DNA of 64,000 nt, taken from positions 128,001-192,000 of the IMG/VR virus record IMGVR_UViG_3300028804_000001; one strand, given 5' to 3'. The stretch is from a virus. Taxonomy: Duplodnaviria > Caudoviricetes. Below the pieces are notes generated by a model. That model did not search any database. It was not told where the DNA came from and was given only the letters and a program-made list of their open reading frames with translations. Positions 1-64,000 of this stretch are shown here, piece by piece. Within the stretch, counting starts at the first letter, position 1. Each line of letters begins with the position of its first letter. Both the position numbers and the translations under genes were made by a program.

Positions 1-568
1 TAAGAATAGTTTGCGCACCAGCTAAAAGATCTGCAAGGCCTGCTTGATTATACAGAAGCCCGGAGGAAATATAAGCTGCTTTCTCTGGATCATCATCGGG
101 AACGTGTCTCTCTCCGAATGTTGCAACTACTCTTAGGAGAGACCACATAGACAGTGGTCTTCCAGCTGGAGTCTTTGCGAGTCGCATGTAATCTTCTACT
201 TCAAGATTTAGTTTAAGAAGTGCTTCATTTCTAACTTGATCTAGAGTCTTTACGCCATCTGTAATTAACTCATCGACGGACTTTGCAACAATCATACCGT
301 CTTTTATTTTCTCATATGGATTTAATTGTATTTCTCCAGTATCTACTCTTTCCTGGAGTGTCTTTACTCTTACTCCAGGAATACTAGAATCCCATACAGT
401 TCCAGTTGGTGGAAATTTATCTCCAGATACCCATCCTTTTTTAGGGGTTCTTTTATTTACTATATTCCAATCCATTACTAAATCTTCCGCTTGTTTGCGG
501 TAAGATTCGGTATCAGGCATTTCTTGAATTACTGTTCCGGAATCGTTGAAGATATAAATCTTACTCAT
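1..568 (-). CDS. Putative tail fibre assembly/chaperone protein (3'-truncated by the window edge; not in the ORF track)
   Basis: ATG at 568-566 overlaps the tail-fibre TGA (ATGA). The frame is open to the window edge: MSKIYIFNDSGTVIQEMPDTESYRKQAEDLVMDWNIVNK...VKTLQERVDTGEIQLNPYEKIKDGMIVAKSVDELITDGVKTLDQVRNEALLKLN.... The position directly downstream of a tail fibre is typical of fibre chaperones. Confidence 0.65.
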   Translation of the reverse strand, partial: MSKIYIFNDSGTVIQEMPDTESYRKQAEDLVMDWNIVNKRTPKKGWVSGDKFPPTGTVWDSSIPGVRVKTLQERVDTGEIQLNPYEKIKDGMIVAKSVDELITDGVKTLDQVRNEALLKLNLEVEDYMRLAKTPAGRPLSMWSLLRVVATFGERHVPDDDPEKAAYISSGLLYNQAGLADLLAGAQTIL

Positions 569-3500
569 GGGTTGTAAACTCCGCCAAATTCATAGATATG
601 GACTGCTTGTCCAAGAGGTTGATTCTTGTAGCTGAGACGAAGAGATCCATATGAGGATATAGAATCAGAATCAGTTTGGCTGACATTTCCAGTATTATAG
701 TTTACACTAGAGCTACCTAGGTCCCCTCCACCAAAACCAGTTCCAGCTGATGCAAATGGATGGATCATACCGGAATATATTCCATGATCAATGGAAGTAG
801 TGTGATAGTGCGGATGGAAGTGAGCTTGAGATGTATCTGTAAATCTAAATCCAGCCAATAAACCATAGTCGGCTGCTTGTTCAAAGCCTTCCATCTTTAT
901 ATGTTGGGCTGTTGTTGAAGAACCTACTATACGATGTGGGTGAACTCTAAATGTCCCAGATCTAGTTTCGGTAAAAGAAGATCCTGTAAATCTAGCTATC
1001 CCCTTATCTATCCTAATATTATCTAAGTAACCACTATAGGATGTAAGGGATCCACTTTCACCATGACCAATAAATAGAGGTCTATCAGATCCAGTGGTAT
1101 AGTTAGTAGCATCTGCCGCGCTAGCCTGGAGAACTCCATCTATGTAAATCTTAAGAGTTCCAGATTCTCTAGTAACTACCACATGGAACCATTCGTGGGT
1201 TCTAGTAATAGAGTTATTAGGTGTAGAGATAGTTACACCACCTGCTCCAGTTCCTCTCCACTTAATAAGCATATTAGTGGCATCCATCTGGATACCGTAG
1301 ATTCTATCTGTATCTGCTGCAGAAACTGCAGAGGATCTTAATAAAAGATATCTTGTTCCAGAAGTAAAGAAAGGCCACATTCTAAATTCGAATGTAAAGT
1401 CGCCCGTTCCAAGATCCCAACCATCGAAATCAACTATCTCGAAATATGCAGATGATGTGAATCTATAAGAGGAAGACCCAGTATATTTATTCCTTGGTTC
1501 AAAAGTTACCGAGTTTTGATTTTTCACGAAGTGCTTATACTGTGAAAGATCAACTACATAGTTTCCAGAACCAGGATCTTCTCCATCCATGAAAAGAACC
1601 GCAGAAGTATCTACGGTATTTGCATGGTCGATAAGAAGATATCTATTTCTTCTTACACTCCATTCTTTTGGAGAAGTATACGATGACCATACTCCATCCC
1701 AGTGTCTGTTCTCCCAGGTAGATACAGATCCCTTGGTTATCTGGATATTATCCATGTAACCATAGAATGTAAGACCATCGATTCTATTTCTCAGAAGTCC
1801 ACTATATCCTATGAACAATCTTTGTTCGGAAGTTCCAGTATAGTCAGTAGTATCATCTACTTCACCAACCATATTCTGGTTTAACCACATGCGCAGTTTT
1901 CCAGATTTTCTGGACACGGCGAAGTGATACCAAGTGCTCAGGTTTGTAACTGATCCATTTGGAGATGCCAATTGCGTTGTATTGGAGAAGTTTTTACCAG
2001 CCCAGATAATTCTATCTCTAGAACCATCATAGTAAAGTCCAAAAGCAACATCCTGGAGAATATCTTTTCTTACTTTTATAAGGAGTGGTGCGCCGATAGA
2101 TACTACCCAATGACTTCCATCGGAAGTAGATGCTGAGCAATATGCTCCACCAGCTCCCATATTATAAAGGCCGGCTGCATTCCAATGAGTTGAGAAGTCC
2201 TCATTACCCTTGATGATTCCAATGTAGGAGCCAGTTCCACCATTGTAATAGCTGATAACCTTTGCTCCATCAGAACGAAGAGTTATATGGATAGGATTAG
2301 ATACTGGAGTTACAGTAGAAGTAATTACCGCATCTGTTCCGGCTTTACTAGGATCTATCTTATAGATATAATCAGTATCATATACTGGAGCCCATAAATA
2401 GGTCCCGTCATGAACCATTCTATAGCAATCGCCACCTATTGGTATAGGAGCACCCACTTCAAGAGTGGTTTTGTTCATGCTGCGTATATTATTTCCACCA
2501 AAGCTGGAGAACCATATATAGTTCCCATAGCTGGCTATAGCATATGGGTTAGTATCAATATTAGCAGTGATGGTTTGCACAATTGTCATCGTGCCTGGAT
2601 CAATCTTTAATATAGCGTTTCCACCATAGTTAGTAACCCAGATAAATGTTCCATCGTGGACACCACCGTTACAAGCACTCGGAAGAACACATGTTCCAAC
2701 TACTGATATAGATGAAGTATTAACTTTCTTGAGAGTATATGAATCATCTATATACCATATGAACCCGCCACCGTAGAAGATATCAACTACGTAGTTTCCA
2801 CCACCTACAGAAATAGCAGTAGGATCTATTGCTCCAGTTACAGGATAGAACTTAACAAGCTTAGAACCTACAGTATTGGAAGTAACCCATAAGTTAGTTC
2901 CATCCGATGCAACTCTGTAGTTATTACCACCGTTCTGGGTATCAACAAAGTATGTAGCTTCTTGAATAGTTTTTAAGCTGATAATGTTCAGAACTGTATC
3001 ACTGACACAAGGAATAAACATCTCATAACCATTAGAGAGAATAAATGGCTTTGTGTAAGGATTTGCCCTGGTAGAAATTCTACCCGCAGTAATAATAGAA
3101 TTGGTAGTATCTAAATGTTTCAGCGAATTATTAGAATAATCGCAGATGTAGATAACCTTTTCATCTGGGGTAGCTACCAATCCCGCAGGGTTACTCAATG
3201 CAGAATAACTAGCAGTTAGTGTATCTACTACTGCTCCACTAGAATTAATCTTGGAGATGCTGTTACTTCCCCAGTTAGCTACCCATATAAAACCAGCAGC
3301 TTTGGTGATACCTCTGGGGTTAGTTCCAACTGTAATAGGAGAACCAATGATTGAATCGCTTGTAGCATCAAATCTAACTACAGAAGCAGAACCATAGCAT
3401 GAAATCCATAGAGTCCCATTGTCATTGTATATACCTTCTGGATTGTTGGCACCTAATGCCATTGGGTATCCAACCTCTTGAGTATTCGTATTGAAGTTTA

Positions 3501-6500
3501 CTTTAGAGATTGAATTTGCGGTGTTATTAGTGACCCATAAAAACCCTTCAGCATTAACAATTTGAAGGGGCCCTGTTCCTACAGATACAGTAGCAACCTG
3601 AGCCATAGTGCTAGGATTGATCTTTCTAATTATATCAGATCCATAGTCAACTACCCAGATAAAGGTTCCATCATCTGTTATATCGTATAGAGCTGTTCCA
3701 CCGCTATATGTTCCTACAACTCTTCCAGTTTTCAGATCGATTTTCTTTAGAGAAGAGCTAGCATTGGTAGTCCAAAGATAACCAAATGCCTCATGGCCAA
3801 AATAATTGTTTATTCCTGTAGTCCAACCGGCAAGTGCATAATCTAAACGATCGATAGTCTTCTCTCTGGTAATAATACCCATGCTCTGAGCGTTTACTCC
3901 AGAGGTAGATGGATAGAAGTATCCTTCAATAGTGAAGTCTCCTGATAAATCAAAATCAGAATGAGGATCACAAACTAATGTGTCTCCGGCACCATCGAAA
4001 TATGAAGATTCAGTATCAGTTGCATATGCAGAGTTGGATAATCCTCCACCGCTTCTCCAATGTTCTATTCTACGTTTCTTTGGAGATCCATCTCTAATAT
4101 CATAGGAGTTTCCTCCATCTTGATATGGAGATCTAGTGAATAGGACAACATCAGGAGACATCGACCCCTGAGCTTCCTCAGTTGTCTCAGCATCATAACC
4201 ATAGCCGATTACTCTGTAATCGCCAGCAGTTAATGGACCATAACCAGTTTCCAGGGTAATAGTCTTATTCCAATTATGCTTGGATCCTCCTACTACTCCA
4301 CCCTTGGTTACATGAAAGAGTGCATCTTGTCTATAAGATTCGAATACACTTCTTTCAATATATCTATCTTCTAGATATAAACGAACTCCATCTCTATGTT
4401 GAATATAGTTGGTAGCTTTGAAATCTTTTATTCCATAAGAATCAGATGCTCTGTTTCTCCATTCTGGAACAAGAAGAGACCAGTTTAAAATACTGATAAC
4501 AGTATCTTCCTGGGTTAATCTAAACCAAGGTTTATCTACAGTAGGTTCAACACATTCTCTTCTGTGGAAGATATCGCCAACGTGTCTTCCGTAGAATTGA
4601 GCCCAATAATCTACATAGTCTTTTCTAGTTCCATGATCATTATCAGTTGGAGTTAGAGGAAGGTGAATTTGCCCTGCTACAAGAGTTACATCATCCTGAA
4701 CTTGCAGAGCTCCACCAACTGTGCTATTTCCAGTTACAGAAGAGTCTCCACCAATAGTAGAGTCGGATCCTACAGTAAGAGAACCAACCGCTGAAATATT
4801 TCCACCGGCATTGATATCTCCAGATGCTGCAATATTAGAACCAGAACGGATCTGCTTTTCAGCACTAATACCGCCCTTAGTTCTTATTGATGCTCCACCA
4901 GAGTAATTCGAAGTAGTGGCATCTGTAGCATCTTCAACAGATAGAGCTCCAACTGTTTTCTTAATCCAGCTGATCTCATCAACTTTCATAAGAGGCTTCC
5001 AGCCTACTGCAGCTGTTGCCCAATTGAATACTATATTATAGGATCCGCGGTTGGTGAATTTGATCTTAAGATTAGTATCAACTGCCTGGTCAATATAGAA
5101 CCAGGCTAATCCTCTCTCCTGCTTTAAAACCGGGAAGTAATATCCAGAATTATCGCGCAAGTATACAGAGCTGTATCCATCAAGGTCGGAGTCGCCTGCA
5201 TTTGAGCAGTCATAAGCAACACAAACAACCTTGCCTTCAAGTCTGTCGAGAAGTATGTAATCATATTGGTAGTCAGTTACTGTATACTCGAGGATTTCTC
5301 CTGGAGCTATAGTTACTGGATCTCTATTAAAACTAATAGTAGTTAGAGAATTGGGATCTCCGTACTGCCATTTATTATGAACAAACAGAGGATCGGTTAT
5401 GAGGTTATCATTGTCCTCTTCATCCTGACGGAACTCTTCTCCTATATTCTGATAGTATCCAAGGAAAAGATATCCATTCGGATTTTTAACAGAAGGATAA
5501 TCCCCATCCTCACTAATACCGGCAGAATCTAAATACAGCAGATAATCGAAGCTGTCGTTAGGATCACTTGTATAATTGGAGCTCTCGTAGAAGAGAGCAA
5601 GAATGTTATTTCTAGCTAGAATCTTGAACGGCTGAGAAGTAGACTTGCCAGTTACTTCACTTACTCTCTCTTCTCTAGCAACCCAGAGTTTTGCAACTCC
5701 AGAATCAAAACCGCCTACTATGATAGAGGAACCATCACAGTAGTAATATTGTGAAGAAGGATATCTTGCAAAAGTGGTTATAGTGTACTCTTTAGAAGAG
5801 AGGTCTACGATATCATTTCCAGATACAAGATGCTTATATGCTACGATCTTATTATCGTTAGAGATATTGGTAGTAGAGAATACTACATTAATCTTATTAT
5901 CGAAAGACCATACGGCCCCAATATCAGTTTGATCATTGTTGTTAGAAACAGTATCAAATGAAACGTCGTGGGTAGAAAGAAGCTTAAGCGCAGTTTCTAC
6001 TTCTTCGTTGTGATGATCTGAACCATAGAAATCATAAGTGTATGTAGATGTCAGAGAAGCGATATCTTTCTTAAGGATTACCAGTCCAGAATGCTGTCCC
6101 TTATATGCAGTTGTGCATGCAGTTCTTACTTTTAAATTACTGCCGGCCGTATATTCTGTTCTATACGTTCCTCTAAGATTCTTAGCTCTATCAAGGCAGA
6201 ATACATCAACAGTATCACTTACAGTATCTTCTGTCTTACCAATAAATGCGATGATGGTATTACCCTCATCATCGGCACTCATGTGGAACTGTGAGCCAGT
6301 TACAGAATAGAAGGACGAAGATCTAATGAGAAGAGTTGTGACCCCGTAGAGTGAACTGAAATCAGTGTTACTTCCAATAATCTTAGAAGTAACGACAGGG
6401 ACGCCCAGACGAGGAATAACACTACCAACAACAATAGCACATCTTTCAGTAGTTTCATTTAATAATGATCCTGTATAGAATCCCATCAGAACGGCAAAGT

Positions 6501-8718
6501 GTATAACACCTCCGATCTCGACGGAAGAAGATTCAATTATGTAACTATGGGATGTTGCGGCATTGAGCGTACCATGGTTTGCCAGAGATACTTTTTGCTG
6601 GTTAATAAGCTTATAATCTGGGCTACCAGGAATAGCTGCCGACAGCTGAACAAGTAGATATTTGTTTCCACTGTCATCAGTATTGTTTTCATCATGAGAA
6701 AAGCTTACTTCTCCTACAGTATGCCCATCTGTAACAGAACCATTAAGGAATGGTACGGAGAAGGCACTAAGGCTTGGAATCTTAGATGAATCTTGAGTAA
6801 GAGTAGAGTCACCAATAGGTCTAAACTCGGAGGAGGAGCCAGTAGGTCCTACGAGTTCAAACTGCCTAGGATTATGTCTAAGGCCAAGCCCAGAGTTGAT
6901 AGCCAACTGGATGGACTTACCTATTTCATTTGCATTTTCGCCGCAAATAAAATAAGCATCAGAAGGATTTCCGCCAGTCACTTTAGCTCTGAAAGTGATG
7001 CTATCGGCTGACGAAAGAGTAATGGGATCTGCTTTAAAGAAAGATACAATATCTGGCAATGCTGCCTGTGGATGTTGTGTCTTAGCTTGTAAGATTACTT
7101 CATCGAGAAGAAGTATTTCATATTCAAGATAAGTGGATCCAGTCAGTTCCTTAACTTCTGTAATGGTATTTCCATTCTTCTTACAGAGAAGAAATCCAAC
7201 ACCGCCAATCTGAAATGGTTTAGTATAATCAAAACCAGAATCTTCAGTAAAGGGAGAGAATTTAACATCTACAAAATCAGTATCAAGCCAGATTCTATAG
7301 CCAGTATTAATATTGGTAGTTCCCTGCTTTACTTTAACCGGCAGGTGTGCGCCAAAGTCAGTTCTTAACTGATGGGTTCTAATCTTATCTCCGCGGTAAA
7401 CAGCAAGCTTGCTATCCCGAGGAATAAGCTTTTCTCTAAGAGAATTTCTCCAATCTGCTCTTTCAATTGGAATAATTGGATGTGCATTTCTTAAGTCGGT
7501 TAAGACCGATCCTGTGAATCCTTTTGTATCTGGATTTCCACCATATACAATTGGCATAATATCGGAGAGTATCGTCCAGGAACTGCTACTTTTAAGTTTA
7601 GTAGAATCCTCATCCCAGCAGCTTACAAGGACTTCATAGATTGCAAAAGCATTATCTACTTGCTGTGCACCAGACTCGGATTCGGAAGAACCAACAACTA
7701 CACGAATCTCCCCATCTGACTGTGCAACAATGAGATCCTTTCTCCAAGCTGGATAGAAATGATAGAAATAGATAGTAAGAGTATCAGTTTGCTCACTCGC
7801 AAGTGGATCTGGATTGGCAGCGAGGAATACAGAAGGTCTCACTGAGATATAGGCTTCTTCCGAGTTAGATCCATTATAGAGAATCTTGATATCTCTATCA
7901 TTTGGATCTGAGGAAGATTCGCCCAACAGTCTATCAGTTCCATTATCTGCCCATAGAACTTGAAGATCTAGATCTCCAGAAGTGGTAGAGAATTGAGCAG
8001 GCTCTACTGGAAATCTAAGAGGAAGTCCATTTCTAGCTCTAGAGATTGGGATCCTTCCGATAAATCTAGAGGATCCAGTATCATAAGTAAGATCTACTCT
8101 GTTAATAGCTTCCTTAGGGAATACACTATTACTAATGTCGAACTCTACGTTCTTTTTGATCTCTGGTGGATCGATAGTTACACTGTAGGTTTGATTAGCT
8201 GTCCCATAACCTCTTAAGAAGTTAGGACCAAGGATCTTACCACCAACAAGATCAATAGTTCTATCATTGATCTTAAGAATCTCAAACTCGGGGATAACAT
8301 TAACCTGACCGGGAACTAATCTATTTTCAATAGGTGCTACGGCAGATGAGAATGGATCCTGCTCATCGAAAGACTTAATAACACCAACATCAAAGATATC
8401 TTTGAGTGGCAGGGCGCCAGCATCAATACGCTCACCCTGGAGAATGATATTCTGTCTTAATGCTTCAAGAGCCTTCGCAACATTCTGATTCTTAGCAGGA
8501 AGGTTATAGATATCAAAATCAAACTCACCAAGGAGTTGTGCTACCTGCTTGAACGTCTTTTCATACGTAGTAAATCTAGGACCATGGAGTGCATGCATCC
8601 GCTGCTCTGCGGGGTTAAGTCTTGCACCCGGTGCTAAATCTTTATATACGTTCGGATCCCCAGGGCCTGGAGTCTCCGAGGCGAAGTTGAAAAATAATTC
8701 TATCTTTTTCTTAGCCAA
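565..8718 (-). CDS. Giant tail fibre / receptor-binding protein (2717 aa) with two LamG-like domains and YVTN/Vgb-type beta-propeller repeats
   Basis: TTG start with AGGTG upstream. Contains a G/S-rich beta-helix-like stretch (GDINAGGNISAVGSLTVGSDSTIGGD), a fibre motif PTDNDHGTRKDYVD, and many ~40-aa propeller blades (DGTFIWVVDYGSDIIRKINP, VGTNPRGITKAAGFIWVANWGSNSISKIN). LamG motifs: DFTIEGYFY, WYHFAVSRKSG, WFHVVVTRESGTLKIYIDG, YSGYLDNIRIDKG. The C-terminus has an HxH tip (QAHFHPHYH). Confidence 0.85.
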   Translation of the reverse strand: MAKKKIELFFNFASETPGPGDPNVYKDLAPGARLNPAEQRMHALHGPRFTTYEKTFKQVAQLLGEFDFDIYNLPAKNQNVAKALEALRQNIILQGERIDAGALPLKDIFDVGVIKSFDEQDPFSSAVAPIENRLVPGQVNVIPEFEILKINDRTIDLVGGKILGPNFLRGYGTANQTYSVTIDPPEIKKNVEFDISNSVFPKEAINRVDLTYDTGSSRFIGRIPISRARNGLPLRFPVEPAQFSTTSGDLDLQVLWADNGTDRLLGESSSDPNDRDIKILYNGSNSEEAYISVRPSVFLAANPDPLASEQTDTLTIYFYHFYPAWRKDLIVAQSDGEIRVVVGSSESESGAQQVDNAFAIYEVLVSCWDEDSTKLKSSSSWTILSDIMPIVYGGNPDTKGFTGSVLTDLRNAHPIIPIERADWRNSLREKLIPRDSKLAVYRGDKIRTHQLRTDFGAHLPVKVKQGTTNINTGYRIWLDTDFVDVKFSPFTEDSGFDYTKPFQIGGVGFLLCKKNGNTITEVKELTGSTYLEYEILLLDEVILQAKTQHPQAALPDIVSFFKADPITLSSADSITFRAKVTGGNPSDAYFICGENANEIGKSIQLAINSGLGLRHNPRQFELVGPTGSSSEFRPIGDSTLTQDSSKIPSLSAFSVPFLNGSVTDGHTVGEVSFSHDENNTDDSGNKYLLVQLSAAIPGSPDYKLINQQKVSLANHGTLNAATSHSYIIESSSVEIGGVIHFAVLMGFYTGSLLNETTERCAIVVGSVIPRLGVPVVTSKIIGSNTDFSSLYGVTTLLIRSSSFYSVTGSQFHMSADDEGNTIIAFIGKTEDTVSDTVDVFCLDRAKNLRGTYRTEYTAGSNLKVRTACTTAYKGQHSGLVILKKDIASLTSTYTYDFYGSDHHNEEVETALKLLSTHDVSFDTVSNNNDQTDIGAVWSFDNKINVVFSTTNISNDNKIVAYKHLVSGNDIVDLSSKEYTITTFARYPSSQYYYCDGSSIIVGGFDSGVAKLWVAREERVSEVTGKSTSQPFKILARNNILALFYESSNYTSDPNDSFDYLLYLDSAGISEDGDYPSVKNPNGYLFLGYYQNIGEEFRQDEEDNDNLITDPLFVHNKWQYGDPNSLTTISFNRDPVTIAPGEILEYTVTDYQYDYILLDRLEGKVVCVAYDCSNAGDSDLDGYSSVYLRDNSGYYFPVLKQERGLAWFYIDQAVDTNLKIKFTNRGSYNIVFNWATAAVGWKPLMKVDEISWIKKTVGALSVEDATDATTSNYSGGASIRTKGGISAEKQIRSGSNIAASGDINAGGNISAVGSLTVGSDSTIGGDSSVTGNSTVGGALQVQDDVTLVAGQIHLPLTPTDNDHGTRKDYVDYWAQFYGRHVGDIFHRRECVEPTVDKPWFRLTQEDTVISILNWSLLVPEWRNRASDSYGIKDFKATNYIQHRDGVRLYLEDRYIERSVFESYRQDALFHVTKGGVVGGSKHNWNKTITLETGYGPLTAGDYRVIGYGYDAETTEEAQGSMSPDVVLFTRSPYQDGGNSYDIRDGSPKKRRIEHWRSGGGLSNSAYATDTESSYFDGAGDTLVCDPHSDFDLSGDFTIEGYFYPSTSGVNAQSMGIITREKTIDRLDYALAGWTTGINNYFGHEAFGYLWTTNASSSLKKIDLKTGRVVGTYSGGTALYDITDDGTFIWVVDYGSDIIRKINPSTMAQVATVSVGTGPLQIVNAEGFLWVTNNTANSISKVNFNTNTQEVGYPMALGANNPEGIYNDNGTLWISCYGSASVVRFDATSDSIIGSPITVGTNPRGITKAAGFIWVANWGSNSISKINSSGAVVDTLTASYSALSNPAGLVATPDEKVIYICDYSNNSLKHLDTTNSIITAGRISTRANPYTKPFILSNGYEMFIPCVSDTVLNIISLKTIQEATYFVDTQNGGNNYRVASDGTNLWVTSNTVGSKLVKFYPVTGAIDPTAISVGGGNYVVDIFYGGGFIWYIDDSYTLKKVNTSSISVVGTCVLPSACNGGVHDGTFIWVTNYGGNAILKIDPGTMTIVQTITANIDTNPYAIASYGNYIWFSSFGGNNIRSMNKTTLEVGAPIPIGGDCYRMVHDGTYLWAPVYDTDYIYKIDPSKAGTDAVITSTVTPVSNPIHITLRSDGAKVISYYNGGTGSYIGIIKGNEDFSTHWNAAGLYNMGAGGAYCSASTSDGSHWVVSIGAPLLIKVRKDILQDVAFGLYYDGSRDRIIWAGKNFSNTTQLASPNGSVTNLSTWYHFAVSRKSGKLRMWLNQNMVGEVDDTTDYTGTSEQRLFIGYSGLLRNRIDGLTFYGYMDNIQITKGSVSTWENRHWDGVWSSYTSPKEWSVRRNRYLLIDHANTVDTSAVLFMDGEDPGSGNYVVDLSQYKHFVKNQNSVTFEPRNKYTGSSSYRFTSSAYFEIVDFDGWDLGTGDFTFEFRMWPFFTSGTRYLLLRSSAVSAADTDRIYGIQMDATNMLIKWRGTGAGGVTISTPNNSITRTHEWFHVVVTRESGTLKIYIDGVLQASAADATNYTTGSDRPLFIGHGESGSLTSYSGYLDNIRIDKGIARFTGSSFTETRSGTFRVHPHRIVGSSTTAQHIKMEGFEQAADYGLLAGFRFTDTSQAHFHPHYHTTSIDHGIYSGMIHPFASAGTGFGGGDLGSSSVNYNTGNVSQTDSDSISSYGSLRLSYKNQPLGQAVHIYEFGGVYNP

Positions 8719-9838
8719 AGTTTACACCTACAGAGCTTATTGTTTGCGGGAAATTATCGTTACTGTTCAATATAAACAGGAGCCAGTATATTTTGTTTGC
8801 TTCAAGGTTGGTTGTACCTTTCAAGACCTCATCGATACCAGTGATGTATTTATTGCTCACCTTATCGAACTCTTCCTGCTTATCATAAACCCGGATACTT
8901 ACGCCACTCAGCTTTGGCGAATACCAGGTTCCATTAACTTCAATGCCAGTAAGTTTGGTATTATCTGGTACACTAAAAGAATAACCAAAATAGCTAGTGC
9001 TGGCATATGTGGTAGAGAATGCTTCAAGTAGATCTACCCCAACGATAGAACCATTTAGACTTTCAATTCTAGATCTATTGGTAAGAGAAATATTCAGTCT
9101 ATTCCCTTGAATTGGAACAAATGGGATATACGCTGGAAAGGTTCTATCAAGAGCAGTAGTTTCGTTAAACTCTATCTGGGAGATCTTATTTGAAATATTG
9201 CTGTCGTTAATAGATACCGAATCAAGTTCCATTAAGCCGCCGGCTGGGAAAGGGTGATATTCTAAAGTATTGAAGGCTGCCAGTTCATTTGAAAGAGAAG
9301 TTTCTAGAATAAGATTAGCTTCTGTTACATCCTTACCAATGAATCTAAGAAGATATGGATACTCTCCAACTAGAATATCATTAATGTCACTTTCAAACAC
9401 TGCCTCTGGTTTGCTCAGGAATATATAGTTATGAGAGCTCTTTCTAATAGTAACACCGGGGCGTATTACTCTCTGCATATCTGCCAGATCAGTAAAGATC
9501 CTTCTCTTATTGATTATCTTACTTACAATGATACCAAATTCTGGAAGAGGTTCTGCTTTCTCGTTATCAGAAATAGATGAAGGATAAACAAACTTGGAGG
9601 TAGGAGTAATAGTTAGATTATAGGTTTTCTTTTCTCTAAGAGAATTCTGAAGAATGATTCTCTTGTTTGAAGTATCTATAAGTCTAAGGCCAGTATTAAG
9701 GATTTCTACCTTACCGAGATTCTCAAATGCTTGATCGTATAGATTTGAAGCATCTGTATAGGCTTGATGGAAATACCTGTTAAGTAGACCGGTATCTATC
9801 CTGGCAATATCACTAAGCTGCTGATCAGGTGTTTCCAT
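8711..9838 (-). CDS. Uncharacterised virion structural protein (375 aa), probable member of the paralogous baseplate-periphery family
   Basis: Long coupled ORF with a helical N-terminus followed by a beta-rich region. C-terminal YWLLFILNSNDNFPQTISSVGV resembles the C-termini of the 840/554/915-aa genes. Confidence 0.6.
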   Translation of the reverse strand: METPDQQLSDIARIDTGLLNRYFHQAYTDASNLYDQAFENLGKVEILNTGLRLIDTSNKRIILQNSLREKKTYNLTITPTSKFVYPSSISDNEKAEPLPEFGIIVSKIINKRRIFTDLADMQRVIRPGVTIRKSSHNYIFLSKPEAVFESDINDILVGEYPYLLRFIGKDVTEANLILETSLSNELAAFNTLEYHPFPAGGLMELDSVSINDSNISNKISQIEFNETTALDRTFPAYIPFVPIQGNRLNISLTNRSRIESLNGSIVGVDLLEAFSTTYASTSYFGYSFSVPDNTKLTGIEVNGTWYSPKLSGVSIRVYDKQEEFDKVSNKYITGIDEVLKGTTNLEANKIYWLLFILNSNDNFPQTISSVGVNFG

Positions 9839-9839
9839 T

Positions 9840-10676
9840 TTATACTACAGCCACCATAATATTTTTTTCTACGAGGTAGTTATTCTTTAGAGTAACTTTC
9901 AGTCTACCATCTGCTTGAACCTCCCCAGATACAAAAATAGTATCTGGGTTTTCTGGAAGAACTAAATCTAAACCTGAAATATATTCGAAAGAATAAGGAG
10001 TTCCATCAGCAGCAAACAGAACTTTACCATAAATAAACGATGGGCCACTATGGATATGCATCATGCTGTTAATGTTTAATCCTTCGAGTGACACAGTTCC
10101 AGCAGCTTCCAGAGATACTGCTATTGGCGATGTAGTAGAGTTATTGAGAAGAGCGGATCTTCCTTCTGCAGTATATGTAGCAACATATGTATTGAGACCA
10201 GTATCAAAGTTTACAGTATATGTTCCAATGCAAAGATCTGTAATTGGCTGGTCTTCCAGGAATACAATATCAATCTCTTCTCTTAAGATATAATTGTATT
10301 TCCTATTTCTCTGTCTTTCATTTACACGTTTATCGTCCGTGGTTCTTTTAGAGATACGTACACCAATATAGTATTTCTTGCCAGCCTCAAAATTATCGAG
10401 ACCATAGGAGCTATCCGGTGCAAAAAGAATAGGATTGAAATCAGAGTCCAACCCTCCAAATGATTCAATGTCCAGCTTGGACATATCAAAGCTATTGGTA
10501 GATACTTTTGGATATTTAAGAAATCCCGGAGCACTATCTACAGATGAGCTGATGAATTGGCGCAGCTTTGTAATTACATAGTCAATATCCCGGATATGAT
10601 CCTCAATAGAATAATCATCGAGAAAAGCTTCTGGATTCTCTACGTATGTGCGTTCAGCTGCAGGCACGTTACTCAT
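9840..10676 (-). CDS. Uncharacterised structural protein (278 aa)
   Basis: ORF abutting neighbours in the tail module; beta-rich; no recognisable catalytic motif. Confidence 0.6.
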   Translation of the reverse strand: MSNVPAAERTYVENPEAFLDDYSIEDHIRDIDYVITKLRQFISSSVDSAPGFLKYPKVSTNSFDMSKLDIESFGGLDSDFNPILFAPDSSYGLDNFEAGKKYYIGVRISKRTTDDKRVNERQRNRKYNYILREEIDIVFLEDQPITDLCIGTYTVNFDTGLNTYVATYTAEGRSALLNNSTTSPIAVSLEAAGTVSLEGLNINSMMHIHSGPSFIYGKVLFAADGTPYSFEYISGLDLVLPENPDTIFVSGEVQADGRLKVTLKNNYLVEKNIMVAVV

Positions 10677-11796
10677 AAACTATCTCCACACTGAATGCAG
10701 GAGTGGTTTCTCCTGCAACTAAAATATATATAGTCTCTGCCGTATCAAACGAAGCTGCCTTCAGTGCATTGTAAATAGCCTGCGCATAAGATGCAGTCTT
10801 CAGTATTACATATAAACCATCAGATTCCATCCCCTCTGGAATCATTGATGTTGTATCAAAACTATCAAATGAAAGAATCCTTCGTTCATTCTGTGTCTTT
10901 CTAACCAGGCCGATATAATCGGATCCAGCTATTCCAGAAGCTATCTCATCCATAGCTAGAAGATTAGCTTCTGTTGTGCTATAGAGAGCTCTGGACCTGG
11001 CTGATAACCTGGTCATTAGATTTCTATTTCTTAGTGTCTCTTCTATGATTCTGTCTAATATAGTGCTGATAGTACCTCTAGTTCTGCCAGCCTCTCTGAA
11101 AGCAACGACCAGTTTATATCTCTCATTAGGTCCTTTGAATCTAAAGTTTACACGATGGGAAGGAAACCTCCATACCTTTGGATCCTGCCGGTATTTGATT
11201 CTCTTTTCGAGAAGCTCTGTATCGAAATACTTTCGAATGTGGGGAGCACTTTCAGCACCGAATAATCTTTCCAGAGTATCATTACTTACATATGGTTTAT
11301 AGAGTCTGCGGCCGGCATTCTCCGAGGTGAACCTAGAAGACTCAATTCTTTCAAATCCAGCAATGTATGGTGTATGATAAACAGTTCCAGAGAAATTGTA
11401 AACTATCCTGTACAAATACAGGAATCCTGGTCTAGAATGCGTATCAATATATCTAGTGTTCTGGGTCTTAATGAAATCCGAGATATCTACAAAGGTTGGG
11501 GTCATTCTAAGATTGGCAGCTCTCTGAATAACAGTGAGATTATCATAGTTAGATAAAGCTGGAAGCCAGAAGGCAGATGACATCATCAGCTCATCATTCA
11601 TAAACTGAAGAACAGTTTGTCCTTTTATAGCCTCTCTTATTTCTGCTCTAACCCATTCTTCTGAAAGATCCAGCTCATACTTCTCTAATGTAAACTGATC
11701 AGTATCACTATAACTAGATGGATAATCTCTGTCTAGTATGAGAACAAGTTCACCGGTTTCTTCCCGGATATCTAAATGGAAAGTTCTTATAATCAT
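10669..11796 (-). CDS. Structural protein with an N-terminal Fn3/Ig-like segment (375 aa)
   Basis: RYIDTHSRPGFLYLYRIVY fits the Fn3 pattern y-D-t-x-x-pG-x-x-Y-x-Y-r-v; ATGA overlap with the upstream gene. Confidence 0.55.
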   Translation of the reverse strand: MIIRTFHLDIREETGELVLILDRDYPSSYSDTDQFTLEKYELDLSEEWVRAEIREAIKGQTVLQFMNDELMMSSAFWLPALSNYDNLTVIQRAANLRMTPTFVDISDFIKTQNTRYIDTHSRPGFLYLYRIVYNFSGTVYHTPYIAGFERIESSRFTSENAGRRLYKPYVSNDTLERLFGAESAPHIRKYFDTELLEKRIKYRQDPKVWRFPSHRVNFRFKGPNERYKLVVAFREAGRTRGTISTILDRIIEETLRNRNLMTRLSARSRALYSTTEANLLAMDEIASGIAGSDYIGLVRKTQNERRILSFDSFDTTSMIPEGMESDGLYVILKTASYAQAIYNALKAASFDTAETIYILVAGETTPAFSVEIVYE

Positions 11797-14315
11797 CCGG
11801 CTTTGACCTCAGGAGGATCAGTGTTATATTGATTGATACCAAGCCTTCTTAATTCTGGGGTATCGTTTCCAGTTCTTTTATCATTACTGAGAACTATCTT
11901 AATAGTAATGTTCTTAGGTTTGGTTCCGTCATCGTAATCAAACTCCATACGGAATGTCTCTGGGATGGAGATCGGATTAAAATCAGAATCGAATGTTATA
12001 GTCTTAAGATATTTACCTTCTGCATCTGCAGAAAGAATACTCGCATAATCTGGGATTCTATTGAGATAGATCTTCCCATCAAGAAACGCAAACTGTCTAT
12101 CATCAGTTCCACTATTAAGAACTAGTTCATAAATAGGAACTCTACGAAGTGATGCTTCAAATCCACGGAGTTCTACTTCTGAAGAAGGAATATCTATGAA
12201 TGCACCAGAAGAAAGCTTGGTCTTCTGATTAACCCCCCGGAATGGCTGAGAAGATTCAAATATATAGGATCCGGCAGTGAGAGTAAGAGAAGTCAGAGTG
12301 CTTATATCTTCTCCATTAAGCTTATGGTAGTTTCCAGCTTCGATCTCTGCCTTTGTAAAAGGACCTATCGTAACATCAACATTCCTCTCAGTAGACATGA
12401 ACACTTTATAGTTTCTTGATTCTACCTTATCCTGTAGCTGGATGAGAAAATCTGCATATAGTCTTTCTCCTCTATACGAACCAGATTTAACAAATACGAT
12501 TCTCTTTTTATCGAGCTCTTCTACGATATTGTAATCTGTTCCTTCTACCAGAGTCTTTCCATCGGTGTATATCTTTGTTCCATTTCTAAGAACTGAAGAT
12601 ATCTTATCTGATACATTATCCAAGCTGAAGTAGTATTTAACATTATACTTCACACCAGGGTTAAACGTGTTGGCTGGAACTGTAATTCTATACTTACCAG
12701 AAAATTCACCCGCGGTAAAATCTGAGATCTTAATATTAAGAGGCTTTAGATTCCTATCAGTAAAAGAGTACTCACCTTCAGGATAAACTAAATGAGTAAG
12801 ATCCATAGTATGGTCATCTAGTGGGGCTACCTCTTCTTCAAAGGTTAAATAGATAGGAACTGGATCATAAACAGATTCTTCTGCATTCCATTTAGGTTGG
12901 TAAGTTACTTTCTCATATAGAGTAGTAGTTTTTACTTTCTCTCTTACTATAGACCAGTCCCCGATTCCGCGGAATAGTCTCACACTATCATCAGAGATAG
13001 TTACCTTCTTAAGATCTATAGCCGATGATACATCAGCAATAACGTAGAGCTTTCCACCAAAGGTTTTATCTGGGGATAAATAACTCCAGTCTTTGGCAGT
13101 CTTCTTCTGAGTGTTATGAGAAATAGATTCGGTGAATCTCTTTGTTCCAATTCTAACAAAGTTCTCAGATTTATTCTGCCCTTCTCTAGTTGTTGGTATT
13201 ACGCTAAAGAAGTTAATAGGATTCCCATTAACATCGGAGTCATAAGAGATAAGATGTTTTATAGATGTTCCATCGGGAACTACTTCCTCGTTTACCAATG
13301 AAATGAATTTGGTATCTGTCTTCATATCAATTGGAAGAGTCTCTGCGGTTGCAGTAAATACTCTGGCAGTTCTTCCAAATCTAAACTTGCGCATATTGAA
13401 CTTATAAACATTAACCCCGGCAACTCCAGTAGTAGGAAGCTTTTGGTATACGCTTATAGTTGCGAAACGGATATCTCTTTCAGAGAAAGTGACTACTGCT
13501 CTTTCGCCATTAACTATGTTGGTATAGACAATATCCTGTTTGCCAGTAGGATCTTCCAGCATTACCTGCATGTATTGTCCTACAGCTGATGGCTCGAGGA
13601 AGATATCCAGATTATTTACCCTGGTCAAGTTTACGTTAACTCTGAAGTTAACTCCTATTTGTTCAGTAAGAAGACTATAGACTGTTACGTATACTCCATT
13701 GGAGAAGCTGCTATCTATAAGTGATACCTTATTGCCTTTAATCTCCGGGGAGAATTTATCATCTCCTACTACACCAGCAAATCTATCCACAGAGATATTA
13801 ATTGCATCCGGACTGAGATTAAGGCTAGATTGTGGTTCAGACTGAGATGTAAAAAGCTTCAATCCAGAGGACGATGTATCTGCATCCGTAGTCTTCTCAT
13901 TTAATCCGGATTTAAAATCTACTTCTGTAGTGAAGCCGGCTATGAACTGATCAGAGGTAAAGAATACAGCATCATTGGTAATCTTTCTAATCTTCTTGGA
14001 ATAGATAAGTTTATTGATCTCATTAAGCAGAACTCTTTCTCTAACTGTTTCGTAGAACTTATCTAAATAATCGCTGATTGTAGAAGCATCTATACTAATA
14101 AGATCCAGTTCCGCGGTAAGAGAATCCAAATCCATTGGTTCCTCAAATGGTTGAGCTCTATAGAACCCACTCATAGGAAACCATGGTTCTCGTGCCTTTA
14201 CTTTCTCTCTAAGAGATATGATATCTCTTATATCCAGGATTCTATTAGCAAATGTATTACGGTGTAAATACTGCTTGAGTGTATTGTTTATCTTATCTGT
14301 AATTATTGATAACAT
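11793..14315 (-). CDS. Uncharacterised virion structural protein (840 aa), paralogous family
   Basis: N-terminal coiled-coil-like region; internal EEVVPDGTSIKHLISYD...FFSVIP; C-terminal IKIVLSNDKRTGNDTPELRRLGI; TAATG coupling. Confidence 0.65.
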   Translation of the reverse strand: MLSIITDKINNTLKQYLHRNTFANRILDIRDIISLREKVKAREPWFPMSGFYRAQPFEEPMDLDSLTAELDLISIDASTISDYLDKFYETVRERVLLNEINKLIYSKKIRKITNDAVFFTSDQFIAGFTTEVDFKSGLNEKTTDADTSSSGLKLFTSQSEPQSSLNLSPDAINISVDRFAGVVGDDKFSPEIKGNKVSLIDSSFSNGVYVTVYSLLTEQIGVNFRVNVNLTRVNNLDIFLEPSAVGQYMQVMLEDPTGKQDIVYTNIVNGERAVVTFSERDIRFATISVYQKLPTTGVAGVNVYKFNMRKFRFGRTARVFTATAETLPIDMKTDTKFISLVNEEVVPDGTSIKHLISYDSDVNGNPINFFSVIPTTREGQNKSENFVRIGTKRFTESISHNTQKKTAKDWSYLSPDKTFGGKLYVIADVSSAIDLKKVTISDDSVRLFRGIGDWSIVREKVKTTTLYEKVTYQPKWNAEESVYDPVPIYLTFEEEVAPLDDHTMDLTHLVYPEGEYSFTDRNLKPLNIKISDFTAGEFSGKYRITVPANTFNPGVKYNVKYYFSLDNVSDKISSVLRNGTKIYTDGKTLVEGTDYNIVEELDKKRIVFVKSGSYRGERLYADFLIQLQDKVESRNYKVFMSTERNVDVTIGPFTKAEIEAGNYHKLNGEDISTLTSLTLTAGSYIFESSQPFRGVNQKTKLSSGAFIDIPSSEVELRGFEASLRRVPIYELVLNSGTDDRQFAFLDGKIYLNRIPDYASILSADAEGKYLKTITFDSDFNPISIPETFRMEFDYDDGTKPKNITIKIVLSNDKRTGNDTPELRRLGINQYNTDPPEVKAG

Positions 14316-15979
14316 TAGATTCCGAATGTCTCCTTAACTCTGATAAGATAGCCAAATACTTTAGGAGCAAGAGAGGATCCTGAGTTATCCATTACTATCT
14401 TTAGCTTTACTCTACCGCTTGCTAAAACATTCTCTCTAGCAGGATCCCTAGAATCAAATATCAAACGGTTCTTTAATCCTGCTGGCGGAAGCTGCCGATT
14501 GACCGGCCAAATTTCTATAAAGTTTGTTCCATCGGTAGAAAGGAGATATTTAATAGAAGCTGAAGTAAGTCCCTCTGGAATTAATTCATTTACATTAATC
14601 TCAACAGATTGTATCTCATTTCCTCTTCCAAAGAATGAGCTTATATATTCCCCTCTATCTGACATTTGGATAGTTTGGAAATCCAGCTTTCTAATAGCTA
14701 AGAATCTTTTACTTATAGATTTCTTAATCGGCTCCCTTCTTCCTGTGGTTAGAGCCTGTTCTATATCAGCAGTATTGATTCCTGTTCTTTCAATGGTCAA
14801 TTCACTATTGAAGATGAAATCCTGAATGTAGAGACTTTCAAAATAATTGAATACTCTAATTACTCTATCCTCATTATCGAGGACCTGATACTCTTGATAT
14901 TCAATCTCTTTAGAGTTGGCACATTCGAATACTACTTTGATAGCACTTACTGCAGTTTGGTTGATCAGTATTTTAATAGATGAATAGTTCTGATTGTTTC
15001 CAGGCTTGATAGTCTTGTTATCTGGCTGCGGTTGTAATCCTCTTACTACCAATCCTTTCGAAAAGATACTATCTGTAATATCTTCAAAAGTAGGATTACT
15101 GTTTCTTTGGATGAGTATCTTAGATATCTTAGGGAAATCAGAACACTGGCCAAACTCTATGTTGAGAGTTCCGATTGCCTGATCTGGATTGAGGAAAGTA
15201 TAGTTAATAGCAGCAGTAAGAGTTCCTTCTTCATAGCTTTCAACGTAGAAGGTATCCTCATTATCCTGTTGTAAATTTCCAGGCTGTGGTAGATTTCTAA
15301 ATATAGGATTTAGATCTATGAATTTTCCAAAGTAATACCCAGAGGTAAACAGCTTCTCTGTTTGTATCTTTGCATTAGATCCATCGCGGATAAATAACTT
15401 CTTACCACTTATCTCTACCGATTTATCAGTGAGTGGAATATAAGGTATTTCTGCATTCTCTATAAATGGAACTGTAAGGCAACCTTCAGTAGTATTAATA
15501 TTAAGAGTGTTACTAAAAACAGAATCATGTCCATTAAACATAACCGAGTTATAATTTTCATCTCGGATAGAGTTGGTGGTAGTATTAGTTATGACCCCCT
15601 CTGCTGCAGTCATAAGCGGATCCAGAGAAGCCATATACTTATTTAGATAGGTGGTTACTGATTCTGTATTATCTGCTAGGAATGAAAGATGATCTTTTAG
15701 ATTAATAGATCTAAGATGCTGGAGACCATTGAATACTTTCAGGTTACCAAAGAAAGCATTGAGTTCTTCTGGTGTCCTAACCCAATGCCTTTCAATACCT
15801 ATCCATCTGAGTCCAAGGAATTCTCTGATTCTAATAAGGCTTGATTGGACGATCTTATAGAAGTCGTTAGAGAATGATCTAAAAGACACATTAGACTTAT
15901 CGATAATTCCTTCGATTTCAGTCTTAACAAAGTCTTCTTTAGGATCAGTGATAGACAGCAGTTTTCTGTTTAGAATCAT
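14315..15979 (-). CDS. Uncharacterised virion structural protein (554 aa), paralogous family
   Basis: Internal NELIPEGLTSASIKYLLSTDGTNFIEIWP and C-terminal VKLKIVMDNSGSSLAPKVFGYLIRV parallel the 840-aa gene; TAATG coupling on both sides. Confidence 0.65.
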   Translation of the reverse strand: MILNRKLLSITDPKEDFVKTEIEGIIDKSNVSFRSFSNDFYKIVQSSLIRIREFLGLRWIGIERHWVRTPEELNAFFGNLKVFNGLQHLRSINLKDHLSFLADNTESVTTYLNKYMASLDPLMTAAEGVITNTTTNSIRDENYNSVMFNGHDSVFSNTLNINTTEGCLTVPFIENAEIPYIPLTDKSVEISGKKLFIRDGSNAKIQTEKLFTSGYYFGKFIDLNPIFRNLPQPGNLQQDNEDTFYVESYEEGTLTAAINYTFLNPDQAIGTLNIEFGQCSDFPKISKILIQRNSNPTFEDITDSIFSKGLVVRGLQPQPDNKTIKPGNNQNYSSIKILINQTAVSAIKVVFECANSKEIEYQEYQVLDNEDRVIRVFNYFESLYIQDFIFNSELTIERTGINTADIEQALTTGRREPIKKSISKRFLAIRKLDFQTIQMSDRGEYISSFFGRGNEIQSVEINVNELIPEGLTSASIKYLLSTDGTNFIEIWPVNRQLPPAGLKNRLIFDSRDPARENVLASGRVKLKIVMDNSGSSLAPKVFGYLIRVKETFGI

Positions 15980-16260
15980 TAATCGGTCTCCGGCAACTGC
16001 TCTTCTTTATCGTTAATAATAGGAAGCTCTGTGCCCTGCAAGAGAAATTCTTCCAACATGCGGTTACGTTCCTTCTCTGTATTTGTAGCTTCCACTAACC
16101 ACTTCTCAGCTTCATCTCTGATTTGGCGGATATCCTTTATGAGCCTGAGCCAGTTAAGATATACCCCGAGCTGGTCAGAAGCCCTATCCCACTTCTCCAT
16201 GAGCTCTTCTCTAGTTTTTGCATCATATGCAAGTTTAACAATTCTCTCATAGCTTCTCAT
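15979..16260 (-). CDS. Small helical/coiled-coil protein (93 aa)
   Basis: Fills the gap exactly with ATGA and TAATG overlaps; charged amphipathic helix. Confidence 0.65.
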   Translation of the reverse strand: MRSYERIVKLAYDAKTREELMEKWDRASDQLGVYLNWLRLIKDIRQIRDEAEKWLVEATNTEKERNRMLEEFLLQGTELPIINDKEEQLPETD

Positions 16261-19004
16261 CTTCTTGTTGCCATAAGCACCGTGTAATCGTTAATCTCTG
16301 GGGTGGTAAAATACTTGCTAGCATCTCCCTTAAACATCTGAAGTTCGAGAGAGAAGCTATTGCCTATTGTATAATAGAGCACAGTAATCTGAGCCTGCCC
16401 AGGATCATTGGCGAATACAATGGTGTTCCCTTGTACAGTGTATGTTATATCTCTCTCGTCGAAAACTTCCTCTTCCTGATCATCCCGATACTTCGTTACA
16501 TTAAAAGCTTTTCGGTTGTTTACTTTAACAACTATAGGCTCATAAGTTACGCTGAAATTATCGGTATGGAAAAACATCCCGCGGCTAAGTTTCCACTTAG
16601 GACCTTGGAGTATTTTGATGTCAGTATATGGGAACCTGGTAAGCTGTACGCTGGAATCAGTAGTTCCATTAAATACTTCTTTATCGTTGTGGTTTAATAT
16701 GTTGCTCGAAAGTAGAACATAATCATAGAACAAGGGCATATAATGAACCCGGATGTCCTTACCATTCTTAAACCACTCTAACGGTAAGTTGATTACTGTC
16801 TTATTCTTGATATCTCCAGTAGAATCGATTCCGTATTGATGCTCATCTGAAGGAACAAAGAGGATCTTATCTACTTCAATAACTATCATATTCTTGATAT
16901 AGCTATTGGGTAGAGTAAAGGTAAGAAGACCACTGGGTGGTGGTGATGTAATATCTGACCACTTCTTCACTTCAGTAGAATTATGATACAGTCTTTGATT
17001 CTTAAGGATCGTATAGACTTCATTATCAACATCTACTACTTTGTTTTCTGGTATATAATAGTAATCATTGGTATTAAAGAGGCTTGCCTCTGAAAGGGTA
17101 GGAGTATAGGCATCAGCCGGTACGATACCCTTTGCTCCAGTCTTAGGAAGAAGAGCATATACGATCCCTCCCAGATCCCCGTCTATCCCTATGTAGGTTA
17201 TCTCAACACCTTCTTTAAATGATACGATTCTATCATCATCTGACTTAATGAATACATAATCGTTAAGATTGTAAGTGAGGAAGTTAATATCTACGTTTGG
17301 CTTTCCTGCCACTTTAACCATATCTATCCGGGTAGGTTCGTAAGCAGTATTGTTGTGATCCTTTGCTGCCGGATAGTAGGTCATTGTAAGGATAGAACTC
17401 TCATGCGCAGCGGGAGCTGTTATGAGAAGAGACCATCCAGTTGGAGTCTTGGCATAGAAGGAATAATCAGAAGAAGCAAGGAGCTGGCCGTCTAGATATA
17501 ACTCTGCACCCTCTTTAAAATCACCATCTACTATCTCGGGAATAAAGTTGGTGCTGGCTAGATATTGGTTATTGGTAAGATCGAAAATAGTAAGAAGTGT
17601 AGAGTCTGCAACTCTGCCGAATTCATCCAGAGTTGCTATAGGCAATCTTCTGGTATTGATATTGATGAAAGCCATCTCAACAGCTTCTCGAATTGTAAAG
17701 GTAGTCTTCTTTGTAACATCTAATGAAAATGCTACGATGTTGCCATTTACAGTTATGTCCTTGGATCTGAATGTTCCAAATGGTTCATACGAGATATTCT
17801 CTATAGCAAATAGTGTAAGACCGAGGATATAGTTTCTATCCCCATCATCGATGGTGGACTTCTCAATTTGATTTAAAACTCTATCTCTATCAAACAATAC
17901 ATTCTGGTTCTTAAGCGGGTTCATTCCATACAGTTCAGTTTTACGCTTAAGTTCATATTCTTTTAACTTCATCTGGAACTCATCCAGATCTAACTGCCGG
18001 TCATATGAGAAGCTCCCATTAACTCTGACATAATCTTTCTGTCCAAATACAATAAGAACTTCTGCTGCATTAATGATATCAGTGTCACCATTAATATCAG
18101 CTACTATGTTAAGCTCTTTGGCCGTATCTTCTCTATTTTGGTAGAAGGATATATTGGCAGTCTTAAGAGATATAGAATTAAGATCCTGGTTATATACTTC
18201 AGAATAAAACACACCAAGGACATCCATTACATCGGTTGAGAAGTAGCTGAATGTTATCCTATTAAGCTGCTGAACAGAAGGAAACTGAACTCTCAGGAGC
18301 ATTACAACTCCCTGATAGTCTTCTAGATTAAGGACAGAATAGTTTTTGTTTCGCGTGAAATTCTTTGAAGCCATAGAAACAAACCATGGCTTAAGAGGAT
18401 CTCTGCTATAGATATTATCGATAGGTGCCTGATCTACGATACTAACACCTTCCGTAAGTATTTCATAGGATATATTAGATCTCTCTTTTGTAGAGAGAAG
18501 CTTACCGGATCCGTTTAATCTTAATGAGCCGGTTACTTTGTTTACAGCAAGTTTACGCTCAGTCCCTTCAAAGTTATTATCATAGTTAAAGGTCTCATGA
18601 ACTAGAGTGTTATACAAACCCTTCTGAGAACTAATCTTCTTAAATACTCTGATCTTAGATTCATAATCCAGGATCCTATTAATTACTGGAACAACAGTGT
18701 TTTCATGAAGCTGTTCGATTTCCTGTAATCCAGAAGCCAGGTTCTCTAATCTTTTGTACGTAATGAGGTGATCAATAAACGATCCCTCCATACGCTTGTT
18801 CAGTTCTTCTACAGCTACATAGCTCTTTGGCTCTAATTGATCTCTTGGAATAAAAGACTGAAAGATCTCTACAGTATCTAGTTGGGATCCAATACGATCA
18901 ATATCTGCCTGCTTACGGAACAGCTTACTGTTGCGCAGCGTAGTAAGAATTATATCCCTTATTTCAACAATAGGGCTCTTGAGTCTGAACTTAAGATTAG
19001 CCAT
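16257..19004 (-). CDS. Uncharacterised virion structural protein (915 aa), paralogous family
   Basis: N-terminal coiled coil; beta-sandwich-like body; C-terminal FSLELQMFKGDASKYFTTPEINDYTVLM shares the family pattern. Confidence 0.65.
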   Translation of the reverse strand: MANLKFRLKSPIVEIRDIILTTLRNSKLFRKQADIDRIGSQLDTVEIFQSFIPRDQLEPKSYVAVEELNKRMEGSFIDHLITYKRLENLASGLQEIEQLHENTVVPVINRILDYESKIRVFKKISSQKGLYNTLVHETFNYDNNFEGTERKLAVNKVTGSLRLNGSGKLLSTKERSNISYEILTEGVSIVDQAPIDNIYSRDPLKPWFVSMASKNFTRNKNYSVLNLEDYQGVVMLLRVQFPSVQQLNRITFSYFSTDVMDVLGVFYSEVYNQDLNSISLKTANISFYQNREDTAKELNIVADINGDTDIINAAEVLIVFGQKDYVRVNGSFSYDRQLDLDEFQMKLKEYELKRKTELYGMNPLKNQNVLFDRDRVLNQIEKSTIDDGDRNYILGLTLFAIENISYEPFGTFRSKDITVNGNIVAFSLDVTKKTTFTIREAVEMAFININTRRLPIATLDEFGRVADSTLLTIFDLTNNQYLASTNFIPEIVDGDFKEGAELYLDGQLLASSDYSFYAKTPTGWSLLITAPAAHESSILTMTYYPAAKDHNNTAYEPTRIDMVKVAGKPNVDINFLTYNLNDYVFIKSDDDRIVSFKEGVEITYIGIDGDLGGIVYALLPKTGAKGIVPADAYTPTLSEASLFNTNDYYYIPENKVVDVDNEVYTILKNQRLYHNSTEVKKWSDITSPPPSGLLTFTLPNSYIKNMIVIEVDKILFVPSDEHQYGIDSTGDIKNKTVINLPLEWFKNGKDIRVHYMPLFYDYVLLSSNILNHNDKEVFNGTTDSSVQLTRFPYTDIKILQGPKWKLSRGMFFHTDNFSVTYEPIVVKVNNRKAFNVTKYRDDQEEEVFDERDITYTVQGNTIVFANDPGQAQITVLYYTIGNSFSLELQMFKGDASKYFTTPEINDYTVLMATRR

Positions 19005-20896
19005 TATACATCCGGCTCCAATTCGATTTCAAAGTGGAACCCTTCTCTGGTATGTCTTTCCACCGTTGCTCTAATGTGATTGTTAGTCTTTTCCGTTGCA
19101 GTGGCTTTTGGATTTGGAGATCTTAAAGTATCCTCATCGTTGGCCATATATCTATCGAAAAGATTATCCCAGATAGACTGTTTGATTCTAATAAGAAGCC
19201 GGCCGGATATATCTATTGCTTCTCCGTTCCAGTATGTCCAGTCTCCACAATATTCATATTCCTTAATGAATCCACCACCACGTACACGAGAATCGTACAT
19301 GGTAATGAAATCCTCATCTACAGGAGTATCTACATAGAATATTCCCATTGGAAATGCTGTTGCATGAGAAGCAGGAACATTAAGATAGCTCTTTACTTCT
19401 TCTAGAATAGAAGCTCTATTGATTGCAAAGTATTGGAGAAAATCACGGCTGGCCCAGATAAGCTGAGTTCCATTATTAAATCTACTGAGTCGGTGTACAA
19501 ATATACTTCTAGTAGAGTTCGCTTTTAAATACTCCGAAGGAACAATATAGTATATATGATAAAAGTTAAAGGCAGTAGGATCTATGATCGGATTAACATT
19601 GTTTTCAATCAGAATACGCTTATCCAGGGTCCTATAAGATACCCTAACTCTATTATTTAAACCAAGATCCTGTTTAAATCTTACTATCTTCTCTTCAGTA
19701 GAGACACCAACAATTTCGATAGGAGCATTAGAAGTTTCTTCAAATGCTTCTATACCAACAACATTACCATCTCTATCAATTTCCCAGAGTGGGCGTTTGG
19801 TAATTCTAACCTCGTTCTTATTTATGTATTCTCCTGTCTCTTCTACCTTATCGATGGTTCTTCCTTGGGTAAGCTCTGGAGGAGTAAATGAATAGGTAAT
19901 ATGATTCAGCTTATCTCTATATACATACGAGTTTCCCTCGAGGATAATTCTCCAGGGGATTAGAGTGCTTGCATTAAGTGGTTTAGATAGAAACAATTTA
20001 GTATATACATTGTCTCTCTGACGAAAGGAGAACTTCTTGAATATGTTCTCATTATTCTTACTCTGGGATGAAATAACACGGAAGTTGTTATCCATAAATG
20101 GAACAACGGCAAATACATTCTTCTCGTTGTTATCGGTATCTCCAATGAACTGCTCTTCTATTCTCTGATAGATCCTGGTAGGATTAGTTCTTTCTGTAAT
20201 ACGTTCTGTATCACCATTGGGAAGCTTATGAGAATATACTACATCAAGGGGAGCTGAACTCTCTGTATAGATTGTACAGATATATTCATCAGGTGCTGCT
20301 TTCTCATATTGAATAGCATACCTGGATCTATCTGATTGTGAGATCTCTATATTGTTTAGAAGGGTCTCGAATGTTACCTCGAGATCAAATAATACACCAA
20401 GATTAAGAGTAAGTGTTCTACTAATATAGTTCAGGTAATATTCAATAATGTTGGCTCTTGATCCAGAAGGAAGAATTCTGTGAAGTTTCTCGGATCTATA
20501 AGTAATAATCCTTTCAGCCGGAGCCAAAGCCTGAATAGTAACCTTCCCTGGAATATTCTTCTGAGTGTACTTTCCCTCTGTGGCAGTTCTATTAAATACA
20601 GATACGTTAAGAGTATGCTTAAACCATAAAGGGAGTTCGCTCTTTAACTTCTGATCATAGAAATATACATCAGTTAAATCAATATTAGAGAACGGACTCT
20701 TTATATCGAGTTCTGTAATGCCTTCGAAGTGTTTAGTATTGGATTGAATAAAACCAATAGCCGGAGATGGATTTCCAGGAATAGCTGCAGATACATCATA
20801 ACCAAGAATTACATCCTGGCTTCGAATATCAACTGGCTCCACTAAAGCTAGAGGAACATCCTTTTCACCAACGGTATTCTTTATGTCGAAAAACAT
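19004..20896 (-). CDS. Uncharacterised baseplate-region structural protein (630 aa)
   Basis: Coupled ORF with a motif-like C-terminal block YDSRVRGGG...GDWTYWNGE; function not recognised. Confidence 0.6.
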   Translation of the reverse strand: MFFDIKNTVGEKDVPLALVEPVDIRSQDVILGYDVSAAIPGNPSPAIGFIQSNTKHFEGITELDIKSPFSNIDLTDVYFYDQKLKSELPLWFKHTLNVSVFNRTATEGKYTQKNIPGKVTIQALAPAERIITYRSEKLHRILPSGSRANIIEYYLNYISRTLTLNLGVLFDLEVTFETLLNNIEISQSDRSRYAIQYEKAAPDEYICTIYTESSAPLDVVYSHKLPNGDTERITERTNPTRIYQRIEEQFIGDTDNNEKNVFAVVPFMDNNFRVISSQSKNNENIFKKFSFRQRDNVYTKLFLSKPLNASTLIPWRIILEGNSYVYRDKLNHITYSFTPPELTQGRTIDKVEETGEYINKNEVRITKRPLWEIDRDGNVVGIEAFEETSNAPIEIVGVSTEEKIVRFKQDLGLNNRVRVSYRTLDKRILIENNVNPIIDPTAFNFYHIYYIVPSEYLKANSTRSIFVHRLSRFNNGTQLIWASRDFLQYFAINRASILEEVKSYLNVPASHATAFPMGIFYVDTPVDEDFITMYDSRVRGGGFIKEYEYCGDWTYWNGEAIDISGRLLIRIKQSIWDNLFDRYMANDEDTLRSPNPKATATEKTNNHIRATVERHTREGFHFEIELEPDV

Positions 20897-21744
20897 TACA
20901 GATCCTTATCTAGCTTAGTATCATTATCAGGGTTTTGAGAAAGACGCTGCAGAATATCTTCTATACTATTCAGTGCTACCATCATTCCTTTAATCGTCTC
21001 TTCTAACAAGAAGTCCGAGTTTGAAGTTGGCATAGTAAAGCTAGTTTCAATAGCTTCACCAAATTCGAAGTTAAGATAGTCGTTTAAAGAACTGAGCTCT
21101 GTAGAGATCTCGTTAATATGAAGCAGGGATATTGGGGTAATATACTTAATAAGGTTGTTGGATCCTCTATTCTGATTATCTGGTCCACCAATCCACAGCG
21201 GTCTATTCTGTTTTAAGAAAAGCCAGGCATCATCAATACCATGTCTTAATCCAGCAACAAGATCATAAGAAGCCCCACTGGATACTCTTTGAAATGTTAC
21301 ACCGTATTTCTTATTCAGATTATCTATAGTATCATCTGAGAATAGAACATCCGGAGAAAGAGGAACATATTTAGCATATACGATTCCAATATCAGTGCTA
21401 TCCCCAGTTGGAACAACGTGTATTAATCTAACCTTACGAAGGGAAGAGTTATATGTGAAGTGAGTTCCAGCTGTAAGTTTTCTACCATTCTGGTAAACTT
21501 CAACTGTCCCACTTCTAGCTTTCATTGTAGTGTTATAGCTATCCCTAATAAGAGAAGATGGAAACCTGAAGTTATATTCCTGGAAGAATGCCAGGTTCTC
21601 AGAACGAAGTTCGAACGGACGTAGTATATCAAATACTACCCTGTTATAGAAAATGTTCTGCTTACTCTCGGGGAGAGTAGCTCCATCAAATGGCGAAGGC
21701 CATTGGGTTAATGCGTATCTTTTATCTTCTTTAACCCAGCCCAT
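20896..21744 (-). CDS. Uncharacterised structural protein (~282 aa; start revised from 21774)
   Basis: ATG at 21744 lies 1 nt after the upstream TAA (21746-21748), matching the coupling pattern better than a 29-nt overlap. Contains a VEVYQNGRKLTAGTHFTY beta motif. Confidence 0.6.
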   Translation of the reverse strand: MGWVKEDKRYALTQWPSPFDGATLPESKQNIFYNRVVFDILRPFELRSENLAFFQEYNFRFPSSLIRDSYNTTMKARSGTVEVYQNGRKLTAGTHFTYNSSLRKVRLIHVVPTGDSTDIGIVYAKYVPLSPDVLFSDDTIDNLNKKYGVTFQRVSSGASYDLVAGLRHGIDDAWLFLKQNRPLWIGGPDNQNRGSNNLIKYITPISLLHINEISTELSSLNDYLNFEFGEAIETSFTMPTSNSDFLLEETIKGMMVALNSIEDILQRLSQNPDNDTKLDKDL

Positions 21745-21745
21745 T

Positions 21746-23395
21746 TTAAAACCCATATATAGAACTAGAATCAAGAGTTATGAAATTCTTTCCTAGATCT
21801 ATTTGTTTGAGGATCATTATGTTTTGTCCAATATCTGCACCGGCAAGAACAAAATCTAAGCGTAACATTGAACCTTGTATTGATATATCTCGTATAGTAA
21901 TACTTCTTGGAGTTCTACCAAGAACCTGACTTTCCACAAAATCAGAAGCAGTGAAGATCTCTAAGTTAAGAGTGGAACTTACTCCATCCACTAGGATATA
22001 AGTTTCTCCATCCGGACCTGTTCTAACATCATGAGTAGAGAATATGAAGTTGCTCACTTCAGAGAACAGGAATAATTTACCATCCACTTTATTGAAGTTT
22101 CTGATATTGAATGTTTGAAGAGTAGTTCCATTTAACCCAAAGCTTATCTGTACATCCTGTTCTCTAGCAGGAATTAACGGGGACATAAAGTATAGAATAC
22201 CAATACCATCTTTGTTTACAGTGCATCTAGTAGAGTAATCAAATGGTCCATTAGAAGATCCAGATATAAGCCCTTCTGTTTTAAGAATTACCTTATCTTG
22301 ATTGGCAGCAATACTGTTTAAAAGAAATCCATTCTCAAATAAGAATCTTTCACTGGGGGATGGATTCAATAAGTTATACTGTGTGTAGTATTCATTGTAT
22401 TCTCCTACCACTACATCAACCGGAAGATTCAGATTATCCGTAAATGATCTAGTGATCCAAGCATCTATAGTTAGATTCTTAATTAGGTTATTCCGGAAGT
22501 TATAGATTTCGAATACTACTGTAGTCATCCCACCAGCTGTTCTGTTGGATTGATCTACAATACGAACTCTATCTGGAATCTTAGGATCCAGGTCAGGATT
22601 AAGAACAAGAAAGCCAGGCCTTGTAATCCTAGACATAGGATTAAAGTTATCCCCGGTAAGAGCTTTTAAAGCTGAACGTTCGTACTCAACTATAAAATAA
22701 GCTTTTCCTGGTGATTCTGGAAGAGGAAGTTCAAACTCAAAAAGAGATTTAACTGGTCTATCATGTATCTTTAATTGATTATAAAAGATATCATAGATAT
22801 ATGTAGATGGATCCAATGGATTAGAAACTCTAAGAGGTTCCCAATATGTAAAGCATTGAGAAATGGGAATTTCTGGCGGAACAGATAGAGGATACATCCC
22901 ACTACTATCGAAACAGATATCATAACCAGTCTCTGCAAATCTATATAAAGGTCCCGCCTCATTGAGATATTTAGAATACATTATCTTCTTGTTGGTAATG
23001 AGTTCATCTAAATATACTCCACCAAAATCTTCTAAGTTAAAAGGACCGAATAACCCAATATGAGAATGTCCATTAGGGTAATCTTTTAGTGGGATAGATG
23101 GCTCTAATACACTTAAATCCACTTCAACTACTTCAGTCACTTTCTGTGAATGGAGATAGTATTCTTTATCTCCTATATAGAAGAACCCCGGATTAACTTC
23201 GAAATCGATTATGGTTCTGTTATCCTGTGTAACATCTCCATCGAGTCCCACTACTCCGCGGAAACAGGTTGGATCTATATTAAGATTCTCTGGCTCCTTG
23301 ATATGTATCAAGTTTCCAGAATAGAGATCTGGCTTATCCCCAGATCCCTGAATCATATCAGGAATCATAACTACTGTAGATTTAGACTGTGACAT
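21746..23395 (-). CDS. Uncharacterised structural protein (549 aa), possible Ig-like (Big-1-type) segment
   Basis: Coupled ORF. VVFEIYNFRNNLIKNLTI...TRCTVNKDGIGILYFMSP resembles the invasin-type Ig strand pattern. Confidence 0.5.
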   Translation of the reverse strand: MSQSKSTVVMIPDMIQGSGDKPDLYSGNLIHIKEPENLNIDPTCFRGVVGLDGDVTQDNRTIIDFEVNPGFFYIGDKEYYLHSQKVTEVVEVDLSVLEPSIPLKDYPNGHSHIGLFGPFNLEDFGGVYLDELITNKKIMYSKYLNEAGPLYRFAETGYDICFDSSGMYPLSVPPEIPISQCFTYWEPLRVSNPLDPSTYIYDIFYNQLKIHDRPVKSLFEFELPLPESPGKAYFIVEYERSALKALTGDNFNPMSRITRPGFLVLNPDLDPKIPDRVRIVDQSNRTAGGMTTVVFEIYNFRNNLIKNLTIDAWITRSFTDNLNLPVDVVVGEYNEYYTQYNLLNPSPSERFLFENGFLLNSIAANQDKVILKTEGLISGSSNGPFDYSTRCTVNKDGIGILYFMSPLIPAREQDVQISFGLNGTTLQTFNIRNFNKVDGKLFLFSEVSNFIFSTHDVRTGPDGETYILVDGVSSTLNLEIFTASDFVESQVLGRTPRSITIRDISIQGSMLRLDFVLAGADIGQNIMILKQIDLGKNFITLDSSSIYGF

Positions 23396-24714
23396 TATGA
23401 TATTCCTGATCCTGCACCCTTAATCCCATTAAACGCTGTCTTATTCAAGAACAATTCCCGTTGATATACTTTAGCAAATGCCGGCCCAAATTGGACTATT
23501 TGCTCTTGAGTGGAAGTAACCGATATATTATTATCTGTGAAATCTCCTACTCCGGCGGGAGGAGGTGCTATAAACTTCATACCCTTAACTTGATCTAGTG
23601 TATAGCTAGCCACTTTTATCTTTCCTAACCAATTTCCATCATTAGCATTGATTGATTCGAAAGACTTCCCATCGGAGGATACACTTTTGACTAATGCATT
23701 ATGCGCAAGATTTAAAGGATTTGCCCCAGGGAAACACATGATCGCACCTACTGTAGGTTTATCTGAAAAGTTTATATCTGGTAATACTTTTTTAAACTTC
23801 TCCTCTACATAAGCTATAGTCATTGGCTTGGGAGCATTACTATCCCAGAATCTAAAACCGTCACGTACCTTTGCCGCAAGCTCAGCTCTGCCTGCTTTTT
23901 CATATGCTAGAACCCATATAGTTCTACAGAAGTCATCACAGAATAAACCAGTCCCATTATAACCAGACTTCTGAACCATTAGATTTTTTAATTCGGATGC
24001 ATTAGAACCAGTATTACTCCAAGAAAAAATCCATGTTTGCTCATTTGGATGTGAATATGGTGTTGCATCCACTCCCACATATTTAGAAGCAATTTCAACA
24101 ATGATATTTCCTATATTACTAGTATTATTACTATTCGCGCTGTAGCGAACAGCTGCTGCATTTAATGCCTTAAAATAACTAATACCATTGCCAACTTTTG
24201 TTCGTAAAAACGATTTTGAGTATTGGACAGAGTTACCACTTCCGCCCGACAGGTAACCTTTAAATCCATCTCCCCAAGGATCGTGGACTATCCAATTATT
24301 ATTAGTTTCTCCAATTATTAAAATAATATGGCCAAAATCTGTTAAACGTGTACTAGTGACAACTGGCGAACCAATGGATAAAGCTTTTTTGATTTCAGAT
24401 TCTGGAATATTTGTAGTATCGTAGATATCTTTAAACTCACCTTTTACTCCTATCGAGTTTAATCTTTTTAAACATAAAGGCCAATGACTAGATCTAGTAA
24501 TTCTCGCTACTCCTGTATATGTATTAGTTAATTCTTTAACATAGTCCGTTTCGAAATCTTTTGAAGTTTCGGCTTCCTTTATCCAAGTAGAAAGAAGCAT
24601 AATAAAACTTGTTGCCATACACTGACTACTAAAAGGAAAATCGGGGAAGGATTTGTTATCCCTTTGACTGTTATATGGTATATCAATTTTTATTAAAGGG
24701 GTTTCATCTGCCAT
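23395..24714 (-). CDS. Tail-associated lysin: C39-like peptidase plus CHAP-like amidase/peptidase (~439 aa; start revised from 24729)
   Basis: C39-like triad: IPYNSQRD...QCMATS (Cys at 24620-22), GHIILIIG (His at 24328-30), WIVHDPWG (Asp at 24280-82). CHAP-like domain: IVEIASKYVG...FCDDFCRTIW (Cys at 23938-40), PTVGAIMCF...AHNALV (His at 23701-03), SINAN. ATG at 24714 has GGAG 9 nt upstream. Confidence 0.8.
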   Translation of the reverse strand: MADETPLIKIDIPYNSQRDNKSFPDFPFSSQCMATSFIMLLSTWIKEAETSKDFETDYVKELTNTYTGVARITRSSHWPLCLKRLNSIGVKGEFKDIYDTTNIPESEIKKALSIGSPVVTSTRLTDFGHIILIIGETNNNWIVHDPWGDGFKGYLSGGSGNSVQYSKSFLRTKVGNGISYFKALNAAAVRYSANSNNTSNIGNIIVEIASKYVGVDATPYSHPNEQTWIFSWSNTGSNASELKNLMVQKSGYNGTGLFCDDFCRTIWVLAYEKAGRAELAAKVRDGFRFWDSNAPKPMTIAYVEEKFKKVLPDINFSDKPTVGAIMCFPGANPLNLAHNALVKSVSSDGKSFESINANDGNWLGKIKVASYTLDQVKGMKFIAPPPAGVGDFTDNNISVTSTQEQIVQFGPAFAKVYQRELFLNKTAFNGIKGAGSGIS

Positions 24715-24716
24715 TG

Positions 24717-27221
24717 CTATAATCTCCACGAAGCATTGGTAGATTCAGAAAAGTGCTTATTAAAACTAAGAGCGGTCCATTGATTTTCTTTTAATAGTTC
24801 ACCACTCTGTACGCCAGAGTCAAAGAAAGAAATATCTCCTATAGTTTTATCCCACTTGGAGTTATCCTTTTCTCTAAAAGCAGAAATAAGTTCATCTCTT
24901 TTGGTTAGATCGTTGATCCACCTATCTCTATATTTACCAGCATGAAGTAGATCTTCTATTATTACTTTATGCTTTTGTTCATCTACTAGATATACGAAAT
25001 TTGGAAGAACTAAATCATCAAAGTTAGAAGCATGCAGATTATTAACTGCATCAACTGTATCATAAAATATAAGAGCTCTTTGTCCTTTATGTTTATTAAC
25101 TATATATGGGCATAGTTCGAAACTCATTGCCCCATTAAAAATTTCAATACTATCATTTTCTGAAATTGTATTTCCAGATATGTTCCAACTTCCAATAACC
25201 GGGATGTTTCCATTTGAATCAGTTACTACTGACATACTATTTTTAGAAAAGGTGGACTTATCAAATTCTGTAGAGTAGTTACTAAACTCATCTGGCAAAT
25301 CAATAGTTGCCCCAGATGGGATTATTAGATTCTTAAGCTTTAGATTAAATGTTCCCGGCTCTGAAAAATCTTCATACTTTGTGAAAGCATAGAGATATAG
25401 CTTTCTAAGAACATCATCAACAATAAGAATTCGAACTGGATAGAATCCAGTATAAACACCTTTTAAACTAACTGTAAATTTTTCATGTGGTCTAATAGTT
25501 TCTATCTGGCTAGGCGGAATTCCAAGTTCTCTTCCAATACCATAGAGCATTCCTCTTTTATCATTACCTTGAAGGTGCTTCCAGAAATCTAAAATACGAT
25601 CTCTATATTGAATATTAGTTTCACCGGGGATCCTTTTAAGTCCCCAGTTATAACCATAATCATCGACAGAGTTTTGAACTTTTCTAGGAACTAGAACTAT
25701 CTCTCTCGGAGGAATAACAATCTCAGATCCCAATGTTCCAACTGGTGTAGTTGCAGTTGCTGTTACAGAAACATTCTTAGAAAGATAGAGAGTCCTAGTA
25801 TTAGATTCTAAGAAAGAATACTTACGGATAAGATTAAATGTATACAATACATTCTTGCCTTCATCCGTTCTAGCGCATACTAATAGAATATCCGGGTTAG
25901 CTAGTGTGCATATAAATGTAACTTCTCCGGTAACATCTATATCATAAAAAGAATCTGTAGATTCTACAGCTTCTCTAGAAGCATCAAAACCATATACTCT
26001 GTATTTGCCAGTTGATATACTTCTAGTGAGAAGAAGGACAATATCATCAATAGAAGTAAGAGCTAATGCATTGTATTCATAAGCCTGAGACCAGGATACT
26101 TTTACTTTATACGCATTAAGGTTTTCAACCTTGGCAAAGTTAACATTCTTATTCTGATCTATTTCTATGAATGTATCACTGATAGATAAATAGGTAGAAG
26201 CATAAATTCCCGGCTGCTTCTCAATATCAGATAATAGAATACTAGAACCAAGGGTATTGGTATTAACAGTAAATACACTATTCTCTACCTTATGAATCTG
26301 TCCTATCTGAGGTTCAGGTATAGAAACATAAGTAACAGTAAAGGCTGGAATTGCAGTAGGAAGAAGGATTAGGGTTCCTTTTTCAAAAGCTACAAACAGT
26401 AATCTTTGAATAGTATTAAGTTCGAACTGTCCAATAGATCCATCTCCATTGGCATCCATTGTACGATATTTAAGATTCCATTCATGTGGATCTGCTTTCT
26501 CAAAGGTAAGACCTTCTACATTCTGAAACTCTGCAAGGTCTTCATCATCGATAATACCATTGGCATTAACATCATACGCATTCTGATATTCATCAGTTCT
26601 AGTAATCTCTTGAACTGTGTATTTAGTAATATTATTGCCGGCTTGATCAACAACACTGGAGATCTTAATAGCTCCTGGAATAAAGCAGAATCTAGTATCA
26701 TGAACCTTCTTCTGAAGAGAAGCTCCCACTTTAAAAGGAGCAGTTGTAAAACTAGTTTCAAGGCCGGAAACTAAATCATAAGTAAGTAAGTCTCCATCTT
26801 CAGTAACTAAGCGAAGAGTATTTATATCTAAAGCAGCACCAGATATAAGCTTCTCAGAAACAGAAAGCTCATGTGTTTTAGAGAGTTCTAATGCATTAAA
26901 GGTATTAGTAAAGAACTTATCAAAATCACTTATATTGGTAACTTCTATATCATTGATAGTAATGAGTTCATTAGGAGCAATAGGATCTCTATTTACCCAT
27001 AAGTATTCTGGTTCATACAATGGAAGGCTAACCGCATGAAATCTGCGGAGCATCTCCAATCCTTCTCTAGCTATGTCCTGCTTAACAGAAAGAATAGTGT
27101 TCCCAAAGTAATAATGGAACGTACGCTTATCATGATAAAGCTCACGCCATGGCTGCACATGAAGTGCAACTTCGTCAGCTACGGCAGAATGTTCATGAAT
27201 TGGTATACTAAGTCTTTTCAT
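24717..27221 (-). CDS. Baseplate wedge-type protein (834 aa) with an EF-hand/dockerin-like Ca-binding pair
   Basis: VDDYGYNWGLKRIPGETNIQYRDRIL matches the LD-x-x-G-x-x-x-G-l-x-R-x-x-gE-x-d-x-x-yR-x-Ri motif of wedge/tail-I-like proteins. Follows the baseplate J gene. Ca-loop motifs DVNANGIIDDEDL and DANGDGSIGQFEL. Confidence 0.65.
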   Translation of the reverse strand: MKRLSIPIHEHSAVADEVALHVQPWRELYHDKRTFHYYFGNTILSVKQDIAREGLEMLRRFHAVSLPLYEPEYLWVNRDPIAPNELITINDIEVTNISDFDKFFTNTFNALELSKTHELSVSEKLISGAALDINTLRLVTEDGDLLTYDLVSGLETSFTTAPFKVGASLQKKVHDTRFCFIPGAIKISSVVDQAGNNITKYTVQEITRTDEYQNAYDVNANGIIDDEDLAEFQNVEGLTFEKADPHEWNLKYRTMDANGDGSIGQFELNTIQRLLFVAFEKGTLILLPTAIPAFTVTYVSIPEPQIGQIHKVENSVFTVNTNTLGSSILLSDIEKQPGIYASTYLSISDTFIEIDQNKNVNFAKVENLNAYKVKVSWSQAYEYNALALTSIDDIVLLLTRSISTGKYRVYGFDASREAVESTDSFYDIDVTGEVTFICTLANPDILLVCARTDEGKNVLYTFNLIRKYSFLESNTRTLYLSKNVSVTATATTPVGTLGSEIVIPPREIVLVPRKVQNSVDDYGYNWGLKRIPGETNIQYRDRILDFWKHLQGNDKRGMLYGIGRELGIPPSQIETIRPHEKFTVSLKGVYTGFYPVRILIVDDVLRKLYLYAFTKYEDFSEPGTFNLKLKNLIIPSGATIDLPDEFSNYSTEFDKSTFSKNSMSVVTDSNGNIPVIGSWNISGNTISENDSIEIFNGAMSFELCPYIVNKHKGQRALIFYDTVDAVNNLHASNFDDLVLPNFVYLVDEQKHKVIIEDLLHAGKYRDRWINDLTKRDELISAFREKDNSKWDKTIGDISFFDSGVQSGELLKENQWTALSFNKHFSESTNASWRL

Positions 27222-28381
27222 ACTCTGTAGCTAACTGTCTCCGGGAATGCAAAAACCTTTTCAATCTTTCTTGGATTATATACATTCTGTGTAAGCTTTC
27301 TACCATTAAGGCTTAAGCTATCGTATTCAACATTAGTAACACCAGTTGTATTATTGGTTACTAATGCTAGAATTCCCTGGAAGTCTAGTGGTGTTCCGCC
27401 TTGTACTAAGTTAACGGCAGTAACAAAGTTCCTTCTAAATATCTCTTTTACAGATGCAGTATCAGCATCTACAGCTACAGTAATCTTAAGACTTGCAACT
27501 ACCTTAGATTGTACAAAAGGCCTTACTCGTACATCTGTCCCATATGGTAAAATATTCTCGAGCTGAGCTCTTACTTCTTCAATAACAAGAGAATCTGTTT
27601 CTACATTTTTTGTTTCGATATAGATTACAAAGGATGTAGATGCGGGGTTAACAGTATCTATCTCGAATTTTCTAATCTCGAGATTATCCATTAGAGTATT
27701 AATCTTATTTAAGTTGCTGAGATTAACCGATCTAGCTTTCTCTTGTAAGATAAATCTATAGGTTTCTTCATCTGCAACTATGGATCCTGCAGATACTTGA
27801 ACCTCATTGGATGCTGCTAAAACAAGATCTCCTGCTAAGTTCTGATCTACTAGTGCGTTAGATCTTACATCAAATAAAGTTCCAGATATAGCACCAATGC
27901 CAAGGGTCAACGGTCCTGGTCTTACTGCTATAGCTTTAACATATACTTTAAAATCGTTGAGCTCTACAGTATGCAGAGTCCTCATAACAACATTTTTATT
28001 ACTATCGATTAGCTCTGTTCCCTTCTCTATGACAAGTGGCCCACCGTCTAAAGTAATTGAGGATCCTTTAGCTCTAGTAGAAGTAGATGGGGATTTTAAA
28101 AACAAAGATATAGTTTGTAAATCATCTACTTTAGCAAATGTAACTGCAGCTCTAGGTTCATCTAGTAATAGACCATAATTATCAAGGAAAGTATTTTCCG
28201 CGGTATCTATTCTAGTATTTCTCTCTAATGCATAGATATCAATATAATCGCTTTCCAAGAAACCAGTTTGAGAATCTACTATCTCCCTGGTAATTCCATC
28301 GGAAGTATCCAGCCCTTGAACACTAGCTGCTCTTATTAAAGAGGCTCTAATATCGTTACGTGATCTTTTAAAAACTATCAT
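27218..28381 (-). CDS. Baseplate J-like (wedge) protein (387 aa)
   Basis: RIDTAENTFLDNYGLLLDEPR, LVIEKGT, VYVKAIAVRPG, ASNEVQVSAGSIVADEETYRFIL: motif order and size typical of Baseplate_J/gp6-like proteins. Confidence 0.8.
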   Translation of the reverse strand: MIVFKRSRNDIRASLIRAASVQGLDTSDGITREIVDSQTGFLESDYIDIYALERNTRIDTAENTFLDNYGLLLDEPRAAVTFAKVDDLQTISLFLKSPSTSTRAKGSSITLDGGPLVIEKGTELIDSNKNVVMRTLHTVELNDFKVYVKAIAVRPGPLTLGIGAISGTLFDVRSNALVDQNLAGDLVLAASNEVQVSAGSIVADEETYRFILQEKARSVNLSNLNKINTLMDNLEIRKFEIDTVNPASTSFVIYIETKNVETDSLVIEEVRAQLENILPYGTDVRVRPFVQSKVVASLKITVAVDADTASVKEIFRRNFVTAVNLVQGGTPLDFQGILALVTNNTTGVTNVEYDSLSLNGRKLTQNVYNPRKIEKVFAFPETVSYRV

Positions 28382-29343
28382 TAGTCTGGATCGCCTTTAT
28401 ATCGTATTTTAGCATTATATGTACACTTATAAACTCCAGGATCTAGCGGAGTTGCAAGTAATGCAATGCTAATGGTTCTATTTACTTTAAGACCAAAAAC
28501 ATGTTCTACGTTTGGTTCCTGTACAAGTTCTGCACTAGAAGCATAGGTAGTTCCATTTGAAGCATGGACTCTAACTCGGGCAACGCTACCAGTAGGTGCA
28601 TCCTTTTTGAAATATATAAATGGAGTTCCATCTTCCATTGGAACTAGAGTTTCAACTCCAGGCCTATCATCAGAAGATCTTAGCTCAAGAACTTCTGATC
28701 CAGATAATACTGTTATTGAATCCACCACGAAGTCATTTGTATAGAAGTCTAAGATGTTATACTTTCTAACATTCTCTATCTTACTGATATTAATTTCGGC
28801 TGTATTAAATTCGGGAATTTGACTCTCTCCAAAAAACAGAATAGGACCAATCCCAGAATAGATAAACGTAAGAGGGACTCTAATGGCTCTATTTGTTACT
28901 ACTATCATCTCAGTTACTGCTCTAGTAGTTTGTGGGAACTCAGAAACAATGGGATTAAAATCATAAACAATCTGAAGCTGAGTTCCTTCTCTACCTAAGA
29001 ACTTAAGTTCTATCGGGTTATTTATACTCTGCCCTTCTGTGGTAGGAAGTCGTAGGGAAATACTAACACTCTCATCTGGGTTTCTTTTAGTAAGAATTTC
29101 TATTTGGGAAACTGGAAATGGAAGCTGTCTCGAGAGAACTGTTGTAAGATAATTTCTAAGAGCCGATTCTATCTCGACATTGTTTCTATATCTGTTTCCA
29201 ATGATAAGTTGAGAAGGCGACTCGACCATTGCCTTATAGATATCCTGGTTGATCCTGGATAAACCAGCAACGATACCCAGCTTTGAATTCTGGGTTATAA
29301 AGAAGTTACCGTTTGGCTTTATTGCTATATCTGGTAATGCCAC
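28381..29343 (-). CDS. gp25/sheath-initiator-like baseplate protein with C-terminal extension (320 aa)
   Basis: N-terminus DIAIKPNGNFFITQNSKLGIVAGLSRINQDIYKAM resembles gp25/gpW/gp46-family starts; lies directly upstream of baseplate J. Confidence 0.55.
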   Translation of the reverse strand: MALPDIAIKPNGNFFITQNSKLGIVAGLSRINQDIYKAMVESPSQLIIGNRYRNNVEIESALRNYLTTVLSRQLPFPVSQIEILTKRNPDESVSISLRLPTTEGQSINNPIELKFLGREGTQLQIVYDFNPIVSEFPQTTRAVTEMIVVTNRAIRVPLTFIYSGIGPILFFGESQIPEFNTAEINISKIENVRKYNILDFYTNDFVVDSITVLSGSEVLELRSSDDRPGVETLVPMEDGTPFIYFKKDAPTGSVARVRVHASNGTTYASSAELVQEPNVEHVFGLKVNRTISIALLATPLDPGVYKCTYNAKIRYKGDPD

Positions 29344-29344
29344 T

Positions 29345-30670
29345 TTACGTTCCTAAAATTGGGGGTCTGTTTCTAAGATCAAGAGGGGGCTGCAAAGGAG
29401 CATTGCCCGGTTTGATCATAGTATTCTTGGACCCATCTGCAAGAGATCCTCTTATTCTGCTATAGTCAAGAGGAGTTCCTTGCTTAGTATAATTTTCCAC
29501 AGCGGCTTTAGCTTTCATACCAGCCTCCGTGGCTATCTGATCAAATGCTTTGTTTCTAGCGGTAAGAGAAGCTCCCTTCTTCTTGAGCTCTGCTTCCTCT
29601 ACACTTACTAGTCTTTGAAGATTTCCAGCTTCTGTACCGTTTATCACTCCAACATCTTGAAGAACTGGAAGTAATGCTTTAATTCTTTCAGTCTTCTTAA
29701 GCTTATTTAAACGATCTTTATCAGTATACTGCGCCTGCTCTCCAATAAGAGTTTGAAGATCCTGATCTGTAAGCTCTTGACCATTTACCAATTTGGTAAT
29801 TGCTTCAACCTTTTCTTTTTCGCCAACGGAGTTAATTGCTCGCTGGAGATCCCTTAGATCCTTAAGTCCTTGTTTAGTAATCTTTGTAACTGCAAATAGC
29901 ATCCTTACAATACCAAACAAATATACAATCTCAGTTACCCAGGGGATATGTGTTGGGATAGGGGTAAAAACATTGGATTTGGGAACTGCATCGGCTACGA
30001 AAGTTTCCTGTGCCGGTAGTCCACCAAAGGTGGGATGGTTTCTTCCCCTATCTGCTCCTCTAGTATTGACTGAGTTTACTTGAGTTTGCAGCTGTCCGCG
30101 CTCTATAGCTACTACGTTTCCAGCCTTATCGAACTGAGTAATAGAACCAGTTTGGCTCTGATCAATTGCCATCCCAGAGCTCTTAGTAGTGAATGGTTGT
30201 TGGATAATAACCATTCCCTCTCTCTGGGTAAGACTTTTAGAAAGCTCCTCGAGCTTTCTCTTCTCATCGTTCATTGCAAGGCATACACCATTTAAGCCTT
30301 TGAGAAGAGCGTTCTTATCTACCTTACCAAGGAGATTAGCAGGAACTGCAAGGTTTTGAAATGATGGAGTGGATGGACCTGCTTTAATACGAAGTCCAGA
30401 ATTATCTCCACGTTGAAATGCATCGGCATTGGGCCATACAGCTTCCATCTGCCGGCCAGAAGATAAAGGAGTTACAATACCAGTGTTCTGATCCTCTAGC
30501 TGAACTCCTTTGATAATCTCTGGAGTGCCCTTGCTTGATTGAATTTGAATATCGGCAAATAGAACATCATTAACTCTATACGGGGACCCTGCAAGAGTTC
30601 CTCGTTTGCTAATAGGAGCAGACTGTTGTCCAACCTGCGAACCTGGTAAGTTATCTAAAGGTGTTCCCAT
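29345..30670 (-). CDS. Putative baseplate spike-like protein with helical C-terminal extension (441 aa)
   Basis: Occupies the position between the hub and gp25-like genes. Short beta-repeat GMAIDQSQTGSITQFDKAGNVVAIERGQLQTQVNSV, then hydrophobic WVTEIVYLFGIVRMLFAV and a coiled region. Confidence 0.4.
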   Translation of the reverse strand: MGTPLDNLPGSQVGQQSAPISKRGTLAGSPYRVNDVLFADIQIQSSKGTPEIIKGVQLEDQNTGIVTPLSSGRQMEAVWPNADAFQRGDNSGLRIKAGPSTPSFQNLAVPANLLGKVDKNALLKGLNGVCLAMNDEKRKLEELSKSLTQREGMVIIQQPFTTKSSGMAIDQSQTGSITQFDKAGNVVAIERGQLQTQVNSVNTRGADRGRNHPTFGGLPAQETFVADAVPKSNVFTPIPTHIPWVTEIVYLFGIVRMLFAVTKITKQGLKDLRDLQRAINSVGEKEKVEAITKLVNGQELTDQDLQTLIGEQAQYTDKDRLNKLKKTERIKALLPVLQDVGVINGTEAGNLQRLVSVEEAELKKKGASLTARNKAFDQIATEAGMKAKAAVENYTKQGTPLDYSRIRGSLADGSKNTMIKPGNAPLQPPLDLRNRPPILGT

Positions 30671-33600
30671 TATTGACCTCCTGTCGTGTTAGGAAGAACT
30701 GTCCTAGGGGAATAGGATTGGTTATTTTGAATTCTTTCAATAAGACCACCACCAGGAGTAAAGATATCTTGGCGGACATTATCTTGCGCTATATTAAAGT
30801 CATTCATAGAACCATCAAGCTGATTTAGTTGATCAGTAATAGAAGAACCAAACTCTTCTTTAAAGGCATCAATGTTAGCACTGAATCTAGATTTGAGGAA
30901 CTGCTGAATAACTCCAATACCATCTTCAGTAGTTTGAATATGTTGTTTTTGCATACCATCAAGGTTAGCCACAAATGGCTCACCCTTGGCATATAGTCCA
31001 CTAATAGTTAGAGCATTCTGGCCATAGTAGTTACTTATAATAGCATTGAATGCATTTGCGGTTGGATCCCAGATATATTCTTTTGCTAGATCTAGTCCTT
31101 TATAGGCACCATATGCTCCAGCAAGTCCCTTAACTCCAAATGGTTGGAATGCTGTAGCAGTTTCAAATATTCCCCCTATGATTGAATTACCACCGAGGAA
31201 CTGAGCTGCCAAATGGCGAGCTTTTACGTTCACGGTAAGGAATGCCTGGCTGGCAGTTTCCATAAGTCTCTTTAGATCTGCTGGACTTATATTTCCATTA
31301 GCACTTCCGATCTCCTGTAGATATGATCTTATTAATCCGCCTTCAGCTGCTTCTAGAGATGCTGGAGGAGTTCCTTTTCCAGAAAGCATATTCCAGAATG
31401 CTTCCTCTACATCAGAAGCTTTTACTTGTCTTGATATACCACTAGTCTCAGAAGTAATAGCATTAAGTTTTTCACCAGTAGAAGCCTCTCTAATAACTCT
31501 TTGTATCTCATCAATCTTAGCTTTATCAACAGACTGATCAGTCACACTGGTTATTACACCTTCAAGAGAGTTAGCACCACCATTAAATGTGTCTCGTGCA
31601 GCAGCTTCTACTTTTCCTCTGGCGGCCGATTTTCCAATAGTAGTCTGATTAGCCTCGAGTTCCTTTGCAAACTCACTAACATATTTCTTCATAGAATCTA
31701 GATCAGTTATCTGTCTAGATTCCAATTTATCGAGTGTTGCTTTTATATGAATTTTGAGCTCGGTTGGACTTTCTTCTACTACTCTAGCAATATTAGATTC
31801 ATATGTAGTAGATAGTTTTGCAATTTCTTGTTCAACTCTTGCTCTAAGTGCAATATCCTCTATCTTAGCTGCCGAGCTGTTTAGTTCTACAACAAACTTA
31901 CCAAATGTGGACTCTGCGCTTATTGCTTTTGCTGCAACCCCTTCAGATGCTCTGATCCCTTTTCTTATATTAGAAATCATAGTAGGATCGTCGAGTGTTC
32001 TTACAACTCTACCAACACCAGAATTATCAAATATTCTAGATGCCGTATTTCTAATAAAGTTTCCTGGTCTTTGTAAGAATCTGCTAAGTCCAGATCTAAC
32101 TGGATTAGATACTGCCTGTAATTCTCCTCTTGCAGATCGTAAAGCCCTAGCTCCACGAATTAAGAAGTTCTTAAGAGATCCACCTCTTCGTATAGCTCTA
32201 ATTCCAAGGAACAAAGTAGCGGCCATGGCAGCTGCACCAACTACAGTCATGATAGCCCCGGTTAAGGACCATATCCACGGTGTCTCAGGGCCATTAGATG
32301 TAGCATAATCATTATATGCTGGAAGTCCCGGAGTAACAACAGTCACGAATCCCTGCTGCTTATTAAAGATATGTGTATATTCTTTAACTTCAAAATGACC
32401 AAACATATCTCTGATTGGATCCGTTATATAAATAACATCCCATTCATTGATATTAGAGTCTCCCAAGAAGGTTATAGAGCCGTCATAATAATCTCTAACA
32501 AGATTGGATAGAACTCCGATACCCATAGATGCTATTGATTTCTCATGGTTGATAGCCTCTGAAGATGGGGGGTTCCTAACAAATGTTCTATATTTATTTA
32601 CCCAACGAAGAGTAGGTGATACAAAGTATGATCTCTTAACATAAGATCCAGCATCAATATCATTGATCGCGGGGTTTAAGAGAGTCTTTGCTCTTTCTTT
32701 CGCATCATCCTGAAACTTATCTTTAGCGGCCCCAAGGAAATGTACATCAGTCCAGTTAAAGCCTTTCTGGAGGTTAATAGAGTTATCTATAATATCAGTT
32801 TCTACATCTTTGTAGTGAATATTAGAAACACGTTTATGAGAAGAGCTTCTCTGATATCCTTGCTGTAAAGCCCAGGTTAGAACTTCCTCAGATCCTCTCA
32901 GGATACATTCTGAGACTGCAAAGGCACTATAAACTTCCTTAAGTTTTGGCTTAGAAGGATCATCCAAATTCTTTGTTTTGATATCATTCATTACACCGGA
33001 GATATCATCAACTACCATCCATCTAAGGACATGCATCTTCACCTGATCTAGAAAATCTCTATCAGTTGCAGTATTAATACCTACTCCAGCTTTTAAAGGA
33101 TATAGTAGGCTGATCATAAATCTTCTAGCAGATACATCATCAACTGGAAGAGGATTCCCCTTTTTATTCCATTCGATAAGTATATTCTTTATCTCGGCTA
33201 TACCACCGGAATTACCATCAGAGAATTCCTTTAAAGATCTCTGGGCTGCTAGTTGATCAATAGCAGCAGTTAAATCCTCGGTTATTAATCTTCTACCTTC
33301 TTCAGTAGTATTAATATTACCCTGCAGAAGATCTATAATTACTTGAACTCTAGCAGCATCCTGTGGAGAAAGCTCCTGAGGATTTTCATTTTCATCTCTA
33401 ATACTTATAGCAGTATTAATAATGAGGTTGATAATAGTAATAACATGTTCAATCTGATTTCTATCTGGTATATCGTAGAATACTTTTCCAGAGGATGTTG
33501 TATTCATCAATGCAAGAGATCTTGCAACATAGATATACCACATGGTGAACAGGGCAATAGAATCATCTCCTGGTTTAAGAACCGCATCGAGAAGAATTTC

Positions 33601-36600
33601 AATAGCTTCTAAATTATGACCTTTAACAACCTCAAGATGCTTAATGAGGTTAGCTGTCTTAATCTCTGGAATTAGATGCTTTCTACTATGACGATAGTAT
33701 CCTCTCATTCTATCGGTAATAACAAGAGTATTTCTTTCTCCAAATGGTCTTACTGTGCATACATGATTTGGAAGCTGAAGGAGAACTTCCTGGAGATATG
33801 ACCACATAGTTTCATTATAAAGAACATGTGCTTCTTGAGGACCTGCACCTTCTCCAGTAATAGCACGTTTAACATTACTATACTTTTCAACAGCTAAGAA
33901 ATATATCTTCTGAAACTCACTGGTAAATTTTTTAGCCTGGCTAACAGCATTTTGATCTATATATTCTTTTAGTGCATCGGACGTAGTCTTATCTGTAGTT
34001 GCAACTTCGTATACTTTTTTTCCTAATCCAAAACTATTAGCTATGGGAGATAAAGGATTAACTAGATTAGTTAGCTTGGATAATATTGGACTACTACTTC
34101 CAAATATCTTTTCTCCTGGATTTGTTAAGAATCCAGTTACTCCGCTAGCAACAGATCCTGCAGTTGACTGACTGGTATTATTAGCACCCGCGGCTGCAGA
34201 ACCATCTCCCCATAATTCAGAAGCACCAGCAGAATAAAAGCTATCACTATATATAGGTTCTAGAATCTCTTTCTTGATTTGTTCTACTTTAGAATCTCTA
34301 TCTGTAATCTTGCTGAAGTAGTTATATCTAGTATCATTTACAGGTGCATGCCAGATGCGAATGTTCTCCTGTATATTGTGAGACTGAAGGAGTTCGTTGT
34401 TATTTATACTTACAATACTTCCAATAGCATTTGCTACTGCATTAGTTCCACCAACTGATTTAAACAGTTCTTTTGCAAACTTACCAAGAAGTGCAGATGT
34501 TGCCTTCTCCTTAAGAGTTGCCAATAAGCTTTGGCTACTTGGATCCAGGTTATCAAATTCAAATGCACTGGATCCTGCAATTGAAGTAGTTTCTCCTAAT
34601 CTTCCCTCGAGCCTATCTGTTACTTCGGTAAAGTTATTAACCAGTGCTTTACGTACCAAGAATTCTAAAGCAGAATACTGGTTACGTTGAACCTGCAAAT
34701 CGGAGTAATGCACATTTACAATCTCAGGTTCCGGTACTCCCATCTGTTCATAGAGAAGAGATCCAAAGCTTGTACAAACAATCTCCATGATTTGATCGCC
34801 TTGCATGCTTTCTATCTCACCAACGAATACTAAATCGTCATTAGTAAGGACAGAACCATAACCAAGGAAGATCATGAGATGGCATCCAGGTTTAAGTAGA
34901 ATGCTACTTATCTCAGAGTTAATAGATGGATTGTAAAAGAGAGGATTCTCTTTCTGCATCCTATCTGCCATTACGTTTGTAAGCCGGTTAGAAAAGTTTG
35001 TAAGCTTAACTCTAGCAGTTCTCATTGGAGATTTAACGGAACCATTTACTTCGATGCTTTCTACTCCAGAGTAGGAATAATAATCATCTAATAAGAGCCA
35101 TTCTCTTTTGTTATCCTGGAGAAAGTATAGCTTATAGATTGGATTCATCTTTGCTATCTTTTCACCAAATCTATATTTCTGCGCATCGTTTAATATCTGA
35201 GATTGCATGTTTTTAGTAACAGCAAATCCAGCTTCTCCATAAGCACCGGCAGTTGTATGAAGAAGGCTTGATATTGTTTTTATCTTTGTAATTGTGCTTT
35301 GCTGTGTATTAAATGAATTCGCAGCAAATCTTAACTGCTGCGAATCAAAAGCTATCCTAGCTTTATATTTAAAGCTTCCAACTTCAGTATCATCACTGGA
35401 GAATGCATTTCTAAGAGTGTTATTATCTACTATTAAACCTGGCCCATTTAATGATCTAAAACTATCTGCAGTTAAACCTGCTGGGTTAGCCGGAGGATTA
35501 GTAAAAGCTCTAGCAAATGTTTGTGCTATACTATTATTATCCTCATAGCCAGTAGGAGCAGGAGAGTTTATAGCATTTCTAGCATCGCTACACAACTTCT
35601 CCATTTCATTTGTAAAATCAAAATTAGGAGCAAGACCATTGGGATTAATAGATTTGTTAGATTGTATATCTCTAAAAAACTCCCCTGCAAAAGGAGTCCT
35701 AGTTGCTAGATCCCATCCTAAATTTATTCCATTGAATATCTTTAATGCTTCTGCATTTTGTATATTTTGAAGGGATATGAGGTTGATTTGCTGAGTAAAT
35801 AAAATAGCCTTTGGAAATGACTGTGGCTGCTTTGATCCACTTGTTTCGAAGTTAAATACTGTTGCCTGATTGTTTTCGTTTATGTATGAAATTTCATAAT
35901 CAAGAAGGATTAATCTATCGCTGGGATTTCCACCGTTTGGTCGGAATCCTTTATAGAGAAGATGATATGCTAGATCTAGAGAAGATTTATGGAACTCTTG
36001 AATATTAGACTTTCGTTTAAAATATTCAGAGATAGGTTTTCCAGAAAGGGAGTTCTTAACAGTGTAGTTAAGAACTTGAAGCATAGCTACACGGAAGACT
36101 GACTTTAAGAAGAAGTCCGCAGATCCAGGAGATCCTTCGAATAACCTTTGGCCGTTTATTAAATTCTGAGCTCGTACAGTTGCATCTACATTCTGTTTAG
36201 TAATATTACCCAGAGAGTAATTATTAGATTCTATGATAGCTGTCTGGACCTGAAATTCTCCAGCTATCTTTTCTACATCCTTTGTCTTTTCAGAATATAT
36301 CCAGAACCCAGGATATGTGACTCTACCGAGAGAAGTATAATATCTAAGTGGAATAGACAGATAGGTATCTGGATCTATAATATGCCCTAAAGATGCATCC
36401 TGATCTATCTCTGGTGGAAAAATAGGCCCACCTGCAAAGTTATTTGCATCTTCAGATATCTGTGCAACTAAACGTAGAAGAACGGCATTACCTATAGTAG
36501 CATATGGTATATTAGCTATAACACCTTTGAGAGTCTCTAACTGACTATCATCACTGGATGAAGAGTTTAACCAATTTGAAACAGCATCTATAACAATTCC

Positions 36601-39600
36601 ACCGAGAGTATATATTAGATATGCTACAACTAATACTATACCAAGAACAGCACTGACTTCAAAAGCCAGAGCCAGTAAGACACCTATAGCTATTCCTATA
36701 GCTAAGTTAGATAGAATTGATAAATATCCACCTGATTGATCTACATATGTTTCCCATATTCCACTAATAGTAGAATCGGAAATGTGGCTGATATATGGGC
36801 ATATGAAGTATAAGAAGTACGGGTTATCTCTAGCTTCTGGGCTAGCAGGATTAAGATACTCCACATGAGAAGATCTAGGATCGTTAGACTGCTTAACAAA
36901 AGTATTCTTAATATAGTACATCTCTGTTTCATGAATGAAATAGAGAATGTAGAGTCTCATGAAGTTAAATAGAGCATCATTAATATCCCTATCTTCCGGA
37001 GTTTGCCTACGATAATTATTACCGTATGCTATAAGTGTTCTAGCTCTCTTAATTAATCTCTTTCTAGATTCTTTAGAAAGAGATCTAATTCTTCTTCCTA
37101 CTTTTCTTCTAAGTTTAGCACGAGCTGCTTTGAGAGCATCTACCTCGGCTATCATTTGCTCAGTGGGCTCTATTCCAGATGTAGAAGTTGGACTACTAAT
37201 ATTAATCTTAGATTCCAACATTGGGAGCATATCTGCAAAGGAATATAATCTATTTAAAGATAATAGACCAAAGCATGCAGCTCTATATCCAGCACGTTCT
37301 GTGTTTAATATTGTAGTTAGATAATTCTTAATTGTTAATATCTGATAACCGTTTATACTCGATGCAATATTATAAGAGTTAGTTCCAAGTCTATCCATGA
37401 AAAGAAGCATCAGGTTTCTCATAGAGGCGCCAGCTTCTTTTTTACTTCCACTTAGTAGATCTTCTAATCCAACTCGTTTTTTATATTCTTCGTATTTACT
37501 AGAGAAATTGCCAGTCGTTTTAAAAGCTTTTGAAAGCTTCTTTGCTTCATCCAGATCGCCGGCTTTATTTTCATCAAAGGCAACATTGGAGTTGCCGTCG
37601 ATAGTTGTCGTTATAAGAAAACCAAGATTAGGAGCTGTTGATGTTTGTTGAGTAGATAGACTAAGCGATGTGTAACCATAGAAGCCACCAGCCAATGTTT
37701 CTGATTTCAACTGGGGCCCATTGTATCCTAGATATTCATCCATCTTATTTACTTCTGTGGGAAGTAATAAGGTTGAGAAAATATCTCTGGCCCTTCTACA
37801 CCATTGAACTATAAGACTATCTAGCTCATCTGGCTTATCATATGCCATCAGGATTTCTTTAATGAAATCCATATAATAGCTGGCCATTAACTGGGGAAGA
37901 TTAACATATAAGAGAGGAGCTACAGCTGGACCGAATTTGGCATTTATTTCTCCTATAGTTCCAGGTAAATCTGGATTAACAGCAGGTTGGACGCCATTGG
38001 GATTAACGGGATTTAATTGAATATTCTGACCGTTTATATTTACAGTATCTCTTCCAGCTGTTCTAGAAGGCATATTCTTATCATGTAGTTCAACTAGATA
38101 AGATATAAGAGCATCGATATTATCCTCTTTAGCTGGCTTTAAAGTTACAGTAGAAGAGTCCTTGACACTTGCAAACTTAAGTTCATCCGGAACTTTCTCA
38201 GCCTTCTCGCCAAGAATGTGTAATCCTGCCCATGCAGATGCAACTCCAATACCTATCTCTGCAAATTCCATTACTATTGCAGCTATACCCCCACCCCTAG
38301 AAAGCGTTTTAACTTTCTTCAAGGCGCCTGCTATCTTTGGAAGTTTACCAATTTTGGCTAAGAAGTTAGTTACGCCAGGAGCTATCTTGGTTGTAACCCT
38401 ACCTGCTGCACCTATGGTTTTATCTGGTGCTGCAGTTACAGCTAAGAAGGTTGCTCCACTTGCAATACGAATCATCTGATCTTCAGAAGCATTTGGATTT
38501 TCAAGTGCTCCTAATATACCTGGCATGATAGAAGGTTCTAGTGCGTGGGTGCTGTCTCCTATTGTTCTTTGTACAATTCTAAAGTTATGAAGGCGCTCTA
38601 GATTGATAGTTTCATTTGCAGGGAAAGAAGCTTTGAAGCCGCTAATTATTCTTTCTATTCTAAGAAGATATCTATTAAGAGCATAAGCTGCTAATACTGG
38701 AGCTACTGCGTTAATAATACCAACATGTGCAAGATTGAATCTAATAGACCTAGAGGCTAATCTAGCTTTGGCGGAATCGGTAGAATCTTCTACCCCTTTA
38801 ACTATATCTGCTAAAAGTGATCCTTCACCACCTTCTCGTTTCTGCCGGATTTGTTCCTGCAGTTTCTTTTGAAGTTCCTCGGGATTACCTTCTGGATCAT
38901 CGAATGTGGCAAACCACGCAATGGCCTTTTCTGCCATCTTCTCAGAAGAAACCTTTTTATATCTTAAAGATTCGGTAAGAGCGAATCTTCTATCTATCCA
39001 CTGACAGGTTAAAACAATACTAAGATGGCCTGGGTTTCCATCCAGTGTAGATATATCTGCTCTGGTTGGGTAGAATGACTTCATCCCAAATGCCGCAAAC
39101 AGAGGATGAGATAGGATCATTGGCTCTTCTTGGCCAAAGAATGGATCGTCAATTCTACCAGTTAGGCTCTTAACAGAATCGGCAATGATTTGATTAAACT
39201 GCTCGAGATTGAGATTATCTCTAAGAAGTCTTACAGCTCTAAGAGTTTCATCCGGGAATATCTGAGCAGGACCTCTATCTAGAAACTTTCTAAATGTTGA
39301 CTGAGAAGGATTAAACATAGCCCGGCCTTTTAATAAGCCGCGGGCTTGCTGCATCATATTATTAAGGGACTCATAAAGAGTAGTTCCCTTGAACATAGAT
39401 AAGATCTTTACAACTGTATCTGGATCATTAGTTACTATGTTCATAGTAACATATGCATTACGTCCACCCATGAACTGGCCAAATGGTTCATTGGCACCGG
39501 TCATAAAAATTGGTGTGGTATTATTATTAATACCCATAGAGACTTGAACTACTTTGGTATTAAGAACCTTACGAGCAGAACTAGAAGTAGTATCTTGCTG

Positions 39601-39822
39601 AATTGTTCGCTTAGTATTCAGCTTAACTCGAGTATGTTCAGTCATACTCTGCTGATTCATAAGATTAGCTACAGATGATAAACCTACGCAGGCATTAGCC
39701 ATCTGCTGGAAAATATCATTGCCGGCAAATAAGCTTCCGTTATTAGGAGCTCCTGTAATTGCATCTGGTATAGAAGACTGATAGAGTCTTCCAGTTTGAG
39801 GAGTTTTAATAGGTTCTGGCAT
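30670..39822 (-). CDS. Giant baseplate hub-like protein (gp27/gpD/VgrG-type fold) with transmembrane segments (3050 aa)
   Basis: Hub-like motifs: VESIEVNGSVKSPMRTARVKLTN; LLKPGCHLMIFLGYGS...VFVGEIESMQGDQIMEIVCTSFG; YYDGSITFLGDSNINEWDVIYITD...GHFEVKEYTHIF...GFVTVVTP. Several long hydrophobic stretches. Confidence 0.7.
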   Translation of the reverse strand: MPEPIKTPQTGRLYQSSIPDAITGAPNNGSLFAGNDIFQQMANACVGLSSVANLMNQQSMTEHTRVKLNTKRTIQQDTTSSSARKVLNTKVVQVSMGINNNTTPIFMTGANEPFGQFMGGRNAYVTMNIVTNDPDTVVKILSMFKGTTLYESLNNMMQQARGLLKGRAMFNPSQSTFRKFLDRGPAQIFPDETLRAVRLLRDNLNLEQFNQIIADSVKSLTGRIDDPFFGQEEPMILSHPLFAAFGMKSFYPTRADISTLDGNPGHLSIVLTCQWIDRRFALTESLRYKKVSSEKMAEKAIAWFATFDDPEGNPEELQKKLQEQIRQKREGGEGSLLADIVKGVEDSTDSAKARLASRSIRFNLAHVGIINAVAPVLAAYALNRYLLRIERIISGFKASFPANETINLERLHNFRIVQRTIGDSTHALEPSIMPGILGALENPNASEDQMIRIASGATFLAVTAAPDKTIGAAGRVTTKIAPGVTNFLAKIGKLPKIAGALKKVKTLSRGGGIAAIVMEFAEIGIGVASAWAGLHILGEKAEKVPDELKFASVKDSSTVTLKPAKEDNIDALISYLVELHDKNMPSRTAGRDTVNINGQNIQLNPVNPNGVQPAVNPDLPGTIGEINAKFGPAVAPLLYVNLPQLMASYYMDFIKEILMAYDKPDELDSLIVQWCRRARDIFSTLLLPTEVNKMDEYLGYNGPQLKSETLAGGFYGYTSLSLSTQQTSTAPNLGFLITTTIDGNSNVAFDENKAGDLDEAKKLSKAFKTTGNFSSKYEEYKKRVGLEDLLSGSKKEAGASMRNLMLLFMDRLGTNSYNIASSINGYQILTIKNYLTTILNTERAGYRAACFGLLSLNRLYSFADMLPMLESKINISSPTSTSGIEPTEQMIAEVDALKAARAKLRRKVGRRIRSLSKESRKRLIKRARTLIAYGNNYRRQTPEDRDINDALFNFMRLYILYFIHETEMYYIKNTFVKQSNDPRSSHVEYLNPASPEARDNPYFLYFICPYISHISDSTISGIWETYVDQSGGYLSILSNLAIGIAIGVLLALAFEVSAVLGIVLVVAYLIYTLGGIVIDAVSNWLNSSSSDDSQLETLKGVIANIPYATIGNAVLLRLVAQISEDANNFAGGPIFPPEIDQDASLGHIIDPDTYLSIPLRYYTSLGRVTYPGFWIYSEKTKDVEKIAGEFQVQTAIIESNNYSLGNITKQNVDATVRAQNLINGQRLFEGSPGSADFFLKSVFRVAMLQVLNYTVKNSLSGKPISEYFKRKSNIQEFHKSSLDLAYHLLYKGFRPNGGNPSDRLILLDYEISYINENNQATVFNFETSGSKQPQSFPKAILFTQQINLISLQNIQNAEALKIFNGINLGWDLATRTPFAGEFFRDIQSNKSINPNGLAPNFDFTNEMEKLCSDARNAINSPAPTGYEDNNSIAQTFARAFTNPPANPAGLTADSFRSLNGPGLIVDNNTLRNAFSSDDTEVGSFKYKARIAFDSQQLRFAANSFNTQQSTITKIKTISSLLHTTAGAYGEAGFAVTKNMQSQILNDAQKYRFGEKIAKMNPIYKLYFLQDNKREWLLLDDYYSYSGVESIEVNGSVKSPMRTARVKLTNFSNRLTNVMADRMQKENPLFYNPSINSEISSILLKPGCHLMIFLGYGSVLTNDDLVFVGEIESMQGDQIMEIVCTSFGSLLYEQMGVPEPEIVNVHYSDLQVQRNQYSALEFLVRKALVNNFTEVTDRLEGRLGETTSIAGSSAFEFDNLDPSSQSLLATLKEKATSALLGKFAKELFKSVGGTNAVANAIGSIVSINNNELLQSHNIQENIRIWHAPVNDTRYNYFSKITDRDSKVEQIKKEILEPIYSDSFYSAGASELWGDGSAAAGANNTSQSTAGSVASGVTGFLTNPGEKIFGSSSPILSKLTNLVNPLSPIANSFGLGKKVYEVATTDKTTSDALKEYIDQNAVSQAKKFTSEFQKIYFLAVEKYSNVKRAITGEGAGPQEAHVLYNETMWSYLQEVLLQLPNHVCTVRPFGERNTLVITDRMRGYYRHSRKHLIPEIKTANLIKHLEVVKGHNLEAIEILLDAVLKPGDDSIALFTMWYIYVARSLALMNTTSSGKVFYDIPDRNQIEHVITIINLIINTAISIRDENENPQELSPQDAARVQVIIDLLQGNINTTEEGRRLITEDLTAAIDQLAAQRSLKEFSDGNSGGIAEIKNILIEWNKKGNPLPVDDVSARRFMISLLYPLKAGVGINTATDRDFLDQVKMHVLRWMVVDDISGVMNDIKTKNLDDPSKPKLKEVYSAFAVSECILRGSEEVLTWALQQGYQRSSSHKRVSNIHYKDVETDIIDNSINLQKGFNWTDVHFLGAAKDKFQDDAKERAKTLLNPAINDIDAGSYVKRSYFVSPTLRWVNKYRTFVRNPPSSEAINHEKSIASMGIGVLSNLVRDYYDGSITFLGDSNINEWDVIYITDPIRDMFGHFEVKEYTHIFNKQQGFVTVVTPGLPAYNDYATSNGPETPWIWSLTGAIMTVVGAAAMAATLFLGIRAIRRGGSLKNFLIRGARALRSARGELQAVSNPVRSGLSRFLQRPGNFIRNTASRIFDNSGVGRVVRTLDDPTMISNIRKGIRASEGVAAKAISAESTFGKFVVELNSSAAKIEDIALRARVEQEIAKLSTTYESNIARVVEESPTELKIHIKATLDKLESRQITDLDSMKKYVSEFAKELEANQTTIGKSAARGKVEAAARDTFNGGANSLEGVITSVTDQSVDKAKIDEIQRVIREASTGEKLNAITSETSGISRQVKASDVEEAFWNMLSGKGTPPASLEAAEGGLIRSYLQEIGSANGNISPADLKRLMETASQAFLTVNVKARHLAAQFLGGNSIIGGIFETATAFQPFGVKGLAGAYGAYKGLDLAKEYIWDPTANAFNAIISNYYGQNALTISGLYAKGEPFVANLDGMQKQHIQTTEDGIGVIQQFLKSRFSANIDAFKEEFGSSITDQLNQLDGSMNDFNIAQDNVRQDIFTPGGGLIERIQNNQSYSPRTVLPNTTGGQ

Positions 39823-42800
39823 TAGAACTCCTCCACAAATTTACCATCGAGTAAACTATTAGCTTTGATATGATCCCAGATTCTAGAAACTAAAAGATCG
39901 TGCGAGTTATTAAATAAGTTAAGCAATGTTTCTATTCTAAATGCTGTAGCATTTGGTTTATTGGCCGGATCCTTTACATTATATCTACTACTATAGTATC
40001 TTTCTAATGTACGAGCTTCTATATCTCTTTCTCCATATTTCTGAACCCTTTCTTCAATGCTTGCCAGTCTCTGGAACTCTGCAATTAAGAATGCTCGTAT
40101 CTTCTCTCGTTCATTAGCCAAACCATGTGCAGTAGTTGTGCTCTGTTCTGAACTGGTTATTGTGGTATTCTGATTATTATCTAGGTTCAAGTTCTTAAAA
40201 GCGTATACTTCCATTTCAAGATTTATTAATCTTTTGGCTTCTATTTCTGAAAGTCCGGTGAAGCTTCGTGCTGTAAATGAATAGTTCTTTATCTCATTAT
40301 ATCTTCCCTGTATAGCCTGCTCATAATTTCCATCTAAAAGATATCTAAGAAGGTTAATACGAGAACCAATATAAATCATTGTCTCGGCATATAGAACATT
40401 CTTCCACTCTCCAACTGGACCCACATTATCAATAAGATCCCTTTTTATCATCTCTGTAGTTCTTGCTGGATTTAAAGATTGTTGGGATGCAATTATTAGT
40501 GCCACTCTGTTGCTTACGCCATTCATTACCTTTCTAGCTAAAGCTCCCAGGAATTTAGCTCTTTGTAGATCTGTTCCATCGCCCAGATTTATAAGAGTGT
40601 TGATGGCATCTCCAATTCTTGCAAAGATACTTCTTCCATATTTACGAGCTATCTTTCTGGTAAATTGAATGGATGAATCTGTGGCAGCGGCAAAAGATTT
40701 ATCTGGCCTGAAATCCCTTACAAATGGTTCAAAGGTATCTGCGTGATATGTATAAAAGAAATCCTTTTTATTTACAGAAGCATCTACATACTCATGAAGC
40801 AAATGCGTATAGTAATTTCTAAATGGTGCACATTCACTTATATTACTAGTAATATCTCTAGCTGGCTGAAGATAAGATAAACCTTCTAATTGTGGTTCAG
40901 TGTAGATAAAGTAATCAACAAACTTATTTGGATTTAATGGCCTTGGTCTTGTATTTCTATCACCAGGTCTTGTTTTAGGTTTAGAAACAGGAGCACCTTG
41001 GAGCAGATCTTTATCTGCAGAATCTATACTCCCATTTACTTTACTAGCCCCAAATACATCAGTTCCAAATGTTCTTCCATTGTTAGTATACGATGCAATT
41101 GTTCCAGCTGCATACATAATAGCTGGAGGCGTGCTATCGTCTACAGTTGAACTATCACTTCCACTTCCAGAATTAGTATACTGAGCATTGAATTCTTTTA
41201 TATATACATTCCTTAACATCTCTTTAGCCATAGCTAAGAATGAGCCCTGGTTTAGAAGTTTAATGGCATTGCTTATATAATTAGAATCGGTGCTCTCTGC
41301 AGCTAAAGCAACTATACCTGGGATATTAAATAATCTGGTCTTGGCATACCCAACAATGAATACATATCTACCGATAAGTTTACTATAGGTAATACTCAAA
41401 ATTACACATGGTAAGTTGGCAGTTAGAGTTCCAAACTTATGCTCGAATGCTATAAGTCTAAATGTATTATTTGCTTCCTGGCTTGTTAGATTAGTTAAAA
41501 CATCTCCATTAGAGAATACTCCATTACCAGATAGCCCAACTACTGGAAATGGAATTGCTTCTACCTGTCCTATAACGGAATCTTTTCCTTCGAATAATTG
41601 CGAAAACATAGTATCGCTAAGAGTTATATTCTCCTCTTCCCCATAATTCCAACTAAAAGTAGAAGTTATTGGATAGTGATCAGAGAATTCTATGGCCTGT
41701 TCAACTACAGGAATAACTGGAAAGTTCCGGGGATTAGTAATGATATAATCTTGCTGAACTGCTTGTTTCCATTTTCCCATCCTCTGTTCCCTAGACTGTT
41801 GATCGGTAACAGCATCTGGATTATCATTTGATGATAATGGTAAAACTCTTACATTAATTAACCATCTATCCTCAATGTCTAAAGGATTATTTGGATCTTC
41901 TATTCGAGGGATAAAGGCCTGAAAACCATCATAATACTCATCGATGATTTTATTAGTAAGGTGGTTATAACTATAACTTACTTTGGTTCCAGTCTTAAAG
42001 AAATGATAGCTATAAAAAATATGATCAATAGTTGTGAATGCTGACTCGATCCCATTAGCTGCTGCAGATTCTTCATAGAATGTTCCATACTGTCTTCTAT
42101 ATGCAGCTAGCTCACCTGATCTATTCTCGTTAGTTGGATTAGGAGCAAACTTAGGAGATAGAGCGTTGAACATTACCAGGCGACGCATTTCCTGAAATCG
42201 TTGTTCTACTTTATCATCAGAACCATATTTAAGGTAATCGGAATAAAAGTTACCTGGCCCATAGAAATAATCTTTTAAGTTAACACCAAAATTAATTTTA
42301 TTAATACTATTGGGATCATCTGCATTTGCAAGAAGACGCATAAGATCTGGATCTTCACATGTAATAATATCCATTGCATACTGGAATAAACCAGTTAGAT
42401 TAGGATCTGGTGTAGTATTAGATAGTGATTGTCTTAAAGATCGAACCCCTCTCTCTTGGAAAGTTCTAGATCTTTCATCCATTACTCTAAATACAACTTT
42501 GGCTGCTCTACGAGTAGATAAGTCTTTCTTAATAACAAAGTTGCTAAAACCTTGAAATCTTAATTCATCAAGTCCGGATGACTCGGGATAATAACTATAG
42601 TTAAAGTCACCAGCTACGATATATGGAATATCTTCATTTAAAGATAATATCTCCTTTAGAAGAGCCACAGATTCTAACTTTCTAACTTGTTCTGTAATGA
42701 AACCAGAATCAGTTACGTTTGTTGATAAACCTTCTCTTGCTTTAAAGTGGCAACAGTAAAGGGCTAACTTATTACCATTTCCCCTGCTTAGCATTACCTT

Positions 42801-44900
42801 AAGAACTGGCCTTAGATTAAAGTCAGGTCTCGTTTGCCCTTGCTGGTCTAAGCTTAATGATTTAATACCAGGTGCAAGATTCTCTGGATAGAGAACTCCA
42901 CTCTCATTCACTTCAATCTTTAGCTTAGTAAGAACTCCAACTGTTTGTATTGTAACTCCAGCTGGGAAAGAATACGCTTCGTATTTTATAGTATCTATCT
43001 CATTATTTGGATGGGGCTCTCTGATTTTTCTGGAAGCGATACTGTTAAGCATATCTCTAAACATATGCAATGCTAGAGATTTATTTCCCATTTCCTCGAG
43101 TATGATTATATCTGGATTCTGATCATGGAGAAATTTAGCGAATAAGAATAATCTATCCTGACCTACTTCTTGATCTACCAAACCTTGTTCGTTCATCCCA
43201 GGGATACCAGTGGACTTTTCAGTGAGGACAAGGTTCTTAAGGTTGTATTGAACTATCTTTAGATTTTTTCTCTGATTATAATCTCTTTGATGTTTAACCT
43301 CAATGGAGTCATCAATTGCTACTGCAGAATAATTTGGATTATTGGGATACTTGAGTTGAATAAACTTACCGGGTATCTTCTGCGAGTTTAAGTTTATTGT
43401 TCTACTAATCTGTGGAACGGTAGCCATCGACTGGTTCTTTCTTATAGCCGAACCAATATCATATTGAATACTATCTCCAAGAGTCTTACTAAGACTTCCT
43501 ATAGCATTTAAATTATAACTAAGATCCTGGCCTACGCCAGAGTTTAAAATAAAACCATGATCGGTAGATTCTTCTGCAGAAATAGAAAACTTATCATTTA
43601 GAAAATATGGAGCTATGGATATGGCCCCATTTTTAATATCTTCTACAATAACTGCATGTGCGTGATCTGGATTAGGAACAGTTAGACCAAGAGCTTTAAG
43701 CTCACTTTCAAATTCATATACTGTCGTATTCTGTATATTAGTATGATCTAAAAGAGAATAACTTAAAAGATTATCATCTCCGGCCATATTAATTGGGCCA
43801 TCATAGTCTGCTAGATCCTGGAGCCCAAACATCCTGGTGATCTTATCTATCAGTTCGTTATCACCTTTATAGGCATACTCAAGAGCTTTCTGATTTACTA
43901 ACTGAGTCTTTACTCCATCTTCATGTTTAACATACAGAGGCCGTGTTCCATATGCTGCTACTGTTGAGATAGCCCGCACAACAAAGATTACTTCAAATGC
44001 ACTCTTCTTATCTCGAATACTTTGTATTGAGAAGTCAATAAGCTGAATATAGAATGGGACTTCCCAGTATGCTTTATTGAGAAGGAATTCTTTAAGCTGT
44101 GTAATTCTATCTACTGTTATCTCTCCAAAGTTATCATCCATGCCAAAGTATTTGGCCAGAGTTCTCATCTCCTCTCCGCCGATATTACGAAGTGCAGGAG
44201 AATCTGCAATAGGAGAATCGGCTAATTTAAATAGTTGGTCTAATTGGAGATTCTTTGGCGTTGGTAAAAAATTGCCCTGGTCATCAAGATGACCTTTATT
44301 ATACAATAAGTAGAGATCAATGTTATCATCTATTGGAGTAACAATCCTCTGTAGATCGGCGTTGTGTACTGGCAAGAAGGGAGCCAGCATGAACTGAGCC
44401 ATTAGAGGACGAATATTATTATGAATGGATAATGCGTTACATTGAAACTTAAGAGTGAATACTTTATCAATAGCCTTGTTGCGTTCAATAATGACTGCTG
44501 CAGGAGCTCCGATAGAGTCCCCCGTCATTACATTGTTCTCTGCACCTACACTAAAGCCGGTAAACTTTTCCAGGGGATCCCTGGTCATTGAGGACTGTAG
44601 TCCTATCTTATTTCTAAACTTATCTTCATCTCTCTTATTAAGATCATTAATAAGTTCTTTGGTAGGATCTACCCATTCTGCTCTATCCTGCTCGGGACGG
44701 ATGTTTACGGATATGATGCGGCTAGGAATACTAAGCCAGGTATCTCCAATCTTAATCGCAGATTGGTTCTCCTTAGTTCCAAAGGTCTTTTGGAGGATTT
44801 CATCTATGATCTCTCTATCAGTTCTTACCTGATTAAGTGCAATAGCATCAAAATCAGATGACTTGAATACAAGATCCTCTATTCTGTTAGGGACTTCCAT
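39822..44900 (-). CDS. Large tail/baseplate protein with an internal endonuclease/exonuclease/phosphatase (EEP) domain (1692 aa)
   Basis: Ordered EEP motifs: LKIVQYN(553), PDIIILEE(603), CCH(718)FKA, YIVAGD(765)FN, TID(959)HIF, FSD(1074)H(1075)YPI. Confidence 0.8.
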   Translation of the reverse strand: MEVPNRIEDLVFKSSDFDAIALNQVRTDREIIDEILQKTFGTKENQSAIKIGDTWLSIPSRIISVNIRPEQDRAEWVDPTKELINDLNKRDEDKFRNKIGLQSSMTRDPLEKFTGFSVGAENNVMTGDSIGAPAAVIIERNKAIDKVFTLKFQCNALSIHNNIRPLMAQFMLAPFLPVHNADLQRIVTPIDDNIDLYLLYNKGHLDDQGNFLPTPKNLQLDQLFKLADSPIADSPALRNIGGEEMRTLAKYFGMDDNFGEITVDRITQLKEFLLNKAYWEVPFYIQLIDFSIQSIRDKKSAFEVIFVVRAISTVAAYGTRPLYVKHEDGVKTQLVNQKALEYAYKGDNELIDKITRMFGLQDLADYDGPINMAGDDNLLSYSLLDHTNIQNTTVYEFESELKALGLTVPNPDHAHAVIVEDIKNGAISIAPYFLNDKFSISAEESTDHGFILNSGVGQDLSYNLNAIGSLSKTLGDSIQYDIGSAIRKNQSMATVPQISRTINLNSQKIPGKFIQLKYPNNPNYSAVAIDDSIEVKHQRDYNQRKNLKIVQYNLKNLVLTEKSTGIPGMNEQGLVDQEVGQDRLFLFAKFLHDQNPDIIILEEMGNKSLALHMFRDMLNSIASRKIREPHPNNEIDTIKYEAYSFPAGVTIQTVGVLTKLKIEVNESGVLYPENLAPGIKSLSLDQQGQTRPDFNLRPVLKVMLSRGNGNKLALYCCHFKAREGLSTNVTDSGFITEQVRKLESVALLKEILSLNEDIPYIVAGDFNYSYYPESSGLDELRFQGFSNFVIKKDLSTRRAAKVVFRVMDERSRTFQERGVRSLRQSLSNTTPDPNLTGLFQYAMDIITCEDPDLMRLLANADDPNSINKINFGVNLKDYFYGPGNFYSDYLKYGSDDKVEQRFQEMRRLVMFNALSPKFAPNPTNENRSGELAAYRRQYGTFYEESAAANGIESAFTTIDHIFYSYHFFKTGTKVSYSYNHLTNKIIDEYYDGFQAFIPRIEDPNNPLDIEDRWLINVRVLPLSSNDNPDAVTDQQSREQRMGKWKQAVQQDYIITNPRNFPVIPVVEQAIEFSDHYPITSTFSWNYGEEENITLSDTMFSQLFEGKDSVIGQVEAIPFPVVGLSGNGVFSNGDVLTNLTSQEANNTFRLIAFEHKFGTLTANLPCVILSITYSKLIGRYVFIVGYAKTRLFNIPGIVALAAESTDSNYISNAIKLLNQGSFLAMAKEMLRNVYIKEFNAQYTNSGSGSDSSTVDDSTPPAIMYAAGTIASYTNNGRTFGTDVFGASKVNGSIDSADKDLLQGAPVSKPKTRPGDRNTRPRPLNPNKFVDYFIYTEPQLEGLSYLQPARDITSNISECAPFRNYYTHLLHEYVDASVNKKDFFYTYHADTFEPFVRDFRPDKSFAAATDSSIQFTRKIARKYGRSIFARIGDAINTLINLGDGTDLQRAKFLGALARKVMNGVSNRVALIIASQQSLNPARTTEMIKRDLIDNVGPVGEWKNVLYAETMIYIGSRINLLRYLLDGNYEQAIQGRYNEIKNYSFTARSFTGLSEIEAKRLINLEMEVYAFKNLNLDNNQNTTITSSEQSTTTAHGLANEREKIRAFLIAEFQRLASIEERVQKYGERDIEARTLERYYSSRYNVKDPANKPNATAFRIETLLNLFNNSHDLLVSRIWDHIKANSLLDGKFVEEF

Positions 44901-45019
44901 TAACGCTTAATAGTTCTAACTGATACTTCTTCCTGGGCCATTGCTTCTAAAGTAGACTTTATCTTATCCTCTATACCTGGTTTATACTTATCTGCTGGAA
45001 TCTGGATTATAAAGCGCAT
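44900..45019 (-). CDS. Small 39-aa protein (below the ORF-track cut-off)
   Basis: MRFIIQIPADKYKPGIEDKIKSTLEAMAQEEVSVRTIKR*. GGGGA RBS-like motif upstream of the ATG at 45019. Its TAA overlaps the next ATG (TAATG), as in the rest of the operon. Confidence 0.65.
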   Translation of the reverse strand: MRFIIQIPADKYKPGIEDKIKSTLEAMAQEEVSVRTIKR

Positions 45020-45066
45020 GTTTATCCCCGGTAATTAACATCAAGACGATAGGACGCTAGTAAAGT

Positions 45067-45098
45067 AAAGAAAAAACTACCAATTAGGTAATGATAGT
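45067..45098 (-). terminator. Possible intrinsic terminator after the 2780-aa gene
   Basis: Minus strand reads ACTATCA-ttacctaat-TGGTAGT (7-bp stem with one G:U), followed by TTTTTCTTT. It lies in the only sizeable intergenic gap of the window. The stem is weak. Confidence 0.4.
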
Positions 45099-45115
45099 AA
45101 CGATTTTAGACAGGA

Positions 45116-48100
45116 TTATTGTATACGTACTCCGTAAGAGGACTTTTGTTTAAAGTTCTGATTACGGGCATGGTCCTTTTGTTGTATAAAAGTTCTATTC
45201 TGCTGCGCATACTGCATTGCTGTTGCAACATCTACAGCTCTATTTGGATCCGCGGCTTCTACCATAGGAGCTCTAGGTTTCATATTCATCTCAGATTGTT
45301 TGCGGGCTTTCTTTTCCCAATACTCGCCACCCTTACCCTGAGTTCTGTCTAGATCTGGAACAGCATAACCACTTAATAACTGGTTAATTCCCATGGCTAA
45401 GAATGTTCCAACAAGAGCACTCTTTCCCATATTTTTCATTTCCAATGCTGTCGAATGATAGGATTTATTAAGGTTTAATCCTCCTTCTGCATGGCTTATA
45501 CTATCCCAGTAATTATGAGATTCATGTTCATTACTCAGTTTAAAAAGCTCAGATACATCATCTGCTCTTTTATTTAAAAACCAGGCTGCTCCAGATATGG
45601 CAGCTCTTCTTGGAGCTCCGGCATGAGTTTCATTTATCCATTTAACATAACCATGGAGATCAAGCTCTCCATTACCGCGGAGATATTCATAACCCATTTC
45701 TGCAGATCGCTTCATTACTCTAAAGCCACGATCAGCTTCAGCTGCTCCAGTTATTCTTAACTGAAGTTCTACCATTCCTTTACTAAGATCAAAGTCTCTC
45801 ATCATACGAACATGGCCGGCTCTTAATTCCATACTGAGAGCATAATGTGCCATTAGAGTATGTGCACCTGCATTAGTAGCTCCCATCTTACTATAGTCTT
45901 CCATGTCGGAAGCCATCTGGGTTAGGATAGCTCGTGAAAGGTTTCCAGCTTTAGCAGATCTGGATAAGTTCCTATAGTATTTATCTGATCCAAATCTCTC
46001 ATAAGCAGAATGGAAAAACTTCTCGAGGGCTTCAGACTGGCTACCACCATGTTTTTCAACAACAGCATTTATTCTAGCCTGAAGATCTCCAACAGCAGGT
46101 CCTTTCATTGCTTGGATGTTTACATTCTTCATAGCTTCAAGAGTTGGAATTTCTCCATTCTGTGAAGCCATTAAAGATTTAATAGCCAGGTCACTTGATA
46201 GCATTCTCTTCTTAACAATATCTAGATAACCTGAGTATCTCATACGGCCTAGATCCTTTCCAGTTCTAGCCATTACATTCTTTTCCCAGGCCCCAAGATC
46301 TACTTCGAATGCTCTAAAGTTAGATATCTGTCTTACAGTGTTCTTAAACTTATCCAAGCTATCTGGAGTTATCTCTGAAAATGGATTAGTAGGATCTACT
46401 AATTTAACATTCTTTGCAGCTTCCTGCATCCGCTCTACAAAGCTTCTAATGATATTAGCAGAGCCGTGTTTCGATTGCATCGCCAATTGTTCTGCAGCCG
46501 GCCTTATAAATCTCTCTCTTAAAGTATCTATTACCTCAGTATTAAAAGATGATGGGATATTACTGGTCCCATATCTCTTCTTCATATCTTCTTTAAAAGC
46601 CTCTCTACTTGCAGCATGCTTAACTCCAGTAAACCAATTACGCTCAGCTACCTCTAGAGTTAGGTTTGCAAAGGTAGTATATTTATAAGGGACACCGGCA
46701 GCATCTTTAACTATTGAACTGGTCTCAGGACTTATTCTACCACGAAGATCACTAATAGGTCCAGATTCATCTCCAAGTTCCTGAAAGAAATTTTCCAATC
46801 TACTCTTCAAACCTTCAGAGGTTTTTTTGTATTTAGATGCTAGCTTCTCTCTAGCATCAGAAATAAAAGCAGCTTTGATAGCCCCATCATCAGCAGCTAT
46901 CTGTGCAAATACCCCACCGGAACCACCAGCTCCAGGATGGTGCATTGTGGCTGTAAGCTTACCAGAATTCTGAGATAAATGTAATACTATCTTTCTAGAA
47001 TCGTGATCTGCAAGACCATGGCTAATAAAAAATAGCTCATCTACATTAGCACCGGCTCTACCTTCCATCCTAGGTTTTAGGATAGATTTGGTGTATGTTT
47101 TAGTTAGATCCTCTATCTCTTGAGGAGTAGCTTTAATATTATAAAGATGAAGAGTGTCCTTAACATGGGAATCTATAACATCTTTAAGAGCAGTCATTTG
47201 GTAATATGCATTCTTTCCGATATCTGCACTCTTGCGTAGCCATCTCTGGGTAGCTACGTTATATGATCTAAACGTACTCTCATTAGAAGGCTGATAAAGA
47301 AGCCGTTCTTGTAAAAGACCGGAAGCTCTTATCTGTAATTCATTCCTGGCATGCGCAAGCTTAACTGCCTTATCTTCTATTGTTGATATATAAAGATCTC
47401 TAGAACCTCTCCCAATATGATACATTAAGTCCGAGTCCTGGTCACCATCAGCCAGAGCAATATCTATAGATGATCCAAAGATCTGACCGTTATGAAGGCT
47501 GTTATCTATTCTAAGAAATAGCTGTCTAAAGTCAGTTGGACTGTAAATAGATTGTCTAAAGGATGTAAGGGCAATATTGATATTGCCCTTCATTATACCT
47601 CTTACTCTACGAACAGATTCATCATATAATTTTGCCTTAAGAGAATTAGCACTCTCTGGATCCTGCAGAGACTTGATAAAATCTATAAGGCCCGTTTCTC
47701 TTTTAGATACAGAAGAACGTTTAAGGAACCTTAATGCATTGTGAAAATCTTTGAGCTGCTTATGATCCTTAATCCTTGTGATATCTGTTTTCTCAAGATA
47801 GTCTATGAATGTTTGAAGATGACCGAGCTCCTTTACTTCATCCCATATAGGAGATACAGTATGTACACCCTGACCTTCGGATATATTCGTTGATATTCTA
47901 ACAGCTTCATTAACAAGCTTTATCATTTTGTTAACTTTGGCAGCGTATTTATAAGCCTTTCTGCCACCATGGTCAACACCAAGCATGAAGCGAATTGCTT
48001 CTTCCTGATTCATAGTTATATAGCCGGCTGCCTGCTCAGCTGATATTGGTATAGAGCCATTTGTTCCAACCTTGGCCTGGATAGCATCTGATCGGAACAT

Positions 48101-51100
48101 AGAATATGTCCCAGGAATAAGCTGCTTATAACCTCTGTTTTCTATCTGGGTCCCTTTACCTGCCCCATGAGTCTTAATATACTCAGCTATACCATTGAGA
48201 TCATTGGCAAACCCATGAATAATATCTGTATTCAGTTTTTCTAATGCGGAGAGAGTAGCGCCGTCTCCTTTATATGCTCTCTTAGATTCTGCTATATAAT
48301 CTAGAGCAGATACCATTTGCATAAAACGCATAGCGACATCAGTTGATGAGCCTTTAGTTATTTTAGCTATTCGAGCACTTGCTATTTTCTTACCATCTAC
48401 ATTTTCCAGTGTAGCTTTTCTAACTACATCTTCAATATCGTGATGGTTAAACTCTAATGGTGCTTCTAATATATTCCTATTTCCAAGACCGCTAAGCTGA
48501 TTAACTATGGCTTCCGATCCTTCAAACCCACTTAATAAGATCTTAAGGGTTGCAGGACCTTTACCAGAATGCCTGATCACATCTTCTAAATTCTTTCGTA
48601 GTATGTTGAATTGTTCTACACCTATTTCCTTGGATGAATCGAATAGCTTAGTAGCAGCCTCAGTAATATTCATACTGGAAAGAGAATGCGGTCCTCGTAT
48701 ATTTCCTCTTGCTTCAGCTATAGTAGCATCAATAAGATCTTTAAAATCTAAGAATTTATTCTGCTGGATTTCCCCAACTATTGCAAGAGCCCTATTTGCA
48801 TCCCCACCTGCCTGAGCAACTGGATCAGTTAGAAATGGATTCCGCTTTGGATCAAACGAGCTTCTCTTTCTATCAGTTCTATAAGGATGAAGGAGCATGC
48901 TTCTAATGGCATTTCTCTTAACCTTAATATTACCCGCGGCAGATTTTATACTATCTGACATACTCTTGGCAGAGTCTAAGAATCTTAATTGAAAATCTAT
49001 TTCCTTCTCGAGCCATAACTTTCCAGAAGCCATATGCTCCTGAACCATATTAGCTGCTGCTGGATTCCTTTGCTTTAAAAGCAGAAGGTCTCTCATGTTG
49101 AAATGTACATTGCTGGGAAGAACTCCGGATCCACCACGCGGAAAGAACTTAGCAGTGGCATCAGTTCCATACATAATAGTATGAGTATGCTGTCCCTCTA
49201 TAATCTGAATAGGAGAGAACATACCGCTTAAGGCAGATACATCTCTTTTAGCTTCTACCTTTAAATCGTGAGATCCAATATCTCTTATAAGCTCTACCGC
49301 TAATTTTGGAGCACCGGCACTCTGAGAACCATAACGAAATTTATGAATTAAATCAGATACCAATTCTCCAGCTTCTACAAGTGGATGATATGTTCCTACT
49401 CTGGTATCCTTATCTATAGCTTTCTTAACTATAGTTTCAAGTTCACTATTAAGCTTTCCTGGATTATATATATCAAAATCTTTTAAAGGGTTTAGCTTAT
49501 CATCTTTCCCTATCTGCCATAAAACCGGAGCAGGCCCAATGACATCATCTATAAAACCCCCATTAGGTATTCCTCTTTTGAGATTAACTATAAAATCATA
49601 CTCTCCGGTTTTATTTACTACAACGGGAGCAGCAGTGTAAAAATTACTAGCTATACTCTTTGCTCTTTCTACTGCATCTGCCAAACCTTGATTTGATTTG
49701 AGTAAATCGACAAATGATGATGTTCCTTTCTGAACTTCGCGTAATCCTCTCAAAGCCTGTATATTATATTCATGAGCACCAGCTGCATCTTTTGATATCT
49801 GAAATGGGGTAAGAGTAGATAAGAAAGTATATTCGAGAACATACTTCTGTAGATTCAGAAGATTTGTTATTCTCTTACCATGAAAGTCTACTAACTTGAA
49901 TCTATTTAAGAACCCTTCATTCTTTAGATTTCTTAAACTCCATGCCTCTAGCCTGGGATTTCTTTTACGGAATTCTTCATATCTTTCTTTAAGAGCATTA
50001 ACTGTAGCTCGCATTGTCTGGTTATAAACATGAGTAATTACTCCCATGGTTTTATAGCCAGTTGTTCCTTTACTGGCAGTATCTGCTATAATGAACCCTC
50101 TTCTACCTCCAGATAATCCTGCAGCATTTGCAACCTTATTCAAATAAGGATCCTGCATTGCTACTTCAAACTCTCGAGTAGACATAGCAGCTTTTTCTAC
50201 CACACCATAATGCTTGGCTTGTTTGTAGTCCCCATCTGGAACAGATTTAATAGCATCAAACTCCAGAGTTCTAATAGGTGGCTCTACATCATTATCTCCA
50301 ACCGGCTGAGATCTTATGTGAGCTTTCCAGGATAGGAGAGACTGAGAGAATGAATTGAACTCCCATCCATTAGCTCCTCTTCGTGAGAATACTTCTACAC
50401 CAGCATCTAGATTGTGTTCTTTGAATGTACGACTAATATAACTTCTAGATACTTCTTTATCTGTTCTACTTGCAAGCTGCGCCTGAGCCGATTCAGTTTC
50501 GGTAATTAGTTTTTCTAGAAAGCTTCTGGCTCTATGGCCAGTTTTAATTATCTTACTCTCTCCTATTCCTTCAATAGCAAGTTCTATATCCCATTTACCA
50601 GTTTCTTTATTGATGAACTTTCTAAGATGGAACTTTCCAGAAGAGGTAGTTGTTACTACGCCAGTAATGCCATCCTCATAACCATCTTTAGCTAACACTC
50701 TCAAAGCACCGTCTTCTACAGCAGACCACTGGGCACCTCTCGAGGATACAATAGTAGCAACATTGTGTTGCACGTTTGATACAGTCTGCTGTAACCCATT
50801 TGCTATTCTTTGTCTTTGTACATCATCCAAAGATCTAAGAACGGAATTAAGCTCATCTGCTGGATCCCCAGTCAACTGGAGGAATCTTAATCTATGAGTC
50901 TTACTCCCAAAGTCGGCTTCTATTACACTTTTCTTATTATCTATTCTATATGAGGGATAGGCTATAGAACGAATACCTACATTTCTATCTCGAACGTAGT
51001 TTGCATTGGTAGATATCCTGGTATACTTTCCAATCTCATCTGGGCTTACAGTATCTATGAACTCGCCAAAGGTCTTAACAAAATCGTCAAAGCCCTTAAC

Positions 51101-53458
51101 TTTGGTCATGACTTTTCCGGCTTTAGACTTGGCTCCATCCTGCATAGCCTTAAAGCCATTGAATAGATTTTTATAGCGTTTCAGAGCCAGAGAAGAGGCA
51201 GTTGCCATTCCATGTTCGTTATAATCTCTTTCGAACTGCATTCGAATGGCAGCCATCCGATTATGGATCCTACTGTAAAAAGCATCACTATAGGCCAATT
51301 GGGGGCCTTCAAACACTAGGGATACTTTCTTAAATACATCCGCGGTTGGATTTTCTTTATTCCTTGGAGCAGCAAATGTGAATTCAAAGGTCCTATTTCC
51401 GCCGGCACTTTGAATGGTTTTTGAATAGATTTTTCTAGCTAATTGTGCCGAATCGTATCTAGACTGACGGGCATCCAGCCTATCCGTAATACGCTTATAT
51501 CTGCTGTACACTATCTCGTTGAATGAAGGAGATACTCCTCCTTCTTTTGGTTCTACGCCCCATTTATTCTTTATACGATCTAACAAAAGATTATTGGCAT
51601 CTATAGTCTTAAATGAGAACCCAAAATTAACTCCAGTTTGCATCATCTCTTTAACATGGCGTGCATACTTTGTGGCCATCTGATTAGACCATGGAGTAAT
51701 CGATGCTACATTAAAAGCTCTAGGATCTGCAAGCTTTCTAGATCCTGGATGTCCTTGAATATCATCCGGGCTCATCTTAAATGACCAGCTAAATTGATCT
51801 TTAGTTCCTGATAATCCCGTGGGTATCTTCGGAACTTCATTTAGATGCCCTAGCTTACTGGTAAGGATATCATCCATCTTATGGAATAACTTATAGTGAT
51901 CACTCCATGCAAACATAACATCTGCTGCCATACGAGATGCAGATGAAGCTTTTCCACCATTAGCAGCATAGTCTGCCCAGTAGTTTAAGAGCAAACCTCT
52001 CTTCTGCATATAGTTATGAAAACCAGTTCCAGTTAAAGCCTCTCTAAGATCTGCAGGCATATCTGGACTGGTAAGCATTTGTGCTAGAGGCCCTTCTCTA
52101 AATGATCTATCCCATTCATCATCTCCACTAAGAAGACCCATCAATACATGTTCTGATGCAGCTTTCTTGGCATCGAAAGAAGCACGCATTACTCTAGCAT
52201 CTTCGAGCCTTGCTTCTTCTTGTCCTACATCTATATATTTCTTTTCTCCATCTTTATCACGGTAAGATTTAACATCACCAGATCCACCTTCTACAAGTCT
52301 ACGCATCATTCGGTAACTTAAGGATGAATAGGTGGCAACTGAAGATCCTTCATATTCGCCAAAGAGAGTAGAAGATGCGCGCAATAGAGCTCCACCATTC
52401 TTAGTTCTCTTGGCTAGTTCTTCAATAGTTTGGCGCCCTCTTCCAATATTTTCCAATTCTGCTAAGAAGAATTGCGTGTAGCTCATATAACCAGAAGCTA
52501 CAGATGTTTTACTTCCAGATCTAAGGACGGCTCCCTGGAATCCTATTACTCCATTAGAATCTGAAGATATGACATTTATATTCCTGGGTATTCTCTTAGC
52601 ACCAGGAACTCTAGGTATACTGCCAACTCTAGTCGTTACTTCGATATTGGCATTGTACATATCAAAGGATCCGTCTACTGGTACAGCAACATGAATCTCA
52701 TGAGTAGATCCAGTAGTTCTATCTCTTACTTCAAATGCGGTTATCTTAATACCAATCTGACGGGCTGGTAGTCTTCTTGCTATTGGTCCATTTTCATTAG
52801 TTACTAATTCATAATTGCTATGAGCATGCTTAGAATATTCATCAAGCATCATCATAAACTTTCTTTCTTCTCTAGACATCTGATCTGGAGTGATCATAGA
52901 TGCCAGCTTCATTGGAGTATGTTCTATACCACCGGCAGCTTCTGCAAGAGTCTTATCGAATGGACTCATCTTACTGATTACATATTCTTCTATAACTGCT
53001 TTTTGTTTTCCAGGATCGTTGGAGTATTTCTCCATTAAGTTCTTAAGTTCATCATGAGCTCCAGCCATAACCTCTTCAAGAGAGAGATTACTAAGCTGAC
53101 CTTCATCACGTATGTTTCTTAAAAGCTGCGCAAGTTTAGGATCTCCTTCTACAGTATATCCGCCAGGAGAAGCCTCGGTTCTTTTAAAGAACTCCTCCCC
53201 TTCCAGGATGAGGGGATTCCTTTGTGGATTTCTTTTACGCTCTCGCTCGGCATGAATCTTACGATATTCATCTTCAGCCTTCTTAACCATCTTTCCCTGT
53301 TGTTTAGCCATGGCATTTCTAAGTGCCAGGACACCAACAGGGACACCTACAAAATAGGCAAACTGCTGAAGAGGAAAAGCGGCTTTAGAGATAATCCCAG
53401 GATCTGTTGGATCATCTTCATTATCCGGTAAATCTACATTATGAAAGTAATCTTTCAT
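45116..53458 (-). CDS. Candidate single-chain two-barrel (DPBB) RNA polymerase, probably virion-associated (2780 aa)
   Basis: Beta-like motifs: NVATIVSSRGAQWSAVE(915)D(916)GAL and RTLEFDAIKSVPDGDYK(1079)QAKHYGVVEK(1089)AAM. Beta'-like motifs: NIALTSFR(1968)QSIYSP and IALADGD(2006)QD(2008)SD(2010)LMY. Order matches a fused beta-beta' polymerase. Confidence 0.65.
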   Translation of the reverse strand: MKDYFHNVDLPDNEDDPTDPGIISKAAFPLQQFAYFVGVPVGVLALRNAMAKQQGKMVKKAEDEYRKIHAERERKRNPQRNPLILEGEEFFKRTEASPGGYTVEGDPKLAQLLRNIRDEGQLSNLSLEEVMAGAHDELKNLMEKYSNDPGKQKAVIEEYVISKMSPFDKTLAEAAGGIEHTPMKLASMITPDQMSREERKFMMMLDEYSKHAHSNYELVTNENGPIARRLPARQIGIKITAFEVRDRTTGSTHEIHVAVPVDGSFDMYNANIEVTTRVGSIPRVPGAKRIPRNINVISSDSNGVIGFQGAVLRSGSKTSVASGYMSYTQFFLAELENIGRGRQTIEELAKRTKNGGALLRASSTLFGEYEGSSVATYSSLSYRMMRRLVEGGSGDVKSYRDKDGEKKYIDVGQEEARLEDARVMRASFDAKKAASEHVLMGLLSGDDEWDRSFREGPLAQMLTSPDMPADLREALTGTGFHNYMQKRGLLLNYWADYAANGGKASSASRMAADVMFAWSDHYKLFHKMDDILTSKLGHLNEVPKIPTGLSGTKDQFSWSFKMSPDDIQGHPGSRKLADPRAFNVASITPWSNQMATKYARHVKEMMQTGVNFGFSFKTIDANNLLLDRIKNKWGVEPKEGGVSPSFNEIVYSRYKRITDRLDARQSRYDSAQLARKIYSKTIQSAGGNRTFEFTFAAPRNKENPTADVFKKVSLVFEGPQLAYSDAFYSRIHNRMAAIRMQFERDYNEHGMATASSLALKRYKNLFNGFKAMQDGAKSKAGKVMTKVKGFDDFVKTFGEFIDTVSPDEIGKYTRISTNANYVRDRNVGIRSIAYPSYRIDNKKSVIEADFGSKTHRLRFLQLTGDPADELNSVLRSLDDVQRQRIANGLQQTVSNVQHNVATIVSSRGAQWSAVEDGALRVLAKDGYEDGITGVVTTTSSGKFHLRKFINKETGKWDIELAIEGIGESKIIKTGHRARSFLEKLITETESAQAQLASRTDKEVSRSYISRTFKEHNLDAGVEVFSRRGANGWEFNSFSQSLLSWKAHIRSQPVGDNDVEPPIRTLEFDAIKSVPDGDYKQAKHYGVVEKAAMSTREFEVAMQDPYLNKVANAAGLSGGRRGFIIADTASKGTTGYKTMGVITHVYNQTMRATVNALKERYEEFRKRNPRLEAWSLRNLKNEGFLNRFKLVDFHGKRITNLLNLQKYVLEYTFLSTLTPFQISKDAAGAHEYNIQALRGLREVQKGTSSFVDLLKSNQGLADAVERAKSIASNFYTAAPVVVNKTGEYDFIVNLKRGIPNGGFIDDVIGPAPVLWQIGKDDKLNPLKDFDIYNPGKLNSELETIVKKAIDKDTRVGTYHPLVEAGELVSDLIHKFRYGSQSAGAPKLAVELIRDIGSHDLKVEAKRDVSALSGMFSPIQIIEGQHTHTIMYGTDATAKFFPRGGSGVLPSNVHFNMRDLLLLKQRNPAAANMVQEHMASGKLWLEKEIDFQLRFLDSAKSMSDSIKSAAGNIKVKRNAIRSMLLHPYRTDRKRSSFDPKRNPFLTDPVAQAGGDANRALAIVGEIQQNKFLDFKDLIDATIAEARGNIRGPHSLSSMNITEAATKLFDSSKEIGVEQFNILRKNLEDVIRHSGKGPATLKILLSGFEGSEAIVNQLSGLGNRNILEAPLEFNHHDIEDVVRKATLENVDGKKIASARIAKITKGSSTDVAMRFMQMVSALDYIAESKRAYKGDGATLSALEKLNTDIIHGFANDLNGIAEYIKTHGAGKGTQIENRGYKQLIPGTYSMFRSDAIQAKVGTNGSIPISAEQAAGYITMNQEEAIRFMLGVDHGGRKAYKYAAKVNKMIKLVNEAVRISTNISEGQGVHTVSPIWDEVKELGHLQTFIDYLEKTDITRIKDHKQLKDFHNALRFLKRSSVSKRETGLIDFIKSLQDPESANSLKAKLYDESVRRVRGIMKGNINIALTSFRQSIYSPTDFRQLFLRIDNSLHNGQIFGSSIDIALADGDQDSDLMYHIGRGSRDLYISTIEDKAVKLAHARNELQIRASGLLQERLLYQPSNESTFRSYNVATQRWLRKSADIGKNAYYQMTALKDVIDSHVKDTLHLYNIKATPQEIEDLTKTYTKSILKPRMEGRAGANVDELFFISHGLADHDSRKIVLHLSQNSGKLTATMHHPGAGGSGGVFAQIAADDGAIKAAFISDAREKLASKYKKTSEGLKSRLENFFQELGDESGPISDLRGRISPETSSIVKDAAGVPYKYTTFANLTLEVAERNWFTGVKHAASREAFKEDMKKRYGTSNIPSSFNTEVIDTLRERFIRPAAEQLAMQSKHGSANIIRSFVERMQEAAKNVKLVDPTNPFSEITPDSLDKFKNTVRQISNFRAFEVDLGAWEKNVMARTGKDLGRMRYSGYLDIVKKRMLSSDLAIKSLMASQNGEIPTLEAMKNVNIQAMKGPAVGDLQARINAVVEKHGGSQSEALEKFFHSAYERFGSDKYYRNLSRSAKAGNLSRAILTQMASDMEDYSKMGATNAGAHTLMAHYALSMELRAGHVRMMRDFDLSKGMVELQLRITGAAEADRGFRVMKRSAEMGYEYLRGNGELDLHGYVKWINETHAGAPRRAAISGAAWFLNKRADDVSELFKLSNEHESHNYWDSISHAEGGLNLNKSYHSTALEMKNMGKSALVGTFLAMGINQLLSGYAVPDLDRTQGKGGEYWEKKARKQSEMNMKPRAPMVEAADPNRAVDVATAMQYAQQNRTFIQQKDHARNQNFKQKSSYGVRIQ

Positions 53459-56400
53459 TATACTATTTCTATCGTAACCTGCATTGGGCCGTCAGATTGT
53501 TCAACACTTATTGTAGGCCGCATACTAGACAGAATCCTCTGCAAATGAGCCTTTACCTGCTGCGCATCTACTCTATATGAATCCTTTCTTCTAGGACCGT
53601 CTATATCTTCTATAGTCATTTCAGGGATATGCATTCCCATACTCTGCATCTCTGCCATTCTTCTACGAGTCTTCTGCCATCCTAGGCCGGCATCTGTAGC
53701 ATTAAGACCAGCATTATCCATCGTCTTAACAGCAACATCTTCAAGAGGCTGATCGTAGTCTGATACAATCTTTGGATCTACTTTGTAATTACCAGAGAAA
53801 GAACCGGGTAAGTAATCTCTCTGAAGTCCCATTGATCTATCTGCCAGGATAGAAACTTCCTCTGGCATTACTCTTCTAAACTCAGATATGTTTGATGTAT
53901 TTAATTCACTCAAGATATCATTTAAATACATCCGTTCCTGTTTATTGGAAACAGAGGCTATCCTGGAATTTGTTATAACCTGATTAGATTCCAGGGTGGC
54001 AGTCATCGTATTCTTCATACGATATCTATATTCAGAGGCGCCTGTGGAATCGTATAATTCCTTATAGCGTTCCATCTCTGCTTGATCGGCAGCAGCTAAA
54101 ATCTGCCGCATCTTCTGGGTCTTATCAGGAATCCAGCCCGCACCATTAACTATCTGAGCTCCAGTAAGAGACCATGCAGTTCCAGCTAATCCACCAAGAG
54201 CTGCTCCTACAGAACCACCAAAAGCAAAGCCGGCCGTAACCCCAGATGCAGCAGCCTGCAATGGATCCGTCTCTCGAGCCATAAGGTTAAAGTATGGCGA
54301 TACATATGAATCAATGGGATGATTCCACGTTTTAAAAGATTGGCCATAAACCATATCTTCTTCATAAGCTTGGAGAGCTGTTTTATTACCTATGAACTTC
54401 CTAGTGATGGGGTTTCTAAATGTGGATAAATATTCCCATGCTCCACCAATAGCTCTCTCTAAAGGATTGTATTGATCATCTACTTCTCTCTGAGATGTTA
54501 CTTCATCTGGAGTTAATGCATCTCCTTGATTAAGGAATCTAGATTGCATGAAGTTCATGCTCTTTCTTTGCTTCTCTACTTGATCCAGAGTATCCTGGTA
54601 TACCTGAATATCATTCTCATCAAGTAGTCCTTGATTCATTTGAGCTCTAACGATCTTAAGTGTGGATCTATACTGATCACTAAACGGTGCAACATCTGCC
54701 AGGATCTGCAGTCTATCTATCATGCTGTAGTTTATTCCTGGTGCTACTGGTAGACCTTCATCATATCTCTTCTTCATGGCAGTTAAACCTTTCTGCCTGT
54801 TCATTAAATCTACCGCGGATTCTTGTTCATACTTATCCTGGTCGGCCTGAATAATCTCTTCTGTGGTATGACCTTGCTCATCAATACCAACAAGCAATCC
54901 TCTCTTCTGGCCACTTAATACCAGGTAAGCATTCATTGCTCCTTTAGATCCTTCTATAAATCCTCCGGCCTTAGCTAGATAGGGTGCAAACTTAACAGAT
55001 ACAATATCTCCAGAATCTGTTTGGTATGTAGCATCGGCATATGCTGTTAAGTTCTTTGATGTATCATATACAATACTCTGCTCTTTCATAAGCTTGCCTT
55101 CAGCTTTGATAAGAGCTAAGATTTCCTCTTTCTTCTCGTTTACTTTATCGGCCCATTGATATCTAGGAACAATTACCTCAACATCTCCTGAGTAGAAACC
55201 AATTGCATCCTTACTATTTACACCAAGCATATCAGCTTCACCAGGAGTCGCTGGTGTGATGTTTCTTAGAGTCTCATATGCTTCCCCAGGTAATCTTGCT
55301 TCCCCCGCATCTACCTTTGAATATGGATCCCCATGTTTAAAGTCGGTGAAGTATTCTGATCCCGGCATCCAGTTTGGCTGCAGGTTACGTACTGGATTAT
55401 ACATCTCATAATCTTTGGCCTGTCTAGGAAAGATACGACGGATACCTTCGGTAAGGCCCATAAGGCCACCGAGCTGCATATCCCAGAAGCTGCGCCCTAA
55501 GGATCCAATGTTTGGTGCATCTATCTCAGGAGTCTGAGAGAATAGCTGTTTATTGCCTGTAAATACGTCCTGAAGAACTTCAGCACTAAAACCTCTAAGA
55601 CCTCCAACTTCCTTTAAGTTATAGAATCCGTGTGATAATCTACTCTCTATACTATCTCCTTCTAAAGGATCCCCATAGAAAGCATTCTCTACCATACTCG
55701 AGGCGCCCATACCAGTAGCTCTGGCCAGCCTTTGAGTTTCAGTTCCTCGGTTATGGATAATAGCATTAGCGGTTGCCTGTGCAGCTGCCTGTGTTCCAAC
55801 CATATCCACATCATCTCGATGCATTGGAGTATTTCCAAGATTAACAAATGGTCCTATGATTGGTATGTTAGAGAATACTCCAGGAGCTGCAAGGGAGGGT
55901 CTAGAATAGTAGTGCTTCCTGTTATAGACCGCGGGATCTACATAGCTCATCATCTCAGTCATGAGATCGCTTTTAAAGTTGGGAGACCAACGGTAGTCTG
56001 ATCTCATCATTGCATACATATGCGGCCGGAAGTAACTGGTCTTATCGCCCAGGAACGAGTTACTACCCAGTTCCCAGAAGCGGGATGTTCTAATCTCTAC
56101 TTCTTTTTCACCTTTGAATTCTGCTAAAGTTTCTGCTCGGTTCTTAGATATATCCCATTCTCCAAATAATCCAAGTGGTCCACCGCCCAGTAACATACCA
56201 ACTGCACCACCGATAACACCACCAGTAATCCCACCCCGAGCTCCACCAGCAGCAAATCCCTTTGTAGCTCCAATGACAATAGGGGCAAGACCTCTCAGAG
56301 CTCCAGATAAAGGAGAGCTAATAGATCCTGGTAGCCAGTTCTCTAAATACTTTGCAGTGCTCGTAACTCCAAGAGTATCAAGAACTCCCTGTGCACCTAA

Positions 56401-59400
56401 ACGCATACCAGCATATGCATTCATTGGTAGCATATAGATTCCCTCTTTAAGAGGGGTATTGTCAAACAGGGTGCTGTTATCTATAATTCTATCTGCAGCA
56501 GTGAGGCCGGCAATTAAACCACCAACCGGTAGGATCCTCTTGGTAATCCACTTCTGGCCGAGCTCTCTATAGTTGGCATAATGATCTATACCAACTCCCA
56601 GGAGACCCATGGTCTTATTAAATGTCCCGAGAGCGGCTGCCATGAATTCATGACCAAGACCGGTATAGTTTGCTATCTCTTTTGGATTCTGCCCATTGGC
56701 ATCATATAGCATGGAAGTCCTGGCAGTTCCAGAACCTTTATCTCCAAATAGAAATACAGTATCAGAAGAGAGAGGAGGATACTTATAACGTGTTGTGGAC
56801 ATGGATTTCATCATCTGAGATCCAGGCGCCAGTAACTTTTTAACTACCGCTTCCTCTTCCGGTTCTATCTTTAGTATTAATCTATTTATAACATCATTAA
56901 CATTATCGTGAAAGTGTTCAGGTGGAACGGTTAAATCTGGAGTTTGCAAACTCTTAATTGCATTGATCTGAGCATGCGACTTCATGATATTTGAATATGC
57001 TCTAATCTCAGTATCACTTCTATATCCTGCCTTACCCAATACCTTGGACATGGCATCTATGCCTTCGATTATATTACCCTGTCTATCAGTAGTCTTTGCA
57101 CGCAGAGTAAAGTTATGAAGGAGCATTGATTCGTAATCATCTCCAACACTGGAGGTGAAAGATTTACCAGTCCTGGTTAAAAGACTTCGTACGTCAGATG
57201 GATTGGTAGTTGTTATTAAATCTCTCAGCTGCTGAACGGCAGTTACCATGTCTTTGGACTTGTGAGACATTGCCCACTGTTCTACTTTAAGAAGCCTATC
57301 TATAGCTTCTGTAGAATCTTTAACACCATGGAGGGACATACTGCCTAGAGTCTTCCCAGCATCTTTTAAACCCATAGCATCAAGGCTAGATACTATGTTT
57401 CCATAATGCTTACCTTGCATAGTTACAAAGTCAAACATCGAATGCTGGGAACTTACAATTGTATCTTCGAATACACTAAGTGCTGCTTTCTTAAACGTTT
57501 CTCCGCCTGGAGTCTTTGTTAGCTTTGTGAACTCTCCCTTTGCTTCTTTAGTAAACCATGTAACGGCGTTTCTAGGATTGTTCATCTTCTCGAAGAATCC
57601 ACTTATCATTGAGAAGACACTCTTAACTCCAGCGGATCCTATATCCCATTTCTCACGCATGGCGTACGCCCACCCAAGAGCATCCTCTGTGGGTACTCCG
57701 TACATATGGGCCATATCTGCTATTTCACCTGGACTCCTAGGTCTTGCGTAATTAACTCCAACATAATAGGATCCTTCTCCTTCTCCTATTTTCATAAACC
57801 CAATACCTCTGGCAACATGCTCTGCCATATTGGATTTATTATTCTCTACGAAGTGTTTTATCCTACCTCCACCTGCCAGGGTATATTCCTTACCAGAATG
57901 ACCATTGAGTAATGTTCCATATCCATTCTCATCTATACGGAAGATACTTCCTTTCTCCAATGGGAGAATGCCTTGTTGGAGATTTCTAAGAAGTCTTTCT
58001 TGAAATGGCCGGCTTACATTAACCCCACCGGTATTACCAGCATCAAACTTAATATCATTATGAGCTAACCATAGATCATCTAGAAGAGTCTTGGCATGAA
58101 CTTTAACATCCTTGGATGGTCCAAGAAGATCGGCCAATGCCTTCTCAGTCATAGGCCTGAGATCTCCATTAGCATGTGGATCTGCAGAGGCACTAAAGTT
58201 ATCGAAGATAGTATTTAGATCTTTCCCTTGTAAAGATCTGGCTTTGTATTGTGGTGCAAATATCTGACGATTGGGAGCACCATGGATATACGATCTAGCA
58301 GTTCTGGTAAAGCTACTTCTAAGATAGTTAGCACCACCGGTTATAATCTTCAAAGGGGCCAGCCCCATTATATTAAAGTTATCAAGAGCATTAGCAGCAA
58401 GATCTCTAATCTTGCCCATGTGAAAAGCTCTAACATCAAATACCTGGCTTTCACCTTCTCCATATCTTATAAGACCACGATCTCTAAAATAGACATTAGC
58501 ATCATTGGCAGCATGACTTCTAGAAAGTCCCAGAACTGCATCATTCTGAAACATATCTTTTTGTTTATCTGGGAAAAGCTTCTTAACCCACTTAACAATT
58601 CCTTCATCTTTCTGAATCATCTCTCTGTGTTGTCTAGCTAACTTAACTGCGAAGTCAGGAGTTAAATTAGCATGCGCATCTGCAGCAGATAAGATGCCTC
58701 GAGTAACATGTATATCTTCGCTAAAGATACTTCTCTTATTAAGCCTGAAGTCTCTATGCGCTTCGACTAGATCTTTTGCTCTTCTTCTAAGACCGCGGAT
58801 ATTTGTGAAGTCTTGCCAGTGCCTATTCTTAAAAACCTCCTGTTTCATATGGGATACATAACCCATATTCTCTCCAGCCTGTCGGCTTACAGCATTCATC
58901 CCATGGAAGAGAGCCATCCCAATAGGAGCCATTCTCCCTTTATCGATCATATGATGAACGAAGTTAGCTCTCATCTGCTTACTTACCATACGGCCGGCAG
59001 ATGATAATGCACCGAATGCTAAAGAGATAGGAAGGTAAGAAGCATAGTAATGTGCAAAGTTCATGTCCCGCATCTCGGGACTCTTTGTCTTATCGTATCT
59101 ATAGATAGCATACATGACTGGCATAATTGCCAGTTCATTCTTTGCATAATCGAGGGCCCAGGTTCCTACTCTCTGGTTGTGTCCTCCACCTAAGAATCTA
59201 CCAAGAGCTCTAGAAGTTTTAACTGAGAACGGGGACATCTCACCGGCAAACTTCTCAGCTTCAGTAGCAATACGACGCATAGAACGGTATACAGATTGGT
59301 ATTGCTTACGTGCTGTTCTAACAGCAGATCTAGTTACTATATCGTTGAGTGGCTTACCACCATGCTCAAGTATCTCTTTAGTGAGAATGTGTTTCTTTAA

Positions 59401-59517
59401 AAGGTCATAGCCTATCTTCCGGGTAGCCTTAAAGAACTTCCCGGCATTCTTGAGGATTACATTCCCAACTGCAGAGGATCCGAAGATCTGTGTAAATAAT
59501 GGAACTGGGTTAATCAT
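53458..59517 (-). CDS. Tape-measure-position / ejection protein (2019 aa) with Gly-rich hydrophobic segments and a degenerate PD-(D/E)xK-like domain
   Basis: First giant gene after the chaperone pair; largely helical. Gly/Ala hydrophobic tracts: GLAPIVIGATKGFAAGGARGGITGGVIGGAVGMLLGGG and GVTAGFAFGGSVGAALGGLAGTAWSL. Motif-like blocks: RFWELGSNSFLG, NWMPGSEYFTDFKHGDPYSKVDAGEARLPGEAYE. Confidence 0.55.
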   Translation of the reverse strand: MINPVPLFTQIFGSSAVGNVILKNAGKFFKATRKIGYDLLKKHILTKEILEHGGKPLNDIVTRSAVRTARKQYQSVYRSMRRIATEAEKFAGEMSPFSVKTSRALGRFLGGGHNQRVGTWALDYAKNELAIMPVMYAIYRYDKTKSPEMRDMNFAHYYASYLPISLAFGALSSAGRMVSKQMRANFVHHMIDKGRMAPIGMALFHGMNAVSRQAGENMGYVSHMKQEVFKNRHWQDFTNIRGLRRRAKDLVEAHRDFRLNKRSIFSEDIHVTRGILSAADAHANLTPDFAVKLARQHREMIQKDEGIVKWVKKLFPDKQKDMFQNDAVLGLSRSHAANDANVYFRDRGLIRYGEGESQVFDVRAFHMGKIRDLAANALDNFNIMGLAPLKIITGGANYLRSSFTRTARSYIHGAPNRQIFAPQYKARSLQGKDLNTIFDNFSASADPHANGDLRPMTEKALADLLGPSKDVKVHAKTLLDDLWLAHNDIKFDAGNTGGVNVSRPFQERLLRNLQQGILPLEKGSIFRIDENGYGTLLNGHSGKEYTLAGGGRIKHFVENNKSNMAEHVARGIGFMKIGEGEGSYYVGVNYARPRSPGEIADMAHMYGVPTEDALGWAYAMREKWDIGSAGVKSVFSMISGFFEKMNNPRNAVTWFTKEAKGEFTKLTKTPGGETFKKAALSVFEDTIVSSQHSMFDFVTMQGKHYGNIVSSLDAMGLKDAGKTLGSMSLHGVKDSTEAIDRLLKVEQWAMSHKSKDMVTAVQQLRDLITTTNPSDVRSLLTRTGKSFTSSVGDDYESMLLHNFTLRAKTTDRQGNIIEGIDAMSKVLGKAGYRSDTEIRAYSNIMKSHAQINAIKSLQTPDLTVPPEHFHDNVNDVINRLILKIEPEEEAVVKKLLAPGSQMMKSMSTTRYKYPPLSSDTVFLFGDKGSGTARTSMLYDANGQNPKEIANYTGLGHEFMAAALGTFNKTMGLLGVGIDHYANYRELGQKWITKRILPVGGLIAGLTAADRIIDNSTLFDNTPLKEGIYMLPMNAYAGMRLGAQGVLDTLGVTSTAKYLENWLPGSISSPLSGALRGLAPIVIGATKGFAAGGARGGITGGVIGGAVGMLLGGGPLGLFGEWDISKNRAETLAEFKGEKEVEIRTSRFWELGSNSFLGDKTSYFRPHMYAMMRSDYRWSPNFKSDLMTEMMSYVDPAVYNRKHYYSRPSLAAPGVFSNIPIIGPFVNLGNTPMHRDDVDMVGTQAAAQATANAIIHNRGTETQRLARATGMGASSMVENAFYGDPLEGDSIESRLSHGFYNLKEVGGLRGFSAEVLQDVFTGNKQLFSQTPEIDAPNIGSLGRSFWDMQLGGLMGLTEGIRRIFPRQAKDYEMYNPVRNLQPNWMPGSEYFTDFKHGDPYSKVDAGEARLPGEAYETLRNITPATPGEADMLGVNSKDAIGFYSGDVEVIVPRYQWADKVNEKKEEILALIKAEGKLMKEQSIVYDTSKNLTAYADATYQTDSGDIVSVKFAPYLAKAGGFIEGSKGAMNAYLVLSGQKRGLLVGIDEQGHTTEEIIQADQDKYEQESAVDLMNRQKGLTAMKKRYDEGLPVAPGINYSMIDRLQILADVAPFSDQYRSTLKIVRAQMNQGLLDENDIQVYQDTLDQVEKQRKSMNFMQSRFLNQGDALTPDEVTSQREVDDQYNPLERAIGGAWEYLSTFRNPITRKFIGNKTALQAYEEDMVYGQSFKTWNHPIDSYVSPYFNLMARETDPLQAAASGVTAGFAFGGSVGAALGGLAGTAWSLTGAQIVNGAGWIPDKTQKMRQILAAADQAEMERYKELYDSTGASEYRYRMKNTMTATLESNQVITNSRIASVSNKQERMYLNDILSELNTSNISEFRRVMPEEVSILADRSMGLQRDYLPGSFSGNYKVDPKIVSDYDQPLEDVAVKTMDNAGLNATDAGLGWQKTRRRMAEMQSMGMHIPEMTIEDIDGPRRKDSYRVDAQQVKAHLQRILSSMRPTISVEQSDGPMQVTIEIV

Positions 59518-60359
59518 GAATCAGCCTGAGAAAACTCAAGGTTCTCGTTCTCAGTAAAGATACGCTTCTTAGTCTTGAACTTCTTATCTTTACGTAAACG
59601 CTCACGGAGCTTCTCAGCAGATTCTGTAAGTGCTTCAGCAGGTATTCCTTTTTCTCTGAGATCCGGTGGCATATTACGCTGCTCGCCTGGGGTAAGTTTC
59701 ATAGTCTTAACCTTACCCATTCGAACGTTCTGTAGATTCAGATAAACATCAACTCCTGTCGAGTACTGCATAAGACCGAGGAAATCCAACCGTTCGTGGA
59801 AGGTTAATCCGCGGTAATATTCATACATTGTGGGAGCATTAAGCATTACAAAGGAGTCATACAGTCCATCTAAAGAAGATGCATATCTCTTTTGAGCCAG
59901 TTCTACTTTCTTAGATAGCTTTAGTTCCTCATCCCTGAGATCGAATTCGAATCCGGAGATTCTTTGTATAATATCAAATAGACTCTTCCAGAAGAGTGGC
60001 CTTCTCTTACACAGGCCAATAAGATTAAAGTTCTCTGGATCTGTAAGAACAACTGATTCTTTTATGATTCTAGTAATGATCAGTGGATCATTATAGAACA
60101 TTGTAGATATCTTCCAGGTCTTATAATCAAGAGCCTGTATATAAATATTCTCTGGGAACTCTATTCCCAGAGACTGGATGATAGTTTTAGGAACTGCCAC
60201 ATGATCGTATGTGGCAGCATATCCATAATGTTTTGGATTGTGCCGGCGGTAGTAATCAGGATCTATAAAAGGAACATTTCTATAAATGAACCTTGGATCG
60301 GTGAAGAACTCTACCCTGGCCTGCGTTACAGGTATTTTATAAACAAGTCCTTCTGACAC
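59514..60359 (-). CDS. Putative tail assembly chaperone (second of pair, 281 aa)
   Basis: GTG start with GGAG upstream; directly upstream of the tape-measure-position gene. IYIQALDY...IIKESVVL...LFDIIQRISGF parallels the upstream gene. Confidence 0.5.
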   Translation of the reverse strand: MSEGLVYKIPVTQARVEFFTDPRFIYRNVPFIDPDYYRRHNPKHYGYAATYDHVAVPKTIIQSLGIEFPENIYIQALDYKTWKISTMFYNDPLIITRIIKESVVLTDPENFNLIGLCKRRPLFWKSLFDIIQRISGFEFDLRDEELKLSKKVELAQKRYASSLDGLYDSFVMLNAPTMYEYYRGLTFHERLDFLGLMQYSTGVDVYLNLQNVRMGKVKTMKLTPGEQRNMPPDLREKGIPAEALTESAEKLRERLRKDKKFKTKKRIFTENENLEFSQADS

Positions 60360-60362
60360 ACG

Positions 60363-61055
60363 TTATACTCCGCGGTCATCAGGATTCTCATCCGGATTAA
60401 CATCTGTATCTGCATTAAAGATTCCCTTGATATCTGTTCCAGAGATATCAATTTCTTCTGCATCAATAAGAGGCGGGAAGTAACCAGATAATGATGTAAT
60501 AGCTTTATAGCATTCTGCAAAGTCTCCAGGTTTAATAGCGCCGGAGTCTATGATATCTCTCATGTTCTCTGGATAGAGAGTAAAAGTAGATACCATGGTT
60601 CTTTCAAGAATACGATCTCTATCGCCAACAGTCATCCCAGCTTTAGCAGGATCAATTCCTCTCTTCTTGAAGTCTGCCTTAAGTTGTTCAAGGAATGATT
60701 CAACCTGCTCTTCTACTTCTGTATTAAGCTGCTCAGAATCATTAAGATCCATAGAGCGAACAATGTAAGCTCTAGGCCCCTTAATCCCATTGCAGAAGAT
60801 AGATACAATGTCGATATGAGGAGCGTATTCCTTCCTGAACTTTGCTTTCATATCCCTGATCTTCTGCTGAAGACTGATGATCTGCTGGCGCATTTCCTCT
60901 TCAGGATCTTTAGGGTGTTCGGGAGTTACTTCTGTTACGGTTACTTTTTGAGGGGCTTCTGCACTAGCTGATTCATCCCAGGCATATTCAACATCAGGTG
61001 TATCCTGACTATCAACTTGCTCTACTTGATCTTTCTCAGCTTTCTGTTTAGGCAT
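60363..61055 (-). CDS. Putative tail assembly chaperone (first of pair, 230 aa)
   Basis: ATG with GAGGA RBS; acidic disordered ends; core AYIVRSMD...MVSTFTLYPE...KPGDFAECYKAITSLSGY; chaperone position in the gene order. Confidence 0.5.
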   Translation of the reverse strand: MPKQKAEKDQVEQVDSQDTPDVEYAWDESASAEAPQKVTVTEVTPEHPKDPEEEMRQQIISLQQKIRDMKAKFRKEYAPHIDIVSIFCNGIKGPRAYIVRSMDLNDSEQLNTEVEEQVESFLEQLKADFKKRGIDPAKAGMTVGDRDRILERTMVSTFTLYPENMRDIIDSGAIKPGDFAECYKAITSLSGYFPPLIDAEEIDISGTDIKGIFNADTDVNPDENPDDRGV

Positions 61056-61064
61056 ACTATCCTC

Positions 61065-63998
61065 TTAATCTATTTTGTATCCGCTTAAAGCAAAAGACCC
61101 TTCTTTTTTATTAACCCCATACTTCAAGATAGCTGTCTTCGAAGGTGAGGTAGAAACAAATCTCACATATGCCATATCTTTATCAGATGGATCTGTAAAT
61201 GCCGGCTTCTGTAATACTGATTTTGAATCCCTAGAAGTATAGAACCTTTTGCTTGCTACTTGTATTCTATCTACATCGGCATTGTTAAAGTCGAGCATTT
61301 TTTTACTGAGAAGTGCTACTACGTAGGATACGAAGGATCGTTTGCCGTCTTCCCCAGCACCAAACCTAGCTTCGGTCGATTTGTTTATTCTGGTTATAAG
61401 GCTTTCTGCAGTAGCTCCGGAACCAAACACAACATCTCTTCCTATACTATTATGGAGATCCTTTCCTCTACCTCTATCAGTGGTTATAATATTAGTATCA
61501 TAAGCACTCTTACTAAAATAGGAATATAAGTCCTCTGCGGCTTTTCTTAGATGTACATTTACATAGACTTCGCCAGAGAATCCAACGGCATTCTTAAGAT
61601 CGTATTCAATTGTTCTTTCTTGATCGAACATTGAATCTTCTTCAGCAGGATTTCTCTGATCCTCTGGCTGAACTGAAAGAGCCAACGGGGTAGCAACCGT
61701 GCTTGGATTCTTACCAAACAAATCTTTGAATACCTTAACAGGACCACCTACCAGGCTCTTGAAATAGCCTACCCATTCTTTAATAGCTCCAGAGCTTGTT
61801 CCAAATAAAGCCTGGAGATCCTGGCTAAGATTTGTTTTACCGGTCTCTCCAGTTATATGCTGCTGTAGAGCGCCTACACCATCATCCATTTTTATGTTAG
61901 CATACTTCTGAAGCTCTCGAGCATATCTGAGTACGCCTCGAAGTTTATCAAACTTAAAGTTAACTGGAAGAGTAACTGCAGGATTTGGTTGAGAAGGGCC
62001 AGATGTCGAGCTGGAGAATCCAATACCATTCTGGCCAATCTCCACATTAAAGTTAACATCGATCTCATTATCTACTGGTTCACCAGCTACGAAGTTTAAG
62101 AAGGTGTCCAATAAGCCTTCTTGGATATCGTATGTTTTGAAATCAGTTCTTATATAAGTTTCGTAGTTTACTTTACGGCCAACTGGGTAAGTAAAATGAA
62201 AACCAGGATTTGTAAATCTACTGATTTGATCATTAACAGATTCAACAGTAGACAGTGTATCATTGTCCTTAACTTCTGTAGAAAAGCCTTTGAAGTTAAC
62301 AAATGAATATCTCCTTTTCTCATCCTCTATCTTCTTCTTAAGAATATCTTTCATATTCTGAAAGTTGGGGTAAGTAGATATGAGGCAGAAGTATTGAACA
62401 AAGATATAAGGATCTTGATCAGTAACTACTGAGTCTCTTTTAAGGCCCAGCTTGTGGATCATAGAGAATGATATATCATTAGATAAGCCAACTGGATTTA
62501 ACCCAGATGCATTCTTAATGAGATAATCAAAATGAATTCTATATGGTGTATTAATAATGCTATTTAATTCTCCGGCACTATCATCTGCCATTTCGGAGAG
62601 CATCTTTAAAACAAGATCTCGACCTGTATTATTTCTCCATCTACTATCCATGGAAGAAATATTAAGTCCAGTCTGCTTATCAATTAACTCTGCATACTTT
62701 CTATAGTTAAGAATTACAGGAATGATATGCATTGTTTTCTCAATGCCAGTAAAGTCAGAAGAAGCTAATGGGTTAGTCTTATATGTTTTTGTTATAAGAC
62801 TAGCAAGCTCGTTAGGGAAATACGAGTTGTATGTAAAGTCCTGCTGCCCTACTTTAATAAGATCGTCCAGATCATCTGGTCCATAAAAGAATGATGCAAT
62901 AGGGAAGAATACAAAGTCCTTTCCATCCTGTCCTACAAACGATTTCTTAAGTTCTTCTGAAGATGAGCCGGCTAGTTTTAACTCACCAGTCTTCCTGAAT
63001 CCTTCTAAAGAATCCTTCTTAAGAACTCTATCTAAAAGATAAACTGGAGTTGGTTTAACTATTTCTACTTTATAAGTTTCGCCCTGTTTTGTTGCTCTGA
63101 TATTTTGTGTAGGATCAAAGAATGTAAAAGAGAAAACAGGAAGTTTAACAGTAACATCCTTAAGTCGGTTTACTCTTTCTCCCTGCGTATCAGGATAAAG
63201 AGGAGCAAAGCCGGGCTTATTAGATGGGACAATATTCTCTAAAACTGTAGTGGGTTCTGAAAGAGATAGGAATGAATTAGTAAATCCAGATCTAAATCTA
63301 TCATTATAAGTTCCAGCTGTTAAAGAGAACAACTGCCTAACAGGAATCCCGGATCCTCTCATTTGTGGTGGAGATGGAGCTATATCTCCCACAATATCAA
63401 ATCCAATATATTGCATAATCTCATGATCAATATGCTGGATTTCTCCCGAGTGATTATTTAATACTACAGGATATTTAATACCAGCTGCATTGTTTGGCAG
63501 GCTTACTCCATTAACAACAGTGTTAGTATCGATAGGAGTTCCACTTTTATCAATAGGAAATGAAGGAGAGTTAGTATCTATGGCTCCTGTTATTACATCA
63601 GTTTTAAAAGCATAGACCGGAACATTAACAAGGAAGTATTCTGGTGTTTCAAAGGAGATAACAATCTTATTGATTGTAGCTTCTTCCCCATAGTTATTAG
63701 CACCAACACGTACAGCACCGCCATAACCTATCTGGCTAGACTTATCAATCTCTCCCGATATATCGGATCCACTATCACGATTACTTACATTCTCAAAGCT
63801 AATGTAAGGTATATCGAGGAAGCCGCGTTTCTTACCTGCTATGTTAAGAGTTCCATCAGGATTAGTAATAGATGAATAATCTACAGAACTAGCCACATCA
63901 AATAGTGTTAGCTTGCGTCCTTGTTTAGTTTGATCTGCAAGAATATCGCTTACAGCTTTCTTGTTATCAAGTCCATACCCATTTACCAGTTTAGTAGT
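61065..63998 (-). CDS. Large uncharacterised protein, 5'-truncated (>977 aa)
   Basis: The frame of the tracked 943-aa ORF stays open upstream of the GTG at 63896 to the window edge (TTKLVNGYGLDNKKAVSDILADQTKQGRKLTLFDVASS...). The true start probably lies outside the window. Confidence 0.7.
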   Translation of the reverse strand, partial: TTKLVNGYGLDNKKAVSDILADQTKQGRKLTLFDVASSVDYSSITNPDGTLNIAGKKRGFLDIPYISFENVSNRDSGSDISGEIDKSSQIGYGGAVRVGANNYGEEATINKIVISFETPEYFLVNVPVYAFKTDVITGAIDTNSPSFPIDKSGTPIDTNTVVNGVSLPNNAAGIKYPVVLNNHSGEIQHIDHEIMQYIGFDIVGDIAPSPPQMRGSGIPVRQLFSLTAGTYNDRFRSGFTNSFLSLSEPTTVLENIVPSNKPGFAPLYPDTQGERVNRLKDVTVKLPVFSFTFFDPTQNIRATKQGETYKVEIVKPTPVYLLDRVLKKDSLEGFRKTGELKLAGSSSEELKKSFVGQDGKDFVFFPIASFFYGPDDLDDLIKVGQQDFTYNSYFPNELASLITKTYKTNPLASSDFTGIEKTMHIIPVILNYRKYAELIDKQTGLNISSMDSRWRNNTGRDLVLKMLSEMADDSAGELNSIINTPYRIHFDYLIKNASGLNPVGLSNDISFSMIHKLGLKRDSVVTDQDPYIFVQYFCLISTYPNFQNMKDILKKKIEDEKRRYSFVNFKGFSTEVKDNDTLSTVESVNDQISRFTNPGFHFTYPVGRKVNYETYIRTDFKTYDIQEGLLDTFLNFVAGEPVDNEIDVNFNVEIGQNGIGFSSSTSGPSQPNPAVTLPVNFKFDKLRGVLRYARELQKYANIKMDDGVGALQQHITGETGKTNLSQDLQALFGTSSGAIKEWVGYFKSLVGGPVKVFKDLFGKNPSTVATPLALSVQPEDQRNPAEEDSMFDQERTIEYDLKNAVGFSGEVYVNVHLRKAAEDLYSYFSKSAYDTNIITTDRGRGKDLHNSIGRDVVFGSGATAESLITRINKSTEARFGAGEDGKRSFVSYVVALLSKKMLDFNNADVDRIQVASKRFYTSRDSKSVLQKPAFTDPSDKDMAYVRFVSTSPSKTAILKYGVNKKEGSFALSGYKID

Positions 63999-64000
63999 GA

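Follow-up and report, generated by a model that had tools for sequence, protein, structure and literature searches.

Four giant tail genes of a contractile-tailed phage include homologues of 0305phi8-36 virion and hub proteins and a predicted RNA polymerase core at the tape-measure position

A block of four giant genes in the genome of a contractile-tailed phage was found to be the counterpart of the gp145-gp146-gp147 genes of Bacillus phage 0305phi8-36, which encode a virion protein, a "tape measure" and an oversized gp27-like hub. The best explanation of the block, which is probable as a whole, is that it is the module for the tail lumen and baseplate hub of a jumbo phage with a contractile tail, within a broad 0305phi8-36-like assemblage. 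According to this explanation, the first product (P0001) belongs to the gp145-family virion proteins and has membrane segments of the glycine-zipper type, the C-terminal third of the second (P0002) holds a predicted RNA polymerase (RNAP) core of the cellular (double-psi beta-barrel) type with an intact DxDxD metal loop, and the fourth (P0004) combines hub domains with transmembrane-like helices as the remainder of the hub after the third (P0003) was split from it.

The window examined was a stretch of 64,000 nucleotides (positions 128,001 to 192,000 of IMG/VR record IMGVR_UViG_3300028804_000001), and the contig carrying the four genes is circular, with a length of about 225.5-226 kb. A check of open reading frames (ORFs) recovered P0001 to P0004 on the minus strand (coordinates 30670-59517) with lengths of 2019, 2780, 1692 and 3050 amino acids (aa), the same sizes and span as given in an earlier reading made without database searches (the sequence-only reading). 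One-base overlaps were found between P0001 and P0002, between P0003 and P0004, and between P0004 and the next gene, so that these genes are translationally coupled. The sole intergenic gap of the block, as read from the sequence, holds a 39-codon ORF (44900 to 45019, minus strand), the stop codon of which overlaps the P0003 start as TAATG. The sequence-only reading had credited three of the giants with hydrophobic membrane-like segments, and these are clear in two; strong segments are confined to P0001 and P0004, the termini of P0002 are merely moderately hydrophobic, and a hydrophobicity scan found no such segment in P0003. The genome also includes two further polymerase candidates in non-structural regions (ORFs at genome coordinates 92785-95190 and 65110-67872), and with these present a third is not strictly needed.

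Conserved synteny, which the sequence-only reading had named as a check, was found in four cultured phages and in IMG/VR loci. The gene order common to 0305phi8-36, KLEB27-3, Edson and Moorella phage MTATph1 is sheath, tube, chaperones, a gp145-like gene, the giants and gpV-/gpJ-like genes, and the giants in these phages are a gp145-like protein, a middle giant of 2.4-2.5 kaa and a hub giant of ~2 kaa. Chaperone genes on one side and spike/gp25/J genes on the other had been proposed to flank the block, and family searches did not confirm these identities, which follow solely from the gene order shared with 0305phi8-36. In 80 IMG/VR loci found via the P0001 family, the next ORF encodes 1200-3000 aa and in most cases carries an RNAP-like loop at ~75-80% of its length, such as the NADFDGDQ of locus L043. 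A P0002-type gene directly follows a gp145-family gene in dozens of loci, and the order P0002 then P0003 is also kept in locus L005. A polymerase-core profile matched 56 of 85 loci, among them the cultured Bacillus phages KLEB27-3 and Edson, and about a third had no match, though several of these are contigs that are cut short. Both gp145 and gp146 of 0305phi8-36 were found in virions by mass spectrometry (gp145 according to a GenBank note), and KLEB27-3 gp031, gp033 and gp034 are annotated as structural. The phage studied here is uncultured, and the virion evidence for gp146 concerns a protein that lacks DxDxD and was not matched by the core profile.

P0001 (53458 to 59517, minus strand) is a member of the gp145 family, a group of virion proteins from phages of the 0305phi8-36 type. 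Its gene, like that of gp145, lies directly after the tail chaperone genes, and phmmer gave a collinear match to gp145 over residues 1104-1878 (E 4.5e-49); there were 106 matches in IMG/VR. A glycine-zipper-type hydrophobic segment at residues 1095-1119 (56161 to 56235, minus strand), which is a run without charged or strongly polar residues, lies in a region conserved in family alignment A2, and a second glycine-rich hydrophobic segment at residues 1755-1787 (54157 to 54255, minus strand) has a conserved G/A pattern in the same alignment. The degenerate nuclease fold that had been suggested for P0001 was not supported by family, structure-database or atlas searches, as nothing of this kind was found in Pfam, PHROGs, NCBIfam or the atlas, or in the PDB with a 44-sequence profile.

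P0002 (45116 to 53458, minus strand) is the giant at the tape-measure position, and its C-terminal third is predicted to form a beta'-type RNA polymerase catalytic core. The presence of RNAP motifs, already noticed in the sequence-only reading, was confirmed by a DxDxD loop and by a profile link to a beta'-type family. P0002 has a single DxDxD-type site, LADGDQDSD (residues 2003-2010), and the predicted metal-binding loop (codons G2005-D2006-Q-D2008-S-D2010; 47429 to 47446, minus strand) is in register with ADFDGD of relatives but departs from the canonical NADFDGD. The pattern G-D-x-D-x-D-L-x-Y is invariant among P0002 homologues at ~22% identity; D2006 and D2010 are invariant across 48 sequences and R1968 and D2008 nearly so. 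Across clades of 10-22% identity, all three Asp residues of the loop are fixed, as are the Gly just before them and the Arg further upstream. The predicted core (residues ~1765-2332; 46463 to 48166, minus strand) has invariant or near-invariant columns in alignments A1, A3 and A6, and consists, in order, of a 'GKG...YS..RS' block, R1968-x-(P/S), the GDQDSD loop and an 'EQLAMQSKH' block. A conserved 'EQxxIxxKH' block ~320 residues after the loop may resemble the start of the beta' trigger loop.

Upstream of the core, relatives share a block 'GEKxTD...NPxxxKHxDFG' with invariant lysines, and P0002 residues 1504-1545 include 'KSAAGNIKVKR...NPFL'. A second, beta-like barrel supplying basic residues to the active site was not demonstrated in P0002 or in the relative modelled; this candidate region had no PDB sequence match, no significant hhalign result and low pLDDT in both models. 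No peptidase domain was found in P0002. A hydrophobic segment with a conserved motif at residues 2678-2733 (45260 to 45427, minus strand) has dense invariant columns in A1 and is the best-conserved part of P0002's own clade; it is also present in a C-terminal alignment with L005 and had no match to other clades.

The P0002 clade alone had no match in the PDB, Pfam or NCBIfam. However, hhalign of this clade against the family without it gave a probability of 90-91% and an E value of ~1e-6 over the R-x-P...DxDxD region, and the family profile retrieved about 60 RNAP largest subunits in 74 matches to PDB sequences, with AR9 beta' (7.7e-6), phiKZ (1.8e-4) and Rpb1 (8.8e-4) as the best. Gp96 of Thermus phage P23-45 (8h2m_A) was in the same list at E 0.31. 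Two middle giants of cultured phages, KLEB27-3 gp034 (labelled 'structural protein') and Edson GAKEdson_0920 ('hypothetical protein'), carry the loops KADYDGD and KADHDGD, respectively, and sub-threshold matches to Pfam PF00623, and neither is labelled as a polymerase. Pairwise similarity of P0002 to either protein was not detectable, and the link is via profiles.

An AF2 model of the L043 core had pLDDT values of 70-95 over residues 345-710 and gave 121 Foldseek matches at E <= 1e-3 (down to 2e-5), of which the top 50 were all beta'/Rpb1/A' chains. VIA-align Z scores were highest for QDE-1 (10.1), followed by RDR2 (8.8), Pol I and II (8.3) and P74-26 gp62 (7.8), with crAss gp66 (5.0) and gp96 (4.9) at the lower end. 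The model of P0002 itself was poor (mean pLDDT 53) and had no significant Foldseek match; its residues 1783-2023 aligned with the largest subunits of Pol I, II and IV and of archaeal polymerase and with CDC48-N barrels at Z 7-7.9, which is within the noise band. Downstream of the barrel, where a bridge helix and trigger loop would be expected, both models have long helices. The gene order, the homologies, the conserved catalytic residues and the fold of one family member are what was demonstrated directly.

P0004 (30670 to 39822, minus strand) belongs to the gp147 family of baseplate hub proteins and is oversized. Collinear phmmer matches were obtained to gp147 (E 4e-12), to KLEB27-3 gp035 (E 5.5e-18) and to four IMG/VR third giants (down to 2e-31), the whole range of matches being E 1e-10 to 1e-31, and PHROG 20474 was matched at E 1e-27. 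Gp147 has been assigned to the gp27/gpD hub family by HHsearch HMM comparison (PMC2147016). The hub fold attributed to P0004 in the sequence-only reading is therefore backed by homology to gp147 and its relatives, whereas direct tests against the PDB, Pfam and P2 gpD were not significant. A conserved hub domain at residues 1520-1710 (34693 to 35265, minus strand; alignment A7 of 14 sequences) is a candidate for gp27/gpD domain 1. Comparison of A7 with P2 gpD using hhalign was not significant (E 0.31), with gpD residues 34-61 as the sole aligned stretch; the A7 profile had no PDB match, and one A7 member touched PF22759 'baseplate hub gp41' at E 0.07. A second conserved hub region at residues 2426-2535 (32218 to 32547, minus strand), found with PHROG and phmmer, ends in a hydrophobic segment (residues 2514-2541), and the strongest transmembrane-like segment of the block is at residues 1056-1078 (36589 to 36657, minus strand; Kyte-Doolittle mean 2.5-2.75).

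P0003 (39822 to 44900, minus strand) was found to include a hub-giant N-terminal domain, an EEP phosphoesterase domain and a C-terminal part. The EEP motif set had been described as intact, and all six motifs (N, E, H, D-x-N, D-H and S-D-H) are present in order at about residues 553, 603, 718, 765-767, 959-960 and 1074-1075. The domain (residues 550-1078; 41667 to 43253, minus strand) has long inserts between motifs IV-V and V-VI. Its match to Pfam PF03372 covered profile positions 22-156 of 225 and, at 24.3 bits (E 3e-5), was just below the cut-off of 24.5, and EEP families make up 25 of the 30 atlas clusters nearest to P0003 (score 0.94). The first four motifs are kept in the L005 homologue, which shares 31% identity. 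Substrate specificity is not readable from the EEP motifs.

A conserved segment near the N-terminus of P0003 (residues ~140-200; 44301 to 44483, minus strand) is shared with hub giants. When a profile of P0003 and L005 was searched against the ORFs of the loci, about 40 related loci with a single hub giant had the same segment close to the N-terminus of that protein (E 1e-5 to 1e-2), and a genome search with P0003 gave an N-terminal match in two relatives. The EEP domain occupies the slot in which the hub giants of relatives carry M23, or glucosaminidase and NlpC/P60, domains. On these sequence relationships, P0003 and P0004 are more plausibly the two fragments of a single ancestral hub giant than separate components.

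The sequence-only reading knew of no described system with this combination of proteins. However, the 0305phi8-36 block (PMC2147016) and the P23-45 polymerase (PMC10770324) are precedents. The P23-45 protein, gp96, is a virion RNA polymerase fused to the tape measure protein and is experimentally active (Chaban et al. 2024, PMC10770324). Like P0002, it is a giant encoded where the tape measure is expected, and it combines a DxDxD loop with a polymerase core of the cellular type in a single chain, with hydrophobic segments in the same protein or a neighbour, and both phages have separate non-virion two-barrel polymerases (here, candidates). However, P23-45 is a siphophage with an 800-nm tail, whereas sheath genes and genomes of ~200 kb are found in the phage studied here and its relatives. 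The gp96 core is N-terminal (residues 327-1124) and followed by peptidase and membrane domains, whereas that of P0002 is at ~1765-2332 of 2780 residues with no peptidase, and a P0001-type second giant always precedes the P0002-type gene, unlike in P23-45. The resemblance to gp96 is weak (E 0.31, Z 4.9), with AR9/phiKZ beta' and QDE-1 scoring better. By analogy, P0002 would work like gp96 yet lies outside the gp96 sequence family, and a polymerase hidden in a tail giant has until now been described in one group only, the non-contractile Thermus phages.

In 0305phi8-36, the block has the same order after the tail chaperones, P0001 and P0004 have homologues in gp145 and gp147, and an oversized hub with exchangeable enzyme domains is also present, but there are three giants rather than four (Thomas et al. 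2007; Hardies et al. 2007, PMC2147016). The 0305phi8-36 hub, gp147, carries transglycosylase, NlpC/P60 and M23 domains, and no separate EEP protein is present (PMC2147016). While gp146, without DxDxD, was read purely as a tape measure, P0002 has the loop, and KLEB27-3 gp034 and Edson 0920 share both its position and its polymerase-core family. The hub of the BtI1 prophage, which has a staphylococcal-nuclease domain at its N-terminus (PMC2147016), resembles P0003 in carrying a phosphoesterase/nuclease-type enzyme on the N-terminal part of a gp147-family hub. However, the BtI1 enzyme has the SNase fold and is within the hub, whereas here it is an EEP domain and the enzyme-bearing part is a separate gene. 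The N4 vRNAP (T7-like) and gp66 of crAss-like phage phi14:2 (two-barrel; 6vr4) are also giants and are packaged, ejected and responsible for host-independent early transcription, but they are carried in the capsid of short-tailed phages, whereas P0002 is encoded where the gene set of a long contractile tail has its tape measure, and the N4 vRNAP fold is unrelated to the P0002 core.

An alternative, considered unlikely, is that P0002 is a tape measure or tail-lumen structural protein in which the polymerase-like domain is an inactive relic, with early transcription performed by host RNAP or other phage polymerases. Consistent with this, gp146, the sole middle giant for which arguments from virions and tail length have been published (PMC2147016), has neither DxDxD nor a core match, about a third of the loci are likewise without a core match, the second barrel was not found, and the P0002 loop is not canonical. 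However, fixation of the three Asp, the Gly and the Arg at 10-22% identity is the pattern expected of a working active site, several of the loci without a match are cut-short contigs, and the same arrangement in P23-45 is an active enzyme (PMC10770324). It is also quite improbable that P0002 is an active polymerase that is not packaged, being either a late non-virion enzyme or one that uses other templates (RNA-dependent, as QDE-1 and RDR2). The best structural neighbours of the modelled relative are indeed QDE-1 (Z 10.1) and RDR2 (Z 8.8), but the P0002 gene is translationally coupled in an operon of structural genes, flanked by those of a virion protein and the hub, its place after the gp145-family gene is kept in dozens of loci, KLEB27-3 gp034 is annotated as structural, and two further polymerase candidates are encoded elsewhere in the genome, in non-structural regions.

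For the EEP domain of P0003, it is possible, if somewhat doubtful, that the enzyme is not a nuclease but assists the tail tip in breaching the cell envelope, as a phosphodiesterase or phosphatase that resembles sphingomyelinase or phospholipase C or that targets phosphodiester links in teichoic acid or lipopolysaccharide. The EEP superfamily includes membrane-lipid phosphodiesterases, in keeping with such a role. As the slot holds M23 peptidase, glucosaminidase and NlpC/P60 domains in relatives, all of them envelope-degrading (PMC2147016 for gp147), the EEP domain may attack the envelope rather than nucleic acid. However, the staphylococcal-nuclease domain of the BtI1 hub (PMC2147016) is a precedent for a true nuclease in this slot.

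Tail-delivered transcription, as put forward in the sequence-only reading, is plausible by analogy with P23-45, and because of that precedent it would not be a new kind of system. In the likeliest mechanism, P0002 would be packaged by assembly into the tail with P0001 and ejected on sheath contraction. It would then be a virion RNA polymerase that, like gp96 of P23-45, starts transcription independently of host RNAP, and the earliest transcripts would include those of the two other polymerase candidates (genome coordinates 92785-95190 and 65110-67872). An entry channel may be formed or lined by hydrophobic segments of P0001 and P0004 that insert in the host membrane. At the tail tip, the EEP domain may work on phosphodiester substrates in either the envelope or nucleic acid. 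Membrane-anchored early transcription, genome entry driven by transcription and a nuclease acting at the entry site, also put forward in the sequence-only reading, are more conjectural. A folded polymerase core of ~100 kDa has no obvious fit in the tail-tube lumen.

Tentatively, and as a nearly evenly balanced proposition, the 'tape measure' giants of contractile-tailed jumbo phages may include a large unrecognised family of virion RNA polymerases (~56 of 85 loci) that are expelled with the DNA and transcribe at the membrane independently of the host, with the hub as a platform for exchangeable tip enzymes, here the EEP domain. Tail-delivered transcription would then be a common strategy and not a curiosity of Thermus siphophages, and should the giants prove to be functional polymerases that are ejected, infection by many jumbo myophages would start independently of host RNA polymerase, with an enzyme that the tail brings along. 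This would bear on evasion of host shut-off and defence, on the passage of a large folded enzyme through the tail tube and on what "tape measure" genes really encode. The split hub with its EEP domain would be a further example of a hub that bears entry enzymes which can be exchanged. Near-canonical ADxDGD loops are present in "structural" or "hypothetical" proteins of the cultured Bacillus phages KLEB27-3, Edson and WH1, which provide immediate experimental handles.

The ORFs of four giant proteins were confirmed by direct reading of the minus strand of the window, at 53458–59517 (P0001; 2019 aa), 45116–53458 (P0002; 2780 aa), 39822–44900 (P0003; 1692 aa) and 30670–39822 (P0004; 3050 aa), in agreement with the sequence-only reading. 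The contig is circular (~225.5 kb, with ends that overlap by 133 bp), and one-base overlaps were found between P0001 and P0002, P0003 and P0004, and P0004 and the next gene, leaving 44901–45115 as the sole gap in the block. This gap holds a 39-codon ORF (minus strand; 44900–45019) and, as its TAA stop overlaps the ATG start of P0003 (TAATG), the junction suggests translational coupling of the two. Standard libraries were nearly blind to the block, Pfam giving a weak match to the endonuclease/exonuclease/phosphatase (EEP) family in P0003 and PHROGs a single match, between 74 residues of P0004 and an "endolysin"-labelled family.

P0001 was found to match virion structural proteins of the Bacillus jumbo myophages 0305phi8-36, KLEB27-3, Edson and WH1 and of Moorella phage MTATph1, in which the genes for the sheath, the tube and two chaperone-like proteins are followed by those for a ~2000-aa gp145-like protein, a ~2400–2500-aa middle giant at the tape-measure position, a ~1900–2300-aa hub giant, and gpV-, W- and J-like proteins. 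In phmmer comparisons, P0001 matched gp145 of 0305phi8-36 (E 4.5e-49) and P0004 matched gp147 of the same phage (E 4e-12) and gp035 of KLEB27-3 (E 5.5e-18); P0002 and P0003 had no counterpart at this level. According to GenBank notes, gp145 and gp146 were detected in virions by mass spectrometry. The assignment of gp146 as the tape measure was made mainly by correlation with tail length, and gp147 was placed with T4 gp27 and P2 gpD as a "hyperplastic" homologue whose enzyme domains can be exchanged; one of these, in the BtI1 prophage, is of the staphylococcal-nuclease type (Hardies et al. 2007, PMC2147016). The giant block is therefore a known feature of the 0305phi8-36-type phage assemblage. 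Origin from a crAss-like or N4-like block of capsid-borne polymerases was rejected, as the tail-module synteny is that of myophages.

The RNA polymerase (RNAP) motifs that had been proposed in the block were borne out in P0002. Its loop, GDQDSD, corresponds to GDQDGD and GDTDKD in homologues aligned at ~22% identity, and G2005, D2006, D2008, D2010, L2011 and Y2013, together with R1968, D1976 and F1977 upstream of the loop, are invariant in P0002 and three homologues. At the same relative position, the loop reads KADYDGD in the middle giant of KLEB27-3 and KADHDGD in that of Edson. Among 80 IMG/VR loci retrieved with an alignment of the P0001 family, many on ~200-kb contigs, the ORF directly after the P0001-family gene has in most cases an RNAP-like loop ~75–80% along its length, the best preserved being the canonical NADFDGDQ of locus L043, and all loops were in register in a MAFFT alignment. 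A profile of this core (the beta'-type catalytic region with the DxDxD loop) matched 56 of 85 loci, several of the non-matching loci being incomplete contigs.

When a 48-sequence core profile was compared with the PDB, nearly all matches were RNAP largest subunits, the best being AR9 beta' (7.7e-6), phiKZ (1.8e-4) and Rpb1 (8.8e-4), with bacterial beta', ASFV and vaccinia lower down and P23-45 gp96 at 0.31. The alignment spans the beta' "GKxG...YSxRS" block and the R-x-P...DxDGD barrel. In hhalign, P0002 matched a family template built without its own clade (Prob 90–91%, E ~1e-6). As an internal control, the best non-self match of the core profile in this genome was the catalytic loop of a 920-aa polymerase candidate (E 0.004), one of two such candidates outside the window, at genome coordinates 65110–67872 (RHPVH...GDFDGD; the best non-self match) and 92785–95190 (GDGDD). 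Pfam family PF00623 scored 17 bits in relatives of P0002 against a cut-off of 25.3 and did not match P0002 itself, and NCBIfam gave no match; the polymerase core in these giants would be missed by routine annotation.

The structural model of the P0002 core was weak (pLDDT 53) and gave nothing significant in Foldseek; in VIA-align, residues 1783–2023 matched Pol I, II, IV and archaeal largest subunits and CDC48-N barrels at Z 7–7.9, which is within the noise band. The equivalent core of L043 folds better (pLDDT 70–95 over residues 345–710), and Foldseek returned 121 matches for it at E <= 1e-3, of which the best 50 were all beta', Rpb1 or A' chains. The top 17 VIA-align matches of this core were exclusively two-barrel polymerases, including QDE-1 (Z 10.1), RDR2 (8.8), Pol I and II (8.3) and P74-26 gp62 (7.8), with crAss gp66 (5.0) and gp96 (4.9) further down the list. 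On the profile, hhalign and L043 fold results, a predicted beta'-type barrel is well supported for the polymerase-core family of middle giants, and by alignment for P0002 itself. Candidate motifs for a second barrel are present upstream, yet no test was significant, neither hhalign nor a comparison of the upstream block with the PDB, which gave no match. The possibility of a split polymerase, with P0001 supplying the beta-like barrel, found no supporting evidence when a 44-sequence P0001-family profile was compared with the PDB.

P0002 is isolated in sequence searches. Little or nothing was returned by direct searches (tblastn against phages, PDB sequences and IMG/VR pattern scans) or by a search of the records of 0305phi8-36 and KLEB27-3 at HMMER level. 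A word-indexed protein search found one relative with 93% identity, residues 1300–2499 retrieved only three distant homologues when run exhaustively with HMMER against 1.84 billion representatives, and a metagenome scan found one short contig. An HMM of the P0002 clade did not match the related loci, iterated searches started from L043 never reached P0002, and the C-terminal module of P0002 had no match beyond its own clade. P0002 and the L043-type family are joined solely by profile–profile comparison.

Neither a DxDxD motif nor a core-profile match was found in gp146 of 0305phi8-36 (L001; coordinates 23933–31546) or in loci L051 and L083, while KLEB27-3 and Edson keep ADxDGD; in some lineages the enzyme may have been lost or have diverged extremely. 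In MTATph1 (L004), a transposase gene (coordinates 26246–27733) lies between a shortened middle giant of 1309 aa, also without DxDxD, and the hub giant, and the middle gene may be disrupted.

A degenerate nuclease fold had been proposed for P0001. As searches of Pfam, PHROGs, NCBIfam and the atlas, and of the PDB with the 44-sequence profile, were all empty, this claim is unsupported. The P0001/gp145-family gene is present as two ORFs in L002, L007, L057 and L064/L066, and in KLEB27-3 these are 1340 and 677 aa. Among the 80 loci, no P0001-family gene was fused to the polymerase gene.

The intact EEP motif set was confirmed in P0003, which has all six motifs in order, a Pfam match that falls 0.2 bits short of the cut-off (E 3e-5) and EEP clusters as atlas neighbours. 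The gene order is kept on a short metagenome contig (L005), where a P0002-like C-terminus is followed by a homologue 31% identical to P0003 that preserves the first four of the EEP motifs. In ~40 loci, a profile built from the N-terminus of P0003 matched the single hub giant in its N-terminal region, and P0004 is collinear with the hub giants of relatives solely from hub-giant residue ~365–685 onward; M23, glucosaminidase and NlpC/P60 domains lie between these two parts in the relatives. From these alignments, P0003 and P0004 are read as two pieces of a single ancestral hub giant that underwent fission, the EEP domain being in the enzyme slot. The proposed hub fold is partly supported, through the homology of P0004 to gp147 and gp035; however, a profile of the conserved hub domain had no significant similarity to PDB or Pfam entries or to gpD/gp27 directly. 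Membrane-like segments, claimed for three of the giants, are clear in P0001 (two glycine-zipper-type hydrophobic stretches) and P0004 (two stretches), but the ends of P0002 are merely moderately hydrophobic and P0003 has no hydrophobic segment.

The tape measure of Thermus siphophage P23-45, gp96 (5002 aa), has an active two-barrel RNAP as its N-terminal part; this enzyme is present in virions and transcribes pre-early genes, one of which encodes another RNAP that is not part of the virion (Chaban et al. 2024, PMC10770324). This precedent and the known giant block limit the claim that no such combination had been described. However, P23-45 is a siphophage with the polymerase N-terminal in its tape measure, whereas here the phages are jumbo phages with contractile tails and the polymerase core lies in their giant at the tape-measure position, and in the literature library searched no paper took a tape-measure RNAP to contractile-tailed or jumbo phages; for 0305phi8-36, solely a separate YonO-like enzyme was mentioned (Iyer et al. 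2021). The hidden polymerase core in this position, widespread in these phages, is new, as is, in this lineage, its association with a hub that is split and bears an EEP enzyme. The earlier observation on the four giants was mostly correct, and it is plausible that the block encodes tail-delivered enzymes, whose packaging, ejection, activity and substrate we infer.

The genes flanking the block were unrecognised in family searches, except for one (minus strand; 23398–24729) located five genes downstream of the hub, whose 444-aa product matched a Peptidase_C39-like domain (E 3e-9) and, weakly, CHAP. This protein is possibly a tail-associated wall hydrolase, an activity absent from the hub itself in this phage. 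A fifth giant ORF of 2717 aa (minus strand; 565–8718) matches PHROG families of baseplate wedges and tail fibres in its C-terminal part (E 1e-24 to 8e-33) and is probably the tail fibre.

What the first reader, a model, noticed from the sequence alone, without database searches (positions are those of the whole stretch)
45116..53458. Divergent single-chain two-barrel RNA polymerase hidden in the tail module
Seen in sequence: four motifs in order. (1) NVATIVSSRGAQWSAVEDGAL, E915-D916 at 50711-50716. (2) RTLEFDAIKSVPDGDYKQAKHYGVVEKAAM, K1079/K1089 at 50192-50224. (3) NIALTSFRQSIYSP, R1968 at 47555-47557. (4) IALADGDQDSDLMY at 47429-47449. Established: bacterial RNAP has beta NMRVAFMPWNGYNFEDSI and [26 protein letters not shown], and beta' VLLNRAPTLH about 35 aa before NADFDGD. 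The R-to-DxDxD spacing here (36-38 aa) matches. Single-chain virion RNAPs of this superfamily are known from crAss-like phage phi14:2 (gp66) and, fused to the tape measure, from Thermus phage P23-45 (gp96). Inference: this is a virion-packaged RNAP with a non-canonical DQDSD catalytic loop, encoded as a separate gene coupled to the tape-measure-position gene of a contractile-tail phage. Automated annotation would probably call it hypothetical.
Basis: partly seen in the sequence, partly recalled or inferred. Interest (0 to 1): 0.92.

Follow-up and report, generated by a model that had tools for sequence, protein, structure and literature searches.

The report
Possible virion RNA polymerase, unproven

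Summary

**What holds.** Motifs 3 and 4 survive in the only distant homologue (P0003, about 23% identity). These are R1968, then 38 residues, then G-D2006-x-D2008-x-D2010. They sit in the strongest internal conservation peak (46% against a 21% mean). The R-to-D spacing matches E. coli beta' (35), the phage's own 920-aa RNAP (35), phi14:2 gp66 (39) and P23-45 gp96 (38).

**What fails.** Motifs 1 and 2 (E915/D916, K1079/K1089) are not conserved. They also lie about 900 residues upstream, where no known single-chain enzyme has its second barrel.

**What could not be tested.**
- Both AlphaFold runs failed (pLDDT 34 and 37), because the family has only two lineages covering the core, plus one C-terminal fragment.
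- Pfam, PHROGs, NCBIfam, PDB and hhalign gave no significant RNAP match.
- Controls show these methods have low power here, though known RNAP families did find each other by hhalign in two of three pairs.

**Context.** The contractile tail is supported. The "tape-measure" label for the upstream gene is not. The downstream 3050-aa protein is the better candidate.

I put the RNAP reading at about 0.4. The scan has noted tail-module RNAP-like giants in other about 200-kb phages, but no sequence look-alike of this family.

The parts
45116..53458 (-). P0001, a 2780-aa ORF with no family assignment
   Evidence: No Pfam, PHROG, NCBIfam or PDB sequence match.
47420..47578 (-). Residues 1961-2013: the conserved R1968 ... 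G-D2006-x-D2008-x-D2010-L-x-Y block. It is the candidate beta'-like barrel with a metal-binding loop.
   Evidence: 23 of 53 residues are invariant against P0003. It is the top internal conservation peak. It is the best window for the r920 beta'-block profile, in the correct register.
47969..48136 (-). Residues 1775-1830: a lead for the second (beta-like) barrel. Conserved Y-K1778-x-x-I-P-G, then T-M-N1817, then L-G-V.
   Evidence: Invariant residues. It is the top window for the crAss beta-like block, but by a small margin and in a register that rests on a P0001-only insertion. Unverified.
53300..53449 (-). Residues 4-53: conserved N-terminal segment with a moderately hydrophobic stretch
   Evidence: 40% identity to P0003. 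BLAST HSP over residues 1-115.
45260..45427 (-). Residues 2678-2733: the most conserved part of the family. A Gly/Ala-rich hydrophobic helix followed by a basic tail.
   Evidence: 66% identity to P0003. Also present in the third lineage fragment L006.
50702..50764 (-).
50183..50272 (-).
53458..59517 (-). Upstream 2019-aa ORF, coupled to P0001 by a TAATG overlap. Function unknown.
   Evidence: No family match.
44900..45019 (-). 39-codon ORF between P0001 and the next giant gene, coupled to that gene by TAATG
   Evidence: Read. A 142-aa ORF holds the same position in the P0003 contig.
39822..44900 (-). Downstream 1692-aa ORF with a weak endonuclease/exonuclease/phosphatase match. It is a conserved neighbour in all three lineages.
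30670..39822 (-). 3050-aa ORF with strong hydrophobic segments and a lysin-like segment. It is the better tape-measure or channel candidate.

Best explanation
P0001 is most likely a virion-carried giant protein with three parts. The conserved N- and C-terminal segments would serve packaging, ejection or membrane contact. The central core (roughly residues 1750-2350) would be a very divergent single-chain two-barrel RNA polymerase.

In this reading, R1968 and D2006/D2008/D2010 form the beta'-like barrel with its Mg site. The second barrel lies 150-250 residues upstream, not at 900-1090. The enzyme enters the cell with the DNA and transcribes the first phage genes, which may include the phage's compact 920-aa beta/beta'-type polymerase.

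- **Shown:** the ORF, the conserved motif block, its spacing, the virion-operon context, and the presence of a second genuine RNAP gene in the genome.
- **Inferred:** the fold, packaging into the virion, ejection, and catalysis.
For: 1. R1968, G2005, D2006, D2008, D2010, L2011 and Y2013 are invariant in a homologue of about 23% identity.
2. The block is the highest internal conservation peak.
3. The R-to-D spacing of 38 compares with 35 in E. coli beta' and in the phage's own 920-aa RNAP, 39 in gp66 and 38 in gp96. The local pattern is also shared: a hydrophobic strand, G-D-x-D-x-D, then a further hydrophobic strand. P0003 reads R-H-P-x-H, as the 920-aa RNAP does.
4. In shuffles the combined pattern arises in only 2-3% of sequences.
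5. In an unbiased sliding-window hhalign scan, the beta'-block profile of the 920-aa RNAP family ranks this block first of 135 windows, in the correct register. This largely restates the motif.
6. Context: the gene is TAATG-coupled inside a run of giant genes in a structural operon. A sheath-like protein, tail fibres, portal and terminase are present. The same synteny occurs in two other lineages. gp66 likewise sits between giant virion proteins.
7. The genome encodes a genuine fused beta/beta' RNAP (PF00562, E about 1e-9 to 1e-11). Several phages with their own polymerase also carry a virion polymerase (PMC10770324; PMC7824862).
8. Controls show that negative family searches carry little weight. 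The proven RNAP gp66 gets no Pfam family even at E<=10. The crAss barrel HMM does not detect the phage's real RNAP.
Against: - No significant similarity to any RNAP family in Pfam, PHROGs, NCBIfam, PDB sequences or PDB profile search.
- Whole-core hhalign against crAss vRNAPs, gp96 and the 920-aa family gives spurious top hits. Known families do find each other at the Asp-loop region in two of three pairs.
- The crAss, gp96 and rpoC beta'-blocks do not rank the site first.
- The residues between the aspartates are polar (Q/S, T/K). The four RNAP references compared here have F at the first of these positions and G or I at the second.
- The proline of R-x-P is S in P0001.
- No convincing second barrel was found. 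The best candidate rests on weak scores and partly on a non-conserved insertion.
- A conserved acidic loop can serve other functions.
Confidence: 0.4

Rival explanations
1. P0001 is a non-catalytic ejected or tail-internal structural protein, for example part of a trans-envelope conduit, an internal tail protein or a ruler. The conserved acidic loop binds a structural metal or a partner, and the resemblance to RNAP is convergent.
For: - The most conserved parts are the hydrophobic N- and C-terminal segments, not the core.
- The low-confidence models are mostly helical.
- No profile method finds RNAP similarity.
- The neighbours are giant proteins with membrane-like segments and a lysin-like part.
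- DxDxD alone is common by chance.
Against: - The sharpest internal conservation falls exactly on an R...G-D-x-D-x-D block with RNAP-like spacing and flanking pattern.
- This block is among the most beta-leaning windows in both proteins.
- A purely structural role does not explain three invariant alternating aspartates preceded by an invariant glycine.
Confidence: 0.35
2. The conserved block is the metal site of a different enzyme carried into the cell, such as a phosphatase of the HAD type (motif IV-like G-D-x-x-x-D), a nucleotidyltransferase or a nuclease.
For: - The best PDB profile matches of the block are HAD phosphoglycolate phosphatases, aligned at their G-D-T-D-x-D motif IV (E 0.45, not significant).
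- The neighbouring gene carries a weak EEP nuclease/phosphatase match. This suggests an injected enzyme set.
Against: - The matches are far from significant.
- No HAD motif I (D-x-D-x-T/V) was seen by eye upstream in either sequence.
- No Pfam, NCBIfam or PHROG enzyme family matches.
- The conserved arginine at RNAP-like spacing is left unexplained.
Confidence: 0.15
3. One reading: the beta-like barrel lies at residues 899-1092 (E915/D916, K1079/K1089) and pairs with the beta'-like barrel at 1961-2013.
For: The motifs exist. The crAss beta-like block gives windows 881 and 901 ranks 5 and 8 of 135.
Against: - None of the four named residues is conserved in P0003.
- The region is below-average in conservation and is not aligned by BLAST.
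- The separation of about 920 residues contrasts with the connector of about 140 residues in gp66 and QDE-1.
Confidence: 0.03

Closest known systems
Cellulophaga phage phi14:2 gp66 (GenBank tag Phi14:2_gp077, PDB 6VR4), crAss-like virion RNA polymerase
   Same: - A giant (2180 aa) virion protein encoded between other giant structural genes.
- Single chain, with a non-canonical Asp loop followed by x-M-Y.
- An arginine 39 residues upstream.
- Invisible to Pfam.
   Different: - No detectable sequence or profile similarity.
- gp66 has D-F-D-I-D with a hydrophobic second residue. P0001 has D-Q-D-S-D.
- The host phage is a crAss-like virus (order Crassvirales). This one encodes a sheath-like protein and is 225 kb.
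Thermus phage P23-45 gp96, tape-measure-fused virion RNAP (PMC10770324)
   Same: - A tail-module location in a long-tailed phage that also has a second, non-virion two-barrel RNAP.
- It was found by the same DxDxD-in-virion-protein logic.
- The R-to-D spacing is 38.
   Different: - gp96 is fused to the tape measure and has a canonical D-F-D-G-D.
- P0001 is a separate gene with no hhalign similarity.
- The probable tape measure here is another gene.
The phage's own 920-aa fused beta/beta' RNAP (genome 65110-67872; P0005)
   Same: Shares the local signature h-R-[QH]-P-x-H ... G-D-x-D-x-D. Its beta'-block profile picks the P0001 block as the best window.
   Different: It is a clear member of the cellular-type clade: it matches PF00562, and its block profiles detect E. 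coli beta and beta'. It is small and encoded outside the structural operon. Its HMM does not reach P0001.
Coliphage N4 virion RNA polymerase gp50 (from my own knowledge, and PMC13434306 abstract)
   Same: Works like the proposed model: a giant ejected protein with a central polymerase module flanked by N- and C-terminal parts needed for ejection and encapsidation.
   Different: The N4 enzyme is a T7-like single-subunit polymerase, with an unrelated fold, in a short-tailed phage.

Membership tests
Two-barrel (double-psi beta-barrel) RNA polymerase superfamily | Triad of aspartates (DxDxD) in the beta'-like barrel | tested here: met
   D2006, D2008 and D2010 are invariant in P0003, preceded by an invariant G. 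The intervening residues are atypically polar.
Two-barrel (double-psi beta-barrel) RNA polymerase superfamily | Conserved arginine (R-x-P) about 35-39 residues before the first aspartate | tested here: met
   R1968 is invariant at +38. References: beta' 35, the 920-aa RNAP 35, gp66 39, gp96 38. The proline is present in P0003 only.
Two-barrel (double-psi beta-barrel) RNA polymerase superfamily | Second barrel supplying two basic residues | tested here: inconclusive
A candidate around K1778...N1817 is conserved but has only weak, partly inconsistent profile support.
Two-barrel (double-psi beta-barrel) RNA polymerase superfamily | Two DPBB folds facing one active site, with bridge helix and trigger loop | tested here: inconclusive
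   AlphaFold2 on residues 1660-2340 and 1755-2065 gave mean pLDDT of 33.7 and 37.3. No usable model, so no fold search was made.
Two-barrel (double-psi beta-barrel) RNA polymerase superfamily | Significant sequence or profile similarity to a known member | tested here: not met
   The controls have low power. Even so, known families matched each other in two of three hhalign pairs.
Two-barrel (double-psi beta-barrel) RNA polymerase superfamily | Mg-dependent template-directed RNA synthesis | not testable with these tools
   Needs purified protein.
crAss-like virion RNAP family (gp66) | Homology to gp66, including the D-F-D-I-D-K-M-Y loop | tested here: not met
   No tblastn, HMM or hhalign match. 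51 crAss sequences were used as the profile.
Tape-measure-fused virion RNAP (P23-45 gp96 type) | RNAP module fused to the tape measure protein | tested here: not met
   P0001 is a separate ORF. There is no similarity to gp96. The lysin-like and hydrophobic features typical of tape measures lie in the 3050-aa ORF.
HAD-superfamily phosphatase | Motifs I (DxDxT/V) to IV (GDxxxD) | tested here: not met
   Only a motif IV-like match at E 0.45. No Pfam HAD family match. No motif I was seen by eye in the sequence.

The most novel reading that the evidence does not exclude
P0001 founds a new family of single-chain two-barrel virion RNA polymerases with a polar D-x-D-x-D loop. It is carried by a contractile-tailed jumbo phage that also encodes a compact fused beta/beta' polymerase. 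This would give the phage a two-step, host-independent transcription programme like that of P23-45, evolved independently, in a lineage seen only two or three times in public data.
Probability: 0.35. Interest if true: 0.8.

Novelty: new variant of a known kind. Interest (0 to 1): 0.55.

Why it matters
Virion-delivered two-barrel RNA polymerases have been demonstrated experimentally in only a few phage groups: phiKZ/AR9-type jumbo phages, crAss-like phages and P23-45. In both single-chain cases, gp66 and gp96, the DxDxD/DFDxD signature in a giant virion protein was what pointed to the enzyme.

A further family, undetectable by sequence, in a contractile-tailed jumbo phage would do three things:
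- widen the known range of this ancient enzyme fold;
- show how far the catalytic loop can drift (polar residues between the aspartates);
- support the idea that injected polymerases are a general solution for phages that bring their own transcription machinery.

If the block is not a polymerase, it still marks the functional centre of a conserved module of four giant genes that no database explains.

Tried and rejected
**Family and structure-database searches on P0001: nothing**
- Pfam, PHROGs and NCBIfam.
- PDB sequence and profile searches.
- tblastn against 50,697 phage records.

**Search for more family members**
- An exhaustive phmmer search of 1.84 billion representatives found only P0003.
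- Word-based searches found only P0002 and P0003.
- Scans of IMG/VR, JGI metagenomes and GTDB contigs, by profile and by two degenerate DNA patterns, found only the C-terminal fragment L006 and three chance matches.
- Scanning IMG/VR with the neighbour gene and with the 920-aa RNAP family found nothing.

**Structure and language-model approaches**
- Two AlphaFold2 runs gave unusable models. I therefore made no fold search.
- The ESM Atlas feature search gave no usable hit.

**Profile comparisons**
- hhalign of the core against crAss vRNAPs, gp96 and the 920-aa family gave only spurious top hits.
- crAss block HMMs against the phage proteome hit a prohead-protease-like ORF and a 449-aa ORF. I judged both to be chance.

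**Other**
- Exact k-mer search for a repeated promoter word: none.

**Rejected readings**
- Beta-like barrel at residues 899-1092.
- Membership of the crAss gp66 family.
- Fusion to the tape measure.
- HAD phosphatase.

Full report
**Observation.** The window is bases 128001-192000 of a single 225,628-bp IMG/VR virus record, classed linear and about 83% complete. The ORF at 45116-53458 on the minus strand is open for 2780 codons. The start codon overlaps the stop of the upstream 2019-aa ORF as TAATG. The observation as text is therefore correct.

**Context.** Nearly all large ORFs lie on the minus strand.
- PHROG matches identify a large terminase, a portal and a prohead protease at the left contig end.
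- They also identify a sheath-like 834-aa protein (phrog_16991, 1.6e-18), tail fibres and a 'DNA transfer'/metallophosphoesterase protein at the right end.
- The terminase is distantly similar (21-29% identity) to those of jumbo phages such as Bacillus phage 0305phi8-36. A contractile tail is plausible.
- P0001 lies in a run of four giant genes: 2019, 2780, 1692 and 3050 aa.
- The 1692-aa protein has a weak endonuclease/exonuclease/phosphatase match.
- The 3050-aa protein has strong hydrophobic segments and a lysin-like PHROG match. It, rather than the 2019-aa protein, looks like a tape measure or tail lysin.
- The order 'giant, P0001-like, small ORF, EEP-like, giant' recurs in the contig of the distant homologue. 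The P0001-like to EEP-like junction recurs in a third lineage.

**How rare the family is.** P0001 matches no Pfam, PHROG or NCBIfam family and no PDB sequence. It matches nothing in 50,697 phage records.
- A word-based search of 5.8 billion proteins gave one 93% relative, P0002.
- An exhaustive phmmer search of 1.84 billion representatives with residues 880-2060 gave one distant relative, P0003 (2542 aa).
- Further scans of viral, metagenomic and genomic contig collections added only a C-terminal fragment.

**Which motifs are conserved.** P0001 and P0003 align over residues 1402-2365 (23% identity), over the first 115 residues and over the last 104 residues.
- A sliding identity profile puts the C-terminus first (2678-2727, 66%).
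- The block 1975-2024 comes second (46%), against a mean of 21%.
- In residues 1961-2013, 23 of 53 positions are invariant. These include R1968, G2005, D2006, D2008, D2010, L2011 and Y2013.
E915 becomes D, D916 becomes G, K1079 becomes L and K1089 is lost. Their region is below-average in identity.
[quoted passage not shown] A beta-like barrel about 920 residues upstream is therefore also architecturally unlikely.

**How RNAP-like the conserved block is.** The R-to-first-Asp distance is 38. It is 35 in E. coli beta' and in the phage's own 920-aa RNAP, 39 in gp66 and 38 in gp96.
- P0003 reads R-H-P-x-H, like the 920-aa RNAP family.
- All share a hydrophobic strand before G-D-x-D-x-D and another after it.
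- In shuffles, DxDxD alone appears in 44% of P0001-like sequences. Together with R-x-[PS] at this spacing it appears in only 3.1% (P0001) and 1.8% (P0003).
- The residues between the aspartates are polar, unlike those of the four reference RNAPs compared here (F, then G or I).

**Profile tests and their controls.**
- hhalign of the core alignment against 51 crAss vRNAP cores, against gp96 (1-1300) and against the 920-aa family gave only spurious top hits.
- In the same tests, the 920-aa family matched the crAss profile at the beta'-barrel (E 0.0055). The crAss profile matched gp96 at its Asp loop (E 0.061). This is a mild negative for P0001.
- Other controls show low power. gp66, a proven RNAP, matches no Pfam family even at E<=10. 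The crAss barrel HMM ranks the phage's genuine RNAP 166th. The 920-aa family HMM scores gp66 at -0.1.
- In a sliding 80-residue scan of the family alignment, the 920-aa family's beta'-block ranks the four windows covering 1941-2080 first (about 19 against 15.8 for the next). The register is correct. This mostly restates the motif. The crAss, gp96 and rpoC blocks do not rank it first.
- For the second barrel, the crAss beta-like block ranks windows 1741-1781 first, by a small margin. The alignment leans on an insertion absent from P0003. The conserved Y-K1778...T-M-N1817...L-G-V stretch is a lead only.
- A PDB profile search with the block alone returns HAD phosphatases at motif IV (E 0.45) and no RNAP.

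**Structure.** AlphaFold2 with the three-sequence alignment failed for residues 1660-2340 (mean pLDDT 33.7) and for 1755-2065 (37.3). No fold search was justified.

**Biological plausibility.** The genome encodes a genuine compact fused beta/beta' RNAP of 920 aa (PF00562, G-D-F-D-G-D loop).
- Several phages with their own non-virion polymerase also carry a virion enzyme for the first genes. P23-45 is described in PMC10770324 and jumbo phages in PMC7824862.
- gp66 of phi14:2 also sits between giant virion proteins.
- These points raise the prior but prove nothing.
- Earlier notes of this scan describe tail-module RNAP-like giants in other uncultured phages of about 200 kb. No sequence look-alike of this family exists in other windows.

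**Verdict.** The conserved R...G-D-x-D-x-D block is real and functionally important. A divergent two-barrel polymerase core is the best single explanation (about 0.4).
- The half of the model that places the second barrel at 899-1092 is wrong.
- The fold is untested.
- A non-catalytic ejection or structural role (about 0.35) or another metal-dependent enzyme (about 0.15) remain open.

Noticed in passing
genome 65110-67872 (minus), outside the window; L001:5110-7872: A compact 920-aa single-chain RNAP with a beta-type barrel (PF00562, E about 1e-9 to 1e-11) and a G-D-F-D-G-D loop. Only three other homologues (32-50% identity) exist among 5.8 billion proteins, and none in IMG/VR or the phage records.
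   Followed up: partly
genome 92785-95190 (minus); L002:7785-10190: Other first-stage notes call this 801-aa ORF 'YonO/RdRP-like'. It has no DxDxD and no Pfam, PHROG or PDB match in my quick checks.
   Followed up: partly
window 30670-39822 (minus): A 3050-aa ORF with four hydrophobic stretches, the strongest at residues 1037-1089 and 2522-2551. It also has a PHROG 'endolysin' match at 2431-2504. It is a likely tape measure, tail lysin or channel protein.
   Followed up: partly
window 39822-44900 (minus): A 1692-aa ORF with a weak endonuclease/exonuclease/phosphatase match (residues 587-769). It is 35% identical to its counterpart in the P0003 contig and is also present in L006. It always lies directly downstream of the P0001-like gene.
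   Followed up: partly
window 44900-45019 (minus): An unlisted 39-codon ORF, TAATG-coupled to the 1692-aa gene. A 142-aa ORF occupies the same position in the P0003 contig.
   Followed up: no
window about 45070-45110 (minus strand): A 7-bp hairpin with a G-U pair, followed by a T-rich run, just after the P0001 stop codon. The terminator scan does not call it (loop 9, two G-C pairs).
   Followed up: partly
window 23395-24729 (minus): A 444-aa protein with Peptidase_C39-like and CHAP domains inside the structural operon. It is probably a virion-associated cell-wall hydrolase.
   Followed up: no
genome 213427-215022 (minus); L004:7799-9394: A 531-aa protein matching PHROG 1745 'DNA transfer protein' (5e-92), with a metallophosphoesterase part. 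It lies two genes downstream of the sheath-like gene.
   Followed up: no
window 565-8718 (minus): A 2717-aa protein with NHL/Vgb-lyase-like beta-propeller and Laminin-G/ConA-like domains. It is probably a giant fibre or adhesin.
   Followed up: no
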